From Spirochaetota bacterium (GTDB taxonomy: Bacteria > Spirochaetota > B62-G9 > DRHN01), in assembly GCA_020342115.1 (NCBI GenBank), contig CP070841.1, positions 681,331 through 738,459 of the forward strand: a stretch of DNA of 57,129 nucleotides, in the 5' to 3' direction. This document shows, one piece after another, positions 1 through 57,129 of this stretch. Position 1 is the first letter of the stretch; the number at the start of each line of letters is the position of its first letter. The position numbers were made by a program, and so were the translations under genes. The notes under the pieces were generated by a model, which was not told where the DNA came from, searched no databases, and saw only the letters and a program-made list of their open reading frames with translations.

Positions 1-169
1 GACTCCTTTCTAATACATACCCGCCAAATCACTCTACAGCTTTTCGCTTGACAGAAAAATATTTATAAATAGCATGGATTAGTAATGAACTCGGAGTTTG
101 GTTCGATGAAGCATCAATTTAAGATGTTAACAACATCCCCTGTCATCTATACTTGTCAAGGAGAAAATC

Positions 170-367
170 ATGAAAAAGGGGAAATCGACACCTCTCAGTG
201 CTGAAAACAAAGCGATATCTTTTTTTGCAAGCACGAATGGAATTTTAATGGAGGAGATCGTGAAAAAATATAGAGATGAGGGCAAAAAACTCATCTATGA
301 TGCCTACAACAAGTCAATTAAAGATTCGGGTGAAACAGGAAAACCGGTAAAACTGCCCCTACTATAA
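170..367 (+). CDS. hypothetical small protein (65 aa)
   Basis: ATG ORF with AAGGAG (158-163) 6 nt upstream. Lys/Glu-rich with no recognisable motif. Convergent with the next gene. Confidence 0.4.
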   Translation: MKKGKSTPLSAENKAISFFASTNGILMEEIVKKYRDEGKKLIYDAYNKSIKDSGETGKPVKLPLL

Positions 368-412
368 AATGATATCCTCTTACACGAGGTGAAAAGGAGA
401 TGATAAACAGAG

Positions 413-1393
413 CTAGTTTTCATATCCTTCAATAAAACGCTCGATCTCTGCCTCTTTCCTCAGCCTTCCGATTAATAGTTCTACCTGCTCGAGAATTATT
501 TGCTCACCAAGAAACTGCTTTATACTCTCTTTCACTTCGCTGAAAGGAATTATCCTCTCAGGTTTTTTATCTACAAGCTTTACCAGATGATAGCCATATC
601 TCGTCTGTACAATACCGCTCACCTCACCAGGCTCAAGTGAAAACGCAGAATTCTCAAAGGGCTTTACCATCTGCCCACGCCCGAAATATCCGAGATCCCC
701 ACCTTTTTCGCTACTCGGGCACTGGGAATATTCTCTGGCTAAGGTTTCAAATTCCTCGCCTTTCTTCAGCTTTTTCTCTATCTGCTTTATCAACTTAACA
801 GCATCTTTCATTTTCGATTCATCTGTCATGTCATCGACCGCTATCAGAATATGACTCGCCCTAACTTGCTCAGGCTCATTAAAAACATCAGGATTGTTAT
901 TATAATAATCGAGCATAGCCTCTTCTGAAATCGTGACCTTTTTTGCAATTTCACCATCTACATAATCTTCGATTGTAATCATCCGGTCTATATCTTCATA
1001 CAATGACTCTACAGTGTATCCGCGCTCTTTTAATATAGCACTGAACTGTTCATCTGTTTCGAACTGCCCCTTTATCCTCTGAAATTGTACCTCGATTTTC
1101 AGGTCATTCGATTTATATCCTTTTCTCACCCCCTCCTGATAGAGCAGTTCATTGTTGATGATGTTTTCAAGCACCATACTGTTTACTTTTTTCATATCTT
1201 CTTCATTAAACGATTGCCCTGTGCGCTCTATGTTCATCTTTGTCTCAGCAAGCTTTCTCTCATATGTAACCCATGGTATTTCTTTTCCGTTCACAACCGC
1301 AACAGTTTTTTTCCCCATATCAGTTGCGTTGCATAATATGGCTGACACAAAAAGAAAGCACACAAAACTTAACACTGAAGTTGCTTTTTTCAT
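413..1393 (-). CDS. secreted parvulin-type peptidyl-prolyl isomerase (SurA/PrsA/PpiD-like)
   Basis: Signal peptide MKKATSVLSFVCFLFVSAILCNA. PpiC rotamase blocks RASHILI, GGDLGYFGRGQMVKPFE and YGYHLVKL. Confidence 0.85.
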   Translation of the reverse strand: MKKATSVLSFVCFLFVSAILCNATDMGKKTVAVVNGKEIPWVTYERKLAETKMNIERTGQSFNEEDMKKVNSMVLENIINNELLYQEGVRKGYKSNDLKIEVQFQRIKGQFETDEQFSAILKERGYTVESLYEDIDRMITIEDYVDGEIAKKVTISEEAMLDYYNNNPDVFNEPEQVRASHILIAVDDMTDESKMKDAVKLIKQIEKKLKKGEEFETLAREYSQCPSSEKGGDLGYFGRGQMVKPFENSAFSLEPGEVSGIVQTRYGYHLVKLVDKKPERIIPFSEVKESIKQFLGEQIILEQVELLIGRLRKEAEIERFIEGYEN

Positions 1394-1493
1394 ATCCTAC
1401 CTCATTATTGATTTTAAATTGGAATTACAAGATGTGGTACTAATTACATTGTTCGTACCAGGGTATGACCTGAGATGGATAGTCTCTGAAGAA

Positions 1494-1790
1494 TCATAAG
1501 TTCAGTCTAAATGTATCTCTCCTGAGTTCTCTATAATACACCTTCAAGGGCTCAGTAACGCTCTTGTAGTATATGCGATATTTCATGTTAAGACCAACAC
1601 CATCAAGATATCTCTTCAGCCATACAAATAATCTGTTTATAAGATTAAAATACCCGTAAATCCACTTTCGGATCGCTATGTCTTTCCATATATACTGCGC
1701 ACGATCTCTTAGAAAAATGAACATGTGTATAGCGCTATCGATCGAATCTGCTACAGCAATTACCATCGTAAGTATATATTTTCTAACCAT
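1494..1790 (-). CDS. hypothetical protein (98 aa)
   Basis: ORF co-directional with and downstream of the radical SAM gene. Basic and aromatic-rich, no motif recognised. Coding status uncertain. Confidence 0.3.
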   Translation of the reverse strand: MVRKYILTMVIAVADSIDSAIHMFIFLRDRAQYIWKDIAIRKWIYGYFNLINRLFVWLKRYLDGVGLNMKYRIYYKSVTEPLKVYYRELRRDTFRLNL

Positions 1791-1855
1791 ACATAAACCT
1801 CTGTAGACAGAATAGAATCTTACTTAAAAATACTTGAAAGTTCAGTAAGAGTCCT

Positions 1856-3250
1856 TTAAAGGGCTTTTGCTGTGCTTTTGGGTATAAAATCAGTAATTCT
1901 AAACGTTGAGATTGAAAATGCCTTTCTGTTCAACTTTGTTATATCAGTCAATGGAAACAGTCGAGATGCAAGCTCTGGAAATCTGGTATAATCATTTTCA
2001 TATATTTTTCTATGCCCTATGTTCATTGCCAGATGGTATAGAGGATGATCAAAATTGAAGGGCAGCCTTTTCACTATTGACGATAGTCTTGTAAACTCCT
2101 GCAGGGTCCAGAGCCTTCCGGCCTGCAACTCAAAGGGTGTCATATTCTTAGGAGCAAACACAACTGTTTTATGATCGTAAAACCTCCAGTCATTAGTAAT
2201 TAATCTTCCCTCTTGTAGAAGCCTCTGATAAATCCTCGTTCCTGGATACGGAGTCAGAATATTCAGTGAAGCAGAGCTTATTTTATTTCTCTCTAAAAAG
2301 ACAAGGGTCTCAGGGAATGTTTCTTTTGTATCACTATCAAAACCAAATATCATCGAAGCATGGAAAAATATACCTGAACTTCTTACTGTTTTAATGGCTT
2401 GTTCGAGCTTTTCAACATCATGCATAGATTTACGCATGCCTTTTAGCTGTGTCTGAGATACGCTCTCGATGCCGAAAAACAATGCAGAGCACCCGCTCTC
2501 TCTTGCCATTTTCAGGAGACCTTTGTTTTTCACAATAGAAATCGATGCCTGTCCTCCCCATCTTATTCCGAGTGGAGTGATCGCTCTGAAGAGCTTTTGT
2601 GCATACACAGGATCACCTATTATATTATCATCCAAAAAGAGAATGAATCTTCCACCGGAGTCAACTATATCACGAACTACATTCTCCACAGGAACATGTC
2701 TTATTTTAGAGCCATAGATATTGTGCACACAGCAGAATTCGCAATGATAGGGACATCCCCTTGTTGTCATTACCGGAATAACATCAAATGCACGCTTCTT
2801 GGTCGTTTTTCTTAATCTCAGTGGAATATATCGATCAAGATTCGGGCATGGCTCATGGTATCTTCTTTTTAATTTTCCACACTTAAAATCATCCAGGAGT
2901 TTCTCCCATACACCTTCCACCTCACCAATAACAACAGAATCGGCGTACCCTAATGCTTCATCCGGCATTATTGTCGGATGAACGCCTCCAATCACGACCT
3001 TTCTTCCGCGTTTTTTAAACTCATCGGCAAGCATATATGCTCGTGGGGCATTCGCAGTCATGCAGCTTATACCAACAAGATCGCACTCCTCATCAAGATC
3101 TATATCTTCAATCTCTTCCTCAATTATCCTCACATCATGTTCAGAAGGCGTAAGACCCGCAATCATATGCAGTGCAAGCTGCGGTATCATGAGGAACCGT
3201 GGCCTCTTTATATCAATGTCTATGCATGGAGATATCAGTAGTATCTTCAT
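1856..3250 (-). CDS. B12-binding-domain radical SAM protein
   Basis: N-terminal cobalamin-binding-like region (LVGISCMTANAPRAY...VVIGGVHPT). CxxxCxxC radical SAM motif TTRGCPYHCEFCC. Confidence 0.85.
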   Translation of the reverse strand: MKILLISPCIDIDIKRPRFLMIPQLALHMIAGLTPSEHDVRIIEEEIEDIDLDEECDLVGISCMTANAPRAYMLADEFKKRGRKVVIGGVHPTIMPDEALGYADSVVIGEVEGVWEKLLDDFKCGKLKRRYHEPCPNLDRYIPLRLRKTTKKRAFDVIPVMTTRGCPYHCEFCCVHNIYGSKIRHVPVENVVRDIVDSGGRFILFLDDNIIGDPVYAQKLFRAITPLGIRWGGQASISIVKNKGLLKMARESGCSALFFGIESVSQTQLKGMRKSMHDVEKLEQAIKTVRSSGIFFHASMIFGFDSDTKETFPETLVFLERNKISSASLNILTPYPGTRIYQRLLQEGRLITNDWRFYDHKTVVFAPKNMTPFELQAGRLWTLQEFTRLSSIVKRLPFNFDHPLYHLAMNIGHRKIYENDYTRFPELASRLFPLTDITKLNRKAFSISTFRITDFIPKSTAKAL

Positions 3251-3307
3251 TTACACTTTCCTATGTGTATGATATTAGTAGTGCCTGATTATAGTAATGC
3301 ATGCTTT

Positions 3308-3363
3308 TAATAGTGCCGTCTTAATAGTGCCGTCTTAATAGTGCCGTCTTAATAGTGCCGTCT
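3308..3363. repeat. 14-bp tandem repeat x4 (TAATAGTGCCGTCT) overlapping the stop codon of the RRM gene
   Basis: Four perfect units at 3308-3321, 3322-3335, 3336-3349 and 3350-3363. On the minus strand each unit reads AGACGGCACTATTA (R R H Y stop). Confidence 0.95.
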
Positions 3364-3606
3364 TCTTTTATCTTTCTGCGGACGGGCCTCATTCACTTTT
3401 AATCTGCGTCCAAGGAACTCTTCTCCGTTCAGCTCCTCCTTTGCTTTTTCAGCTTCTGCTTGTTTCGACATCTCAACAAAACCGAAACCTCTGTCCTCAA
3501 AGAGCTTAACGTATCGAACCTCACCATACTTTGTAAAAAGCTCCTGCAGCTGTTCATAGGTAACAGAATAATCCAGGTTGCCTACATACAATTTAGTTCC
3601 CTGCAC
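3349..3606 (-). CDS. RRM-type RNA-binding protein
   Basis: RNP2 LYVGNL and RNP1 RGFGFVEM. GTG start with GGAGGG 4 nt upstream. 85 aa. Confidence 0.9.
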   Translation of the reverse strand: MQGTKLYVGNLDYSVTYEQLQELFTKYGEVRYVKLFEDRGFGFVEMSKQAEAEKAKEELNGEEFLGRRLKVNEARPQKDKRRRHY

Positions 3607-3623
3607 AATACCCTCCAGTGAAT

Positions 3624-4058
3624 TTATTTCTCCATAATCTCTAATAGATGGATATCAAAGGTGAGATCCTTACCCGCCAGAGGATGGTTTGCATCAAGAA
3701 TCACGTTTGATTCAGAAACTTCGGTGACTGTTACTATAAATTTTTCCCCATCTGGCTGGTTTATTTGTAATCTCTGCCCTATCTCTGGCTCGATGTTGTC
3801 AACAAACTTATCTTTACCCACCTCAATTACCAGTTGCTTGAGATATGGGCCATATGCTCTGAGCGCAGAGATTTTTACAGTCTTTTTTTCCCCGGGATTC
3901 ATTCCTACCAAGGCCTGCTCAAAACCTGGAATAACCTTACCGTCACCAAGTAAAAAGGTGAGAGGGCCCTTGTCATCAGTATTATCAAATACATCACCAT
4001 TATCCAGCTTTCCAGTGTAGTGAACTTTCACTGTATCCCCGAACTTCACCCCTGGCAT
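3624..4058 (-). CDS. slyD: FKBP-type peptidyl-prolyl isomerase, SlyD-like with IF insert and no His-rich tail
   Basis: VKVHYTGKLDNGDVFD, VIPGFEQALVGM and C-terminal DANHPLAGKDLTFDIHLLEI, collinear with SlyD as I remember it. Confidence 0.8.
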   Translation of the reverse strand: MPGVKFGDTVKVHYTGKLDNGDVFDNTDDKGPLTFLLGDGKVIPGFEQALVGMNPGEKKTVKISALRAYGPYLKQLVIEVGKDKFVDNIEPEIGQRLQINQPDGEKFIVTVTEVSESNVILDANHPLAGKDLTFDIHLLEIMEK

Positions 4059-4461
4059 ATATTCCCCTCATGTGTCTTTTAGTCACAGTGTGACAATAAT
4101 CCGAAAACAGTCCCTGTTCTAGGCAGAAAGTCTATCTGTAATAGGCATTATTTGGTAAGCGGAATTATGAATTGATATGCAAGAAATGAGAAAACAAATA
4201 TCGTATCTTCGTTATATGAGTTGTCTCCTTTTAAGGACGAGCTGCTATATTCATTCAAATAAAACCTATTGAAATATAGTGTAACATCATCTAATATTAT
4301 TGACAATAGGAATGTGCGAGATATTTTTTTTACATAAAATGCCAGTCTTATTTATATATTTCACCATAATATTAATTGTTGATTATAAGCTACCGTACGC
4401 TCAATATAAAAAATGAGGGTGCGACTTCAATATAAACATAACGTTGCTATCTCCAATCTGT

Positions 4462-5880
4462 TTACTCTATATCCAAGATTTTTCCAGGATTCATTATGTT
4501 GTTTGGATCAAATGCCCTCTTTATCTTTCGCATGAGCTCTATCACCACCGGGTCTTCAACATCTTTAAAATAATCCCTCCTCTTTGATCCTATACCATGC
4601 TCTCCACTGATGGTTCCGCCCAATTTCCCTACAACACTGTATAGCTCTCGTAATGCTTTCTCTTCTATCTTGTACCACTCCGCAAGTGTTGTGTCAGGAT
4701 TTTTGACGAGTGTTGCATGCAGGTTGCCGTCGCCTGCATGACCGTAGCAAGGAATCTTGATATCATATTCTTTCTCAAGCCTCTCAATCTCTGGCATGAG
4801 CTTGGGGATAACTCCGGTAGGAACGACGATGTCCTCTATACTCATATGAGGACTATAGGCGATAAAAGCTTCCGGAATCCCCCTTCGTATGGACCAAACC
4901 CGTTCCTGAGTTGTGTGGTTGTCTGCTACATATACCTCAATGGCGCCATTGCTGAGACAGAGCTCCCCGATGGTTTCATACTCGATCTCAAGCTGATCCT
5001 CACTCATACCGTCTATCCCTATGAGAAGCATCGCCTTGGCCTCTCTGTAGGATAAGTGCTCGTTCAAATACTCGCATGATGTTTTAAAAGAGAGCTCATC
5101 CATAAACTCTATAGATGTGGGAATGATCCTTACGTCTGTCATGATCTCAGGAACCATGTTTATAGCAGACTTCACATCCCTGAATAGCACAAGCAGATCA
5201 ACGCTTGCACCTGGCAGAGGTAGAAGTTTGATGATCACCTTTGTGATTATTCCAAGTGTTCCTTCAGAACCTATCATGAGCTGCTTCAGATCGTAGCCGC
5301 TCACATCTTTTACTCTTTTCCCTCCAAGCTCGATTATCTCCCCTGTTGGTGTAACAACTTCGAGCCCCATAATATAGCGGCCTGTTACACCGTATTTTAT
5401 CGCCTTGCCGCCACCAGCGTTCTCTGCAACATTTCCTCCTATGAAACAGGTCTCGATGCTCATAGGATACCCGGCAAAGAAGAGTCCTTCATCTCTAATC
5501 TTATCGTTAACATCATTTGTAACCACTCCAGGTTCGAGTACCATCATCAAGTTGTCTCGGTCGATCTCCAGAACCCTGTTCATCCTCTCCATTGACATCA
5601 CGATACCGCCGAATTGCGGGATTGCCCCTCCTGAGAGACCGGAGCCTGCTCCTCTCGGTGTAATGGGAATGAGTTTTTTATTGGCCAGCTTAACGACCTG
5701 AGAAACCTCCTTTGCGTCAGCGGGCTTTACCACAACTTCCGGCATCCGGGCGTACTGCTCTTTTGGTGTCTCATCGTGTGAGTACTCCTCGAGCTTCTCC
5801 TGATCAGTGATCACCCACCTTTCACCTACTATCCTCGCAAGTTCTGTCACTGTTTTTTTGTCAACCGGATTGTACTTCAT
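4462..5880 (-). CDS. FAD-linked oxidase, GlcD / D-lactate dehydrogenase (LctD)-like
   Basis: 472 aa. FAD-binding PCMH-type N-terminus (PRGAGSGLSGGAIP), C-terminal GEHGIG and NPGK blocks. Lies directly downstream of etfBA. Confidence 0.85.
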   Translation of the reverse strand: MKYNPVDKKTVTELARIVGERWVITDQEKLEEYSHDETPKEQYARMPEVVVKPADAKEVSQVVKLANKKLIPITPRGAGSGLSGGAIPQFGGIVMSMERMNRVLEIDRDNLMMVLEPGVVTNDVNDKIRDEGLFFAGYPMSIETCFIGGNVAENAGGGKAIKYGVTGRYIMGLEVVTPTGEIIELGGKRVKDVSGYDLKQLMIGSEGTLGIITKVIIKLLPLPGASVDLLVLFRDVKSAINMVPEIMTDVRIIPTSIEFMDELSFKTSCEYLNEHLSYREAKAMLLIGIDGMSEDQLEIEYETIGELCLSNGAIEVYVADNHTTQERVWSIRRGIPEAFIAYSPHMSIEDIVVPTGVIPKLMPEIERLEKEYDIKIPCYGHAGDGNLHATLVKNPDTTLAEWYKIEEKALRELYSVVGKLGGTISGEHGIGSKRRDYFKDVEDPVVIELMRKIKRAFDPNNIMNPGKILDIE

Positions 5881-6135
5881 TTAGATGTTGTTAACCTCTT
5901 CTAAAAATTATTGCCTTTCACATCTAAATGCGAAGGCCTCTCTTTTGACTATCAACTATCTGCATTTAGATGGCGTTAACCCCTTCTAAAAATTATTGCC
6001 TTTCACATCTAAATGCGAAGGACTCTCTTTTGACTATCAACTATCTGCATTTAGATGGCGTTAACCTCTTCTAAAAATTATTGCCTTTCACATCTAAATG
6101 CGAAGGACTCTCTTGTGAACATCAACTAACTACAT
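5881..6135. repeat. 85-bp tandem repeat x3 filling the etfA / FAD-oxidase spacer
   Basis: Units at 5881-5965, 5966-6050 and 6051-6135, each differing at only a few positions. Each carries the 11-nt inverted pair CATCTAAATGC / GCATTTAGATG. Confidence 0.95.
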
Positions 6136-7125
6136 TGCCTCTTTCAGTGCCTCATATATGAGGGGAATGATCTCGAAAAGATCACCGACAACACCGAAAT
6201 CCGCAACTTTGAATATCGGGGCATCAGGATCGTTATTGATCGCTATAATATGCTCTGATGTCTTCATTCCTGCCAGGTGCTGGATCGAACCGGATATACC
6301 TACAGCAATATACAGCTTCGGAGTTACTGTTTTTCCGCTCAATCCCACCTGGTGGGGATATGATATCCATCCCCTGTCAACCGCATTTCTCGATCCTCCG
6401 ACAGCCCCGCCTAAGGTTTTGGCAAGCTCCTGGATTATTTTGAAGTTATCACCTTTCTTGAGACCTGCCCCGCCTGAAACAACTATATCTGCATCCTGGA
6501 TCTCAGCTCCGCCGGTATCCAGTTTCCTGTGACCCACCCTTTCTACTCTACTGTCTATAATTTCGTTGCCGAAACGTTCTCTTATGATAACCCCCTGTCT
6601 TTTCTCATCTCTCTGGGCAGGTCGAATCGTTTTTGGCCTTACAGTTGCCATCTGGGGCCGTTTCTCCGGAGTCTTGATCCTTGCCATAATATTGCCCCCA
6701 ATTGCAGGCCTTACCTGCAACAGGTTTCCGCTTCCCTCTTCTATGTCAAGAGATGTGCAGTCAGCGGTGAGACCCGCATTGACCTTCACAGCGACATGCG
6801 GTAATAGCGTCCTGCCCATGGTTGTTGCGCCTGCCACAACGATTTCAGGTTTATGTTTAAGTATCAGCGCGGTGAGCACGGCGCTGTAGTTCTCGACTAT
6901 GAAGCTTTCGAGATTCTTGTCATCGACCACATAAATTTTGTCGGCTCCTCTGTAGATGAGCTCTCTGGCAGTTTCATCTTCTAATCCTCTGCCAATGAGC
7001 ACCGAGGAGAGCTCAGTGTTCAGTTTATCCGCAAGAGGTCTCGCCCTTGTGAGAAGCTCAAAGGATATCGTCTTGATCCTGTCTTCTCCCCACTCTGATA
7101 TTGTCCACACACCCTTAGAGCTCAT
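6130..7125 (-). CDS. etfA: electron transfer flavoprotein alpha subunit
   Basis: C-terminal FAD block PKLYIAVGISGSIQHLAGM. ATGA overlap with the etfB stop. Confidence 0.9.
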   Translation of the reverse strand: MSSKGVWTISEWGEDRIKTISFELLTRARPLADKLNTELSSVLIGRGLEDETARELIYRGADKIYVVDDKNLESFIVENYSAVLTALILKHKPEIVVAGATTMGRTLLPHVAVKVNAGLTADCTSLDIEEGSGNLLQVRPAIGGNIMARIKTPEKRPQMATVRPKTIRPAQRDEKRQGVIIRERFGNEIIDSRVERVGHRKLDTGGAEIQDADIVVSGGAGLKKGDNFKIIQELAKTLGGAVGGSRNAVDRGWISYPHQVGLSGKTVTPKLYIAVGISGSIQHLAGMKTSEHIIAINNDPDAPIFKVADFGVVGDLFEIIPLIYEALKEAM

Positions 7126-7922
7126 TGAAGAAGGTTTTTCTCCTTTATGAATTTCACTATTTCTTTTGCAGCATTCTGCGCACTCTGCTCATCATGTGCC
7201 TTGAGCATCATCCCATCCCTCAAAACCTTTGGGGTGAATATTTTATCCACCCTGGTTGGAGAGCCTTTCAGACCGAGCTCTCCTTCCTGAATTTCCAGTA
7301 TACCTCTCGACCACACAGGAATCTCTGCCTCTTTTGCTTTCTTTTTTCCCCCAAGAGTCGGAAGACGCGGAAAGTTGATTTCTTTTACCACTGTTAATAG
7401 TGCAGGAAGCTCCACTCGCAAGGTCTCATAACCATCTTCCAGCAATCGTTCAACGGTTGCCTTCCCATCTGTAATTTCTATTATACTGCTCACATAAGCA
7501 GCAAGGGGTATATCGAGGAAGGAGGAGATTTCCGGCCCTACCTGCCCCGTATCTCCATCTGTTGCCCTTTCTCCTGCAAGGATGATGTCATATGCTCCCA
7601 GCTTTCCAATTGCTGATGAGAGTGTATAGGCCGTGGCCCAGGTATCCGAACCAGCAAACTCTTTCCCTGTAATAAGGATGGCCTCGTCACATCCCATGGC
7701 TATCGCTTCCCTCAGGGCTTTTTCTGCAGAAGGCGGACCCATGGTGAGAACCGTTGCGCTTCCCCCATGCTCCTCCTTGAGCTGCACCCCTGCTTCAATA
7801 GCGTAAAGATCGAGAGGGTTTATTATGCTCTCAACTCCTTCGCGCACCATGGTTCCTGTACTCTCATCCATCCTTACATTGCTGGTTTCAGGGACCTGCT
7901 TTATTGGAATGATTATTCTCAT
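7122..7922 (-). CDS. etfB: electron transfer flavoprotein beta subunit
   Basis: MRIIIPIKQVPE N-terminus. Contains ATDGDTGQVGP, the motif type reported for bifurcating (group 2) Etfs. Confidence 0.9.
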   Translation of the reverse strand: MRIIIPIKQVPETSNVRMDESTGTMVREGVESIINPLDLYAIEAGVQLKEEHGGSATVLTMGPPSAEKALREAIAMGCDEAILITGKEFAGSDTWATAYTLSSAIGKLGAYDIILAGERATDGDTGQVGPEISSFLDIPLAAYVSSIIEITDGKATVERLLEDGYETLRVELPALLTVVKEINFPRLPTLGGKKKAKEAEIPVWSRGILEIQEGELGLKGSPTRVDKIFTPKVLRDGMMLKAHDEQSAQNAAKEIVKFIKEKNLLQ

Positions 7923-7953
7923 ACCTGTGTAAGTTGTAACATTTCCTTTCTGT

Positions 7954-7989
7954 TTATTCAGGACTGAATTTATTCAGTAGTGAATATTC
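7954..7989. promoter_or_regulatory. array of four alternating ATTCAG/CTGAAT half-sites upstream of etfB (candidate operator)
   Basis: TTATTCAGGACTGAATTTATTCAGTAGTGAATATTC, 32-67 nt upstream of the etfB ATG. Three overlapping palindromes. Confidence 0.3.
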
Positions 7990-8284
7990 TAATCAGTGAT
8001 AGACATAATATTATACAATTGTAGTTTTGGCAAGAATTGAGACAGGGACGGATTATAAATTTATGACTTTATTAATAAGACAATTACAGGATATGAATTT
8101 GTAACTTTATCAATATTAAAGAATTATAAGAGATGTGAAATGGTTATGGGATTTGTAAGAATACTATTGTCATGAATTCATCCCCCGTCCCCAATGTTAC
8201 TGTGAAAATAACACTCAGCCCCAAAAAATAATTACTGGTCGCAATTCCATCCCCTGCCTCATAAAATATAATATCAATTGTAAG

Positions 8285-9406
8285 CTAAGTATTAATCTCA
8301 GGGAGCCAGAGGACCTTTATTCTTCCATTTGAGGAAATCCTTTTGAGGTGCTCTGAACATAGCAGGGAATCAGTTACTAAGATCTCTACACCGAGCTCTT
8401 CCGCCTGAGAGAGAAGTTTCAATCCAAGCCTTTCGGCCAGCTCAGGATAGGTGAGCCAGAGGCCATCGTCAGCTCCGCACGACCTGCTGAGTGATCTTGT
8501 CCACACGGTAAATACCCGCTCCATTCCCAATGCATCAATAATCCTCCGTGGAGCTTCATAAACTTCTCCCTTTCCCATTGTTTCTTCAGGGCCTCTGTAT
8601 CCAGGCTGAATTGCAGCATCCTGCGCAGGCTCATCCGCAAGATGGCAACAACAGCGTGAATCGTGATAAAGAACTTTCTTCTCTCTAAAAATATCAGCAT
8701 TGCCCTCAATAGCTCCCATGCCTTCCTGTTCGAAAATCTCTGTTATGGATGTAAGCTTAATGTTACTAGGAAACTCGACTCCAAGAAGAGGATACACATA
8801 TCTCACTGCCCAGAGTGTCACAGGACCATCTGCCACAACTTCTCTGGCACCCGAAAGCTGTATCTGTTCAACAACACTTTTTGCCTGCTGTGCTGCCTCA
8901 TCTATCGCACCGAGTGAGTAAAAGATCGCACCGCTTGAAATCATCAGCACTTTTGCTTTCTCAAGCAAAGCGAGTGCAGGTTTGAGCAGCGCTTCATTTC
9001 CAAGCTCATAAGCTTCTGAGGCCAGGAGTATCCTCTTTGCATCTTTGGTCTCTGTATCGCTGATACTTAACATAGTCTGCTCAAGCACATTTCGTACCGG
9101 ATCGGGTGCCAAGCCTTTCTTATACACAAGGGCCCTTGCTGCAGCCATGTAGCTGCTTACAGGGTAGTGGCTCACGCACCACGCTTCACTGATACTATCA
9201 AGAGTCGATTGGTATAAAAGCTCTGCATCGCGTTTGGTAAAATCTGCTACACCACTTACAACCCTCCAGAGCATCATAGCTCGAGCCCTGGTGGTGTGGC
9301 TTTCGAGACAGGTCACATTTGCAACTTCTGCAGCAGGTTTGCACATCGGACAAAACCTGCATCCCAACAGCCATTCCTCATAGTTTTTCAGATCCTTTAT
9401 TGCCAT
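8285..9406 (-). CDS. Fe-S oxidoreductase with cysteine-rich (CCG-like) C-terminal half, GlcF/LutA/HdrD-related
   Basis: N-terminal CRFCPMCKP partial ferredoxin motif, and later Cys clusters SRCCCHL, SCGADDG and LLCSEH. Starts 10 nt after the upstream GlcD-like gene. Confidence 0.6.
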   Translation of the reverse strand: MAIKDLKNYEEWLLGCRFCPMCKPAAEVANVTCLESHTTRARAMMLWRVVSGVADFTKRDAELLYQSTLDSISEAWCVSHYPVSSYMAAARALVYKKGLAPDPVRNVLEQTMLSISDTETKDAKRILLASEAYELGNEALLKPALALLEKAKVLMISSGAIFYSLGAIDEAAQQAKSVVEQIQLSGAREVVADGPVTLWAVRYVYPLLGVEFPSNIKLTSITEIFEQEGMGAIEGNADIFREKKVLYHDSRCCCHLADEPAQDAAIQPGYRGPEETMGKGEVYEAPRRIIDALGMERVFTVWTRSLSRSCGADDGLWLTYPELAERLGLKLLSQAEELGVEILVTDSLLCSEHLKRISSNGRIKVLWLPEINT

Positions 9407-9416
9407 CCTCCCCCCT

Positions 9417-10862
9417 CTACTCTATGGGACCGAACCCCATCTTTCCAGGATTCATTATGTTATGTGGATCGAGTGATTTTTTTAATCCTTCAAGCACACA
9501 GAAAGCAGGACCGTATTGCTCTCTCATCAGCCTCGCAAGTTTCAGCCCGACACCATGATGCTCATTGAGCACACCACCGCATGCTATAGATGTTCGCACA
9601 GCCACATTCCATATCTCGTTGTGGAGGGACAGTGCTTCTTCAGGATCCTGAGGAGGATTCTTAACAATAAACCTGTCATACAGCATAACCCCCCACGCAT
9701 ACCAGTGGGAGAGGTGCGCAAAGTACTCTAGCTCCCACTCCCTGTAACGCTCCTCCAGAGTTTGCTTTTTCGTCCAATAGAGATTTTCTATCTTATCGAA
9801 CGTGCATAAGGTATCCATAGTACCGAACATCAATGGAAAGTCCAGTGCATGTGGTGGAAAAAAGAAGTTGTATCGGTGCCGCCACCACTCCCAGGCAATA
9901 TCATCACTCAGCTCTTTGGCTCCAAATCCACTGCATATCCCGACAGAGGTCTTCTCTTTTATATCAATGAGTTGTTTTTTTTCATCAAATCCAAGGACCA
10001 TGTATGAGCCCTGTTCTACAGAAATACCAAGAATCTTTTTGATCCTTTTGGCAGTCTCAGGTTCGTCGTAGAGCCTGATTACACTCGGGTTGAGTCGTTC
10101 GAGCATAATTGTTTTCCCGGCTTCCAATCCTTCTTTTAGAGAGCCAAAAAGAAACGCCCTGAACCTGCGTTCTTCAGGTATCTTCTCTATTTTCAGGGTT
10201 GCTTCTGTAATGATCCCGTAAGATCCCTCTGCACCGACAAAAAGGTCGAGTATACCGGGCCCTGCTGCATGGTTCGGCAGCGGAAGGGTCCTGATTATCT
10301 CACCCATCGGAAGCACAACCTCCAGGGAGAGCACAATATCCTCTATCTTGCCGTACTTTGTTGACAGAACCCCGGAACCACGGCATGCAATATATCCACC
10401 AAGAGTTGCCGAATGAAGCGATGCAGGTATATGAGCGAGAGTATACCCCTCATTGTTGAGGGCACTCTCAAGTTCATACCCGTTTATTCCTGCAAGCACA
10501 GTAACTGTCTGCGCCTCATGGTTGATCTCGACAATACGATTCAACCTCTTGAGATCGATTGTGATACCCCCATATACCGGCATTATACCCCCCTGGCTTC
10601 CGGAGCCTCCCCCCCATGGTATAATTGGGATACGATATACATTGGCAATTCGCACCACTTTAGCTATCTGCTCGGCATCTTTTGGGAGCACAACGAAATC
10701 AGGAAGAGGAGGCACAAGACCTCGATCTATCCACATACGAGGTATCCACATATAGTCAACCCCGTATATGATGCGGTCGGCCTCTTCAGTGAGGACCCAA
10801 TCTCTCCCCACCGCATCAATGAGCTCACTTTCGATCATACGGCGCTGTAGCTGATGTTGCAT
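9417..10862 (-). CDS. FAD-linked oxidase (GlcD family)
   Basis: 481 aa. PWGGGSGSQGG FAD-binding block, C-terminal HHGVG and NPGK. Confidence 0.8.
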   Translation of the reverse strand: MQHQLQRRMIESELIDAVGRDWVLTEEADRIIYGVDYMWIPRMWIDRGLVPPLPDFVVLPKDAEQIAKVVRIANVYRIPIIPWGGGSGSQGGIMPVYGGITIDLKRLNRIVEINHEAQTVTVLAGINGYELESALNNEGYTLAHIPASLHSATLGGYIACRGSGVLSTKYGKIEDIVLSLEVVLPMGEIIRTLPLPNHAAGPGILDLFVGAEGSYGIITEATLKIEKIPEERRFRAFLFGSLKEGLEAGKTIMLERLNPSVIRLYDEPETAKRIKKILGISVEQGSYMVLGFDEKKQLIDIKEKTSVGICSGFGAKELSDDIAWEWWRHRYNFFFPPHALDFPLMFGTMDTLCTFDKIENLYWTKKQTLEERYREWELEYFAHLSHWYAWGVMLYDRFIVKNPPQDPEEALSLHNEIWNVAVRTSIACGGVLNEHHGVGLKLARLMREQYGPAFCVLEGLKKSLDPHNIMNPGKMGFGPIE

Positions 10863-10879
10863 CAGATTAAACCTCCTCT

Positions 10880-12397
10880 TTATACGACTGAAAATCTTGA
10901 AAGCTTGTGATAAATATCCTTAAGAAGTCCTGTTGACTTCCTATAACTGGCAAATATTTCTCTATAACGAGCACTGTTTTCCTTGCTGTGCACAATCGTT
11001 TCAGTGTCTCCTTTAACACATTTCTGTGCTTCTTCAACCGATTTAAAAACCTTTATTCCCACACCGGCGAGCATTGCCGCACCTATTGACGGGTCTGTTG
11101 CTCTTGGTTTGACTCCATCCATACCGAGAACATCAGCCACTATTGTCAGCCACAGTTTACTCTGAGTGCCGCCGCCTATGAATCTCACCGGCTCGTGAGC
11201 ATCTATTTTCCTCTCTTTGAGATAGGTATAACTGTCGAGCAGCGAGAATGCCGTGCCCTCCATCACTGCCCTTATGAGATGCGCCCTCCCATGGTGCAGG
11301 CTTAGACCGATGAAATCTCCTCTGAGATCCGGATCGTTATAAGGTGAACCCTCACCCTGCAGGTATGGGTGGAATATTAGCCCTTCACACCCAACCGTTA
11401 CCCCATTCGCCTCTTTCTCCATGATTTGAAAAACGTCTCTGCTGTCACTTATATCACGGCAAAACTGGTCTCTGAACCAGCGCAGAGACGATGCAAAGGA
11501 TCTTGTGCCGGTACCGGGATACCAGAGTCCATCTTTAATGTATGAATAGGTGATGAGTTTCTCATCAGCAACCGGCCTGTCACTGAGAACACATATACGC
11601 CCGAATGTCGCGAGCTTCACAGTGCAGTCACCCGGCTTGCTCACTCCGCTCGCTATGAGCTCCAGGAGTGTGTCGGTGGTTCCACAGATAACTTTTGTGC
11701 CTGCCTTCAATCCGGACCATCGCTCTCCCTCAGCAGTGACCTCTCCCACGACCTCTGTTGGATGAACAGTTTCCGGAAGCATCCCTGGTTGTAGAGAAAT
11801 CAAAGCAAGGAGGCTTTCATCCCATCGACTCTCATACACATTGTATAGCAGTGTCCCCTGTGCATCTATGGTATCCGTTACAGTCGATCCCGTTAATCGA
11901 AGACGAACATAATCTTTTGGAAAGATTATACTCTGTATCCTGCTCCAGTTCTCTGGTTCATTATCTTTCACCCAGCTAAGCATGGAGATCGTCCACATTA
12001 CATCAACTGCGTTCCCGCATTTTTTGAGAAAAATATCTCTGGCACTTTCCCTTAATCTTGCAGCCTGACTGTACGATCTTGCATCTGTAAGATGTATTGT
12101 CCTTCGTATAGGTCTTTTGGCTTTATCAAGAAGCACCGGTGAGTGCGTGACTCCTCCAATCCCCACAGCATGAACATCTGAGGGTGAAACTTCACACTCA
12201 TTCAGAAGCTTCTTTATGAGAACTCCAGCGCTTTTCACCCAGTCATTCGCGTCCTGTTCTGCCCAGCCTCCATGAGGGTAATGAGTCTGATACTCGAGTG
12301 CCTTTTTGCTGGTTTGTCCTGAATCGGCATCAAGGAGGGAAACCTTGCACCCTCCGGAACCGATATCAATGCCGAGCAGGTAACGTTTCATCATCAA
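10880..12397 (-). CDS. FGGY-family carbohydrate kinase
   Basis: LGIDIGSGGCK N-terminal phosphate loop and GGGTQSKLWLTIVADVLG C-terminal block. ATGA overlap with the upstream gene. Confidence 0.85.
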   Translation of the reverse strand: MMMKRYLLGIDIGSGGCKVSLLDADSGQTSKKALEYQTHYPHGGWAEQDANDWVKSAGVLIKKLLNECEVSPSDVHAVGIGGVTHSPVLLDKAKRPIRRTIHLTDARSYSQAARLRESARDIFLKKCGNAVDVMWTISMLSWVKDNEPENWSRIQSIIFPKDYVRLRLTGSTVTDTIDAQGTLLYNVYESRWDESLLALISLQPGMLPETVHPTEVVGEVTAEGERWSGLKAGTKVICGTTDTLLELIASGVSKPGDCTVKLATFGRICVLSDRPVADEKLITYSYIKDGLWYPGTGTRSFASSLRWFRDQFCRDISDSRDVFQIMEKEANGVTVGCEGLIFHPYLQGEGSPYNDPDLRGDFIGLSLHHGRAHLIRAVMEGTAFSLLDSYTYLKERKIDAHEPVRFIGGGTQSKLWLTIVADVLGMDGVKPRATDPSIGAAMLAGVGIKVFKSVEEAQKCVKGDTETIVHSKENSARYREIFASYRKSTGLLKDIYHKLSRFSVV

Positions 12398-13227
12398 TAC
12401 ATATCTGCCTTTAGCTCTGGTTTTACCCTTGGAAATTCATCGGGCTTATAGGTCTTTTTTAAATATTCAATGAGCCTGACAACCACATCCACAGCAGAGT
12501 TAATTATCGCCTCTCCCTTCTCCGCTTTTGCCTTTCTCGGGTCCCCTGGAGCACCTGTCTTCATCACATTCTCCTGAGGAACGAAGGTTATCGACTCTAT
12601 GGGAAAGGAGTTTATGAGCTCTGAGTGGACAGCAGGCCGCACAAAGCTCTTGTCTATATACGGCTTGAGTGAATAATCGGGCTCAGCCTTTGACATATCT
12701 ACAAGCTCCGGATAGAGCGCGAGGCTCACTGAGGTTTCCACCTCATCGGCGTGCTTAAAGGGGGTTTCACACACTTCCTTTATTGTTTCACATGCAAGCT
12801 CCCACCATGTAGCAACAGCCATAAAACAGTCTACATCGAGGGCAATCTCCTGAAGCGCTGTCTGCAATGTCCACCACTGTCCGTGTGCCTGCATGATGAC
12901 GATCTTCTTGAATCCGCTGTTAACGATCCCCTTTACCACATCTCGCACAAGCTCGATCTGAACCGTTGCCCGTATCGGTATTGTGCCAACAAAGCCGTAG
13001 TGGAAATAGGGGTGGCTCCCGTACGTCATCGTTGGCGCCACAATGACCCCTGTTTTTTCTGATACAAGCTTCGAAAGTTCATATGCATTGAAAGTATCGA
13101 CACCGCATGGGCAGTGAAAACCGTGCTGCTCCGTTGATCCTATCGGAAGAATAGCTATCCCCGTCTCTTCGGATGCCTTCTTGACCTCAGGCCATGTTAT
13201 ATCATGCCATATCAATGGTTTCCCCAT
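12394..13227 (-). CDS. creatininase-family amidohydrolase
   Basis: LPIGSTEQHGFH metal-binding block. I prefer the ATG at 13227 (GAGGAGG 5 nt upstream) over the ORF-track start at 13263, which overlaps the upstream gene. Confidence 0.75.
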   Translation of the reverse strand: MGKPLIWHDITWPEVKKASEETGIAILPIGSTEQHGFHCPCGVDTFNAYELSKLVSEKTGVIVAPTMTYGSHPYFHYGFVGTIPIRATVQIELVRDVVKGIVNSGFKKIVIMQAHGQWWTLQTALQEIALDVDCFMAVATWWELACETIKEVCETPFKHADEVETSVSLALYPELVDMSKAEPDYSLKPYIDKSFVRPAVHSELINSFPIESITFVPQENVMKTGAPGDPRKAKAEKGEAIINSAVDVVVRLIEYLKKTYKPDEFPRVKPELKADMY

Positions 13228-13237
13228 TATATCCTCC

Positions 13238-13564
13238 TCACATCTTATCAAAATCAACCACAAGGTCTCTGATCACCCTTCCGCCCTTGACAGGCTCGAG
13301 TGTTATCTCAGAATCGATCTTGAGAGGGGTAGCGCAACTTCGCACAGACTGGCCGTTGAGCTTCACTATACAGGTAGAGCACATTCCCTTATAGCACTTG
13401 AAAGTCCTGTATGCAAGGGTCCCGTCATAATCCCTGTGTATGATGGACAGAAGCTCGTGCACAGTCACCTCCCGATCAACTGGGATTTCATAGTTCTTGT
13501 AGTACGGTTCTTTATCTTTATCAGGATTGAACCTGTATATCTTTGCCTTTATTACACCATTCAT
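13238..13564 (-). CDS. SdhB/FrdB N-terminal-domain-like [2Fe-2S] ferredoxin (stand-alone, about 108 aa)
   Basis: KIYRFNPDKD opening and CYKGMCSTC-x11-C spacing, as in the SdhB 2Fe-2S domain. No 4Fe-4S/3Fe-4S half. Start is ATG 13564 or GTG 13567 after AGGAGG. Confidence 0.7.
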   Translation of the reverse strand: MNGVIKAKIYRFNPDKDKEPYYKNYEIPVDREVTVHELLSIIHRDYDGTLAYRTFKCYKGMCSTCIVKLNGQSVRSCATPLKIDSEITLEPVKGGRVIRDLVVDFDKM

Positions 13565-13588
13565 CACCAAAACCTCCTGTTTTAGATT

Positions 13589-15307
13589 TTATTTATCTTC
13601 TGGCTTGAGCCGTGTATAAATCACATCACGCTTTGAATAAGCTGCCTGGTGATCGCCCTTCTTGACAACAATCGTATGGCACCGCCAGTTGCTGTTATCC
13701 GTTTCGGGAAAATCCGTGCGATTATGATGACCACGCGATTCTTCCCTGAAAAGGGCCGATCCAATGGTAACTTCTGCAGCATCCAGTGCAAGAAGCGACT
13801 CCACTGCTTCCCTAAGCTCCAGGTTGTACCGCCCAATATCCGGTATCGAGATCTTCTTGATCTCATCTCTCAGCGAAGAGATGATACCGAGTCCCTGCTT
13901 GAGTCCTTTACCATCCCTGAAAGGAGCAACGTATTTGTCCATTGCCTTAAGAATTTCTTCCTTGAGAAAAATCGGCCTCTGTGTGCTCTTTTTATCCGAC
14001 AGAAAGCTTTGAATAATGTCCATTTGATCTTTTACGTTTTTCTTGTCCGGCGGTAATAGGTCCAGCTTCTTTGCATCATCTGCTGCGCATCCGCCGACCT
14101 GAGCTCCCATTGTCTGTGTATCGCAGAGTGCGCTCCCTGCAAGACGGTTTGCACCCTGAAAGTTGCCTGCACATTCTCCACATGCATAGAATCCAGGAAG
14201 ATTCGACTCTCCGCGCTCATTTATGTACACTCCTCCGCATTGGTAGTGAGAAGCAGGTGCGACTTCGAGTGGCACCTTTGCGAGGTCGATACCTGCAGCA
14301 TCTATAAGAAAGTGATAATGTTTTGGTGTCATGGTATCGAACACATCCCTTACTGCAGCTTCACCTTTCGGGGACTTCGTGGTGTCGAAAAACACACCTC
14401 CATGCTCGGTTCCTCGTCCTTCCCGAATAACATTAAAGATTATCTTGATGGCTTCATCTCTGATTGGGAGTGGTTTATCGATTATAGAAGTTCCGTTCCT
14501 GTCGGTGATCTCTCCATTCGCAAACTCCTCTATCATAAGCTCATAGAGCACCACGGTTCCTCGAACACTTGGCGGCCATATTACATCGGTTCCGTAGTAC
14601 TGGTTGAACTCGAGATCAACGAGCTCTGCTCCTGCTCTGTACGCCATTGCAACACCGTCACCCGTAAGTGTTGGCGGATTATCACTGAATCCCCAGAGTG
14701 ATGTGTAGCCGCCTGTAGCAAGCACCGTTGCCTTTGCATTGATAGTCAACACATCACCGCTTAGCATATCCAGACCCATGATCCCGACAACTCTTCCATC
14801 ATTCAGGAGCAGACTGAATGCAAAGAAATCCTTGAAAACCTCGATGCTATCGTGCCTCGAGACCTCTTCCGCCAGTACAGTAGACATGTGCTGACCGTTC
14901 TCATACATGAAGGTCGATCTTGGATAGGTTTGTCCCGGCATCGGTGTTTGATAGAATCTCCCGTCATCGTACTTCTTAAACTTGACACCGTAACGCTCCA
15001 TGTCCAGAATCCTGTCGCATGCTGTAAATGCAACAATTTCTGTGATGTTCTGGTCACCTATGAATCTCCCTGCACGCACCATGTCCTCGAAGAACTGCTC
15101 TGGAGAGTCTCTTTCATCCCTTCCCCGAGGACCGAAAGGCGCCTGGATACTCCAGAGGGCACAGGGAGTTGCTCCTGACCGACCGGGCCTCCCCTTATCG
15201 ACCATGATACAGTTCATTCCGCGTTCCGAAGCTTCGATGGCAGCCCTGCATGCAGCACCGCCACCACCTATCACCACAACGTCTGTAACAAAGTTTTTAA
15301 CATCCAT
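13589..15307 (-). CDS. succinate dehydrogenase/fumarate reductase-family FAD flavoprotein
   Basis: VVVIGGGGAACRAA dinucleotide fold, plus HYQCGGV, GANRLAGSAL and ESRGHHNRTDFPE blocks. The position of the covalent-FAD His reads GRSGATP, so no His. Confidence 0.8.
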   Translation of the reverse strand: MDVKNFVTDVVVIGGGGAACRAAIEASERGMNCIMVDKGRPGRSGATPCALWSIQAPFGPRGRDERDSPEQFFEDMVRAGRFIGDQNITEIVAFTACDRILDMERYGVKFKKYDDGRFYQTPMPGQTYPRSTFMYENGQHMSTVLAEEVSRHDSIEVFKDFFAFSLLLNDGRVVGIMGLDMLSGDVLTINAKATVLATGGYTSLWGFSDNPPTLTGDGVAMAYRAGAELVDLEFNQYYGTDVIWPPSVRGTVVLYELMIEEFANGEITDRNGTSIIDKPLPIRDEAIKIIFNVIREGRGTEHGGVFFDTTKSPKGEAAVRDVFDTMTPKHYHFLIDAAGIDLAKVPLEVAPASHYQCGGVYINERGESNLPGFYACGECAGNFQGANRLAGSALCDTQTMGAQVGGCAADDAKKLDLLPPDKKNVKDQMDIIQSFLSDKKSTQRPIFLKEEILKAMDKYVAPFRDGKGLKQGLGIISSLRDEIKKISIPDIGRYNLELREAVESLLALDAAEVTIGSALFREESRGHHNRTDFPETDNSNWRCHTIVVKKGDHQAAYSKRDVIYTRLKPEDK

Positions 15308-15347
15308 AGTAATTCCCCCCTCTTATATGAGAAATGTCCGCAGGATA

Positions 15348-16121
15348 CTAATGCACAACCATAACATTGCTCAATTGCCTGATTTCCTGCAGAAGTTCTT
15401 TATTGATCTCAGAGTCTGATATGACCCTGGTACATTGACTTATGTGCCCTATATTCAGCATGGCTGCTTTGAAAAATTTACTGCTGTCAGCGAGAAGATT
15501 TATCTCACCACATCTCGCCAGGACAGTTTTGAGTATTTCCAAGAGCTCAGCATTGGATGTGGTAATGTTCCACTCGGATGAAACACCAGCAGCGCTTATG
15601 AATGCAGCATCAATGTTGATATTCTCGATAAAATCACAGACCCATCTTCCTGCAAGCATATTGAAGTTCTGCCTGAGCTCGCCCCCTGTTGAAATCACCC
15701 TCCTGTTTGGATGTCCGAGAGCTTCCTGCTGTATCGCAGGAGAATTGGTAATGATGCTGAGGTCCAGGTAGTGTTTCTTTAACAGCGCCTGGGCAAATAT
15801 ATAGCAGGTCGTTGAGGAATCGATGAATACCGTTGTGTGATCCTTCACAAACTGAATGCTTTTATTCGCAATCTCGAGCTTCCTTTCATAATTCTGCTGC
15901 AATCTTTTTGTAAAAAGTGTCTCAATACCTTTAGGATTTTCCCTGTTGAGCTTAACACCTCCGTGGACCTTATGGACAAGCCCTCGCTGATGGAGAAGGC
16001 TAATATCTCTCTGAACCGTTATCCTCGATACACCGAGGGATTTTACGAGCCCATCTATAGGATAGATATCTCTACCAGATAGCTCTGTGAGAATCCTGTT
16101 TCTTCTTTCCTCTGGTATCAT
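15348..16121 (-). CDS. DeoR-family transcriptional regulator
   Basis: N-terminal HTH LGVSRITVQRDISLL plus a DeoR C-terminal sugar-phosphate sensor-like domain. First gene of the minus-strand array. Confidence 0.85.
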   Translation of the reverse strand: MIPEERRNRILTELSGRDIYPIDGLVKSLGVSRITVQRDISLLHQRGLVHKVHGGVKLNRENPKGIETLFTKRLQQNYERKLEIANKSIQFVKDHTTVFIDSSTTCYIFAQALLKKHYLDLSIITNSPAIQQEALGHPNRRVISTGGELRQNFNMLAGRWVCDFIENINIDAAFISAAGVSSEWNITTSNAELLEILKTVLARCGEINLLADSSKFFKAAMLNIGHISQCTRVISDSEINKELLQEIRQLSNVMVVH

Positions 16122-16171
16122 GATAATCAGTGTATTTTAATGATAATTTTTGATGTATTTTTGATATTATT

Positions 16172-16738
16172 TTGAATATTTTATATCCAATATATAGTAA
16201 TGTCAAGGTTTTTTGTAAGAAAAACAATTTCATCCGACTCTTCTTCATTTTAACTTTTAAAAAAATAGGCTGGATTAAATGGGCACTATGGGGTCCCTGG
16301 ATCGGTCTTCTTATTTATATTGTTATCCGAGCAGGCGGCTACAGAGCACTACAACCACTCAATCTAATGGAGAATGGTATTTCTGTCTCCGATCCATCAA
16401 ATTACGTCATGTTCTTTCTCGTATTGTTAGTGTTTGTTTTGCTGGCCTTTGCTGTTGGCAGGAGAGCGTTCTGCCACACCATGTGCTGGATAGCTCCTTT
16501 CATGATTCTTGGAAGAAAGCTTCGTAACACTCTCAGGTGGCCTTCATTGAGACTTAAGTCTGTGAAAGAAAATTGCATAAGCTGTAAAAAGTGCACAAAA
16601 AGCTGCCCCATGAGCCTTGATGTCAACGGTATGGTTCAAAAAGAGGCAATGGAAAACAGGGAGTGCATCTTGTGCGGAACCTGTGTCGATGTATGCCCGG
16701 AAGATGTGATCGCATACTCATTCAGCAGCGGGAAATAA
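16172..16738 (+). CDS. membrane-bound polyferredoxin-type 4Fe-4S protein (NapH/MauN-like)
   Basis: RRAFCHTMCWIAPF, CISCKKCTKSCP and CILCGTCVDVCPEDV. The TTG start is only 50 bp from the divergent deoR gene. The N-terminus may be truncated or mis-set. Confidence 0.6.
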   Translation: MNILYPIYSNVKVFCKKNNFIRLFFILTFKKIGWIKWALWGPWIGLLIYIVIRAGGYRALQPLNLMENGISVSDPSNYVMFFLVLLVFVLLAFAVGRRAFCHTMCWIAPFMILGRKLRNTLRWPSLRLKSVKENCISCKKCTKSCPMSLDVNGMVQKEAMENRECILCGTCVDVCPEDVIAYSFSSGK

Positions 16739-16786
16739 ATTCATGCGATAGTGGCCGCCGGCAGTGTAAAGATTACAGCTGATATA

Positions 16787-16818
16787 TAAAATGTGCAGAC
16801 CTGACCCCTCCTAATCTA
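16787..16818 (+). repeat. dispersed repeat copy A (TAAAATGTGCAGACCTGACCCCTCCTAATCTA)
   Basis: Near-identical to 21852-21885. The core AAATGTGCAGACCTGACCCC recurs at 48958-48977 and, inverted, at 22441-22461. Confidence 0.85.
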
Positions 16819-17050
16819 ATAAATACTGGTGCGAATTTATTGCAGATTATTTATTTTTCAATTTACTTATTATTTTTATAATGCTATAAATGTAATTTAT
16901 TAAATAAAAAATATATTGCTACTATAAAACTTGATAAAAATATTTGTAAATTGATTGATGTTTACTGGTGGTATAAAAACCACTACTAAAGGCTGGCCAA
17001 TTATATATATAGATTCCAAGTTCTGCTTGATAGAAAAAGGAGGTAAGACA

Positions 17051-18466
17051 ATGAAATTTCGTCTTTTTCTGTTTCTGGTGGTAGTTTTACCGGTTGCCAT
17101 GGCAGGACATGCCGACGAGATCACCCTTGAGGAGTATCTCACACTGGTCAGGACGAATCACCCGTTTTTTACGAAGGAAAAACTTGCGGTTGATATCGAG
17201 AAGAAGGAATCCCAAAGCCTTCTCGGTGCAGAAGACTGGATTCTGAACATCACACCCTCTTACAGCTTTGTAGGGGAGGCAAGTGCTTCTGAGTATGGGG
17301 CTCAAACAAAGGTTCACCGCGTGGGAATCGATGCAAGTATAAACCGTTCTCTCTGGTCCACAGGCGGGAAGCTCGGTTTTTCCTTTACATCAAGCTACAC
17401 AAACAGTGACCCTCTGATAGGGCCTTATGACAGGTTCAAGCACGGCTTTGGCGCGAGTTATACTCAACCCCTCTTGCAGAACCTTGGAGGCACACTAGAC
17501 CGCATAGGATACGAGCTGGGTGATTACACGATTGCGCTTACAGAGGTACAATCAATCGAAAACATGGAAGGATTCCTGCTCGATACGGCATTAGTGTTTC
17601 TCGACTGGGTATACTATTCAGAGGTGATTGAGATTGCCAAGCAAAGACTGTCACTTGCACAGGAGCAGTTGCAGAATACCGAAAAGCGGTTCAAATCTAA
17701 CCTTATAGACAGGGTGGATGTCCTGAGAGCCGAGGATGCCGTCCGGATCTCTGAAAAGACAATCATCCAGCTAGAAACTCAGTGGAAGGCAAAACAGGCC
17801 GAGCTTGCCGTGCTCGCGAAAACGGATACAATCTACGGTAAAGTTCCCTCATACGATCTTTATAAGATGGTACCTGTGCCGGATACTGAAGAGGTCTCAT
17901 CTCAGCTGAAGTCACGATCACGGCTGTTGCAGACCCTTTCAATACTTCAAGAGCAGCTGGTTCATCAGCGGGAAGGTCTTGTGGAACAACGCCGTCCGCA
18001 GCTCGATCTGATGGTTGCCGGAGGCCTCTACGGCAGCGATGAAGAGTTCGTCGAATCCCTCGGGATATATAAACCCGAGGCGTCCATCTCACTTGTTTTC
18101 ACCACCAACCTCGAGAACCGTACAATAGATGCCCAGATTGAAAAGCTCGATCTAAAGGTGAATCAGATTGAGGAAGATATTATGAACGTGGAAACGAGTC
18201 TCGAAGCATCGATGGTCAACATCCTTATACAGATCTTCGAGATGGAGAAGGTGCTTGCGCTTAACCAGGCCCAGATACTATCAGCAGAGGAAAAAACGAA
18301 AGAGGAGCTGAGACTGTATAACCAGGGAAGAAACCAACTCGCTTTCGTAATACAGAGCAGGGACAACGAGGAAAACGCAAAAATGGAGTATATCGAAAAC
18401 TCAGTATTGTACCAGGGTCTGATTCTCCAATACCGAGCCCTCCTCGATGAGCTTTATTTAAAGTGA
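17051..18466 (+). CDS. TolC-family outer membrane efflux protein
   Basis: Signal peptide MKFRLFLFLVVVLPVAMAG after AAGGAGG. Two OEP-like coiled repeats. The ORF-track start 16955 is rejected. Confidence 0.8.
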   Translation: MKFRLFLFLVVVLPVAMAGHADEITLEEYLTLVRTNHPFFTKEKLAVDIEKKESQSLLGAEDWILNITPSYSFVGEASASEYGAQTKVHRVGIDASINRSLWSTGGKLGFSFTSSYTNSDPLIGPYDRFKHGFGASYTQPLLQNLGGTLDRIGYELGDYTIALTEVQSIENMEGFLLDTALVFLDWVYYSEVIEIAKQRLSLAQEQLQNTEKRFKSNLIDRVDVLRAEDAVRISEKTIIQLETQWKAKQAELAVLAKTDTIYGKVPSYDLYKMVPVPDTEEVSSQLKSRSRLLQTLSILQEQLVHQREGLVEQRRPQLDLMVAGGLYGSDEEFVESLGIYKPEASISLVFTTNLENRTIDAQIEKLDLKVNQIEEDIMNVETSLEASMVNILIQIFEMEKVLALNQAQILSAEEKTKEELRLYNQGRNQLAFVIQSRDNEENAKMEYIENSVLYQGLILQYRALLDELYLK

Positions 18467-18526
18467 TTCGTAAAGAATCCATCTGGTGTAAAATGTGTTC
18501 CTTTTAAATAAAGGAGGATCCTTATC

Positions 18527-21500
18527 ATGCGAAAAATATTCGAATTCTTTGCCCGTCGCCACATCTTAGCTACGCTCTTTACCATTGGCATTATCATGCT
18601 AGGATTGAATTCGCTACGAACATTGAAGCGGGACCAGTTTCCCGAGGTTGATATCGGTGAAGTCATTGTCACCACTGCGTACCCAGGGGCGTCTCCGGAG
18701 GATGTCGAGCTCAATGTTACGAACAAGCTCGAAGATGAGCTGAAAAACATCAACGGCATAGACCGCATCACCTCTACTTCGATGGAAAACCTTTCTGTGA
18801 TAGATGTTGTCATCGACCCTGACGCCAAGGACAGTGATAAGGTCAAATCAGACATTAGAGAAGCTGTTGGCCGTGCGACAGATTTTCCTGAAGAGGTTAC
18901 AGAATCCCCACTAGTTACGGAAATCACCACTGCAATTTTCCCCATTATAGAGGTAGGTGTTACAGGTGATATTCCCTATAGAGAGCTCCGTGAGATTGCC
19001 AGACAGTTCGAGAAGAAGCTAAAAGAAGTACCGGGTGTTGCCAGCCTCGAAAAATATGGGTACAGAGCACGAGAAATCGCAGTGGAAGTCAACCCTCGAA
19101 GAATCGATCAATACCAGATTCCGCTCCGAGAAATCATACAGGCTATTAGGGCTCGAAATATACGTCTCACAGGTGGAACCTTCGAATCGTTTACCAGTGA
19201 AAAAAACGTCGTAACCCTTGCGCAGTTCAGAAAACCCGAAGAGGTGGGAGACGTAATCGTTCGGTCCACTTTTGAAGGGCCTCTCATCAGGGTTAAAGAC
19301 CTTGCTGTTATCAAAGACGACTTCGAGGAGGAGGAAATCATTTCTCGTTTGGAAGGGAGAGCGACAATCTCGTTCATCGTAAACAAAACGGAGAATGCCG
19401 ACATTATTCGAACAGTGGAGGCTATCAAAAAGCTTATTCGAGAGGAGAGCGGTAGAGGAAAACTGGCAGGTTATGTCGAGTTCGATGATGGATCACAGGT
19501 TAAAAAAGGAACCTTTGAGATGCTCATGAAACGCATAAAGGGCGAAAGTGTGGAGAAGAATATCTTCAGATACGGGTCCGTTCAGATAATCACCGCGAAC
19601 GATCTCTCTAAATATGTACGGGAGAGCTTCCAGATTGTTCTGACCAACCTGGCCATTGGTCTGGGCCTCGTCATTCTGATGCTCGCCATTTTCCTCAATC
19701 TGAGAATAGCTTTCTGGGTGGCCCTTGGAATTCCCTTCTCCATACTCGGTGTGTTTTTCCTCATGCCCCTCTTCGGTATATTCCTGGATACCATATCACT
19801 CGCTTCATTGATACTTGTCATAGGTATCATCGTGGATGATGGTATCATTATATCCGAGAACATCACCTTCAGGAGGCACTTGGGTGACTCTCCTGTGGAA
19901 GCCGCAGTAAACGGTGTGAACGAGGTTTTTTTCCCTGTGCTCACCACGGTACTCACGACCTTCCTCGCATTTGCACCGATGTTTTTTATTAAAGGCATGC
20001 TGGGCAAGTTTATCTTTGTCATTCCACTCACGGTGAGCCTTGCCCTTTTCATATCACTCTCAGAAGCGGCATTTGCGCTCCCTGCACATCTCAAAAGGGG
20101 GCTTGAGAGAGCTGCACTGAAACCACAGCGAAAGCTTATTCCACAGTGGTTCGAGGTTCTAAAAAGAGTCTACAACAGGATTGCACTGGGCTTTCTCAGG
20201 GCTCGATATCCTGTACTCGTGGTTTTTATAGGCATCATTGCAGCTGCCTTGTGGTACATGCGAACCCATATGGACTTCATCCTTTTCCCTTCAAAGGGGG
20301 CTGAGCGTTTTGCCATTTTCGTAGAGTGTCCCATGGGCACCTCCTTACAGGCCACAGCAGAGAAGGTAAAGGAGATTGAGGCAATTGTCGAAGAACTCCC
20401 CGACGATGAGCTCGATACCTATATAACCCGTGTAGGGGTTATCGGATGGGTTGGAAGGGGAGAGAATTATGCGCAAGTTTTTGTGGGGCTCACGCCCTTT
20501 TCAGGTAGGGAGAGAACAAGAACAGCCGATGAGATTATCGAGGAAATTAGACAAAAAACAAATATACTCGAAGGTTTTGAGAAGATAACCTTTGAGATAG
20601 ATGCAGGTGGTCCGCCGGTGGGAAAGGCCATCAGCCTTGGAATAATCGGGTATGATGATGAAATGCGAAGAGCCCTGAGTGATGAAATCGAAATATTCCT
20701 CTCAGGTATCGAAGGAGTGAAAGATATCGACCGGAACGACAAACTCGGTAAGGAACAGATCGAGATCAAGTTCAATTATAATAAACTTGCCCGTCTGGGA
20801 CTCACTGTTGCGGATGTAGCCCAGAATGTTCGAATTGCCTACGACGGTCAGGTTGTGACGTCTTTTCGGGATGGCGATGAAGATGTGAACTTCAGGGTAC
20901 TGATTTCCGAGAGAGCTAGAAAGGACACGAGGTATCTTCAAAACCTCTCCATACCCAATATACAGAACAGACTTATCAAGATGTATGAAGTTGCACTTCT
21001 GAAAACAGGTCCCGGCCCGAACGCTTACCATCACTTCGACGGCGAGCGAACTACCACAATCGCAGCCGATGTTGATACGGATATCACCACCTCACTCGAT
21101 GTCACAACTGCCCTGATGGCTCGATTCAGTAACATCGAAAAAGAATTTCCCGGCATACGACTCCGTATAGGGGGGGAAGCAGAAGAGAGCCGGGAATCTA
21201 TTATGAATATCATATTTTCTTTCTCTATAGCGGTTATCGGAATATACTTTCTCCTCGTTCTGCTGTTCAACTCATTCACCCAGCCGTTTCTGGTACTGAT
21301 TGCCGTACCGTTCGGTTTTGTGGGGGTTATTCTCGCCCTGGCGCTACACGGCGAGCCTCTCAGTTTTCTGGCAATGATTGGAGCAGTGGGTCTGGTCGGT
21401 GTGGTTGTGAACGATTCACTGGTGCTTGTGAACCATCTTAACGACCTGAGAAAACAGAATCCCGATATGCCGATTAGGGAACTCGTTGCATTAGGAGCTT

Positions 21501-21718
21501 CGAACCGCCTGAGGGCAATCGTTCTTACCACACTCACTACGGTGGTCGGGCTGCTTCCGCTGGCATATGGGATAGGTGGCACCAATCTTTACATGTCACC
21601 GATGGCTCTCGCCCTTGGCTACGGGCTTCTGTTTGCAACCCCGATTACACTTGTCCTCGTTCCCTGTCTGTACCAGATTTTCCAAGATATCGGCCGGGTG
21701 TTTAAAAGGAACCCATAG
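18527..21718 (+). CDS. RND-family efflux transporter permease (AcrB/CzcA superfamily)
   Basis: 1063 aa, 12-TM pattern with two large periplasmic loops. Typical N-terminus FFARRHILATLFTIGIIMLG. Confidence 0.9.
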   Translation: MRKIFEFFARRHILATLFTIGIIMLGLNSLRTLKRDQFPEVDIGEVIVTTAYPGASPEDVELNVTNKLEDELKNINGIDRITSTSMENLSVIDVVIDPDAKDSDKVKSDIREAVGRATDFPEEVTESPLVTEITTAIFPIIEVGVTGDIPYRELREIARQFEKKLKEVPGVASLEKYGYRAREIAVEVNPRRIDQYQIPLREIIQAIRARNIRLTGGTFESFTSEKNVVTLAQFRKPEEVGDVIVRSTFEGPLIRVKDLAVIKDDFEEEEIISRLEGRATISFIVNKTENADIIRTVEAIKKLIREESGRGKLAGYVEFDDGSQVKKGTFEMLMKRIKGESVEKNIFRYGSVQIITANDLSKYVRESFQIVLTNLAIGLGLVILMLAIFLNLRIAFWVALGIPFSILGVFFLMPLFGIFLDTISLASLILVIGIIVDDGIIISENITFRRHLGDSPVEAAVNGVNEVFFPVLTTVLTTFLAFAPMFFIKGMLGKFIFVIPLTVSLALFISLSEAAFALPAHLKRGLERAALKPQRKLIPQWFEVLKRVYNRIALGFLRARYPVLVVFIGIIAAALWYMRTHMDFILFPSKGAERFAIFVECPMGTSLQATAEKVKEIEAIVEELPDDELDTYITRVGVIGWVGRGENYAQVFVGLTPFSGRERTRTADEIIEEIRQKTNILEGFEKITFEIDAGGPPVGKAISLGIIGYDDEMRRALSDEIEIFLSGIEGVKDIDRNDKLGKEQIEIKFNYNKLARLGLTVADVAQNVRIAYDGQVVTSFRDGDEDVNFRVLISERARKDTRYLQNLSIPNIQNRLIKMYEVALLKTGPGPNAYHHFDGERTTTIAADVDTDITTSLDVTTALMARFSNIEKEFPGIRLRIGGEAEESRESIMNIIFSFSIAVIGIYFLLVLLFNSFTQPFLVLIAVPFGFVGVILALALHGEPLSFLAMIGAVGLVGVVVNDSLVLVNHLNDLRKQNPDMPIRELVALGASNRLRAIVLTTLTTVVGLLPLAYGIGGTNLYMSPMALALGYGLLFATPITLVLVPCLYQIFQDIGRVFKRNP

Positions 21719-21851
21719 AAAGCAGTAGCAAACGATAGGGTTTTTATAATCTAACGTACGTTATTTTCCTTTTGCTTCAAAGTAGCTGATCAATTATTGT
21801 CAACCAAAACTATATTATTTTATAATGACAACACGGGTATCCTCATTAAAT

Positions 21852-21885
21852 AAAAATGTGCAGACCTGATCCCCTCCTAACTCTA
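21852..21885 (+). repeat. dispersed repeat copy B
   Basis: AAAAATGTGCAGACCTGATCCCCTCCTAACTCTA. It differs from copy A by two single-nt insertions. Confidence 0.85.
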
Positions 21886-21909
21886 GTAGTGGTTTAATTC
21901 TTATTTTCT

Positions 21910-21954
21910 TGTCCGGAATACGTACTCACATATTCATTCAGCAGCGGGAAATAA
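21910..21954 (+). pseudogene. 45-nt 3'-end remnant of a polyferredoxin paralog
   Basis: Encodes CPEYVLTYSFSSGK-stop, against CPEDVIAYSFSSGK-stop at 16694-16738. 36 of 42 nt are identical over 21913-21954 vs 16697-16738. No upstream homology. Confidence 0.7.
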
Positions 21955-21967
21955 TTTCGGGTCATAT

Positions 21968-22414
21968 CTACCAGTGTCTTTTGCTGTTCAAGAATTCAGA
22001 TTTACCTTTCCTTTTTAGTATCCTTAAGTTCTTTATATGTCCATCATCATGGACAGGGCTTAAAAAGTCAAGCTTCTTACACTCCTCAAAAATATCACAT
22101 TCCCAGCATCCATCGATCTCCTTTTTCTGACAGCATTTTCTCATTTTACAAAATGGCGGGCCTCCTCCATCTTTACATCCTTTGTGACATCTGAATTTTA
22201 CCATTGCACCTAATACTTCGTAGCACTTATCATAATCTATAAATGCTTTGCCGAAACTAATTTCGGAGAGAAAACCAGCGAATTTCTTGTATTTTGACTG
22301 CCTGAGCTCTTTTCGCAAATCTCTTGCAAGATCAGGTATTTTTTGTTGATATCCGTGACAGTCAAGACAACATAATCCGCAATACGCAATCATGTTTTCA
22401 TCCTGTTTTGACAT
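21968..22414 (-). CDS. cysteine-rich DUF3795-like protein
   Basis: IAYCGLCCLDCHGY opening and further CxxC-type clusters (CHKGCKDGGGPPFCKMRKCC, CWECD). Confidence 0.6.
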   Translation of the reverse strand: MSKQDENMIAYCGLCCLDCHGYQQKIPDLARDLRKELRQSKYKKFAGFLSEISFGKAFIDYDKCYEVLGAMVKFRCHKGCKDGGGPPFCKMRKCCQKKEIDGCWECDIFEECKKLDFLSPVHDDGHIKNLRILKRKGKSEFLNSKRHW

Positions 22415-22440
22415 ATTCGTTACCTCACGTTTTTAAATAT

Positions 22441-22461
22441 GGGTGTCAGATCTTTACATTT
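22441..22461 (-). repeat. dispersed repeat copy D (inverted, degenerate)
   Basis: The reverse complement reads CAAATGTAAAGATCTGACACCC. A weaker copy E lies at about 22588-22606 (AAATATGTAGGCCTGATTC). Confidence 0.5.
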
Positions 22462-22738
22462 GACAAAATACCTTTGGTAAACCAAAACAGGTTCTAATAT
22501 TATAATCGATTTAAATATGGTAGCATTTAAGACTGATAACAATAAGTATATCCTATCAAATATTGATGCAAGATTATTAATATGTGAAATATGTAGGCCT
22601 GATTCAAATACTACGTATTTTCTTGCCAAAACCGGCTGGAAAATTTATAAATCAAGAAGATAGCCTGTCCATATTAGATTAATGGATATTACTCTTAATA
22701 CTATAAACGATATATAATCATATAAAGAGGATAGCGGC

Positions 22739-23680
22739 ATGTTAAAGTTCCCCATTCGTGTAGCTTCGATTGATGTGGGTTCAAATGCGCTTCGCTTTCT
22801 TGCAGTCGAGTATAAAAACCGGTCACATTTCAATGTTCTAAAACAAGATAGATACCAATTGAGGTTGGGGCATGATGTGTTTCTCCTGGGGAGGATGAAA
22901 GAGAAGACTATTGATTCTGCTGTTCAAGGTATAAAGATCTTTAAAAACTACCTCAAAGAATTCAGTATCAATAATTATAAAGCTGTTGCTACAAGTGCGG
23001 TCAGGGAAAGTCAAAATGGAGAGGAATTGATCAACCGGGCGAGAAAAGAGGTCGGAATAATCCTGGAAAAAATTTCAGGGTATGGAGAATTACAGTTTAT
23101 ATATATTTCAGTAAAAAACCGCTTTCGACTGAGGAATGAAAAATGGGTGCTTGCAGATATCGGAGGCGGCAGTGTTGACGTTTCATTGATCGATAAGAAA
23201 AAAATCCTCTGGAGCGAATCACTGAAGATTGGAGCGATTAGACTGTTACCAGAGCTCCATGCAGCCACAGAAGATCCTGAATATCTCAGAAGACACATTG
23301 AAAAACAGATTCAATCACTTCATATTCCAGCTCGGGCAGATAATAAAAAACCCGCAGGATTTATCGCTACAGGGGGAAACATAGAAACGATTGCAAGGCT
23401 ATTAAACCCATCAGATGGTATAAGCAGGGTTTCACTTAAAGATCTTAGAGAATTAACAAAAAAGCTCGAAAATCTCTCTTATCGTGATCGTATTCAAGAG
23501 TTTGATCTTGAAGATGACCGTGCCGATGTCATCCTGCCGGCTGCATGTGTATATGAAAGGCTGGCTATACTTTCGGGAGCAGAGGAAGTAATAATTCCAC
23601 ATGCAGAGCTACGAGAGGGAATTGTGCTTTATCTCATAGATAAACTCTGGCATAGGAAAAAAATGTGTGCTAGAGCCTGA
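22739..23680 (+). CDS. Ppx/GppA-family phosphatase (short, two-domain form)
   Basis: VASIDVGSNALRFLAVE ASKHA-fold phosphate-1 motif and ADIGGGSVDVS phosphate-2 motif. 313 aa. Confidence 0.8.
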   Translation: MLKFPIRVASIDVGSNALRFLAVEYKNRSHFNVLKQDRYQLRLGHDVFLLGRMKEKTIDSAVQGIKIFKNYLKEFSINNYKAVATSAVRESQNGEELINRARKEVGIILEKISGYGELQFIYISVKNRFRLRNEKWVLADIGGGSVDVSLIDKKKILWSESLKIGAIRLLPELHAATEDPEYLRRHIEKQIQSLHIPARADNKKPAGFIATGGNIETIARLLNPSDGISRVSLKDLRELTKKLENLSYRDRIQEFDLEDDRADVILPAACVYERLAILSGAEEVIIPHAELREGIVLYLIDKLWHRKKMCARA

Positions 23681-23840
23681 ACTTTCAATAGTAAAACACA
23701 TTATCCAGCTTCATGGTGGCAGTATAGATGTACAATCCGCACCTGATTCAGGTTCTACATTTATTATACTGCTTCCAATCTCAGTTCATCCAGATACCTT
23801 ATCAGAGACAAAACAAAGCCACCTATTTCAGGAATATTGA
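23670..23840 (+). pseudogene. C-terminal remnant of a histidine kinase (HATPase_c G2 box to stop)
   Basis: The frame open from 23640 translates to LEPELSIVKHIIQLHGGSIDVQSAPDSGSTFIILLPIS...stop. There is no start codon and no HisKA/N-box upstream. It abuts the Ppx stop. Confidence 0.75.
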
Positions 23841-24077
23841 AGGTTAGAGCTCCCCACCATATTTTTCAGCAGGTTACCTCTGAGTTCACCTCCCAAACTT
23901 ATTCCTGATAGACATTAACACCAAAACCTGGGTTTCTCACACTCAAATTTTTTATTAAATACTATGGATAAACTTTAAAATTGTGTTATATTATAGATTT
24001 GCTCTTAATCATATTGATAATAAGGATAATATCTATTATTACCCTTAATTAATTATAAAGAATAATAAGAAAATAAA

Positions 24078-25952
24078 TTGACAAAATTGCTGTTAAAATA
24101 CATTCTTATTCCTCTATTTGCCATATCTTTCACTACATGCAGTATAAACAGAGAGGATATTTTTTATCTTGTTTCAAATCCACCTTTGCCTGACATCGAG
24201 GTCGTAGGATATAGCTATGAAACCGGATACCACGATTTCGGATTTGTCGACCTGTATCAAACCGACTATAAAACCTTCACCATTATAAACAACGGAAGGG
24301 GAAAGCTCAGAATATATGGTATTAGCTTTGTTGAGGATGATACTGACGGATTTACACTCGACACTTCAGCGACAGCATCCATTGTGAACCCTGGAAATAG
24401 TACAATCTTCACCATAATGTACAAACCCACAGCCCTGATAAGCAACTCGGTAACTGTAATCATTTATTCCAACTCTCAGGATAAGAATCCTTATACATTT
24501 ACCATCAATGGAACAGGAACCGGAGAACCCATATTCCCTGATATCAATATAAGGCAGGGAACAGCAGACATCCCCATCGGAGGACTTACTGACTTCGGCA
24601 ATGTGCAGATTGGAAACTCGAGCTTAAAGGTCTTTACAATCGAAAACAAGCTTACGGGTGAATTGAGCATCCTCGATATCTCAGTTATTCCTGGAGGAGG
24701 TACCAGCATAGGAGAATTCAACCTGGTAACCCCTTCCATACCAACAAGTATCTCTGAAGATGAGAGCATAGAGTTTACAGTAATATTCAGCCCACAGGAC
24801 ATAGGGATCAAATCGGCCACCATAAGCATATTAAACGACGATCCTGACGAAAACCCGTATTCGTTCGGTGTTCAGGGAGAAGGGTCTCTGGCACCACAAC
24901 CTGATATCAACCTCAAGCAAGGTGCAAGCGATATTCCGGATGGATCTGGATCCTACCACTTTGGATATGTGCAGTGTGATTCATCCAGCCAACCAACAAC
25001 TTTTGTTATACAAAACACAGGCACAGCTTTTCTGAATATTACAAGTATTATGTTAACTGCCGGCAACTCTACTGAGTTCTCAATAGATACTTCAGCAACA
25101 ATTTTCACCCTTATACAGGGAGAGAACACGACTTTCACCATAAAATTTTTACCAAATTCCAGCCCTGGTTACAAGTGGGCAACAGTCACTATCGTCAACG
25201 ACGATCCTGACGAAGACCCTTACACCTTCACTATCGAAGGCGAAGCGGTTGCCGTGACTGTACCGGATATAGATGTGCAAGAAGTTACGCACAATTCTGA
25301 ATACGACTTTGGTCCTGTCATTCTGGGCAGCTCGAAGACCGAGCCATTCACTATTGCCAATACAGGAACTACAGATTTGAATATAGCTTCTATTGTTAAC
25401 TGTAATCCAGACAAGTTCACCCTCGATGCTTCGATGACGGCGCTTCTTGTTCCATCTGGTTTTATTACTACTTTTAATATTACTTTCACTCCTGTTGACC
25501 AAAAGTCCAAGACAGCAACGATAGAGATATATAGCGATGATCCAGATGAAAATCCATACAAGTTCAAGGTAGCTGCATACGGCACAGATGGCACTGAGCC
25601 TGATATCAATGTAAGGCAGGGAACCGTAAATTACCCTGATGGAAGCCAATTCTACTTCCCAGACATAGAAGTTGATGAAGAAAGTACTCCTGTTGTTTTT
25701 ACCATAGAGAATAATGGATCGGCTGATCTTGAAATTGAATCAATTCTGTTGGTATGGAAACATATTGGAGATTTCAAACTTGATTATGATCCAGATCACC
25801 TGATCATACAGCCCGGGGGAAGCATCCTTGTTACCACATGGTTTAGTCCCACAAAAACTGGATTAAGACAAACAAAGCTTCAGATGAGAAGCAATGATCC
25901 CAATGAGGACATATATGAGATAAAGCTTACAGGGAATGGTATAGAGGATTGA
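24078..25952 (+). CDS. probable lipoprotein with five choice-of-anchor-D/ASH-like beta-sandwich repeats
   Basis: TTG start. Signal plus Cys (LFAISFTTCS). Five units of about 110 aa, each opening PDI(E/N/D)(V/I/L) and closing (N/S)DDPDE(N/D)PY.F. Confidence 0.75.
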   Translation: MTKLLLKYILIPLFAISFTTCSINREDIFYLVSNPPLPDIEVVGYSYETGYHDFGFVDLYQTDYKTFTIINNGRGKLRIYGISFVEDDTDGFTLDTSATASIVNPGNSTIFTIMYKPTALISNSVTVIIYSNSQDKNPYTFTINGTGTGEPIFPDINIRQGTADIPIGGLTDFGNVQIGNSSLKVFTIENKLTGELSILDISVIPGGGTSIGEFNLVTPSIPTSISEDESIEFTVIFSPQDIGIKSATISILNDDPDENPYSFGVQGEGSLAPQPDINLKQGASDIPDGSGSYHFGYVQCDSSSQPTTFVIQNTGTAFLNITSIMLTAGNSTEFSIDTSATIFTLIQGENTTFTIKFLPNSSPGYKWATVTIVNDDPDEDPYTFTIEGEAVAVTVPDIDVQEVTHNSEYDFGPVILGSSKTEPFTIANTGTTDLNIASIVNCNPDKFTLDASMTALLVPSGFITTFNITFTPVDQKSKTATIEIYSDDPDENPYKFKVAAYGTDGTEPDINVRQGTVNYPDGSQFYFPDIEVDEESTPVVFTIENNGSADLEIESILLVWKHIGDFKLDYDPDHLIIQPGGSILVTTWFSPTKTGLRQTKLQMRSNDPNEDIYEIKLTGNGIED

Positions 25953-26228
25953 TGCAACTCCCATTGCTCACCAAATAATTCCTTATTAATTACGTCATCG
26001 TCCGAGCATTCTACAAGCCTAAACCTTTAATCAAAACATTGAAATATTCATCTCTTAGTAATTTATATCAGAGAGCAAGGTAAAAGAAAATTGATATCAT
26101 GAAGTCATCTCCTTCCCCTTAATCCTTTATACTTTTTTATTTCAATAAGATTTTTTTGATAAATAAAATAATTGCACTATATTTAATTAATGTACGCACA
26201 TAAATATAAATAAGCAATAAAACATATT

Positions 26229-28118
26229 ATGAATATAAAAGATAAATTAATATACCCCAAGATTCTCCTACTTCCTTTAGTAGCCATATTTCTCACTACC
26301 TGCAGTATAATTCGAGAGGATATCTACAGACTCGCATCTACCTCGCTAGATCCAATAATCGAGGTTGTTGGATATCCAAACGAAACGGGTTTTTTCGACT
26401 TCGGATCTGTCAATGTGTATACAAGCAGCTTCGCAAGCTTTACCATCATGAATTCCGGAGGAGGAATTCTTATGATTAAAGGCATCACCTTTGTAGAGGA
26501 TGATGTCGAATGGTTCACCATTGATAGTTCAACAATATCATCCGCTGTGATGTCGGGAAAAAGCACCGTATTTACAATAAAATTCAAACCCACCGACCTT
26601 GTAAGCAAATCGGCAACTGTTATCATACTATCAAACTGTAATACGGATAATCCATACACTTTTGTTATATCTGGAATCGGATCAGGAGTTCCATCATCTG
26701 TTCCCGATATTAACCTCAAGCAGGGGACAACAAACATCCCAGTTGGAGGGCTTGCTGACTTTGGAAATGTACAGATAGGCGACTCCAGCTCAAAGGTCTT
26801 TACAATAGAAAACCTTGATACAGGCGAGCTCAGCGTCTTTGATGTCTCTCTCAATCTCGGAGGGGGTACAATTACAGGGGAGTTCAGCCTCATCTGTCCG
26901 ACCATACCAACCTCTCTTGCGCAAGACGAAGATACACAATTTACAGTTGTATTCACTCCGAAGAGTACCGGAATTAAATCAGCAACAGTATCCATAGCAA
27001 ACGACGATCCCGATCCTCCTGAAAACCCGTATACATTTGGTATTCAGGGAGATGGAGTAGCATTACCAACACCTGATATAAATATCAAGCAGGGTGAAAA
27101 AGATCTTCCAAGCGGGTCTGGTTCTTACAACTTTGGCTATATACAGTGCGGGAGTTCAAGTCAGCCAGCCATTTTTGCAATAGAGAATACCGGCACAGCG
27201 ACTTTGAATATAACCAGCGTAACGCTCACTGCAGGTTTCACAACCCAGTTCTCTATTGATACAAGCGGAATGGATTTAGCCGTTGATCCAGGCAGCAACA
27301 CTACATTCAAAATTACATTTTCACCACAATTGCCTGAAGAGTTCAAGTGGGCAACGGTCACGATCGTCAACGATGATACAGATGAAGATCCTTATACATT
27401 CAATGTTGAAGGGTGGGGGGTTATCGAAACTGTGCCTGATATTAATGTGCTTGAGGTCGCATATAACTCAGATTTCGATTTTGGACCAGTGCCTATGGGG
27501 GACTCAAAGACAGAGATATTCACAATTGAAAACACCGGCACCGGAGATCTTAACTTAACATCTATCGAAAACAAGGATCCAGATAAGTTCATGCTGGAAG
27601 ATTCAATGACAGTGTTCTTTCTCCTCCCAGGGGATACCACTATCTTTGAAATAATCTTTACCCCAATTGAAACAAAAAGCAAAGATGCAAGGATCGAGAT
27701 TTACTGTGACGACCCTGATGAAAACCCTTACAAGTTCGATGTATTTGCTTACGGCTCTTATGGCAGCGATCCCGATATTAATGTAAAACAGGGAACTGTG
27801 AGCTACATGCATGGAAGCGAATTCTATTTTCCAGACACAATGGTTGGTCAAAGCAGTGAACCTGTCGTATTTACAGTGGAAAACAACGGCACAGCTGATC
27901 TTGAGATTCAGTCCATTTTGCTTACAGGTGGTAATTGGGAAGATTTCTCTCTTGATTACGACCTGTATGAGCTTACATTGCTCCCTGGAGCAAGTATAAT
28001 GTTTACTACATGGTTTGTGCCTACAAAAGATGGAAAGAGAGAAACAAAGATACAGATAGTGAGCAACGATCCCGACGAGGAAAGACTTTGGGTGAAGCTA
28101 ATAGGGCTAGGGATATAA
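26229..28118 (+). CDS. paralogous five-repeat choice-of-anchor-D-like lipoprotein
   Basis: ATG start and signal LVAIFLTTCS. Collinear with 24078-25952, sharing the same repeat borders and motifs. Confidence 0.75.
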   Translation: MNIKDKLIYPKILLLPLVAIFLTTCSIIREDIYRLASTSLDPIIEVVGYPNETGFFDFGSVNVYTSSFASFTIMNSGGGILMIKGITFVEDDVEWFTIDSSTISSAVMSGKSTVFTIKFKPTDLVSKSATVIILSNCNTDNPYTFVISGIGSGVPSSVPDINLKQGTTNIPVGGLADFGNVQIGDSSSKVFTIENLDTGELSVFDVSLNLGGGTITGEFSLICPTIPTSLAQDEDTQFTVVFTPKSTGIKSATVSIANDDPDPPENPYTFGIQGDGVALPTPDINIKQGEKDLPSGSGSYNFGYIQCGSSSQPAIFAIENTGTATLNITSVTLTAGFTTQFSIDTSGMDLAVDPGSNTTFKITFSPQLPEEFKWATVTIVNDDTDEDPYTFNVEGWGVIETVPDINVLEVAYNSDFDFGPVPMGDSKTEIFTIENTGTGDLNLTSIENKDPDKFMLEDSMTVFFLLPGDTTIFEIIFTPIETKSKDARIEIYCDDPDENPYKFDVFAYGSYGSDPDINVKQGTVSYMHGSEFYFPDTMVGQSSEPVVFTVENNGTADLEIQSILLTGGNWEDFSLDYDLYELTLLPGASIMFTTWFVPTKDGKRETKIQIVSNDPDEERLWVKLIGLGI

Positions 28119-28253
28119 AATTATAACATCAATAGTATTTCTATTTTCACTCTGCAAAAGCACCTTACAACACTCATGAAACCTGTGCACCATCTGGGCA
28201 TCTTTCCAGCTACAACTTTTTATTCAAAAATTATACCTTCTAAACAATACCTC

Positions 28254-28283
28254 TTGACACGTTGATAATAGGCAGTGTATGGT
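28254..28283 (+). promoter_or_regulatory. candidate sigma70-type promoter for the first XDH-family operon
   Basis: TTGACA (28254-28259), 18-nt spacer, TATGGT (28278-28283), about 35 nt before the ATG at 28318. Sequence resemblance only. Confidence 0.3.
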
Positions 28284-28317
28284 CAAGAATAAGGCGTAAA
28301 ACAATCAAGGCAAACGA

Positions 28318-29127
28318 ATGAATGACATCCAATGGTACTTTCCAAAAACTCTTGAGGAGGTTCAGCCGCATCTCAAAAGAGATGGTGTGAAGCTTCATGG
28401 AGGTGGAACGTGGATTCTCAGGGGAAGCATGAGGGGAATAAAAGGACTCGTCGATCTTGGAAAGCTTGAGCTACACAGTTTTCGAAAGGACAGTCAAACG
28501 GTTGAAATGGGAGCCGGTATGACCTACGCTGAAACCATCAGAAGCATGACCACCATCAATCCTGATCATATCCTTGTAAAAGCGCTTCAACATGCAGCCT
28601 CAACACCGCTGAGAAACATTATCACCCTTGGAGGAACGATCTTTTCCTTTCCGGTATGGTCAGACCTTATGGGACCGCTCATAGCGCTCGATGCAGATGT
28701 TGTGCTCATGGGAGAACGCTCAGAAGCTTACTCCATTACTGAATATGTTAAAAGCTCTGCGCTGAGAAAAGAAAGCCTGATTACTCATGTGCGGTTTAAA
28801 AATATCGGGTGGAACGCCTATTACTATAGAGAAGTTAAAACAAGCTTTGACTACCCTGCCTTTACCATCACAATCCTATTAAAGAAAAATAAAAACTTGA
28901 TAGAGGATACGCGAATAGTAGTTGTGGGCTGTGCCGGAAAGTTCAGCAGGGTAAAGAAGATCGAGGATTATCTAAAAGGCAAAACAACAGACAGTCTTGA
29001 AATAGACGGTATTGCACAAACGCATGAGCTTAAGTTCACAAAAAAGAGGTCTCTCGAACCTGCTTACCTTGAACATTGTGCAGGTGTACAGATCGAAAGG
29101 AGCATTTCAGAACTAACTAGGGGATAA
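28318..29127 (+). CDS. xanthine dehydrogenase-family FAD-binding subunit (CoxM/XdhB-like)
   Basis: 269 aa. LHGGGTWIL and ITLGGTI blocks of the FAD_binding_5 type. First gene of the FAD-FeS-Mo trio. Confidence 0.8.
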   Translation: MNDIQWYFPKTLEEVQPHLKRDGVKLHGGGTWILRGSMRGIKGLVDLGKLELHSFRKDSQTVEMGAGMTYAETIRSMTTINPDHILVKALQHAASTPLRNIITLGGTIFSFPVWSDLMGPLIALDADVVLMGERSEAYSITEYVKSSALRKESLITHVRFKNIGWNAYYYREVKTSFDYPAFTITILLKKNKNLIEDTRIVVVGCAGKFSRVKKIEDYLKGKTTDSLEIDGIAQTHELKFTKKRSLEPAYLEHCAGVQIERSISELTRG

Positions 29128-29130
29128 ATC

Positions 29131-29598
29131 ATGGAAGGATTGTTTATTATAAACGGCAGCGAAAAAAAGCTGTCCTTTGACTCGGGCGACATACTCCTCA
29201 ATGTGCTGAGAGCTAACGGATTTACTGAGGTGAAGTCGGGTTGCCATGAGGGCCAGTGTGGATCATGCGTTATTCTTCTCAATGAGGAGCTTGTAAACTC
29301 CTGCCAGGTATTTGCAGCAGCAGCAGTAGGTAAAGATATCGTTACTATAAAAGGCATTGGGGATATCCACTCACCTCATCCAATGCAGGAAGCCTTTGTA
29401 GAAACTGGCGCAGTCCAGTGTGGCTTCTGTATACCCGGTGTTGTGCTTGCGGCCTACTACCTGTTAAAGAACAATCCAGATCCGGATGATGAAGAGATTT
29501 GCAGAGCACTTGATGGAAATCTATGCCGCTGTACCGGCTATGTGAAGATACATGAGGCTGTGAAACTCGCTGCGAAGAGGATGGCTGAAAATGTCTGA
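29131..29598 (+). CDS. xanthine dehydrogenase-family [2Fe-2S] subunit
   Basis: GCHEGQCGSC...NSC, QCGFCIPG and CRCTGY motifs. Confidence 0.9.
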   Translation: MEGLFIINGSEKKLSFDSGDILLNVLRANGFTEVKSGCHEGQCGSCVILLNEELVNSCQVFAAAAVGKDIVTIKGIGDIHSPHPMQEAFVETGAVQCGFCIPGVVLAAYYLLKNNPDPDDEEICRALDGNLCRCTGYVKIHEAVKLAAKRMAENV

Positions 29599-31918
29599 CA
29601 TGCTGAACATAGGAAAACCTGTACAGAAAATGGACTCCCTCTCCCTCGCTACCGGAACCGAACGGTTTACAGATGATTTTCATGTTGAGAACCCGCTCTA
29701 CTGCGCTATTCTCTACTCCCCCCATGCTCATGCCGAGATAAAAAAAATAGATACATCTACTGCCTTGAAGGTTCCCGGCGTCGTCGATATCATCCACTAC
29801 AACAATGTACCCAGAGTTTTACATACAACTGCAGGACAGGGTTACCCTGAACCGTCTCCCTACGATACACTCCTCTTCGACAGAAGGGTGAGGTTTGTTG
29901 GCGACAGAGTGGCACTTGTCGCAGCCGAAACAGTGCAGAGCGCTCATCAGGCACTGGAAAAAATAATAGTCGACTATAAACCGCTTGAGCCAGTTTTTGA
30001 CCCGGAAAGGGCAATGGATAAAGACACACCTAAACTCCATGTCGACGATGAGCATGCAATGATCCCTGCAACTTACGAGCCTGAAAAAAACCTTGCTGCA
30101 GAGGTTAAAATTTCCTTCGGTGATATGAAAAAGGGATTTGAACAGGCAGATTTTATCGAAGACCACACATATAAGGTACATTATGCTTCACACTGTGCCA
30201 TAGAGCCGCATGCCGTTATCTGTTATTTCGACGAGCGCGGCCGGCTCGTCATTATCTCAACCACACAGGTTCCATTCCATGTGAGGAGGATTGTCGGGCA
30301 GGTACTCGGCATCCCTGTGGGAATGATACGGGTTATAAAGCCCAGGATCGGAGGAGGTTTCGGCGGAAAGCAGGAGGTTTTCCTCGAACCTCTCATTGCA
30401 CTCGTTGCCTGGCGCCACCGTCGTGCTGTAAGGATCTGTTTGACAAGAAAAGAGGTCTTCGTCTCAAGCCGAACACGTCATGCAATGCGGATAAGGCTCA
30501 GGACAGGGGTAAAAAACGACGGAAGAATAACAGCACTCGATATGGACGGGCTCATGAATGCCGGGGCATACGGCACACATGCCCTCACAGTAATCTCAAA
30601 TGTCGGATCCAAGACCCTGCCATTTTTCAACAAGATCGAGAATCTGAACTTCTGTGGAAGAAGCGTGTACACCAACCTCCCTGTCGGAGGTGCATACAGA
30701 GGATACGGCGCAACACAGGGCTACTTTGCCTTCAACCAGCAGATCGATACCATCGCAAGAAGAACAGATAAGGATGTGCTTGAGTATATCAAAAGGTGGC
30801 ATATAAAGGAAGGTGAGACCTCGGAGGTATTCAAAGCTCTGGGTGAAGGGAAGGAGGGAGTCGCGCAGGCCATAAGGTCATGCAAACTCGATGAGTGCAT
30901 CGACAGGGGATCAGAGGCAATAGAGTGGTATAAAAAAAGAGCTAAACGTATCAAGGTTGGAAAGAACATGGTTAAGGGAGTGGGAGCTGCTGTTTCGATG
31001 CAGGGTTCGGGAATACCGAAAATCGATATGGCAGCGTGCTCTATGAAGATGAATGAAGACGGCTCCTTCAACCTCTATGTGGGTGCAACAGATATTGGAA
31101 CCGGCTCAGACACCATACTTGCCCAGATAGCCGGCGAGGTGCTCAGGGTTCCAACCCAGAAGATCATCGTCCTTTCCTCCGACACCGATCTTACCCCCTT
31201 TGACACAGGTGCATATGCATCATCCACCACATATGTGTCCGGTAAGGCTGTAGAAAAATGCGCACACGATATCGCTGAACAGCTCAAAAAAGTAGCCAGC
31301 GGTATGTTAGGAACAGAACAGAAGAACCTCTTCCTTGATTCTGAAAAGGCGATTGACAAGAACACAAAGAAATCTGTGACTTTTACGGACATAGCGCTCT
31401 CTTCAATGTACGAGAAGGACCAGTTTCAGATACAGGCTCATGCATCCCAGACAGTGGACGAGTCCCCTCCTCCCTTTATTGCACAATTTGCAGAGATCGA
31501 TGTCGATCTTGAAACAGGAAAGCTGAAGGTTGTGAAATTCGTCTCAGCTGTTGACTGCGGTCAGCCGATCAATCCGAAACTTGCCGAAGGGCAGGTCGAA
31601 GGAGCTGCAGTAAACGGAATAAGCTATACCCTCTGCGAAGATTACAACTTCGACAGCATAGGGAGGATGACTAATCCCACGTTCTGGGATTACAAGATAT
31701 TCAATATACGCGATATTCCCGAAATGGAGACAATTCTTGTGGGCTCACATGAGGAAACCGGCCCTTTTGGTGCGAAATCTGTTGGAGAAATAGCGATAAA
31801 CGGTCCTGCACCAGCAATTGCCAAGGCCCTGTATGACGCAGCGGGAATAAGGGTATATGAACTTCCCATCACCTCTCAGAAGGTATGGAAGCTTTTACAG
31901 GAAGAAAAACCGGTTTAA
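29591..31918 (+). CDS. xanthine dehydrogenase-family molybdopterin-binding subunit (775 aa)
   Basis: N-terminal KMDSLSLATGTERFTDDF and RIGGGFGGKQE blocks. 8-nt overlap with the FeS subunit gene. Confidence 0.9.
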   Translation: MSDMLNIGKPVQKMDSLSLATGTERFTDDFHVENPLYCAILYSPHAHAEIKKIDTSTALKVPGVVDIIHYNNVPRVLHTTAGQGYPEPSPYDTLLFDRRVRFVGDRVALVAAETVQSAHQALEKIIVDYKPLEPVFDPERAMDKDTPKLHVDDEHAMIPATYEPEKNLAAEVKISFGDMKKGFEQADFIEDHTYKVHYASHCAIEPHAVICYFDERGRLVIISTTQVPFHVRRIVGQVLGIPVGMIRVIKPRIGGGFGGKQEVFLEPLIALVAWRHRRAVRICLTRKEVFVSSRTRHAMRIRLRTGVKNDGRITALDMDGLMNAGAYGTHALTVISNVGSKTLPFFNKIENLNFCGRSVYTNLPVGGAYRGYGATQGYFAFNQQIDTIARRTDKDVLEYIKRWHIKEGETSEVFKALGEGKEGVAQAIRSCKLDECIDRGSEAIEWYKKRAKRIKVGKNMVKGVGAAVSMQGSGIPKIDMAACSMKMNEDGSFNLYVGATDIGTGSDTILAQIAGEVLRVPTQKIIVLSSDTDLTPFDTGAYASSTTYVSGKAVEKCAHDIAEQLKKVASGMLGTEQKNLFLDSEKAIDKNTKKSVTFTDIALSSMYEKDQFQIQAHASQTVDESPPPFIAQFAEIDVDLETGKLKVVKFVSAVDCGQPINPKLAEGQVEGAAVNGISYTLCEDYNFDSIGRMTNPTFWDYKIFNIRDIPEMETILVGSHEETGPFGAKSVGEIAINGPAPAIAKALYDAAGIRVYELPITSQKVWKLLQEEKPV

Positions 31919-31950
31919 CAATACTATAAATGTTAATTCTTTATGTTTGA

Positions 31951-32008
31951 GTGCGACACCACCTTTTGCCCAACGCCAATAAGCGTAAGACAAAAGGTGG
32001 TGTCGCAC
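31951..32008. terminator. 17-bp-stem hairpin between convergent operons (possible bidirectional terminator)
   Basis: GTGCGACACCACCTTTT - 24 nt - AAAAGGTGGTGTCGCAC. No clean U-tract on either strand. Confidence 0.4.
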
Positions 32009-32029
32009 GTTAAAGAATAAAAATTACTA

Positions 32030-33187
32030 TTACTTACGCAATCCCTTCTTCGCCGCATCAATGTCTTTCAAACCGTTTCCTGTCACAAGAATAACCACAG
32101 TATCATTATGCGGGATACTGTTCTTCTCCTTTAAAAATCCGGCCAAAGAAGCAGATGCAGCAGGCTCTGCAAAGAGCCCTGTTGTAGATGCAAGCTCTTT
32201 CTGTGCAGCAAGTATCTCGCGGTCTGTAACCTCCACACATCGTCCGTCATATTTATGCAAATACTTTACTGCATAGTACCCGTTTCTCGGAACATCGACA
32301 GAGATTGAATCAGCAACTGTATTGGAGCTGTAGGATTCTATAAAATCTCCATTTCTGAATGCATGGCAGATCGCATTGCTTCCTTCTGCCTGCACTGCAC
32401 ATATAACAGGCATTCTTTTTATCAATCCGAGGTGCAGAAGGTCCTGAAGGCCCTTGTAAAGCCCTCCGATAATAACACCATCTCCTGCTGAAACAAAAAT
32501 CCAGTCAGGCACAGCTCCGAGCTGTGCAGCTCCGAGCTGCTTGTATATCTCGAGCGCCACTGTCTTCTTACCCTCTATGGTAAGAGGATTATATGCAGTG
32601 TTTCTGCTCAAACCCCCATGAGTTTTCGTGTATTCAAGAGATAGTTCGTACGCCTTGTCATAAGTACCATCTACCTCAATCACCTTTGCCCCATACTGGA
32701 GTGCCTGAATGCGCTTTGCCTGGGGAGCAGTGGCTGGAATGAATATCTTTATGTTCAGACCGGCGGCTGCCCCCACACCAGCCATCGAAGAGGCTGCATT
32801 CCCTGTAGAAGCAACAACAACGTCTGGAATTTTCTCTCTGAGCGCAAAAGCTGCAACGAGATATGAAGCCCTGTCCTTTAACGAACCTGTGGGATTGAGG
32901 CTGTCATCCTTTATATAGAGCTTATCGAATCCTGTCTTTTTCCTGAGATTGTGCGGTGTCCAGAGTGGAGTATTCCCCACAGGAATTGGAGGAAAATATT
33001 CTTTTTCTACTGGAAGCAGGTCAAAGATGTCAAAATCTTTCGAAACCTCCCCATCAAAGCTCACCTCCAAAACTCCCCTTAGAGGCTTATTCTCCTGCTG
33101 CTTCAAAGAACACTCAGGACAAACCATCAGATCAGGACTGATCTTAAAATGTTTTCTGCACTCACTGCACTCATAAAAGAACTTCAT
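32030..33187 (-). CDS. threonine-synthase-like fold-type II PLP enzyme with N-terminal 4-Cys zinc ribbon
   Basis: CSEC...CPEC ribbon and PLP-lysine block NPTGSLKDRAS. I prefer the ATG at 33187, which forms an ATGA overlap with the ssnA-like stop. Confidence 0.75.
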   Translation of the reverse strand: MKFFYECSECRKHFKISPDLMVCPECSLKQQENKPLRGVLEVSFDGEVSKDFDIFDLLPVEKEYFPPIPVGNTPLWTPHNLRKKTGFDKLYIKDDSLNPTGSLKDRASYLVAAFALREKIPDVVVASTGNAASSMAGVGAAAGLNIKIFIPATAPQAKRIQALQYGAKVIEVDGTYDKAYELSLEYTKTHGGLSRNTAYNPLTIEGKKTVALEIYKQLGAAQLGAVPDWIFVSAGDGVIIGGLYKGLQDLLHLGLIKRMPVICAVQAEGSNAICHAFRNGDFIESYSSNTVADSISVDVPRNGYYAVKYLHKYDGRCVEVTDREILAAQKELASTTGLFAEPAASASLAGFLKEKNSIPHNDTVVILVTGNGLKDIDAAKKGLRK

Positions 33188-34506
33188 TGAATTTTTTCCA
33201 TCCGCTTCCATAATCTGTCTGCAGCCTTCTGCGCTTTTTCATAAATTGGACCTATATCAATCGGGAACCTTCTGTCCTCATAACAGACAGAACCGTTTAC
33301 GATCACTGTTTTTACATCCCTTGAACACAGACCAAAGGCGATGTGTCCGGCAACATTTTCAGAAACCAGCGGGGTGGGGGCTTTGTAATCATAGATAACA
33401 AGATCGGCTTTATAGCCTTTGCCAACCTTTCCGAACCGGGCATTGAAATAGTTTTCTAATAAACTGTTCCCATTGTGCAGGAAACCTGCAAAATCCTGAG
33501 GCCAGTACGAACCCCCTGCGTCTCTGTGCTTGAAAAATGCAAATTTCATCTCTTCGAACATGTCGCTGCCGATACCATCCGTTCCCAGGGCTACACGGCG
33601 AACCCGGGCAAGTTTTTCTGCATAGCCGATGCTGTTGTTCATATTAGAGCGGGCATTGTGCACAAGAAGACTATCGTGTGTATTTAACCGTTCTATATCT
33701 GCATCTGTGAGATGCACACCGTGGACACATATTGACTTGTCGTCCAGGAGGTCTGCTTCCTCGAGGCGCTGTGTGATATCTTTTTCATAGATATGGTGGG
33801 AATATGACGGATCGTATCTATCCTCAGCTATATGGATGTGAATGCCGCGACGGGTCGACCTGCACGCTTCAGAGAGGCCTTTCAGGGCATCATTACTGAG
33901 AGTAAAGGGGGCATGAGCGCCTATAGCCGCTTCGATGAGCTCCACACCTCCGGATTGTGTCTCTTTGTCAACCATCTCTGCAAAGGCGACATTTTCTTCA
34001 ATTCCCTCTTGCATCCCTTTAACACCATTTCTGTCTGTTACCTCATAGCAGAGTATTCCTCTCAAACCGGCTATCTCGAAGGTCTCTTTCAACACCTCCA
34101 ATGATCCCTTTATAAATGAAGGGGATGCATGGTGATCTATCACGGAGGTGGTACCTGACTTGATTGCCTCGAGCGCGCCTATGAGACCGCTGTAGTACAG
34201 TATCTCCTCATCAATTGCCCTGTCCAGTCTCCACCAGAGGTTTTGGAGGATAGATACAAAATCGCATGAAGGCTCGATCTCGGCTGTGATGCCTCTTGCG
34301 AGCGCTGAATAGAAGTGATTATGGCTGCATACAATACCTGGACTCAACAGATCTCCATCAAGATCGATTACCTTAACATCATTCCCTCTTGGAGCAATGT
34401 CACGTCCTGTTTCAATTATTTCATTCCCATCAATCAATACATCCGTTTTCTTTTCAACTGAAGGGGGCTCAAAATGAACAACCGTGGCATTTTTCAATAA
34501 AAGCAT
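33184..34506 (-). CDS. ssnA: SsnA-like amidohydrolase
   Basis: 440 aa (E. coli SsnA is about 442). Metal motif VCSHNHFYSALARG, later HIAED and GTDG blocks. Adjacent to ygfK as in E. coli. Confidence 0.75.
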   Translation of the reverse strand: MLLLKNATVVHFEPPSVEKKTDVLIDGNEIIETGRDIAPRGNDVKVIDLDGDLLSPGIVCSHNHFYSALARGITAEIEPSCDFVSILQNLWWRLDRAIDEEILYYSGLIGALEAIKSGTTSVIDHHASPSFIKGSLEVLKETFEIAGLRGILCYEVTDRNGVKGMQEGIEENVAFAEMVDKETQSGGVELIEAAIGAHAPFTLSNDALKGLSEACRSTRRGIHIHIAEDRYDPSYSHHIYEKDITQRLEEADLLDDKSICVHGVHLTDADIERLNTHDSLLVHNARSNMNNSIGYAEKLARVRRVALGTDGIGSDMFEEMKFAFFKHRDAGGSYWPQDFAGFLHNGNSLLENYFNARFGKVGKGYKADLVIYDYKAPTPLVSENVAGHIAFGLCSRDVKTVIVNGSVCYEDRRFPIDIGPIYEKAQKAADRLWKRMEKIQ

Positions 34507-34532
34507 ATACCCTCCTCTGCCGGCAGATATTT

Positions 34533-37500
34533 TTAATAAATCAGATAGCCGTAATCTGTAAGGATAGAATTAATCATAGAAAGTATCCTGGTAGCTTCAG
34601 CAGTCATAGAATCTGCTGTAGCTTTAGGACCGGCACTCTTTATTTTCTGATCCTTATCTGCCTGATAATCCCATACTTCTCCATTCATTCTTACGGTTAC
34701 TTTGCGCTTATCCTCTGAACCTTCAACCATAAACCCTTTGTTCGTGCTCTCATTGAAGTCCTCTCTTAGTGAGAAGAGTGTGATTTTATCTTTATAGGGA
34801 GCTCCATCATAAGGACAGAATGTCTCACAGTTGCCGCATTCGTTACACAGGGAATCAAGATGGAGAATCTGCCACCTGTCGTTGAAACCATCGTCTTTAT
34901 CGACTCGAATCGCAATGTTTGCACGGTTCGGGCATACATCTATACATTTGTTGCAAACAATATTGCACTCGAGGCATCGCCTTGCTTCATTCTCGGCTAT
35001 GAGCCTGTCTTCTCCAGAAGCATGTGCATGAAGAAGCCGTCCCTTTTTTTTATAAATTTCAGAGATCCTGTTATCTATATCGAGCCCGATATCAAGCTGC
35101 TTTTCCAGGACATTGCATTCCGGAATTTCCTTCAACACAATAGCATCTGTGACTCTTTTCGCATCTGCCATGGACTCAACAACCGTGGAAGGTCCGCGAT
35201 AGGCATCACCGCCAATAAAGACATTTTCCATTTCGGTCTCGAGAGTTTCGGGGTTTACTTCTGGCTTACCGTTTTCCCCCGGCTTAAGGCCATACGACTC
35301 TAAAGCCTTGAGATCCGGATGTTCCCCGATCGCACTTATGACAGTATCAACCTCTATCTCCTGAATGTTCTCGGTTGGAACTGGAGCTCTTCTGCCGCTT
35401 TCGTCAGGTGTGCCCAGTGTCATCATTCTGCATCGTAACACCCCGGATTTCGAAAACGACTCAGGTAACAGTAATGGCATGAATACGACTCCATCCGCCA
35501 GCGCGTTCTCAAACTCCTCCCTGTCGGCAGGCATCTCATCTTCTGTCCTTCTGTATACTATTGAAACCTCTTCAACACCGGATAACCTCATCACGGCCCG
35601 TGCGCTGTCCATAGCAGTATTCCCGCCTCCGATGACAGCAACACGCCTGCCGGGAACGAGTACATCCGGACTTTTCCTGAAGGACCTCAGAAAATCGAGT
35701 GCGTCATAGATATTGGTATTATCACCCCGAAGCTTTAATGCTCTTGAAATCTCCGCACCTATTGCAATGAAAATATACTTGTAACCCTGTTTTTTTAGTT
35801 CCTCTGGAGTAGCGATTTCAGGTGAAATACCAAATCTAAAAGTAACGCCCTGCTTTTCTATAAAGGATATATCACTCTTTACTGCAGAATCTGGAAGCCT
35901 GAAGCCGGGAAGAACGTTGGTTAACACACCGCCAGCCCTATCCTGTTTTTCGAATACTGTTACCTGAAATCCAGCTTTGGATAGAAAAAAGGAAGCAGCA
36001 AGCCCTGCGGGCCCTGCACCAATCACAGCCGCCCTTGTATCGAGCTTTCTCACAGCTTCGCTGACAATACCCATGCCGCTTATTTTGCCCTTATCGGCTG
36101 ATATTCTCTTAACCTCTCGAATACGAACCTGACCTTCATAATCAAGACGTGTACAGTTATACTGGCACTGATGATCGCATATATGCCCTGTTATATCGGG
36201 GAGAGCATTATGAATATAGATCCGTTCCAGTGCTTTTTTATACTGCCCTTCTCCAGCGAAACGCAGGTAGGTCGGTATGTCCTGGTGTATCGGACAGGCC
36301 GTTACACATGGAGCCACATAACAGTCGAAAAGGGGCAATGGCTCCTCTACCGAGACCCCATACCTGCTCTTCCACCTCTTCTTGTAATAATCCTTTTGAA
36401 TCGCTTCCTGAGCAAGTTTATCGAGCTTCTCAACATCTATAACATCCGATTGCTTTTTTTCAATCATCGGTTCTGTCATACTAGCCGCAGTTTTTAACCT
36501 CATATATCCGCCCGGTTTCAAGAGATCGGTTGCCATTGTAATTGGTTTGATACCTGCATCGTAGAGCTCTGCGATATTCAGCTCAGACGCACCTCCTGAA
36601 TACGATATGGGAAGTGCTCCTTTGAACTCCCCTGAAAGAAGCGATGCCAGTGTGACGGTAAGAGGAAAGAGCGCACGCCCGGACATATACATCTCCTCTC
36701 CTGGGAGAATGCCAGCTGTATTCACTGTTCCAAGTGTATTGGAAAGCTTAACACCGAAATGCCTGCCACAATCTTTTGAAAAATCCAGAAGTCGTGTAAG
36801 AAGACCAAGTGCGTCTTTCCACTGAAGATCATGGGTGAAACTTTCCTCTTTGAGGCTCACCGAGCCAAACCCGAGAGTATCGAGTGTTTCTCTCACACTC
36901 TCAAATCCGAGTAGAGTTGGGTTCAGTTTTACAAATGTATCGAGCCCTTTTTCCTTCATAAGATATTTGCATATCCCCTCTATTTCATGCGGAGGGCATC
37001 CATGCATGGTAGATAGTGTGACACTTCGAGTAATTATTGGAGATATCTTCTCAGGAATATCGCTAAAATCTTGTGCATCTCTACTGACACCCATAGATTG
37101 GAAAACCTTGCCATGATTGATAAATTTATCGAGCTCATCAAGGGAACTCGAAAAAAGAGGATTTTCAGACGCATCTTTCAAGCCTGAAATAAACCAATCC
37201 ATCTTTTTATTTTTAATCCCCTCCAGATCATACCCAACACTCATATTGAAAATAAAACCGTTATTTCTTTCTTTGGAAATACCATTGGCTGAGCTGTCAG
37301 CCTTTGAGCAAAATCCCAGCACCTCTCCCAGAAAGTGGAGAAGAATCCATGCTTTTATATACTCATCGAGAGATTGTTCAAGTGAAAGCTCCTGAGACCA
37401 CTCGGTGTTATACCCTTCATCTCTCGCATCAATACACGGTTTTTCAATCTCCAAATCGTCGAGCTTTTGTACCGTCTTGAGCTCAATGAACCTTCCTCCT

Positions 37501-37724
37501 ACAAGAAAGGCTGAAACAATGTTCTGTGTTAATTGTGTGTGAGGTCCTGCAGCAGGTCCAATGGGAGTATCACAGATTTCATCAAATATCTTTACTTGCG
37601 TCTTGCTCTCTTTGCGGAAAAAAGAAACCTCCGGTATTCCAAAAATCGTCCGTTCTCTGCGAAATTCTTCAGAAATCCATCTCAAAAGCCTATTAAACGC
37701 GATCGGCTTCATGGTGTCAGTCAT
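34533..37724 (-). CDS. ygfK: YgfK-like flavo-iron-sulfur oxidoreductase (DPD-like TIM barrel + GltD-like + 2x[4Fe-4S])
   Basis: 1063 aa. AVIGAGPAGLAASFFL and VAVIGGGNTAMDSARA Rossmann folds, CVTACPIHQDIP, and C-terminal CLECNIVCNKCIDVCP plus CNECGNCETFCP. Confidence 0.8.
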   Translation of the reverse strand: MTDTMKPIAFNRLLRWISEEFRRERTIFGIPEVSFFRKESKTQVKIFDEICDTPIGPAAGPHTQLTQNIVSAFLVGGRFIELKTVQKLDDLEIEKPCIDARDEGYNTEWSQELSLEQSLDEYIKAWILLHFLGEVLGFCSKADSSANGISKERNNGFIFNMSVGYDLEGIKNKKMDWFISGLKDASENPLFSSSLDELDKFINHGKVFQSMGVSRDAQDFSDIPEKISPIITRSVTLSTMHGCPPHEIEGICKYLMKEKGLDTFVKLNPTLLGFESVRETLDTLGFGSVSLKEESFTHDLQWKDALGLLTRLLDFSKDCGRHFGVKLSNTLGTVNTAGILPGEEMYMSGRALFPLTVTLASLLSGEFKGALPISYSGGASELNIAELYDAGIKPITMATDLLKPGGYMRLKTAASMTEPMIEKKQSDVIDVEKLDKLAQEAIQKDYYKKRWKSRYGVSVEEPLPLFDCYVAPCVTACPIHQDIPTYLRFAGEGQYKKALERIYIHNALPDITGHICDHQCQYNCTRLDYEGQVRIREVKRISADKGKISGMGIVSEAVRKLDTRAAVIGAGPAGLAASFFLSKAGFQVTVFEKQDRAGGVLTNVLPGFRLPDSAVKSDISFIEKQGVTFRFGISPEIATPEELKKQGYKYIFIAIGAEISRALKLRGDNTNIYDALDFLRSFRKSPDVLVPGRRVAVIGGGNTAMDSARAVMRLSGVEEVSIVYRRTEDEMPADREEFENALADGVVFMPLLLPESFSKSGVLRCRMMTLGTPDESGRRAPVPTENIQEIEVDTVISAIGEHPDLKALESYGLKPGENGKPEVNPETLETEMENVFIGGDAYRGPSTVVESMADAKRVTDAIVLKEIPECNVLEKQLDIGLDIDNRISEIYKKKGRLLHAHASGEDRLIAENEARRCLECNIVCNKCIDVCPNRANIAIRVDKDDGFNDRWQILHLDSLCNECGNCETFCPYDGAPYKDKITLFSLREDFNESTNKGFMVEGSEDKRKVTVRMNGEVWDYQADKDQKIKSAGPKATADSMTAEATRILSMINSILTDYGYLIY

Positions 37725-37869
37725 GACTTTAACCCTAATGTGTTGTAACCATTTTCTTAATTAAATTTGCATTCCAGCAGTATATTCATTTTTAAGATCC
37801 CGATATTTCGTGCCACATTCGTGGTTATACTGCAACATTGAATAAAGATATACATTAAAGTGCTTGGAA

Positions 37870-38823
37870 TCATGAAGGATAGATATGAGTCCCCCCCTCA
37901 CCTTTTATAGCTCCAGTGAGTTGTTCGGGGCTCGTAATAATGGCCTCTTTGCCTCCCTTGTCAAGAAAATCGAGGACTGCTTTTATTTTCGGGAGCATGC
38001 TTCCAGGAGCGAAATGCCCCTCATCAATAAAACTGCGTGCCTGTTCTGTAGTCATCTTATCAAGTGGTCTGGCATTGGATTTACTATAATCTAGATACAC
38101 ACGATCTACAGCTGTAGATATCACAAAGATATCAGCTTTTAATTGAGATGCCAGAAGGCTCGATGCCATATCTTTGTCTATTACTGCGTCCACCCCTTCC
38201 AGGTCTCCATTCTGATTCCTGTAGACCGGTATTCCTCCTCCGCCTGCACCGATTACACATAAACCCTGCTTTACCAATGCTTTTATAGCATCAGTTTCCA
38301 GAATTTTTTTAGGCAAAGGAGATGGTACTACCCTTCTGTACCCTCTGCCAGAGTCATACATTATGTGCCATTCGGGGTGCTTTTTTTTGATGCTGGTAAT
38401 CTGCTTCTTAGTAAAGAAAGAGCCTATAGGTTTTGCCGGATTGGAAAATGCAGGGTCATCCCTGTCTACCTCGACCAGTGTGACCACTGTAACTGCATGT
38501 TTTTTGACGTTTCTCTTTTTAAACTCGTTATTCAATGCCTGCTGAAGCTGATAGCCTATTGCTCCCTGGGTGTCTGCAACACAGCTCACAAGAGGGACAA
38601 TATGCATATCTGCAGCTTCGTGTGCAAGCTCTGACCTGCGCAGAATAAAACCGACCTGCGGACCATTTCCATGGGTGACAACTGTACTGTATCCCTGCTC
38701 AACAAGATCAACTATATGGTGAGCCGTTTCCTTTACTGCTTCATATTGATCAGGAACCGTCTGATGTTCCTTGTCCTTAATGAGGGAATTGCCACCGATA
38801 GCAACAATTGCCAGCATTCCCAT
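37870..38823 (-). CDS. arcC: carbamate kinase
   Basis: IVAIGGNSL and VVTHGNGPQVG blocks. The ATG directly abuts the upstream stop (TAGATG). Confidence 0.9.
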   Translation of the reverse strand: MGMLAIVAIGGNSLIKDKEHQTVPDQYEAVKETAHHIVDLVEQGYSTVVTHGNGPQVGFILRRSELAHEAADMHIVPLVSCVADTQGAIGYQLQQALNNEFKKRNVKKHAVTVVTLVEVDRDDPAFSNPAKPIGSFFTKKQITSIKKKHPEWHIMYDSGRGYRRVVPSPLPKKILETDAIKALVKQGLCVIGAGGGGIPVYRNQNGDLEGVDAVIDKDMASSLLASQLKADIFVISTAVDRVYLDYSKSNARPLDKMTTEQARSFIDEGHFAPGSMLPKIKAVLDFLDKGGKEAIITSPEQLTGAIKGEGGTHIYPS

Positions 38824-39807
38824 CTATTTACCTCCCATTGTAAGGGTCATTACTGCTTTTGCCGTATGAAGGCGGTTTTCCGCTTCGTCATAAACAATTG
38901 AGTGGGGGCCATCTATGACTGAATCCTCCACCTCATTATTTCTATCAGCAGGAAGCGCATGCATGTACATCACATCTTTGTCGGCTATGTCTATCATTTT
39001 CTGTGTGCACTTCCACCCCTTGTTCGCTTCGAGAAGTTTATCGCGCTCTTCATCACTCATGTCCGTGACCCAGCTTCCCCAGTTTTTTGGAATGACTACA
39101 TGCATACCCCTGTATGCTTTTTCCATATCATTGGTGACAGTAATCTTCCCTCCATGAGTATCTGCATTATCCTTTGCCTGCTGTATTGCCCAGTCCGGCA
39201 GCGCATATCCTTCAGGATATGCCAGCGTTACATCCATGCCATATCTGGGAAAAAGAAGAAGCTGCGTAAGCGGTACGGATAAAGGTTTTTTGTGACTTGT
39301 AGCGTACGCCCATATGATGGACACCTTAACGCCCTTCAGGCTCCCTGTCTTCTCGCGAAGAGTCATGAGGTCAGCTATTCCCTGCATTGGGTGATAAAAA
39401 TCACACTGCAGGTTCATAACAGGCACACTAGCCCATTTCTCCAGATCTCTCAGATATTTGTTTCCTACTCCCCAGAAACAGTTTCTGCATGCTATTCCAT
39501 GACCGTATCGTGAAAGAATTACTGCAGTATCTTTGGCGACTTCACCGTGAGCAATCTGCATGGTGCTTGTGTCGAGAAAAGTTCCATGGCCTCCCAGTTG
39601 TGCGATTCCTGCTTCCATCGAGTTTCTTGTTCTCGTTGACTGCTCAAAGAACATAAGGAAGATCGTCTTGTACAGCAGATAGGGAGTAGGATTTCCCATA
39701 GCGAAATCCTTTTTCAGGTCCAAGGAAACCTCCAGTAAAGTATCGATTTCATCCTTCGACCATTCCTGAAGAGAAATGAAGTGCTTACCATTGAATATGG
39801 ACTGCAT
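38824..39807 (-). CDS. ygeW: YgeW-family (knotted) carbamoyltransferase
   Basis: STRTR, QIAHGE, NLQCDFYHPMQGIADL, WAYATSHKKPLSVP, GMDVTLAYPEGY and HALPADRNNEV are collinear with E. coli YgeW as I remember it. It is shorter (327 aa). Confidence 0.7.
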   Translation of the reverse strand: MQSIFNGKHFISLQEWSKDEIDTLLEVSLDLKKDFAMGNPTPYLLYKTIFLMFFEQSTRTRNSMEAGIAQLGGHGTFLDTSTMQIAHGEVAKDTAVILSRYGHGIACRNCFWGVGNKYLRDLEKWASVPVMNLQCDFYHPMQGIADLMTLREKTGSLKGVKVSIIWAYATSHKKPLSVPLTQLLLFPRYGMDVTLAYPEGYALPDWAIQQAKDNADTHGGKITVTNDMEKAYRGMHVVIPKNWGSWVTDMSDEERDKLLEANKGWKCTQKMIDIADKDVMYMHALPADRNNEVEDSVIDGPHSIVYDEAENRLHTAKAVMTLTMGGK

Positions 39808-39849
39808 ATAGCATACCCCCTGTGAAAGTAGTCATCTCTTTTAGGTACT

Positions 39850-40803
39850 CTACTCCACTGCACCCAAAACCAGGGCAAGGAGAGCCATTCGGAGTACAAC
39901 ACCGTTGAAAGCTTCTTCCCAGTATCGTGCATGTCGTGTCGAGTCCACGTCTGGCGGAAGCTCATCCATACGCGGGAGAGAGTGCAGTATAATAGCATCA
40001 CTCTTACCCTTCTTGAGTAATAGTTCACGTGTGACTTTATAGTTTGAAGGTGTGGTTCCTACTTTCTTGCCTCGTTCAACTCGCGATTGTGTATAGTCTG
40101 CCTGCACTACAGGCTCAATATAGATCACATCTGCATCAGAAATAGCCTTCTCAACATGATCCACTTCTCTAAACCTGAGATTCTGACTACGAAGCTCCTT
40201 TTTCCACTCATCGGTTGGTGACATTTCAGGCGGAGAGATGAGCGATACCTCGCAGTCGAAATTAGTAAGCGCATACCCGATAGAATGCATCGTGCGCATA
40301 CGCATGTCTCCTATGCAGAGAAAGTGAAGCCCATCAATGGTTCCTTTTTCCCTTAATACAGTGTAAAGATCTGTCAGAACCTGTGTCGGGTGCTCTCCCC
40401 AGCCATCACCGCAGTTGATTATTGGCACACTTGACCATTTAGCGGCTTCTGCAGGTGCACCCTGCTGGAAATGACGCATGGCAATCACATCGGCATAATA
40501 CTCGAGCATATGTACAGTATCTTTTATAGATTCCTGATAGAAATCACCCGCCCTGGTCATTTTAGGGTCTGCAAAACCGAGCACATGGCCACCAAGACGA
40601 TGCATGGCTGCCTCTGTAGCCATCCTTGTTCTTGTACTCGGCTGATAGAATGCTGTAAGCAGGGTCTTGTCTTTCAGTAAATCCGTATTGCGTCTATTTT
40701 CCGCAAAAGTCCTGAGCCTGTCGCAAATTTCAAAGACACGAAAAAATTCGGCTCTTTCAAAATCCTTGAGTGATAGGATGTCTCTCCCTAAAAAACTGCG
40801 CAT
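39850..40803 (-). CDS. aspartate-carbamoyltransferase-like carbamoyltransferase
   Basis: STRTR, GEHPTQ and LHSLPRMDELPPDVD (ATCase-type HxLPR..E). First gene of the operon with ygeW and arcC. Confidence 0.75.
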   Translation of the reverse strand: MRSFLGRDILSLKDFERAEFFRVFEICDRLRTFAENRRNTDLLKDKTLLTAFYQPSTRTRMATEAAMHRLGGHVLGFADPKMTRAGDFYQESIKDTVHMLEYYADVIAMRHFQQGAPAEAAKWSSVPIINCGDGWGEHPTQVLTDLYTVLREKGTIDGLHFLCIGDMRMRTMHSIGYALTNFDCEVSLISPPEMSPTDEWKKELRSQNLRFREVDHVEKAISDADVIYIEPVVQADYTQSRVERGKKVGTTPSNYKVTRELLLKKGKSDAIILHSLPRMDELPPDVDSTRHARYWEEAFNGVVLRMALLALVLGAVE

Positions 40804-40910
40804 GGTACAGTTCTCCTTATATGAAATGTTGCATGGAACTCCCTATTTGATCTACACAAAGCATCTGCCTTAATAAAATAACACTTCACTCTCTTTTTGC
40901 GAACCTTAAA

Positions 40911-40990
40911 TTTTGAGTTCCCTGTGATACCGATAAATATCCACAAATTATCCACAGGGGACAGGCGTGTACTTTTGAGTACTTTTGAAT
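40911..40990. promoter_or_regulatory. composite repeat/palindrome block in the divergent promoter region (candidate operator)
   Basis: TTTTGAGT at 40911, 40973 and 40983 (the last as TTTTGAAT). Inverted CCCTGTGAT / ATCCACAGGG. Direct ATATCCACA (40937) and TTATCCACA (40948). Confidence 0.35.
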
Positions 40991-41110
40991 AACCTCACTC
41001 ACCAATTATACTTCTATACTTTACATTTCCCTTCAGTTCTATTTCCATTTGTTTTAACTCGTCCTTTGTCTTATATTCTTATAGGCTTAGTAATTACATA
41101 AAAAAATAAA

Positions 41111-43243
41111 ATGAAGAACAAGATCAGCAGTTCAGTGTCAAGAATAGATACTCCCGAAAAAACAGGGGGAAAAGCATCCTATATAGCAGATATCAAATTA
41201 GAAGGTATGTTGCATGCAAAGACTCTCCGCTCTGAGAGAGCGAGAGCCCGTATAAAAGCAATAAATTGTCCAAACCTGCCTGAAGGGTACTTCATCATTG
41301 ACAGACAAGATATTCCTGGAAAAAACAGTGTCAAAATGCTCATTGATGATCAGCCTTTTTTTGCAGACGGGATTGTTAACTATATTGGAGAACCTATCCT
41401 GCTCGCTGTTGGCCCAGAAAAAGAAACTGTAAACTGGATAATAGAAAACACAGAGGTAGAGTACGAGGATATTCTTCCCATTTTTTCTGTTGATGAAGCG
41501 AAGGACCCCGCCAAACCTCCAATATTCCAGAAGAATAACATATTTGCAGAGTACGAAATAAGAAAAGGCAATCCTGAAAAAGCATTTGAAGGGTCACATC
41601 GGGTCTTTGAGAAGGAGTACAGGACAGGATATCAGGAGCATATATACCTGGAACCCCAGGGAGTCATAGGAACCTATGATGATGGCCGTGTCACAGTGTA
41701 CGGATCCATGCAGTGTCCTTATTACGTAAAGACCGCTCTCATTCATGGCCTGGGGTGGAATGAGGACATGATTCGGGTGGTTCAAACAACCACAGGCGGC
41801 GCATTTGGCGGTAAGGAGGATTACCCCTCAATCATTGCCGGGCATGCTGTGTTCGCTGCGTTAAAAACTAACCGCCCTGTACGGCTCGTATTCGACAGGG
41901 CAGAGGACATTCAGTCTACTACAAAGAGACATCCATCCATAATAAAGATCAAAACTGCGCTCGATTCAAAAGGTACTATAATCGGCATGAATGTGGACAT
42001 CACTCTTGATGGCGGAGCTTACTGTGGACTTTCTCCTGTCGTCCTTCAAAGGGCGATGTTTGTTTCAACAGGTGCGTATAACATCCCGAACGTACTCGTA
42101 AGGGGCAAGGTCCTGGCAACAAACAATGTACCATCCGGAGCATTCAGAGGATTCGGAGCACCGCAGGCAATCTTTGCAATAGAGATGCACCTCAATTCTC
42201 TCGCTGAAAACCTGAAAATGGACCCGCTCGATTTGAAGAAGAAGTATCTTCTGAAAAAGGGTGATCCTACCGTGACAGGAGGCAAGCTGCGTGAAGATGT
42301 AAAAATGCCCCGGATGATTAGCCTTCTTGAGGACATATCCGGATACCGGAAAAAGAAAGCCTCTTTTCATAAAAAAAATGCACGGGATCTGCGTGGAATA
42401 GGTATATCGCTTTTTCTTCACGGGTGCGCATTCACAGGAAGCGGAGAGCGAGACAAGATTAAGGCTAAGGTGAAGTTAAGAAAAGAAGACGATGGAAAGG
42501 TCTCCATTCTTGTATCGAATGTCGATATGGGGCAGGGTCCGCAGACCACACTGAGAAAGATTGTGTCTAAAATCCTCGGTATACCTTTCAGTCAGGTTTT
42601 ATACGACAATCCCGATACAGACAGGGTTCCTGACTCAGGCCCGACAGTTGCATCCAGAACAGTCATGATCGTTGGTTACCTGCTGAGCAGGGCTGCAGAA
42701 AAACTAAAAACAGAGGGCAAAACCGAAGTCACAGAGGAATATATACAGCCGCCCTATATAGAGTGGGATCAGGAGAATTTCATAGGAGACGCCTATCCTG
42801 TCTACTCCTGGGGAGCGAATGCTGTAGAGGTCTCTATAGACCCTGATACCTATGAGATAAAGGTAGAAAGTGTTTGGGGAGTATACGATGTTGGAACTCC
42901 GATCGATGAACAGATCGTCTATGGCCAGATCGAAGGGGGAATATCTCAGGGTCTGGGCTACGCAACTATCGAGGTGATGGAAAGCAGGGAGGGCGGCCTG
43001 ATGCAGCGTTCGATGACAGACTACATAATTGCATCGTCAGTGGATTTTCCTGGTGCCGAAAAGAGGCTTATAGAAAATTACTACGATTATGGCCCCTTTG
43101 GCGCAAAATGCGCAGGAGAGCTCCCTTTTGTCGGTGTAGCGCCAGCACTTGCAGCCGCTGTACAGAACGCCATCGGCGTGCCTATTGAAAAACTTCCTGT
43201 AACACCCGAATATCTTCTGGAGGCAGCAGAAGGTGGAAATTAA
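41111..43243 (+). CDS. xanthine dehydrogenase-family molybdopterin-binding subunit (710 aa)
   Basis: RIDTPEKTGGKASYIADI N-terminus and TTGGAFGGKEDY block. First gene of the Mo-FeS-FAD trio. Confidence 0.9.
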   Translation: MKNKISSSVSRIDTPEKTGGKASYIADIKLEGMLHAKTLRSERARARIKAINCPNLPEGYFIIDRQDIPGKNSVKMLIDDQPFFADGIVNYIGEPILLAVGPEKETVNWIIENTEVEYEDILPIFSVDEAKDPAKPPIFQKNNIFAEYEIRKGNPEKAFEGSHRVFEKEYRTGYQEHIYLEPQGVIGTYDDGRVTVYGSMQCPYYVKTALIHGLGWNEDMIRVVQTTTGGAFGGKEDYPSIIAGHAVFAALKTNRPVRLVFDRAEDIQSTTKRHPSIIKIKTALDSKGTIIGMNVDITLDGGAYCGLSPVVLQRAMFVSTGAYNIPNVLVRGKVLATNNVPSGAFRGFGAPQAIFAIEMHLNSLAENLKMDPLDLKKKYLLKKGDPTVTGGKLREDVKMPRMISLLEDISGYRKKKASFHKKNARDLRGIGISLFLHGCAFTGSGERDKIKAKVKLRKEDDGKVSILVSNVDMGQGPQTTLRKIVSKILGIPFSQVLYDNPDTDRVPDSGPTVASRTVMIVGYLLSRAAEKLKTEGKTEVTEEYIQPPYIEWDQENFIGDAYPVYSWGANAVEVSIDPDTYEIKVESVWGVYDVGTPIDEQIVYGQIEGGISQGLGYATIEVMESREGGLMQRSMTDYIIASSVDFPGAEKRLIENYYDYGPFGAKCAGELPFVGVAPALAAAVQNAIGVPIEKLPVTPEYLLEAAEGGN

Positions 43244-43703
43244 TTTTATTCTCAACGGAAAAGGGGTCAAGGTAAAAACTCATCCTTTGAGGAGACTCCT
43301 CGACGTACTCAGGGAAGATTTCGATTTATCAGGTGTAAAGGAGGGGTGCGGCGAAGGAGAGTGCGGAGCGTGCGCTGTGCTTGTCGATGGTGAGCTTGCC
43401 CTATCCTGCATCACTCCAGTGGGGAGTGTGGAGGGAACATCTGTTGTTACTATCGAAGGCTACAGGGAAACTGCAAAATACAGGGCGCTAGAGGAAGCCT
43501 TCTCAGCCACAGGAGCTGTGCAGTGCGGTTTCTGCACACCCGGTTTCATTATTGCGGCGGAGTCACTTCTCAGTAAAACACCCAGGCCAACCCCGAATGA
43601 AATAAGAGAGGCAATCTCAGGAAATCTTTGCAGGTGTACAGGGTACAGCGGTATTGTTGAAGGCATTAAACGCGCCTCGGAGAGGGGTGAGGGATTATGG
43701 TAG
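43233..43703 (+). CDS. xanthine dehydrogenase-family [2Fe-2S] subunit
   Basis: GTG start. GCGEGECGAC...LSC, QCGFCTPG and CRCTGY. Confidence 0.9.
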   Translation: MEINFILNGKGVKVKTHPLRRLLDVLREDFDLSGVKEGCGEGECGACAVLVDGELALSCITPVGSVEGTSVVTIEGYRETAKYRALEEAFSATGAVQCGFCTPGFIIAAESLLSKTPRPTPNEIREAISGNLCRCTGYSGIVEGIKRASERGEGLW

Positions 43704-44542
43704 ATACTTTCAAGCCGCAATCTCTTCAAGAGGCAGTGGATGTCCTGTCAGATAAAGGTGCCATTCTTTTTGCAGGCGGTACAGACCTCATGGTTCAGAG
43801 AAGGAGGCGGGGAGGTCTTATACCAGATTTTGACCGCCCTGTGATCTTAATCGGCCATCTCAAAGAGCTTAAAGAAATTAGTAACTCTACACGTGAGATC
43901 AGGATAGGCTCATGCTGTACCTACACTGCCCTTCTCTCACATAAAGCTGTGCCCGAGATACTGAAGACATGTGTATCACAAATCGCCTCACCCGGGATCA
44001 GGAACCGAGGAACCATTGGGGGAAATATTTGTAATGCGTCACCAGCAGGAGATACCCTGCCTGTGCTCTATGCGCTCGATGCTTCAGTAATACTTGCAAG
44101 GGACAATAAAGAGAGAGTATTGCCCATTGAAAAGTTTATAAAAGGCCCCGGTACGACAGTCCTCGAAGCTGATGAGCTTTTGACCCGGATAATAATCCCT
44201 CACAGCAGCTTTAATAAGTTCTTTTACAAAAAGGTAGGAACGAGAGCCTATAACGCGCTCTCAAAAATATCATTTACAGGCCTTGCACTGAAAAAGCTCA
44301 GAGCGGTAGAGGATGTCAGGATTGCGTTTGGCGCAGTTTCGCCAACCGTAGTGCGTTCAAAGGATATCGAGGCACAGATCAGGGGCAAGGATATAGACGC
44401 AATACAAAAAATGATCCCGGAAATCTTGAGCCATTATTCAAAACTAATCGATCCAATATCCGATCAGCGCTCAAACAGGAGATACAGAAAGACTGTTTCT
44501 CTCAATTTGCTGAACTCTTTCTTGAAAAATTATATGCTGTAA
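43697..44542 (+). CDS. xanthine dehydrogenase-family FAD-binding subunit (YgfM/XdhB-like)
   Basis: FAGGTDLMVQ and RGTIGGNICNASPAGD blocks. Confidence 0.85.
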   Translation: MVDTFKPQSLQEAVDVLSDKGAILFAGGTDLMVQRRRRGGLIPDFDRPVILIGHLKELKEISNSTREIRIGSCCTYTALLSHKAVPEILKTCVSQIASPGIRNRGTIGGNICNASPAGDTLPVLYALDASVILARDNKERVLPIEKFIKGPGTTVLEADELLTRIIIPHSSFNKFFYKKVGTRAYNALSKISFTGLALKKLRAVEDVRIAFGAVSPTVVRSKDIEAQIRGKDIDAIQKMIPEILSHYSKLIDPISDQRSNRRYRKTVSLNLLNSFLKNYML

Positions 44543-44558
44543 CCTCCATGGAGGGGGC

Positions 44559-45383
44559 ATGCCAGAAATCTTTGAGGCGGTTCTGAATCTCAGGCAAAGC
44601 GGAGAAGCCGGTGTCCTTGTAACAATTGTTGATACCGCAGGGTCTTCACCACTAGACGCTGGAGCAAAGCTTCTTTTAACCTCACAGGGCGTAGTTACAG
44701 GAACCGTGGGAGGAGGAGCTCTGGAATCAGAAGCAATCGAGACTGCAAAAAAAGTACTGAATAATAAAAAGAGCCTGCTTCAGAAGTACTCTATGGGAGA
44801 ACATGGAACATCGCTGGATGCAGTGGAGCTTGGAATGATTTGCGGCGGAAGTGCTACCCTCTTTTATGAGTACATTGGTGCCACAGACCATGTTTTCATC
44901 TTCGGCGCAGGTCATGTTGGAAAAGCCCTGCTATATCATCTGAAAACCAGAGGCGTTCTCATCACCATAATAGATTCGAGAAAAGATATACTCGAGGGGA
45001 TAGAGGGAGCCGAAAAAGTCCATGCACCGGATTACACTGATTTTCCGAAATCACTCACAGTTCCTGACGGAAGCTATATCATAATCGCAAACCACTCACA
45101 TGATCTCGATTACGAAGCTTTGAAATATATATACTCATCAGCATGGAACCCCTCTTACGTTGGAGTAATTGCATCCAGAAGAAAAGCCGGGACAATGGTA
45201 AGCAAACTCAGAAAAGAGATCGGAAAATCGGTCGATCTGAAAAACCTTTATACGCCTGTAGGGCTCGATCTTGGTGGTAGGAGTGTTGATGAGATAGCAA
45301 TTTCAATCATATCTGAGCTTCAAGGGCTGAAATATGGAAAAACAAACCTTAACCACATGAAGAACAGAGAGGAGAGAAAATGA
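44559..45383 (+). CDS. xdhC: XdhC/CoxI-family molybdenum hydroxylase maturation factor
   Basis: XdhC_CoxI N-domain (GVLVTIVDTAGSSP) plus Rossmann-like C-domain (VFIFGAGHVGKAL). Confidence 0.8.
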   Translation: MPEIFEAVLNLRQSGEAGVLVTIVDTAGSSPLDAGAKLLLTSQGVVTGTVGGGALESEAIETAKKVLNNKKSLLQKYSMGEHGTSLDAVELGMICGGSATLFYEYIGATDHVFIFGAGHVGKALLYHLKTRGVLITIIDSRKDILEGIEGAEKVHAPDYTDFPKSLTVPDGSYIIIANHSHDLDYEALKYIYSSAWNPSYVGVIASRRKAGTMVSKLRKEIGKSVDLKNLYTPVGLDLGGRSVDEIAISIISELQGLKYGKTNLNHMKNREERK

Positions 45384-46840
45384 TCGATCTCAGCGTTAAC
45401 TCTGAACAACTTACCAAAGTGGCAAAACGATGCAAGGAGAGGAACATCATTATCCCTACGTTTCAGCAGATGCGCAATCCTGAATCTATTCAAGATCAAA
45501 TAAAGGATGAGCTCGGGAGGATCGGGCTCTGGGATGTACACCCCAGAAACTTATTCAGAATCACATGGAAGAATGAACCAGTACCGCACGGCGGTGGTTT
45601 CGATGGTTTGAACTATATGGAATTTCCCTCCGAGCTTACCGGCGTGCCTGCCAGGATCATGGCCCTGGTCGGTAAATGGTTCCCTACAGGTGCTCATAAG
45701 GTAGGAGCCACGTTCGGATGCCTGACCCCAAGGCTCATAACAGGACAGTTCGATCCAAGTAACCGGAAAGCAGTATGGCCATCGACAGGCAACTACTGCC
45801 GGGGCGGAGCATATGTTGCTGCGCTCCTCGGGTGTGAATCCATAGCAATTCTTCCTGAAGGGATGTCAAAGGAGAGGTTCCAGTGGCTTGAAAAGATTGC
45901 TGGAGAGGTGATTGCGACTCCCGGGTGTGAGAGCAATGTAAAGGAGATCTTCGACAAGTGCTGGGAGCTTCGCGAGACAAGAGATGATATTGTCATCTTC
46001 AATCAGTTCGACGAGCTGGGGAACCATCTCTGGCATTATGAGATTACAGGGCATGCACTCGAGGAGCTCTTAAAGACCGAGATGGACAAGGACAGTAATT
46101 ATGCAGGGGTTGTTCTTACTTCAGGCTCATCCGGTACCATGGGATGCGGCGATTATATAAAAGAGGTCTACCCAGGCTCAAAGATCGCTGTCGGCGAGGC
46201 GCTTCAGTGCCCGACTCTTCTTATGAATGGATTTGGCGGCCACCGCATAGAGGGAATTGGTGACAAGCATGTTCCATGGATTCACAACGTGAGAAATACA
46301 GACATGGTTGTTGCAGTTGATGATGAGCACACTGTACGGCTTTTGCGATTGTTCAATGAGCCTGTGGGAAGATCATATCTTGAAAAGATGAAAGTCCCTT
46401 CCAAGCTTGTTGAATCACTCGATCTGCTTGGAATATCTTCAATCGGAAACCTGATCGGAGCTATCAAATTTGCAAAATATTACGAGCTTACAGAGAATGA
46501 CATCGTGCTCACAGTGTTCACCGATTCACTCGAGCTCTACAGCTCACGGCTCGATGAGCTGCGTATGGAGAGAGGTGGTTATACAGAAGAAGATGCAATA
46601 AAAGACTACGAGCTTTTAAACAATATTACAACAGACAACCAGCTCGAGCTTTCATTCTATGATAGAAAGCGCATACACAACCTCAAGTACTATACCTGGA
46701 TAGAGCAGCAGGGGAAATCCCTGGATGAGCTCAACAGCCAGTGGTACAATCATAAAGAGTACTGGGGTTCGATACATCGACTCGGAAAAAGAATAGACGA
46801 GCTGATCGTACAGTTCAACGAGCTAGTAGAAAAATCCTGA
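45380..46840 (+). CDS. fold-type II PLP-dependent enzyme, OrtB / PLP-dependent lyase-thiolase-like (486 aa)
   Basis: FPTGAHKVG lysine block (TrpB-superfamily style), GSSGTMG and IEGIGDKHVPWIHN. ATGA overlap with xdhC. Specific function unknown. Confidence 0.6.
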   Translation: MIDLSVNSEQLTKVAKRCKERNIIIPTFQQMRNPESIQDQIKDELGRIGLWDVHPRNLFRITWKNEPVPHGGGFDGLNYMEFPSELTGVPARIMALVGKWFPTGAHKVGATFGCLTPRLITGQFDPSNRKAVWPSTGNYCRGGAYVAALLGCESIAILPEGMSKERFQWLEKIAGEVIATPGCESNVKEIFDKCWELRETRDDIVIFNQFDELGNHLWHYEITGHALEELLKTEMDKDSNYAGVVLTSGSSGTMGCGDYIKEVYPGSKIAVGEALQCPTLLMNGFGGHRIEGIGDKHVPWIHNVRNTDMVVAVDDEHTVRLLRLFNEPVGRSYLEKMKVPSKLVESLDLLGISSIGNLIGAIKFAKYYELTENDIVLTVFTDSLELYSSRLDELRMERGGYTEEDAIKDYELLNNITTDNQLELSFYDRKRIHNLKYYTWIEQQGKSLDELNSQWYNHKEYWGSIHRLGKRIDELIVQFNELVEKS

Positions 46841-46855
46841 CAGGAAACTCTGTGT

Positions 46856-48223
46856 ATGATCCTTCTTAAAAACTGTTTTTCTATTCTTGCCGGTGAGGGG
46901 GAAAAGCTTACTGACTATGACCTTCTTATAAAGGAAAACAGAATAGAAAAGCTTGGCAAAGCCATTGATCCAGGTTCTTTGGGAGCCAAAAAAGTCGATG
47001 TAATTGACTGCTCGAGGCTCGTGTGCGTACCCGGATTTGTCAATACTCATCACCACTTCTACCAAACCCTCACCAGAAACTTGCCGGAAGTCCAGAATGA
47101 AAAACTCTTCAACTGGCTTCTCTATCTCTACGAGATATGGAAAAATATCGATGAGGACGCAGTTTTCTATTCGACCCTTGTGGCAATTGGTGAGCTTTTA
47201 AAAACAGGGTGCACATGTACCACTGATCAGCACTACCTCTATCCAGAGGGATTCAGCGGTGATCTCATGGGTATACAGTTTGACGCTGCACAAACACTTG
47301 GAATGAGATTCTCTCCATGCAGAGGCTCTATGTCCCTCTCAGTAAAAGATGGGGGACTGCCTCCCGATTCAGTTGTTCAGACTGAGGATGAGATACTCAA
47401 GGATAGCCAGAGGGTAATAGAGCATTATCATGACAGATCAGAACTCGCTATGCGTAAAGTTATACTGGCTCCCTGCAGCCCCTTTTCCATAACGGGTGAG
47501 CTTATGAAGGAGTCTGCCAGGCTTGCGAGAGATTACGGAGTGAGGTTGCATACCCATCTCGCTGAGACTCAAGATGAGGATAACTACTGCACGCGAAACT
47601 ACGGAAAAAGACCTCTCGCATTAATGGAAGAGCTCGACTTCATCGGGGAAGACACAAGTTATGCACACGGGGTTTTCTTCAACGATCAGGAACTCGAGCT
47701 CCTGGCTGATACAAAAACCTCGATTGCACACTGTCCTTCCTCGAACCAGAGGCTCGGGTCAGGGATTGCTCGTATAAGGGAGATGCTCGATATGGGCATA
47801 AATGTGGGGCTCGCTGTTGATGGTTCGGCTTCCAACGATACATCAGATTTTCTTGGTGAGATGAGACAGGCCATGCTGCTTCAGAGGGTAAAATATGGCC
47901 CCAATGCACTTACTGCACCAGAAGTGTACAGGATGGCAACAATTAACGGGGCAAAACTCCTTGGATTCGAGAAGATAGGAAAGATAGAGGAGGGGTACGC
48001 TGCTGACCTTGCCCTATTCAACATCAATAAGCTGGAATACGTTGGCGGCCTCTCAGATCCAACCGCTGCGTTGCTCTTCTGTGGAATAAACCACCAGGCA
48101 GAGTACACAATCGTTAATGGCAGGATTGTGGTGGAAAAAGGACTCCTCACAGGATACAACGAAGAAGAGATAATACAGAATGCCAACCGTATTGCTCATA
48201 AACTACAGAGCCAGGAACGATAA
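46856..48223 (+). CDS. amidohydrolase of the 8-oxoguanine/guanine deaminase-like group
   Basis: FVNTHHHFYQTLTR metal motif, HLAET and AVDGSASND blocks. 455 aa. Confidence 0.75.
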   Translation: MILLKNCFSILAGEGEKLTDYDLLIKENRIEKLGKAIDPGSLGAKKVDVIDCSRLVCVPGFVNTHHHFYQTLTRNLPEVQNEKLFNWLLYLYEIWKNIDEDAVFYSTLVAIGELLKTGCTCTTDQHYLYPEGFSGDLMGIQFDAAQTLGMRFSPCRGSMSLSVKDGGLPPDSVVQTEDEILKDSQRVIEHYHDRSELAMRKVILAPCSPFSITGELMKESARLARDYGVRLHTHLAETQDEDNYCTRNYGKRPLALMEELDFIGEDTSYAHGVFFNDQELELLADTKTSIAHCPSSNQRLGSGIARIREMLDMGINVGLAVDGSASNDTSDFLGEMRQAMLLQRVKYGPNALTAPEVYRMATINGAKLLGFEKIGKIEEGYAADLALFNINKLEYVGGLSDPTAALLFCGINHQAEYTIVNGRIVVEKGLLTGYNEEEIIQNANRIAHKLQSQER

Positions 48224-48228
48224 AGGAA

Positions 48229-48819
48229 ATGCGTGGCAAGCTTATTATCCTTACAGGTCATACAGGTATCGGGAAAAGCAGCATTTGCAGGAGAGTGTGC
48301 GCTCTTGCATCGGAGAAAGGGTATAGAATCTCCGGTATCTTAAGTCCTCCCCTTTATGACGACAGCGGATTAAAGGTGGGGTTCCTGGCAGAAAAGATCT
48401 CAGATGGAGAGAAATGGGAACTAGCAAGAAACGATAACAACCCTTCTGCCAAAGGACCTGTATGGGGACAGTATACCTTTTCCGAGAAAGGGTTCAGGAA
48501 AGCTGTTCGGGCTTTGAAACAGGGGCTTTCTGGAAAATTTGATCTTATTGTTCTCGATGAAGTTGGTCCTCTCGAGCTACTGCAAGGTAAAGGGTTCAGA
48601 CCCTTTATGGATCTTCTCGTAAAGGAGAATCAAACAGATCTCCTCATTGTGGTGCGCCCAACACTCATAAAAGAGATTCAGGAAGTATTGAAAAGGAATG
48701 ATATTATTTTATTTCATGCTTATATAAAAAACCGCAACAAGCTCCCCTCTCTCATAGTTGATGAACTCAGATGCACAGAGAATGTAAACACCAACCCCTC
48801 GTTTTCTGCCTGTGATTGA
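48229..48819 (+). CDS. P-loop NTPase (THEP1 / DUF2478-like)
   Basis: Walker A GHTGIGKSS and Walker B-like LIVLDEVGPLE. Last gene of the operon. Confidence 0.6.
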   Translation: MRGKLIILTGHTGIGKSSICRRVCALASEKGYRISGILSPPLYDDSGLKVGFLAEKISDGEKWELARNDNNPSAKGPVWGQYTFSEKGFRKAVRALKQGLSGKFDLIVLDEVGPLELLQGKGFRPFMDLLVKENQTDLLIVVRPTLIKEIQEVLKRNDIILFHAYIKNRNKLPSLIVDELRCTENVNTNPSFSACD

Positions 48820-48957
48820 CTGAGCGCTGATTACCAATGGTGAAAGGGCAATATGACAAAAAATCAAAAAGGCACTGCGTACAATCCCAGCGGTACATTG
48901 GGTCACAGGGATTATACATAGTGCCTCACCTTCAGCTATTATGTGAAAAATAATTAT

Positions 48958-48977
48958 AAATGTGTAGATCTGACCCC
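48958..48977 (+). repeat. dispersed repeat copy C
   Basis: AAATGTGTAGATCTGACCCC, 18 of 20 matches to the core of copy A. It ends 1 nt before the response-regulator stop codon. Confidence 0.6.
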
Positions 48978-48978
48978 A

Positions 48979-49410
48979 TTAACTCGAAAGGACTTTCTCA
49001 ATGATAGCTATTAATTCTTCTGGATTAACGGGTTTTTCAACTAAACCATCAGGTTTAGTATCGATTCCTAATTCTTCCTTCTTCATTTCAATCACTGCAT
49101 CATCGAAGAGAAGCTCTTTCATATCAACACCTGTCTCTTCTGATGCACCGCTTACTATGATGATGGGGATATTTTTATAATTCTCGCTTTTCTTTATGTT
49201 ATGAATGAATTGCATACCGCTTTCTTCAGGCATCATAAGATCTAAAAATACTATATCAGGTTTTTGTTCTTTTACTCTCTCGAAAGCTTCGTTCCCATTA
49301 TTAGCCGAGTATGTTTTAAAACCATTATTTTCCAGGATTCTTGACATAAATGCAACCGCATCCGGCTCATCATCAACGACAAGTGCTAATTTACCTGTAA
49401 AGTCGGCCAT
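48979..49410 (-). CDS. stand-alone response regulator receiver protein (CheY-like)
   Basis: LVVDDEPD acidic pocket, phospho-acceptor in DIVFLDLMMP, and IIIVSG. No output domain. Confidence 0.85.
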   Translation of the reverse strand: MADFTGKLALVVDDEPDAVAFMSRILENNGFKTYSANNGNEAFERVKEQKPDIVFLDLMMPEESGMQFIHNIKKSENYKNIPIIIVSGASEETGVDMKELLFDDAVIEMKKEELGIDTKPDGLVEKPVNPEELIAIIEKVLSS

Positions 49411-49680
49411 CGTTCTTCACCTCCTTTAATGTTATTGTTTTTTAGGAGATGTCATAATTCCCAAGAATAACCATACAACAAACCTGAAAAAATCTCCAAG
49501 TAGTAAGAATCGCTTTTTAATAGTTACTTATAACTACTTATCCACCATCCTACATATAAATTACCAGCATGTCAAGTAAATCAGTAAGAGATTAAAAAGC
49601 TACATTAGTCTGATCTATACATTTCATATAAGCTATCAGCCGAAAGCTGGAAACGGCCCATGTCAAGCCCCTGGACCCAG

Positions 49681-49708
49681 AGGATTATGAGCTGCTGCTC
49701 ATAATCCT
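49681..49708. other. perfect 12-bp-stem hairpin downstream of mocA
   Basis: AGGATTATGAGC-TGCT-GCTCATAATCCT. A second 7-bp hairpin lies at about 49721-49740 (AGAATAC-n6-GTATTCT). No clear U-tract. Confidence 0.4.
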
Positions 49709-49772
49709 TTAGCAGAAATCAGAATACCCAGAAGTATTCTTGATTACTGCACACCTCCAGTCCTGTTCTTTG

Positions 49773-50348
49773 TCAGGTGTCGATTCCCCTTACCGCCCCA
49801 TAATCCTGAGAATCATCAATATCAACGAGTACATGACGGCAATCTACAGGCACCGCAAGCGTGGGATATATAGCAAGCACATCTCGTAATGTGCTTTTCT
49901 CATTAAACTGGCTGATCGGCTCTACAAGCTCCTTTGACAGCAAAAGCGGGTGTCCCTTCTTGCCTTTATATTTCGGTATAACCACAGGAATATGTTTGAA
50001 GCGAAGCAGTGTTTCGTATACTGATCGGTCTACAAGGGGCATGTCTCCGAGCGCTATGAAGAACCTTTCTGTTACGACGGCTGATACCCCAAGTTTAATA
50101 GACGAGAACATAGGCTTTTTATAACCAGGATTGTAGACAATTGTTACATCATCTCTTTTTCCAAAGAGTTCTCTGAGCTCTCCTGCGCGATACCCGGTAA
50201 TAAGTATTATCCTGCTGCAAACTGTGAGTGCATTGCCAACACTGCACTCTATTACAGTAGAACCCTCAATTGGGAGCTTGAGCTTCCACTCTCCCATCCT
50301 TCTGGATTCACCAGCAGCGAGCATTACACAGTCTATGGTTTCATTCAT
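49773..50348 (-). CDS. mocA: molybdenum cofactor cytidylyltransferase (MocA/YgfJ family)
   Basis: VMLAAGESRRMG nucleotide-binding motif. 191 aa. Last gene of the transporter operon. Confidence 0.8.
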   Translation of the reverse strand: MNETIDCVMLAAGESRRMGEWKLKLPIEGSTVIECSVGNALTVCSRIILITGYRAGELRELFGKRDDVTIVYNPGYKKPMFSSIKLGVSAVVTERFFIALGDMPLVDRSVYETLLRFKHIPVVIPKYKGKKGHPLLLSKELVEPISQFNEKSTLRDVLAIYPTLAVPVDCRHVLVDIDDSQDYGAVRGIDT

Positions 50349-50350
50349 TT

Positions 50351-51280
50351 CTATTCTCTCTCATAGGGATTACAAAACGCAGCTGGAAATCGGGTGTTGC
50401 GAGCGAGTATACACAACAAGGCAATCACAGCAACATAGGGGAGCATTAAAATGAATTCACGCGGAACATCCAGCCCAAGGATCTGCAAGCCATAGGTAAG
50501 CGAGTGGCAGATTCCGAATAAAAATGCTCCGTAGAAAATTCCTGCAGGGTTCCATTTTGCTAGCATCACAACAGCTATGGCAATAAAGCCTCTTCCCTGG
50601 GTCATATGAAACACAAAAAATGACAGGTCACAGATAGATAGAAATGCTCCTCCAAGCCCGGCCAGCACTCCTTCAAATAGTAGCGTCAGATACCGTGTTC
50701 GGTACACATTCACACCATGAACATCCGCCGCAGCAGGATTTTCTCCTACTGCGCGTACGTTCAATCCAAAGCTTGTTTTATAGAGAACCCACCATGCAAT
50801 TGGGAGCAGGATCCAGCTTATGTAGGTTATCAGATGCTGGTTGAAGATAGAGCTTGCATAGGGGATTTTCGAAAGAAGAGGAATTGCTGTTTTATCAGTG
50901 ATGTCAGGAATAACGGGAAATTCAGCTCCAAAAAGAATTCTGAATAGCAAACTAGTTATCCCTATTGCAAACAACCCAATACCTAATCCTGCGACTATTT
51001 GATTGATCTTTAGATAGATTACTAGATATCCAAAGAGTAATCCTAGCACCACTCCAGCAGCCATGCCTGATAAAAGACCAATGTAAACATTCTCTGTAAT
51101 AAGAGCCGCAATAAACGCTGTAAAAGCACCAAGCAGCATCATGCCTTCAAGACCAAGGTTTAATATTCCTCCTGATTCGACAAAATCTTCTCCTATTGCT
51201 GCAAGAATAATCGGTGTCGAAGCAGTGAGGGTACCGCCAAAGAGCACTGTAAAAAAGGGTTCTGAAAATATTGAGTTCAT
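50351..51280 (-). CDS. ABC transporter permease (BMP/nucleoside-type)
   Basis: 309 aa polytopic membrane protein, paired with a second permease, a double ATPase and a BMP binding protein. Confidence 0.8.
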   Translation of the reverse strand: MNSIFSEPFFTVLFGGTLTASTPIILAAIGEDFVESGGILNLGLEGMMLLGAFTAFIAALITENVYIGLLSGMAAGVVLGLLFGYLVIYLKINQIVAGLGIGLFAIGITSLLFRILFGAEFPVIPDITDKTAIPLLSKIPYASSIFNQHLITYISWILLPIAWWVLYKTSFGLNVRAVGENPAAADVHGVNVYRTRYLTLLFEGVLAGLGGAFLSICDLSFFVFHMTQGRGFIAIAVVMLAKWNPAGIFYGAFLFGICHSLTYGLQILGLDVPREFILMLPYVAVIALLCILARNTRFPAAFCNPYERE

Positions 51281-51285
51281 TGTTC

Positions 51286-52329
51286 TTAAAAAAGTTTACT
51301 CCTCTTTTTAAGGTACTCGCTTACACCAAAGAAGATCAGCATTAGAGCCTCTGCTACCTGTACAAAGAATACAGGGACATTTGCTGCACGTGACATGAAT
51401 TCCCCCCCAATCGAAAGAAAGGAAAAGAAATAAGCAAGGGGAATAACTGCGAAACCGTTGAATCGTGCAAGAAAAACGAGAGGAATAGCCGAAAAAGCAT
51501 ATTGCGGATTCCACTCTGCCTGAAACGAGCCCTTGATGCCGAGAACATCATTCGCTCCTGCAAGTCCGGCAAACCCCCCGCTCAACAGCATTGCAAGAAC
51601 AATGACCTTTTTAATATTAATACCCGCATAAATCGCAGCCTTTTTATTTTCCCCGGCAAACCTAAACTCGTATCCCAGAGCCGTTCTTTTTATGAAATAG
51701 TGTACAAGTACTACCATTACAAGACCAACAATCAAACCTATATGAACCTCTGTGAGAGAGATATTGGGTAGTCTCTTTTCAATTGGAAGAACCGCTGTTT
51801 GAGGAAAAAGCCCGGGCTGTGCATTCAATGGATATCTCACGAGATAGGAGGTAAAATTGACGGCAATAAAATCCATCATCATTGTTACAATGATCTCATT
51901 GATCTCGTATTTTGCCTTTAGTATGGCAGGAATACACACCCAGGAGGCGCCACCGATGAATCCCAGTAATCCCAACACCACAAAGTAAAAAAAGATGGGG
52001 AGCTTATCCATTATGAGAGGAGCAATGCCAGCGGCCAGAACTGCACCTATTAAAAACTGGCCGTTCCCTCCAATATTCCAGACTCCTGCCTTGAAGACAA
52101 TTATCAACCCTGCACTCATGATAAGCAGGGGAGCCATACGCTTGAGTGACTCTGTTATACCAAGATAGGTTCCCGCCCCCAATGAGAAAAGTTCATAATA
52201 TGTTTTCAGGGGATTAAATCCGATGATGAGAAGTATGATTCCGCCTGCAACCAGTGCAGCAAGAATAGCAAAGACCGGCCCGATTACTACTCCTGCAGCC
52301 TGCTTTGATCCTATCCGTATAAGATTCAA
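51286..52329 (-). CDS. ABC transporter permease (BMP/nucleoside-type)
   Basis: 347 aa polytopic membrane protein. ATGA-type overlap with the ATPase gene. Confidence 0.8.
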   Translation of the reverse strand: MNLIRIGSKQAAGVVIGPVFAILAALVAGGIILLIIGFNPLKTYYELFSLGAGTYLGITESLKRMAPLLIMSAGLIIVFKAGVWNIGGNGQFLIGAVLAAGIAPLIMDKLPIFFYFVVLGLLGFIGGASWVCIPAILKAKYEINEIIVTMMMDFIAVNFTSYLVRYPLNAQPGLFPQTAVLPIEKRLPNISLTEVHIGLIVGLVMVVLVHYFIKRTALGYEFRFAGENKKAAIYAGINIKKVIVLAMLLSGGFAGLAGANDVLGIKGSFQAEWNPQYAFSAIPLVFLARFNGFAVIPLAYFFSFLSIGGEFMSRAANVPVFFVQVAEALMLIFFGVSEYLKKRSKLF

Positions 52330-53873
52330 TTCATGATTCCTAACATCAATCTCCCGATCTCTTCTTTAGTTGCTTCCTTACCTGGCACTACTCTGATTAA
52401 TTCTCCTTTATACATTACACCGATCCGATCGCTTACCTCCTTTAACTCATCGAGGTCAGTAGAAATTAAAAGCACCGATACTCCGCGCCTGCTCCTGGCC
52501 CTTATCTCATCTCTAATATATCGTGTTGTCATTACATCCAAACCATGAGTGGGTTTGTTGGCCACAAGAACTGAAGGGTTGTAAGAGAGCTCCCGTGCGA
52601 GTATCAGTTTCTGGATATTTCCACCAGACAGAGTCTTTACGAGATCATTTGAATCCTGAGCCTTTATTGAATAATCACGAATGAGCTTGTTTCCATTATC
52701 TCTAATTGCTTTATTATTCAAAAAAATTCCACTTTTTACGTAAGGTTTCTTTTTATAACATCGAAATATTGCATTCTCCGCAAGAGAGAAGTTTGCAACA
52801 CTGCCCTCCGTTATTCTATCTTCGGTTATATAATAAATCCCCCTCTCATTCATGAGGCTGACAGGCATGTTCGTTATATCTTCTTTATTGAGAGTAATCC
52901 TACCCGAGATAACTTTTCGCTGCCCTGCAATTACTTCTGCCAGCTCCTTCTGACCATACCCGTCAACTCCTGCAATGCCAAAAACCTCTCCCCTGTGAAC
53001 AGTAAAAGAAACTTCCTTCAATGTTTCTAAACCTCTATCGTTTGTAGCAGTCACTCCTTCCAGTGTTAAGACGGCATCTAAGGAGTCCTTTTCTGGCCCT
53101 TTCTTTTTACCTTCGCCAAATGCTGCTTTTTTGAACATCATATTCACAATCCTGTTTTTTAGCTGCTTTTCTTCTTTCTTTATATCGATACCATCCAAAT
53201 CGATCTCCCCGCTCTTTTCCCCTTCACTCAATACTGTTATTCTGCTACTTATGTCCAATGCCTCCTCAATTTTATGAGTAATAAATACCACCGACTTCCC
53301 GGATGCAACCATGTTTTTTAATACCTTGAAAAATCCTTTGATTTCTATGGGTGACAAAAAGGATGTTGGCTCATCAAGTATAAGAACATCAGACCCACGG
53401 TAGAACAGTTTAATGATCTCGACCCTCTCCTGTTCTCCTGCAGAAAGCTGCCATATCTTTGTTTCAAGGTCCACTTCGAGTCCGTATATACGCGAAATCT
53501 CCTTCAGCTTTTGCTCTGCATACTTCCGCATTAGATAATATTTCTTATTCGTTCCTAACAAGATATTTTCCAGTACAGACAGTGTGGGAACCAGAGTAAG
53601 ATGCTGATATACCATCCCGACACCCAGCGCCAACGCATCATTGGGCGAGGCGAGTTTAGCCTTTCTTCCTTGAATAAATATCTCGCCCCTGTCTGGATGG
53701 TATAATCCCGATAAAATATTCATAAGAGTCGTTTTACCGGCACCGTTTTCTCCCAGGAGGGCGTGAATATCGCCTCTTCTAAGGCTAAAATCGATGTGGT
53801 CATTTGCAACCACTTCACCGAATCGCTTGGTGATACCTCTCATCTCAACAACGCTTTCATTACCAGCAGTCAT
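52326..53873 (-). CDS. ABC transporter ATP-binding protein with duplicated ATPase domains
   Basis: Walker A GENGAGKTT, signature LSAGEQ and Walker B LILDEP. The second half carries LSGGNIQK. Confidence 0.9.
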   Translation of the reverse strand: MTAGNESVVEMRGITKRFGEVVANDHIDFSLRRGDIHALLGENGAGKTTLMNILSGLYHPDRGEIFIQGRKAKLASPNDALALGVGMVYQHLTLVPTLSVLENILLGTNKKYYLMRKYAEQKLKEISRIYGLEVDLETKIWQLSAGEQERVEIIKLFYRGSDVLILDEPTSFLSPIEIKGFFKVLKNMVASGKSVVFITHKIEEALDISSRITVLSEGEKSGEIDLDGIDIKKEEKQLKNRIVNMMFKKAAFGEGKKKGPEKDSLDAVLTLEGVTATNDRGLETLKEVSFTVHRGEVFGIAGVDGYGQKELAEVIAGQRKVISGRITLNKEDITNMPVSLMNERGIYYITEDRITEGSVANFSLAENAIFRCYKKKPYVKSGIFLNNKAIRDNGNKLIRDYSIKAQDSNDLVKTLSGGNIQKLILARELSYNPSVLVANKPTHGLDVMTTRYIRDEIRARSRRGVSVLLISTDLDELKEVSDRIGVMYKGELIRVVPGKEATKEEIGRLMLGIMN

Positions 53874-53911
53874 TTTTAATAAGACCTTTTACTCCTTACC
53901 GATATATAACG

Positions 53912-54967
53912 TTATTTGAAGAGTCTTCTCATATACGATCTCATCTCTCTGGTATCGGCTATGTTGGAAACCTTGATCCTTCCGTTCTTTATCCCTTCCT
54001 CTGCCTGCTTCATTGCAGCTCTTGCGACAGAAGGAATCTCTTTATATACGGCCAGCTCAATACCGCCGTTCTCAAGCGTTTGACGGTAATCATCCCCGAA
54101 CCTGTCACTGTAGATATCGATGAGCATCATCTCATAAACAACGTCGAAATTCCACAATACTGATGCAAGAAGGATCTGCTTCCTGTCAATGCCCGTTTTA
54201 TCCCCAATAACGTCAATGAACCAAACCTTTCCACCATCTTTCGCTCTATTCTCTTCACACGCTTTCATGATACCAAAGGAAGCCCCGTCACCCATGCCAA
54301 ATATTACATCTGCTCCTGCAGCTATTTGGGCTTCGGTGTTTCTTTTTCCACCAATGGCATCTTCATACGATGCTTCGCCGATAACATTATAAAGGAAATT
54401 TATTTTGGGATTTATGGAGTGAAGACCCTCCATAAAACCTACAGTCATTCTGTTCCAATCCGGAACCTCGGCTGAGGTAACACACCCCACAACGTTCGTC
54501 CTTGTCATCTTTGCAGCAAGCACTCCAGCAAGATAGGCGCCTTTCTGAGCTTCTCCCTCATAATTCGATACAAGCCCCGGCCTGACAGCAGCCGGATTCT
54601 CTACAACCGCAACTCTCACATCCCTCTCAACAGCGACCTCGGGAGTGACTGTCTGGTATCCTGATGCGTGAGCAATGATGAGATCGAACCCCTTTCTAGC
54701 TAGATCGCGAAGTACAGGCTTGATATCTCCATACCCCTGGTTCTCCGCAACCTCTATGGTAAGATGCCACTTGTCCTTCAGCTCTCTCAATCCATCCACA
54801 CCCATCTGGTTCCAGCCCTGGTCAGTACTGCTTGCAGGCACCACAACGGCCACTTTCAATGGACGAGCTCCAGGGTGGGGAGGAATCGCCGGTGCTTTTG
54901 TGGTTGTATAAAAGAACATCAAAACATACAACAAAACTATAAAAAGGAATGAAGGGAACTTTCTCAT
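53912..54967 (-). CDS. BMP-family (PnrA/Med-like) substrate-binding protein
   Basis: Signal peptide, then VAVVVPASSTDQGWNQMGVDGL, typical of basic-membrane-protein purine/nucleoside binders. Confidence 0.75.
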   Translation of the reverse strand: MRKFPSFLFIVLLYVLMFFYTTTKAPAIPPHPGARPLKVAVVVPASSTDQGWNQMGVDGLRELKDKWHLTIEVAENQGYGDIKPVLRDLARKGFDLIIAHASGYQTVTPEVAVERDVRVAVVENPAAVRPGLVSNYEGEAQKGAYLAGVLAAKMTRTNVVGCVTSAEVPDWNRMTVGFMEGLHSINPKINFLYNVIGEASYEDAIGGKRNTEAQIAAGADVIFGMGDGASFGIMKACEENRAKDGGKVWFIDVIGDKTGIDRKQILLASVLWNFDVVYEMMLIDIYSDRFGDDYRQTLENGGIELAVYKEIPSVARAAMKQAEEGIKNGRIKVSNIADTREMRSYMRRLFK

Positions 54968-54989
54968 TTAATGAAATCCTCCGTCTTGC

Positions 54990-56156
54990 TTAAACATAGT
55001 GTAATACTCTCTCAACACCGCTTCCTATCTTGACCTGAAATCCGAGTTTTTGCAGCGCTTTTTCCAGCGCAGTAATGGCCACCAATGCATTATCGATAGT
55101 TGCACTGTATCCCATGTGCCCTATTCTAATTATCTTACTTTCAAACCCTGTAACTTCTCCAGCAATAAGCACTCCATACTCATCAGCCATGGTTCTTCTC
55201 AACCGCTCATCATCTATCCCATCCGGAATACATACTGTGGTAACGGTTTCAGAGGCAATTTCTTCAGACTCCGGCCATAGTTCCAAACCTATTGCCTGGA
55301 CTGCCTCTCGTATTGCCCGGGCCACCTTTTTATGTCTGGCAAATATATTTTCAAGGCCCTCCTCAAGAATTTCTGTCGCAGCCTCATTGATTGCATAAAT
55401 CTCGGAAACAAAAGGAGTAAATGGAAATGTCCTGCTTTTGATCCAAGTTTCTCTGTAATCCAGCATACTAAGATAGGTATTTCTCAATGGGTTTTTCTTA
55501 TTCTCCATGGCTTCCCATGCTCTTGTGCTTACAGAAATAGGGGTAAGGGCGGGAGGACAGGAGAGGCATTTCTGGGATCCGCATATGCATATATCAATGT
55601 TCCATTCATCAGGACGTATCTCCATACCGCCAAGCGCTGCCACACTGTCTACTATAGTCAATATGTCGAACTGCTTAGCGAGTGCGCAAATCTTTTCTAC
55701 TGGATTTGTTATTCCCACAGGTGTATCCATATGTACAACGGTAATTGCCTTTATATCTTTTTCATCTTCTAATTTTTTCTTTACTTTCTCAGGGGCTATC
55801 GCCTTGGTATAGTCTTCCCTTAAACGTACCACCTCTCCTCCATGATTTTCCACATAGATACCGAACCATGCTCCATAGGGTCCGTTGTCAAGAACAAGCA
55901 CTCGATCTCCCCTGTTCAGGATATTCGCAACCGCAGCCTCCAATCCAAGCACTGCTTCACCCTGCATAATGATGAGATCCTTTTTGGTTTGAAATATCCT
56001 TTGAAGTTTTTCAGTCGTGTCCTGAAAAAAAGTAATGAATTCAGGATCATAGTGGTGTGTTACTGGTAACGAGAGAGCCCTGAGAGTCCTCGGTGATATT
56101 TCCACAGGGCCAGGAGTCATTAAATATTTTGTTTTTTTTCTAAGGTCCTTCTGCAT
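54990..56156 (-). CDS. class-V aminotransferase (alanine-glyoxylate / serine-pyruvate type)
   Basis: LMTPGPVEISP N-terminus and PLP-lysine block CGSQKCLSCPP. Confidence 0.8.
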   Translation of the reverse strand: MQKDLRKKTKYLMTPGPVEISPRTLRALSLPVTHHYDPEFITFFQDTTEKLQRIFQTKKDLIIMQGEAVLGLEAAVANILNRGDRVLVLDNGPYGAWFGIYVENHGGEVVRLREDYTKAIAPEKVKKKLEDEKDIKAITVVHMDTPVGITNPVEKICALAKQFDILTIVDSVAALGGMEIRPDEWNIDICICGSQKCLSCPPALTPISVSTRAWEAMENKKNPLRNTYLSMLDYRETWIKSRTFPFTPFVSEIYAINEAATEILEEGLENIFARHKKVARAIREAVQAIGLELWPESEEIASETVTTVCIPDGIDDERLRRTMADEYGVLIAGEVTGFESKIIRIGHMGYSATIDNALVAITALEKALQKLGFQVKIGSGVERVLHYV

Positions 56157-56681
56157 TTATCTCTCCTTTTTCCACTTCTCTATACAGGACTTAAGGTACA
56201 CAAAATGGTCTCAACAGACAATAACGAGATAAAACTGTATGCAATCTCAAACCTCCATATAAAGGGTACTTCACACTATTGTTTTTAACCGTAGAATGAC
56301 TCTTTCATTACCAGGAACTATGTTTTATAACCATTATCTCTATTATCCATGTGAAATAACGATCCAAGGGTCATACGAATAATGGTTTCGATTTAATCGC
56401 GTAGCATTTGATTCAACACTGTTTTACACTCGACATCCTTCCAGGTATTGTCTCATTATAGTTTGTCTCCCCTATAAATAATAATACCCTTCTTATTTCA
56501 AACAGCTTCTCACTTACTTAATATAAAAATAGGATACCAAAGAATAAAAGGATATTCTATTCCTCTGCACCATAAAAACTTGAGCTTCTATATAATGTAT
56601 CATCATACATTGCAGGTAACGGTAATTGTTTTTTTCTCATAAACATGTAAAATATAATTGTTTAATTAACGGAGTATGGTT

Positions 56682-57129
56682 ATGAAATCAGCATGGGTAA
56701 CATCAAAAGGCAAACTCGAAATAAGGACAGAAGAGTATGAAAAACCCAAGAAGGATGAGGTCGTTGTAAAGATCAGAGCCTGCGGAATATGCGGAACAGA
56801 TCTGCATTTCTTTAATGACTTCCCTGCAGCCCATCCAATCCCCCTGGGACATGAAGTTTCAGGAACCATTGAAGAAACTGGAAGAGAGGTTCAGGGACTC
56901 TCACCTGGTGATTCAGTGATTGTTCAGAACCACGTACCCTGTGGTAAATGTGAATCATGCAGAAATGGCAATGTTTCTCTATGCAGAAACATACAGACTT
57001 ACATGACTGACAGTGCTGGTATGGCGGAATACTTGAAGGTGAACCAGAACATGATCGTCCCGTACAAGGCTTTGAGCCATGAGGAGGCTGTGATCGCTGA
57101 ACCCCTCACAGTTGCGCTTGATCTCATAC
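56682..57129 (+). CDS. zinc-dependent alcohol/threonine dehydrogenase-family protein (5' part, runs off the window)
   Basis: ATG 7 nt after GGAG. Catalytic Zn motif CGICGTDLH...GHEVSG and structural Zn CGKCESCRNG. No stop before the window end. Confidence 0.85.
   Translation, partial: MKSAWVTSKGKLEIRTEEYEKPKKDEVVVKIRACGICGTDLHFFNDFPAAHPIPLGHEVSGTIEETGREVQGLSPGDSVIVQNHVPCGKCESCRNGNVSLCRNIQTYMTDSAGMAEYLKVNQNMIVPYKALSHEEAVIAEPLTVALDLI

Follow-up and report, generated by a model that had tools for sequence, protein, structure and literature searches.

Two studies published in 2025 reconstituted every canonical step of the anaerobic purine pathway, in which urate is converted to 2,8-dioxopurine, then to ureidomethylhydantoin, 2,3-diureidopropionate, diaminopropionate and finally pyruvate. 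SsnA acts there as a ring-opening amidohydrolase on dihydro-2,8-dioxopurine, while the ureido group attacked by YgeW is disputed in the literature. The view in the first-pass annotation of this locus that biochemical assignments are missing for most steps is thus outdated. ATCase-like paralogues in purine clusters are likewise already known, having been described as 'pseudo-ATCases' in 2013. In pseudo-ATCase group 1 (ureidoglycine carbamoyltransferase), the transferase replaces the M20 allantoate amidohydrolase and pairs with carbamate kinase.

The window analysed here is a 57 kb stretch of a 3.5-Mb genome, and four tightly packed operons fill positions 28318-56156 of it (ORF calls, NCBIfam and Pfam; Table 1). 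All the genes named in the first-pass annotation were recovered in place by these methods, and the purine/urate catabolic supercluster that it proposed is borne out by ygfK and ssnA, whose products score above the TIGR03315 and TIGR03314 cutoffs. The minus-strand run from the pseudo-ATCase through the YgeW-type transferase, carbamate kinase, YgfK and SsnA to the ThrC-like enzyme is arranged head to tail, with gaps of no more than 146 bp. The flanks are unrelated to the cluster, with choice-of-anchor-D proteins to its left and a Zn alcohol dehydrogenase to its right, and an upstream 1063-aa ORF (18527-21718), considered as a second YgfK, was rejected as an RND pump. The comparison set comprised 160 loci drawn from genomes and metagenomes other than this one, each extending at most 10 kb from its anchor gene. 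Across these loci, the ThrC-like, 486-aa PLP and ATCase-like proteins have homologues that repeatedly accompany ssnA, ygfK and genes for molybdenum enzymes, ygeW-type transferases and carbamate kinase, which supports counting the replacement genes as part of the system.

Table 1. Features of the cluster, with the matches or motifs that identify them (bit scores are given against model cutoffs where both are reported).
Feature	Coordinates	Strand	Basis
Operon 1: trimer 1, FAD-FeS-Mo order	28318-31918	+	
FAD subunit of trimer 1, YgfM analogue	28318-29127	+	PF00941, PF03450
[2Fe-2S] subunit of trimer 1	29131-29598	+	NCBIfam XdhC_XDHase 148 bits
Mo subunit 1 (Mo1), 775 aa, XdhD-type	29591-31918	+	closer to E. 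coli XdhD than to XdhA
Operon 2: ATCase-like, short YgeW-like, carbamate kinase, YgfK, SsnA, ThrC-like	40803 to 32030	-	
ThrC-like fold-type-II PLP enzyme, N-terminal Zn ribbon	32030-33211	-	PF00291; CSEC...CPEC
SsnA	33184-34506	-	TIGR03314 570 > 455
YgfK, Fe-S flavoprotein, 1063 aa	34533-37724	-	TIGR03315 1374 > 835
Carbamate kinase, YqeA/ArcC type	37870-38823	-	TIGR00746 363 > 358
Short YgeW-type carbamoyltransferase, 327 aa	38824-39807	-	35% identity to YgeW
Pseudo-ATCase, 317 aa	39850-40803	-	STRT, HPTQ kept; HSLP; no RxQ
Operon 3: trimer 2 (Mo-FeS-FAD), XdhC, 486-aa PLP, amidohydrolase, P-loop NTPase	41111-48819	+	
Mo subunit 2 (Mo2), 710 aa, xanthine dehydrogenase/purine hydroxylase type	41111-43243	+	
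[2Fe-2S] subunit of trimer 2	43233-43703	+	pucE 162 bits, XdhC_XDHase 158 bits
FAD subunit of trimer 2	43697-44542	+	XdhB_XDHase 166 bits; 28% identity to E. coli XdhB
XdhC-family molybdenum-cofactor insertion chaperone	44559-45383	+	PF02625, PF13478; TIGR02964 132 bits
486-aa CysK/CBS-like PLP enzyme, N- and C-terminal extensions	45380-46840	+	weak PF00291
8-oxoguanine-deaminase-family amidohydrolase, 455 aa	46856-48223	+	NF006055 572 > 532
P-loop NTPase	48229-48819	+	PF03266 91 bits; Walker A GHTGIGKS
Stand-alone response-regulator receiver domain (system membership uncertain)	48979-49410	-	PF00072
Operon 4: class-V aminotransferase, BMP ABC importer, MocA	56156 to 49773	-	
MocA/YgfJ molybdenum cofactor cytidylyltransferase	49773-50348	-	TIGR03310 162 bits, cutoff 186
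BMP-family ABC importer: substrate-binding protein, ATPase, two permeases	50351-54967	-	PF02608
Class-V aminotransferase, first gene of transporter operon	54990-56156	-	PF00266

YgfK and SsnA share 50% (over 1066 aa) and 56% identity with their E. coli counterparts, and the carbamate kinase is 47% identical to YqeA; YgfK is predicted to reduce 2,8-dioxopurine. Mo1 is 37% identical to E. coli XdhD (506 bits, against 402 bits to XdhA) and carries the XdhD-specific loop KALGE419GK, matching EcXdhD E606, which is missing from XdhA. Unlike E. coli, with its fused XdhD plus YgfM, trimer 1 has three separate subunits: the [2Fe-2S] subunit aligns to residues 1-150 of XdhD, the N-terminal domain of the fused protein, and the FAD subunit is weakly similar to YgfM and XdhB, with orthologues (26-51% identity) standing ahead of FeS1-Mo1 in related loci. 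Mo1 and fused XdhD are mutually exclusive in these loci (12 and 8, respectively, with both in none). We infer that Mo1 is the reductase converting urate to 2,8-dioxopurine.

Mo2 contains the motifs GGAFGGKE, AFRGFG and AGE, which correspond to E802, R880 and E1261, the catalytic triad of bovine xanthine dehydrogenase. That enzyme is also its top match among solved structures, and the top NCBIfam matches, pucD and Se_dep_XDH, both fall under cutoff. Membership of either Mo subunit among the CO dehydrogenases, aldehyde oxidoreductases or hydroxybenzoyl-CoA reductases, which would have spoken against a purine cluster, is ruled out by their XdhD- and xanthine-dehydrogenase-type features. The P-loop NTPase comes after XdhC and the Mo2 operon in seven related loci, and is therefore likelier to be a maturation factor than the lower-pathway replacement originally suggested; it is probably an accessory for molybdenum-enzyme maturation. 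MocA is 37% identical to its E. coli namesake and starts 2 bp past the upstream permease gene, while YqeB and YqeC are both absent from the 57 kb window. The second amidohydrolase, first noted for its HHHFYQTLTR motif (present at residue 65, with HLAE as its HxxE motif), can now be placed in the 8-oxoguanine deaminase family (426 bits to PDB 3hpa, 392 bits to 7ww2) and is a candidate feeder deaminase giving urate or xanthine.

The BMP ABC importer matches NCBIfam NF047927-30, in every case under cutoff, and such systems were found again in related clusters. The class-V aminotransferase is present as annotated but scores under the pyridoxamine-pyruvate transaminase cutoff (386 < 600), and none of the 160 related loci (each reaching 10 kb from its anchor) contains a homologue, which weakly indicates that it is not a conserved cluster member.

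The lower half differs from the canonical E. coli set: ygfK and ssnA are shared, but hyuA, ygeY and ygeX are missing from the window, as the first-pass annotation had claimed. With both E. coli proteins and versions from closer relatives as queries, tblastn detected no homologue or remnant of hyuA, an allantoinase-like gene, ygeY, ygeX or yqeC in the 57 kb, and the intergenic gaps are too short to conceal a gene. Two carbamoyltransferases are encoded instead. The short YgeW-type enzyme keeps the published YgeW-type motifs STRT/HPMQ/HALP and has neither of the ornithine motifs SMG and HCLP, but it fails the YgeW model TIGR03316 (169 < 500); it also falls under the ornithine carbamoyltransferase cutoff (254 < 281). 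Its neighbour passes the ATCase model TIGR00670 (249 > 237) and to that extent is ATCase-like, but its third motif is HSLP instead of HP[LG]P and PVV occupies the RxQ position, which by published criteria excludes a genuine ATCase and marks a pseudo-ATCase. Relatives of this protein are encoded on more than 535 metagenome contigs, of which 80 were retained (74-89% identical). Among the 32 loci of 8 kb or more that are anchored on the ATCase-like gene, carbamate kinase occurs in 29, the short YgeW-type transferase in 26 and a distant M20 protein in only 2; the three enzymes form a conserved triad. In the 79 ThrC-like-anchored genome loci, YgeY is found in 45 and the pseudo-ATCase in 3, never together. 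At locus L155, HyuA and UacT are followed by a molybdenum enzyme, an SsnA-like protein, a true diaminopropionate ammonia-lyase (NF006058, 386 > 276) and the triad, with no YgeY. Because of this gene set, we place the two transferases at the steps that immediately precede diaminopropionate; the pseudo-ATCase adjoins a true diaminopropionate ammonia-lyase in L163 as well. Like group 1, it would stand in for an M20 enzyme, here YgeY, with carbamate kinase as partner, and it is inferred to phosphorolyse the 2-ureido (N-alpha-carbamoyl) group.

The Zn-ribbon ThrC-like enzyme, recognised from the outset, lies just under the thrC cutoff (164.9 < 167.1) and has RNTAYNPLT in place of the ThrC motif NSxNPxR. 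Its relatives, present in 434 species genomes, usually adjoin a ygeY or ygeW-type gene, the spot of ygeX in E. coli. Of 80 loci, 47 have the gene directly after ygeY (22), short YgeW-type (17), ssnA (6), long-form ygeW (1) or carbamate kinase (1), and YgeX occurs in only 5/79 ThrC-like-anchored loci. A single operon at L166 comprises allantoinase-like, YgeY, short YgeW-type, ThrC-like, 486-aa PLP and carbamate kinase genes. These placements suggest a terminal lyase in place of YgeX; since five Desulfuromonadales loci hold YgeX, YgeY and YgeW alongside the ThrC-like and 486-aa PLP pair, it is not a simple one-for-one substitute. The 486-aa protein, the second fold-type-II PLP enzyme of the cluster, had been called OrtB-like, an identity rejected on NCBIfam and structural comparison: Foldseek searches with its AlphaFold2 model (pLDDT 85) matched only CBS/CysK cores (TM-score on query 0.55). 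Its relatives are 71-88% identical across phyla among the matches listed, and its gene is often found with that of the ThrC-like enzyme, the two lying within 10 kb of each other in 28 of the 50 loci that span 12 kb or more.

We read the region as encoding anaerobic reductive (2,8-dioxopurine) purine/urate fermentation with a canonical upper half and a non-orthologous lower half, with a likelihood slightly better than even; homology carries the upper half, and motifs and gene neighbourhoods the lower. The BMP ABC system would bring in substrate, trimer 2 and the 8-oxoguanine-deaminase-family amidohydrolase would channel purines to urate, and XdhC, MocA and probably the NTPase would mature the cofactor. 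Trimer 1 would reduce urate to 2,8-dioxopurine, YgfK would reduce the purine, and SsnA would open the pyrimidine ring to give ureidomethylhydantoin. As no hydantoinase candidate was found by tblastn in the 57 kb window, the proposed pathway has a gap at hydantoin opening. After that step, phosphorolysis would strip both ureido groups from 2,3-diureidopropionate, the short YgeW-type transferase taking the side-chain 3-ureido group and the pseudo-ATCase the N-alpha 2-ureido group, a step that otherwise falls to the M20 hydrolase YgeY, which is missing here. The ThrC-like enzyme, probably with the CysK-like 486-aa enzyme, would convert 2,3-diaminopropionate to pyruvate and ammonia.

The gap could be filled if the 8-oxoguanine-deaminase-family amidohydrolase were a HyuA substitute opening ureidomethylhydantoin or 5-ureidodihydrouracil. 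It is the sole spare amidohydrolase in otherwise full clusters without HyuA (for example L036, with ygfK, ssnA, ygeY, ThrC-like, 8-oxoG-deaminase-like, ygfM, xdhD, ygeW and xdhABC), it lies directly upstream of the triad in at least 16 contigs, in the place that a HyuA-like gene takes in a few others, and SsnA shows that the same subgroup can open rings. However, the protein exceeds the 8-oxoguanine deaminase equivalog cutoff, matches a characterised member at 426 bits, keeps the deaminase HxxE motif and occurs alongside HyuA-like genes in L023, L041, L065, L066 and L073; a urate-forming deaminase also suits a urate cluster without extra assumption, and we regard the substitution as unlikely. 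A role for the 486-aa protein in sulfur or selenium delivery to the molybdenum cofactor, with XdhC and the NTPase, agrees with its position in the Mo2 operon beside XdhC and usually the NTPase (in the window and about 10 related loci), with H2S-producing CysK-type enzymes among its structural neighbours and with the absence of YqeB and YqeC from the 57 kb. Such a role is improbable in view of the 15 loci in which the gene adjoins the ThrC-like gene, the more frequent arrangement, its place between the two transferases in Spirochaetota loci L005, L006, L008 and L085, and its presence in modules L141 and L160, which have no molybdenum enzyme within 10 kb.

Those two metagenome contigs bear on a further question, since their modules come with a GntR regulator and a BMP ABC importer of their own, and SsnA, YgfK and a molybdenum enzyme are all absent within 10 kb. 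Stand-alone modules of this kind (amidohydrolase, pseudo-ATCase, YgeW-type, carbamate kinase, ABC importer, ThrC-like and 486-aa PLP) mean that the enzymes may serve another ureide, and a similar module at L166 sits beside the oxamate carbamoyltransferase genes allFGH. The six enzymes of our locus might then be a separate ureide-fermentation module, merely co-located and acting on another imported substrate. We give this little credence: ygfK, ssnA and the ThrC-like gene share a strand with the transferase and carbamate kinase genes and are intermixed with them, in the window as in its closest relatives, and at L155 the triad is linked with UacT, HyuA, diaminopropionate ammonia-lyase and an SsnA-like protein. 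It is equally doubtful that the pathway is canonical with hyuA, ygeY and ygeX scattered elsewhere, and that the ATCase-like, ThrC-like and CysK-like proteins are ordinary pyrB, thrC and cysK products, here by chance or using the carbamoyl phosphate produced. The ATCase and thrC model scores fit that account, the data cover 57 kb of the genome with the three genes possibly beyond, and close relatives L085, L086, L089 and L003 encode an allantoinase-like cyclic amidohydrolase beside Mo1 that is missing in the window. Against it, all three proteins have substrate-side changes (HSLP without RxQ in the first, loss of NSxNPxR in the second, long extensions at both termini of the third), the 160 loci, from many phyla, preserve the synteny with purine-catabolic genes, no pyr, thr or cys gene lies next to them, and the loci of the closest relatives (L004-L008, L085) likewise lack YgeY and YgeX.

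Under the reductive fermentation that we favour, carbamate kinase would make two ATP per urate rather than one. Of the 'variant, undescribed lower pathway' first proposed, the OrtB-like and P-loop NTPase parts have been dropped, but the variant itself stands as a recurrent one, and such enzymes are found in hundreds of environmental genomes.

ORF mapping combined with NCBIfam and Pfam scans resolved positions 28318-56156 of the window into four compact transcription units and a lone receiver domain, with unrelated genes on both flanks. The purine gene set listed in the first-pass annotation is present there and correct. Rfam and tRNA scans of the window gave no matches, and scans for sigma-70 promoters and terminators stayed at chance level and were uninformative on operon boundaries. 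For comparison, ORFs were called in 160 related loci from other genomes and metagenomes, and each was compared with the window and E. coli proteins. These loci are anchored on the variant genes themselves (ThrC-like or ATCase-like) and extend only 10 kb either side of the anchor, so their frequencies are not population estimates.

Features of the window and their positions
Feature	Position	Strand	Content
DeoR-regulated operon	4462-16121	-	SdhA-like flavoprotein, creatininase/IolN-like hydrolase, FGGY kinase, two GlcD-like FAD oxidases, ETF alpha and beta
373-aa protein of DeoR operon	8285-9406		zero Pfam or NCBIfam matches
Creatininase-family hydrolase	12394-13263
DeoR regulator	15348-16121
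1063-aa ORF	18527-21718		RND efflux permease
DUF3795 protein	21968-22414
Tandem pair, first gene	24078-25952		~625 aa, five 'choice-of-anchor D' repeats
Tandem pair, second gene	26229-28118		~625 aa, five 'choice-of-anchor D' repeats
Unit A	28318-31918	+	FAD subunit, [2Fe-2S] subunit, 775-aa molybdenum subunit (Mo1)
Unit B	40803 to 32030	-	ATCase-like transferase, 327-aa transferase, carbamate kinase, YgfK, SsnA, 393-aa ThrC-like PLP protein
Unit C	41111-48819	+	710-aa molybdenum subunit (Mo2), [2Fe-2S] subunit, FAD subunit, XdhC, 486-aa PLP protein, 455-aa amidohydrolase, PF03266 NTPase
Lone receiver domain	48979-49410
Unit D	56156 to 49773	-	class-V aminotransferase, BMP substrate-binding protein, ABC ATPase, two permeases, MocA
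Aminotransferase and BMP ABC cassette of unit D	50351-56156
Alcohol dehydrogenase	56682-57129	+	Zn-dependent, medium-chain (CGICGTDLH, PF08240); 526 bp past the cluster, cut by the window end

XdhC and MocA are maturation factors, and the NTPase, whose gene follows XdhC in seven related loci, is probably another. The MocA gene starts 2 bp past the upstream permease gene and is apparently co-transcribed with the aminotransferase and BMP ABC cassette. Importers of the BMP ABC type turn up repeatedly in related clusters; for the class-V aminotransferase, the 160 related loci, within their reach of 10 kb either side of the anchor, offer no counterpart. The cassette resembles the NCBIfam 'putative B6 ABC transporter' with a pyridoxamine-pyruvate transaminase, all scores lying below cutoff, and a purine, a nucleoside and vitamin B6 are candidate substrates of its importer.

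Outside the cluster, the 1063-aa ORF was considered as a second YgfK and rejected, being an RND efflux permease. Between this efflux pump and the purine cluster lies the tandem pair, both members of which weakly match the OS_HP2 (seleno)protein domain. A DUF3795 protein is encoded near the cluster in both the window and a Vecturithrix locus (L001:14643-15182), which may be coincidence. The DeoR-regulated operon also encodes a 110-aa protein that covers no more of SdhB than its N-terminal 2Fe-2S part; the operon as a whole resembles an uncharacterised pathway, linked to ETF, for a sugar or polyol acid.

The first-pass annotation treated most steps of anaerobic urate degradation as biochemically unassigned, a view now outdated by two studies that reconstituted the whole 2,8-dioxopurine pathway (Li et al. 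2025; Liu et al. 2025). In these studies, urate is reduced to 2,8-dioxopurine by XdhD-YgfM (XdhAC in C. sporogenes), YgfK and SsnA yield ureidomethylhydantoin, and HyuA produces 2,3-diureidopropionate. YgeW then uses phosphate to release one ureido group as carbamoyl phosphate, from which YqeA makes ATP; YgeY cuts off the other ureido group to give 2,3-diaminopropionate, and YgeX converts this to pyruvate and ammonia. Which ureido group YgeW attacks is, according to a commentary, disputed between the two groups.

Set against the E. coli/C. sporogenes cluster (xdhD-ygfM, ygfK, ssnA, hyuA, ygeW, yqeA, ygeY and ygeX), the upper half of the pathway in the window is canonical. YgfK (TIGR03315, 1374 bits, cutoff 835; 50% identity to E. 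coli YgfK), SsnA (TIGR03314, 570 bits, cutoff 455; 56% identity to E. coli SsnA), encoded next to YgfK, and carbamate kinase (TIGR00746, 363 bits, cutoff 358) are orthologues. The window further shares with E. coli MocA, a second xanthine dehydrogenase, a putative purine deaminase and a transferase that is YgeW-type by its motifs. An ABC importer takes the place of the UacT and XanQ permeases.

The molybdenum subunit of unit A, Mo1, matches E. coli XdhD (37% identity, 506 bits) better than XdhA (402 bits). It shares an insertion otherwise confined to XdhD (KALGE419GK in Mo1) that bears Glu606, the residue that orients urate for 2,8-dioxopurine formation (Li et al.). Unlike the fused enzyme, trimer 1 has its FAD and Fe-S parts encoded as separate genes, and because the Fe-S domain is separate, Mo1 falls below the TIGR03313 cutoff (590 against 1102). 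Mo1-type trimers occur in 12 related loci and fused XdhD-YgfM in eight, never together, and a Mo2-type or XdhABC-type enzyme can accompany either. This mutual exclusion with shared partners points to trimer 1 being the three-gene version of XdhD-YgfM.

Mo2, encoded alongside both of its partner subunits (Fe-S and FAD), carries GGAFGGKE, AFRGFG and AGE motifs, which correspond to the bovine catalytic residues E802, R880 and E1261. Bovine xanthine dehydrogenase is its best solved-structure match, and its family HMM scores are below cutoff (pucD, 415 against 784; Se_dep_XDH, 393 against 830). Both Mo subunits fall outside the CO dehydrogenase, aldehyde oxidoreductase and hydroxybenzoyl-CoA reductase groups, which upholds their earlier placement with the purine-hydroxylase/XdhD kind. 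The pairing of Mo1 with Mo2 parallels that of C. sporogenes, which in the 2025 work pairs a xanthine dehydrogenase with a 2,8-dioxopurine dehydrogenase.

The 455-aa amidohydrolase scores 572 bits against NF006055, the 8-oxoguanine deaminase equivalog (cutoff 532). Like 8-oxoguanine deaminase (PDB 3hpa, 7ww2), with which it aligns full-length (426 bits to 3hpa), it has the HxxE motif, and HHHFYQTLTR stands at residue 65; its product would be urate. Unlike that enzyme, it is encoded inside a molybdenum-enzyme operon, and genes of its family head triads of pseudo-ATCase, YgeW-type transferase and carbamate kinase in related loci, so that its physiological substrate may differ.

Divergent forms of the upper enzymes were also seen elsewhere. 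An unclassified metagenome-assembled genome (L022:4428-6143) encodes a 571-aa 'half YgfK' that matches only the N-terminal 519 positions of TIGR03315, has no GltD-like FAD/NAD module and adjoins a divergent SsnA (33% identity). Three Marinimicrobia loci (L030, L044 and L080) likewise give divergent YgfK-like (36-38%) and SsnA-like (34%) matches.

The lower half differs. Unlike the E. coli/C. sporogenes cluster, the window region has no HyuA, YgeY or YgeX, and it has in addition an ATCase-like, a ThrC-like and a CysK-like protein. Using tblastn with the E. coli proteins (locus L083) and closer relatives' versions, we found no homologue or remnant of hyuA, ygeY, ygeX or yqeC in the 57 kb, in agreement, for this window, with the earlier claim that the first three are missing. 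Queries with E. coli HyuA, Krumholzibacteriia HyuA and the relatives' allantoinase-like protein returned nothing in the 57 kb; YgeY gave no match in the window better than E = 1, and YgeX gave only superfamily-level matches there (23-28% identity), to the ThrC-like and 486-aa PLP genes. Among the selenium markers of Haft and Self 2008, neither YqeC nor selD had a match in the window, and the best resemblance to YqeB was only a 274-aa XdhC-like protein (28% identity).

There is also no candidate for a hydantoin-opening enzyme in the window. The upstream creatininase-family hydrolase was set aside for this role; it is part of the unrelated DeoR-regulated operon about 15 kb away. In the close relatives L085, whose pseudo-ATCase is 88% identical to that of the window, L086, L089 and L003, a gene for an allantoinase-like cyclic amidohydrolase (TIGR03178, 345, cutoff 358) directly follows Mo1. 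This protein is a plausible opener of 5-(ureidomethyl)hydantoin, since that compound and allantoin are one CH2 apart. The gene is locally absent from the window, from L004 and from several other loci, and at about 60% identity two of three contexts of its homologues are unrelated to purines, so the family is not specific to such clusters. Either the opener is encoded elsewhere in the genome, or its role is filled by SsnA or the 8-oxoguanine-deaminase-family enzyme.

The ATCase-like protein of unit B exceeds the cutoff for aspartate carbamoyltransferase (TIGR00670, 249 against 237). Its motifs nevertheless depart from the published ATCase criteria, HP[LG]P and RxQ (Barba et al. 2013, Table 1), both of which are lost. 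Like the ATCase paralogues that Barba et al. 2013 (PMC4016543) defined as pseudo-ATCases, it keeps STRT and HPTQ, has P. abyssi ATCase as its closest solved structure and neighbours carbamate kinase in a purine-catabolic cluster; together with its neighbours it agrees with that definition throughout, in motifs (H[ST]LP or HSLP, with RxQ lost) and in context (purine or hydantoin genes with carbamate kinase or ygeW). We assign it on these grounds to the pseudo-ATCases. PyrB and ArgI sequences served for comparison, and the sequence of the solved P. abyssi ATCase confirmed the key alignment. Across the family, STRTR and HPTQ are retained. It has HSLP where ATCases have HP[LG]P, and carries a nearly invariant EPVVQ, in 80 relatives, at the TRxQ site of ATCases, with PVV at the RxQ position.

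Group 1 of the published pseudo-ATCases is, on the evidence shown, a ureidoglycine carbamoyltransferase (Rxyl_2847), proposed to replace the M20 allantoate amidohydrolase by phosphorolysis and to feed carbamate kinase; a group-2 member in Nocardioides adjoins a ygeW homologue, xdhABC and hyuA (PMC4016543). The window protein differs from these groups in that its RxQ-site residues, PVV (or VQP with a two-residue shift), match none of the three cleanly. It also differs in its context, the anaerobic YgfK/SsnA route without uricase or allantoinase, which makes 2,3-diureidopropionate, or the 2-ureido product of this compound, the likely substrate in place of allantoate.

The adjacent 327-aa transferase has the YgeW-type motifs STRT, HPMQ and HALP (the Barba signature) and no ornithine SMG or HCLP. 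It is a short form without the YgeW insertions and, unlike its E. coli/C. sporogenes counterpart, falls well below the YgeW model (TIGR03316, 169, cutoff 500).

A metagenome scan placed pseudo-ATCase relatives on more than 535 contigs, the 80 retained being 74-89% identical; the closest loci are metagenome contigs at 88% identity. In the 32 ATCase-like-anchored loci of at least 8 kb, carbamate kinase (29), the short YgeW-type transferase (26), the ThrC-like protein (16) and 8-oxoguanine-deaminase-family proteins (13) recur, and an M20 protein is present in only two, both distant from YgeY. YgeY and pseudo-ATCase are never found together in the ThrC-like-anchored set (45 and three loci, respectively). 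The most informative locus, L155, has no YgeY and runs HyuA and UacT, molybdenum enzyme, SsnA-like protein, diaminopropionate ammonia-lyase, pseudo-ATCase, short YgeW-type transferase, carbamate kinase and a xanthine-dehydrogenase-like trimer; its ammonia-lyase is a true one (NF006058, 386, cutoff 276).

Two stand-alone metagenomic modules (L141:7815-20951 and L160:4155-17257) share the order 8-oxoguanine-deaminase-family amidohydrolase (661 bits), GntR regulator, pseudo-ATCase, short YgeW-type transferase, carbamate kinase, BMP ABC importer, ThrC-like protein, GT2 glycosyltransferase and 486-aa PLP protein. Within 10 kb, neither has SsnA, YgfK or a molybdenum enzyme, and these modules may ferment an imported ureide.

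The ThrC-like PLP enzyme, listed by the first-pass annotation among the non-canonical cluster genes, is indeed a recurrent neighbour of purine genes and a dedicated cluster member. With a profile of the family, relatives were detected in 434 species-representative genomes. The 80 best loci (57-74% identity) belong to Spirochaetota, WOR-3, Neomarinimicrobiota, Acidobacteriota, KSB3, Desulfuromonadales and other phyla, the closest being Spirochaetota metagenome-assembled genomes at 71-74%. Purine-cluster genes are present in 25 of the 26 ThrC-like-anchored loci of at least 20 kb: SsnA in 22, YgeY and Mo2 in 18 each, the 486-aa PLP protein in 14, YgfK in 13, and Mo1 or XdhD in 13, with YgeX in only two. 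Forty-seven of the 80 loci have one of five such genes directly upstream on the same strand (ygeY 22, short YgeW-type 17, ssnA six, long-form ygeW one, carbamate kinase one). As the E. coli order is ygeW-ygeX-ygeY (L083), the ThrC-like gene sits where E. coli has ygeX.

Solved threonine synthases are the best structure matches of this 393-aa protein (165 bits) and share its PLP-lysine motif, NPTGSxKDR. Against this likeness stand a TIGR00260 (thrC) score just under cutoff (164.9 against 167.1 bits), an N-terminal Zn ribbon (CSEC...CPEC), the catabolic gene context and the loss of the invariant NSxNPxR motif. All four solved threonine synthases read NSVNPxRxEGQKT, whereas the ThrC-like family reads RNT(A/G)YNPxTxEGKKT, and the window protein RNTAYNPLT at the NSxNPxR position. 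NSxNPxR binds the substrate phosphate, a role that falls to N154, S155 and R160 in the Thermus enzyme. These motifs argue that the enzyme is not a threonine synthase. Like YgeX, which is encoded beside ygeY and ygeW in the E. coli-type cluster, it is a fold-type-II PLP enzyme (PF00291) whose gene holds the same neighbourhood position; unlike YgeX, to which it is only 25% identical over 208 residues, it belongs to the threonine-synthase branch and has the Zn ribbon.

The 486-aa PLP protein is CysK/CBS-like by sequence and by its predicted fold. It carries CysK-type motifs (FPTGAHK, STGN, GSSGT and HRIEGIG), and its AlphaFold2 model (pLDDT 85) matches only CysK/CBS catalytic cores (query TM-score ~0.55, 20-25% identity), with no structure match for the N-terminal 90 residues or the C-terminal helical domain. 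The best 120 relatives, from many phyla, are 71-88% identical and 482-496 aa long, and deeper full-length branches are 31-47% identical. The gene directly follows the ThrC-like gene in 15 loci; in the Spirochaetota loci nearest to the window it is flanked by the two transferase genes, and elsewhere it comes after XdhC/NTPase in Mo2-type operons, as in the window. An Anaerolineae locus (L166:1-21341) has an operon of allantoinase-like protein, YgeY, short YgeW-type transferase, ThrC-like and 486-aa PLP proteins, carbamate kinase and xanthine dehydrogenase; placed back to back with this operon are the oxamate carbamoyltransferase genes allFGH, along with those for an Ldh_2 dehydrogenase and a xanthine/uracil permease.

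Several other readings of these proteins were weighed. That the ATCase-like and ThrC-like genes are housekeeping pyrB and thrC was rejected on motifs and on synteny across the 160 loci. The OrtB-like label first given to the 486-aa protein did not hold, as there is no match to OrtB (NF040741) at E <= 1e-5 and CysK and CBS match it best in both sequence and fold. Its placement after XdhC/NTPase fits a rival role in cofactor sulfuration, while its placement after the ThrC-like gene and between the transferases fits a catabolic one; the most economical guess is beta-elimination or beta-replacement on a beta-N-substituted alanine (diaminopropionate or albizziin). Simple redundancy of the two PLP enzymes with YgeX is contradicted by five Desulfuromonadales loci (L043, L046, L047, L058 and L059; Desulfuromusa, Geopsychrobacteraceae), in which YgeX, YgeY and YgeW occur together with the ThrC-like/486-aa pair. 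Here ygeW, carbamate kinase, ygeY and ygeX are 52-74% identical to those of E. coli, and transcription of the pair diverges from theirs.

From motifs and gene neighbourhoods, we infer the following functions for the lower pathway. The pseudo-ATCase would take the N-alpha (2-) ureido group of 2,3-diureidopropionate and the YgeW-type enzyme the side-chain (3-) ureido group; together they would convert it to diaminopropionate, yielding two carbamoyl phosphates and two ATP. Taken as a whole, the wider reading is tentative and, in our judgement, rather unlikely to be right: that environmental anaerobes have a fully phosphorolytic lower branch, in which pseudo-ATCase and short YgeW-type transferase double the yield to two ATP per urate; that a ThrC-derived lyase and the highly conserved CysK-derived 486-aa enzyme replace diaminopropionate ammonia-lyase; that in this lineage the hydantoin is opened without an enzyme of the HyuA/allantoinase type, by SsnA or an 8-oxoguanine-deaminase-family hydrolase; and that the lower module also serves as a stand-alone ureide-fermentation cassette.

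Non-orthologous swaps of single steps have a precedent in the C. difficile urate cluster, where UacX stands in for YgfK and UacY for YgeW plus YqeA, trading energy conservation against irreversibility. There phosphorolysis gives way to hydrolysis with less ATP; the window apparently shows the opposite, with YgeY hydrolysis giving way to a second phosphorolysis. The lower gene set is widespread; given this precedent (2025) and the pseudo-ATCase concept (2013), it is not a new kind of system. In full-text literature searches, no paper connected the ygfK/ssnA pathway with genes of the ThrC-like, CysK-like or ATCase-like kind. In the SsnA-neighbourhood survey of Li et al., membership of PF00291 sufficed for a protein to count as YgeX and membership of PF00185 for YgeW, which left the variant invisible.

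It took until 2025 for the reductive urate pathway to be solved, and gut Bacillota and E. coli are the only bacteria for which this was done. In Spirochaetota, WOR-3, Marinimicrobia, Acidobacteriota and other anaerobes, many from sediments, this locus and its many relatives encode a different set of predicted late-step enzymes. With one ATCase-type transferase (N-alpha-carbamoyl chemistry) and one YgeW-type transferase in a cluster without YgeY, regiospecificity is directly assayable, which bears on the YgeW dispute. A second phosphorolysis, if true, would double the ATP gained per urate, which matters for purine-fermentation energetics and for designing uricolytic probiotics. In metagenome-assembled genomes, many of the proteins now labelled 'threonine synthase', 'cysteine synthase A' or 'aspartate carbamoyltransferase' probably act in catabolism, and such labels would mislead biosynthetic reconstructions.
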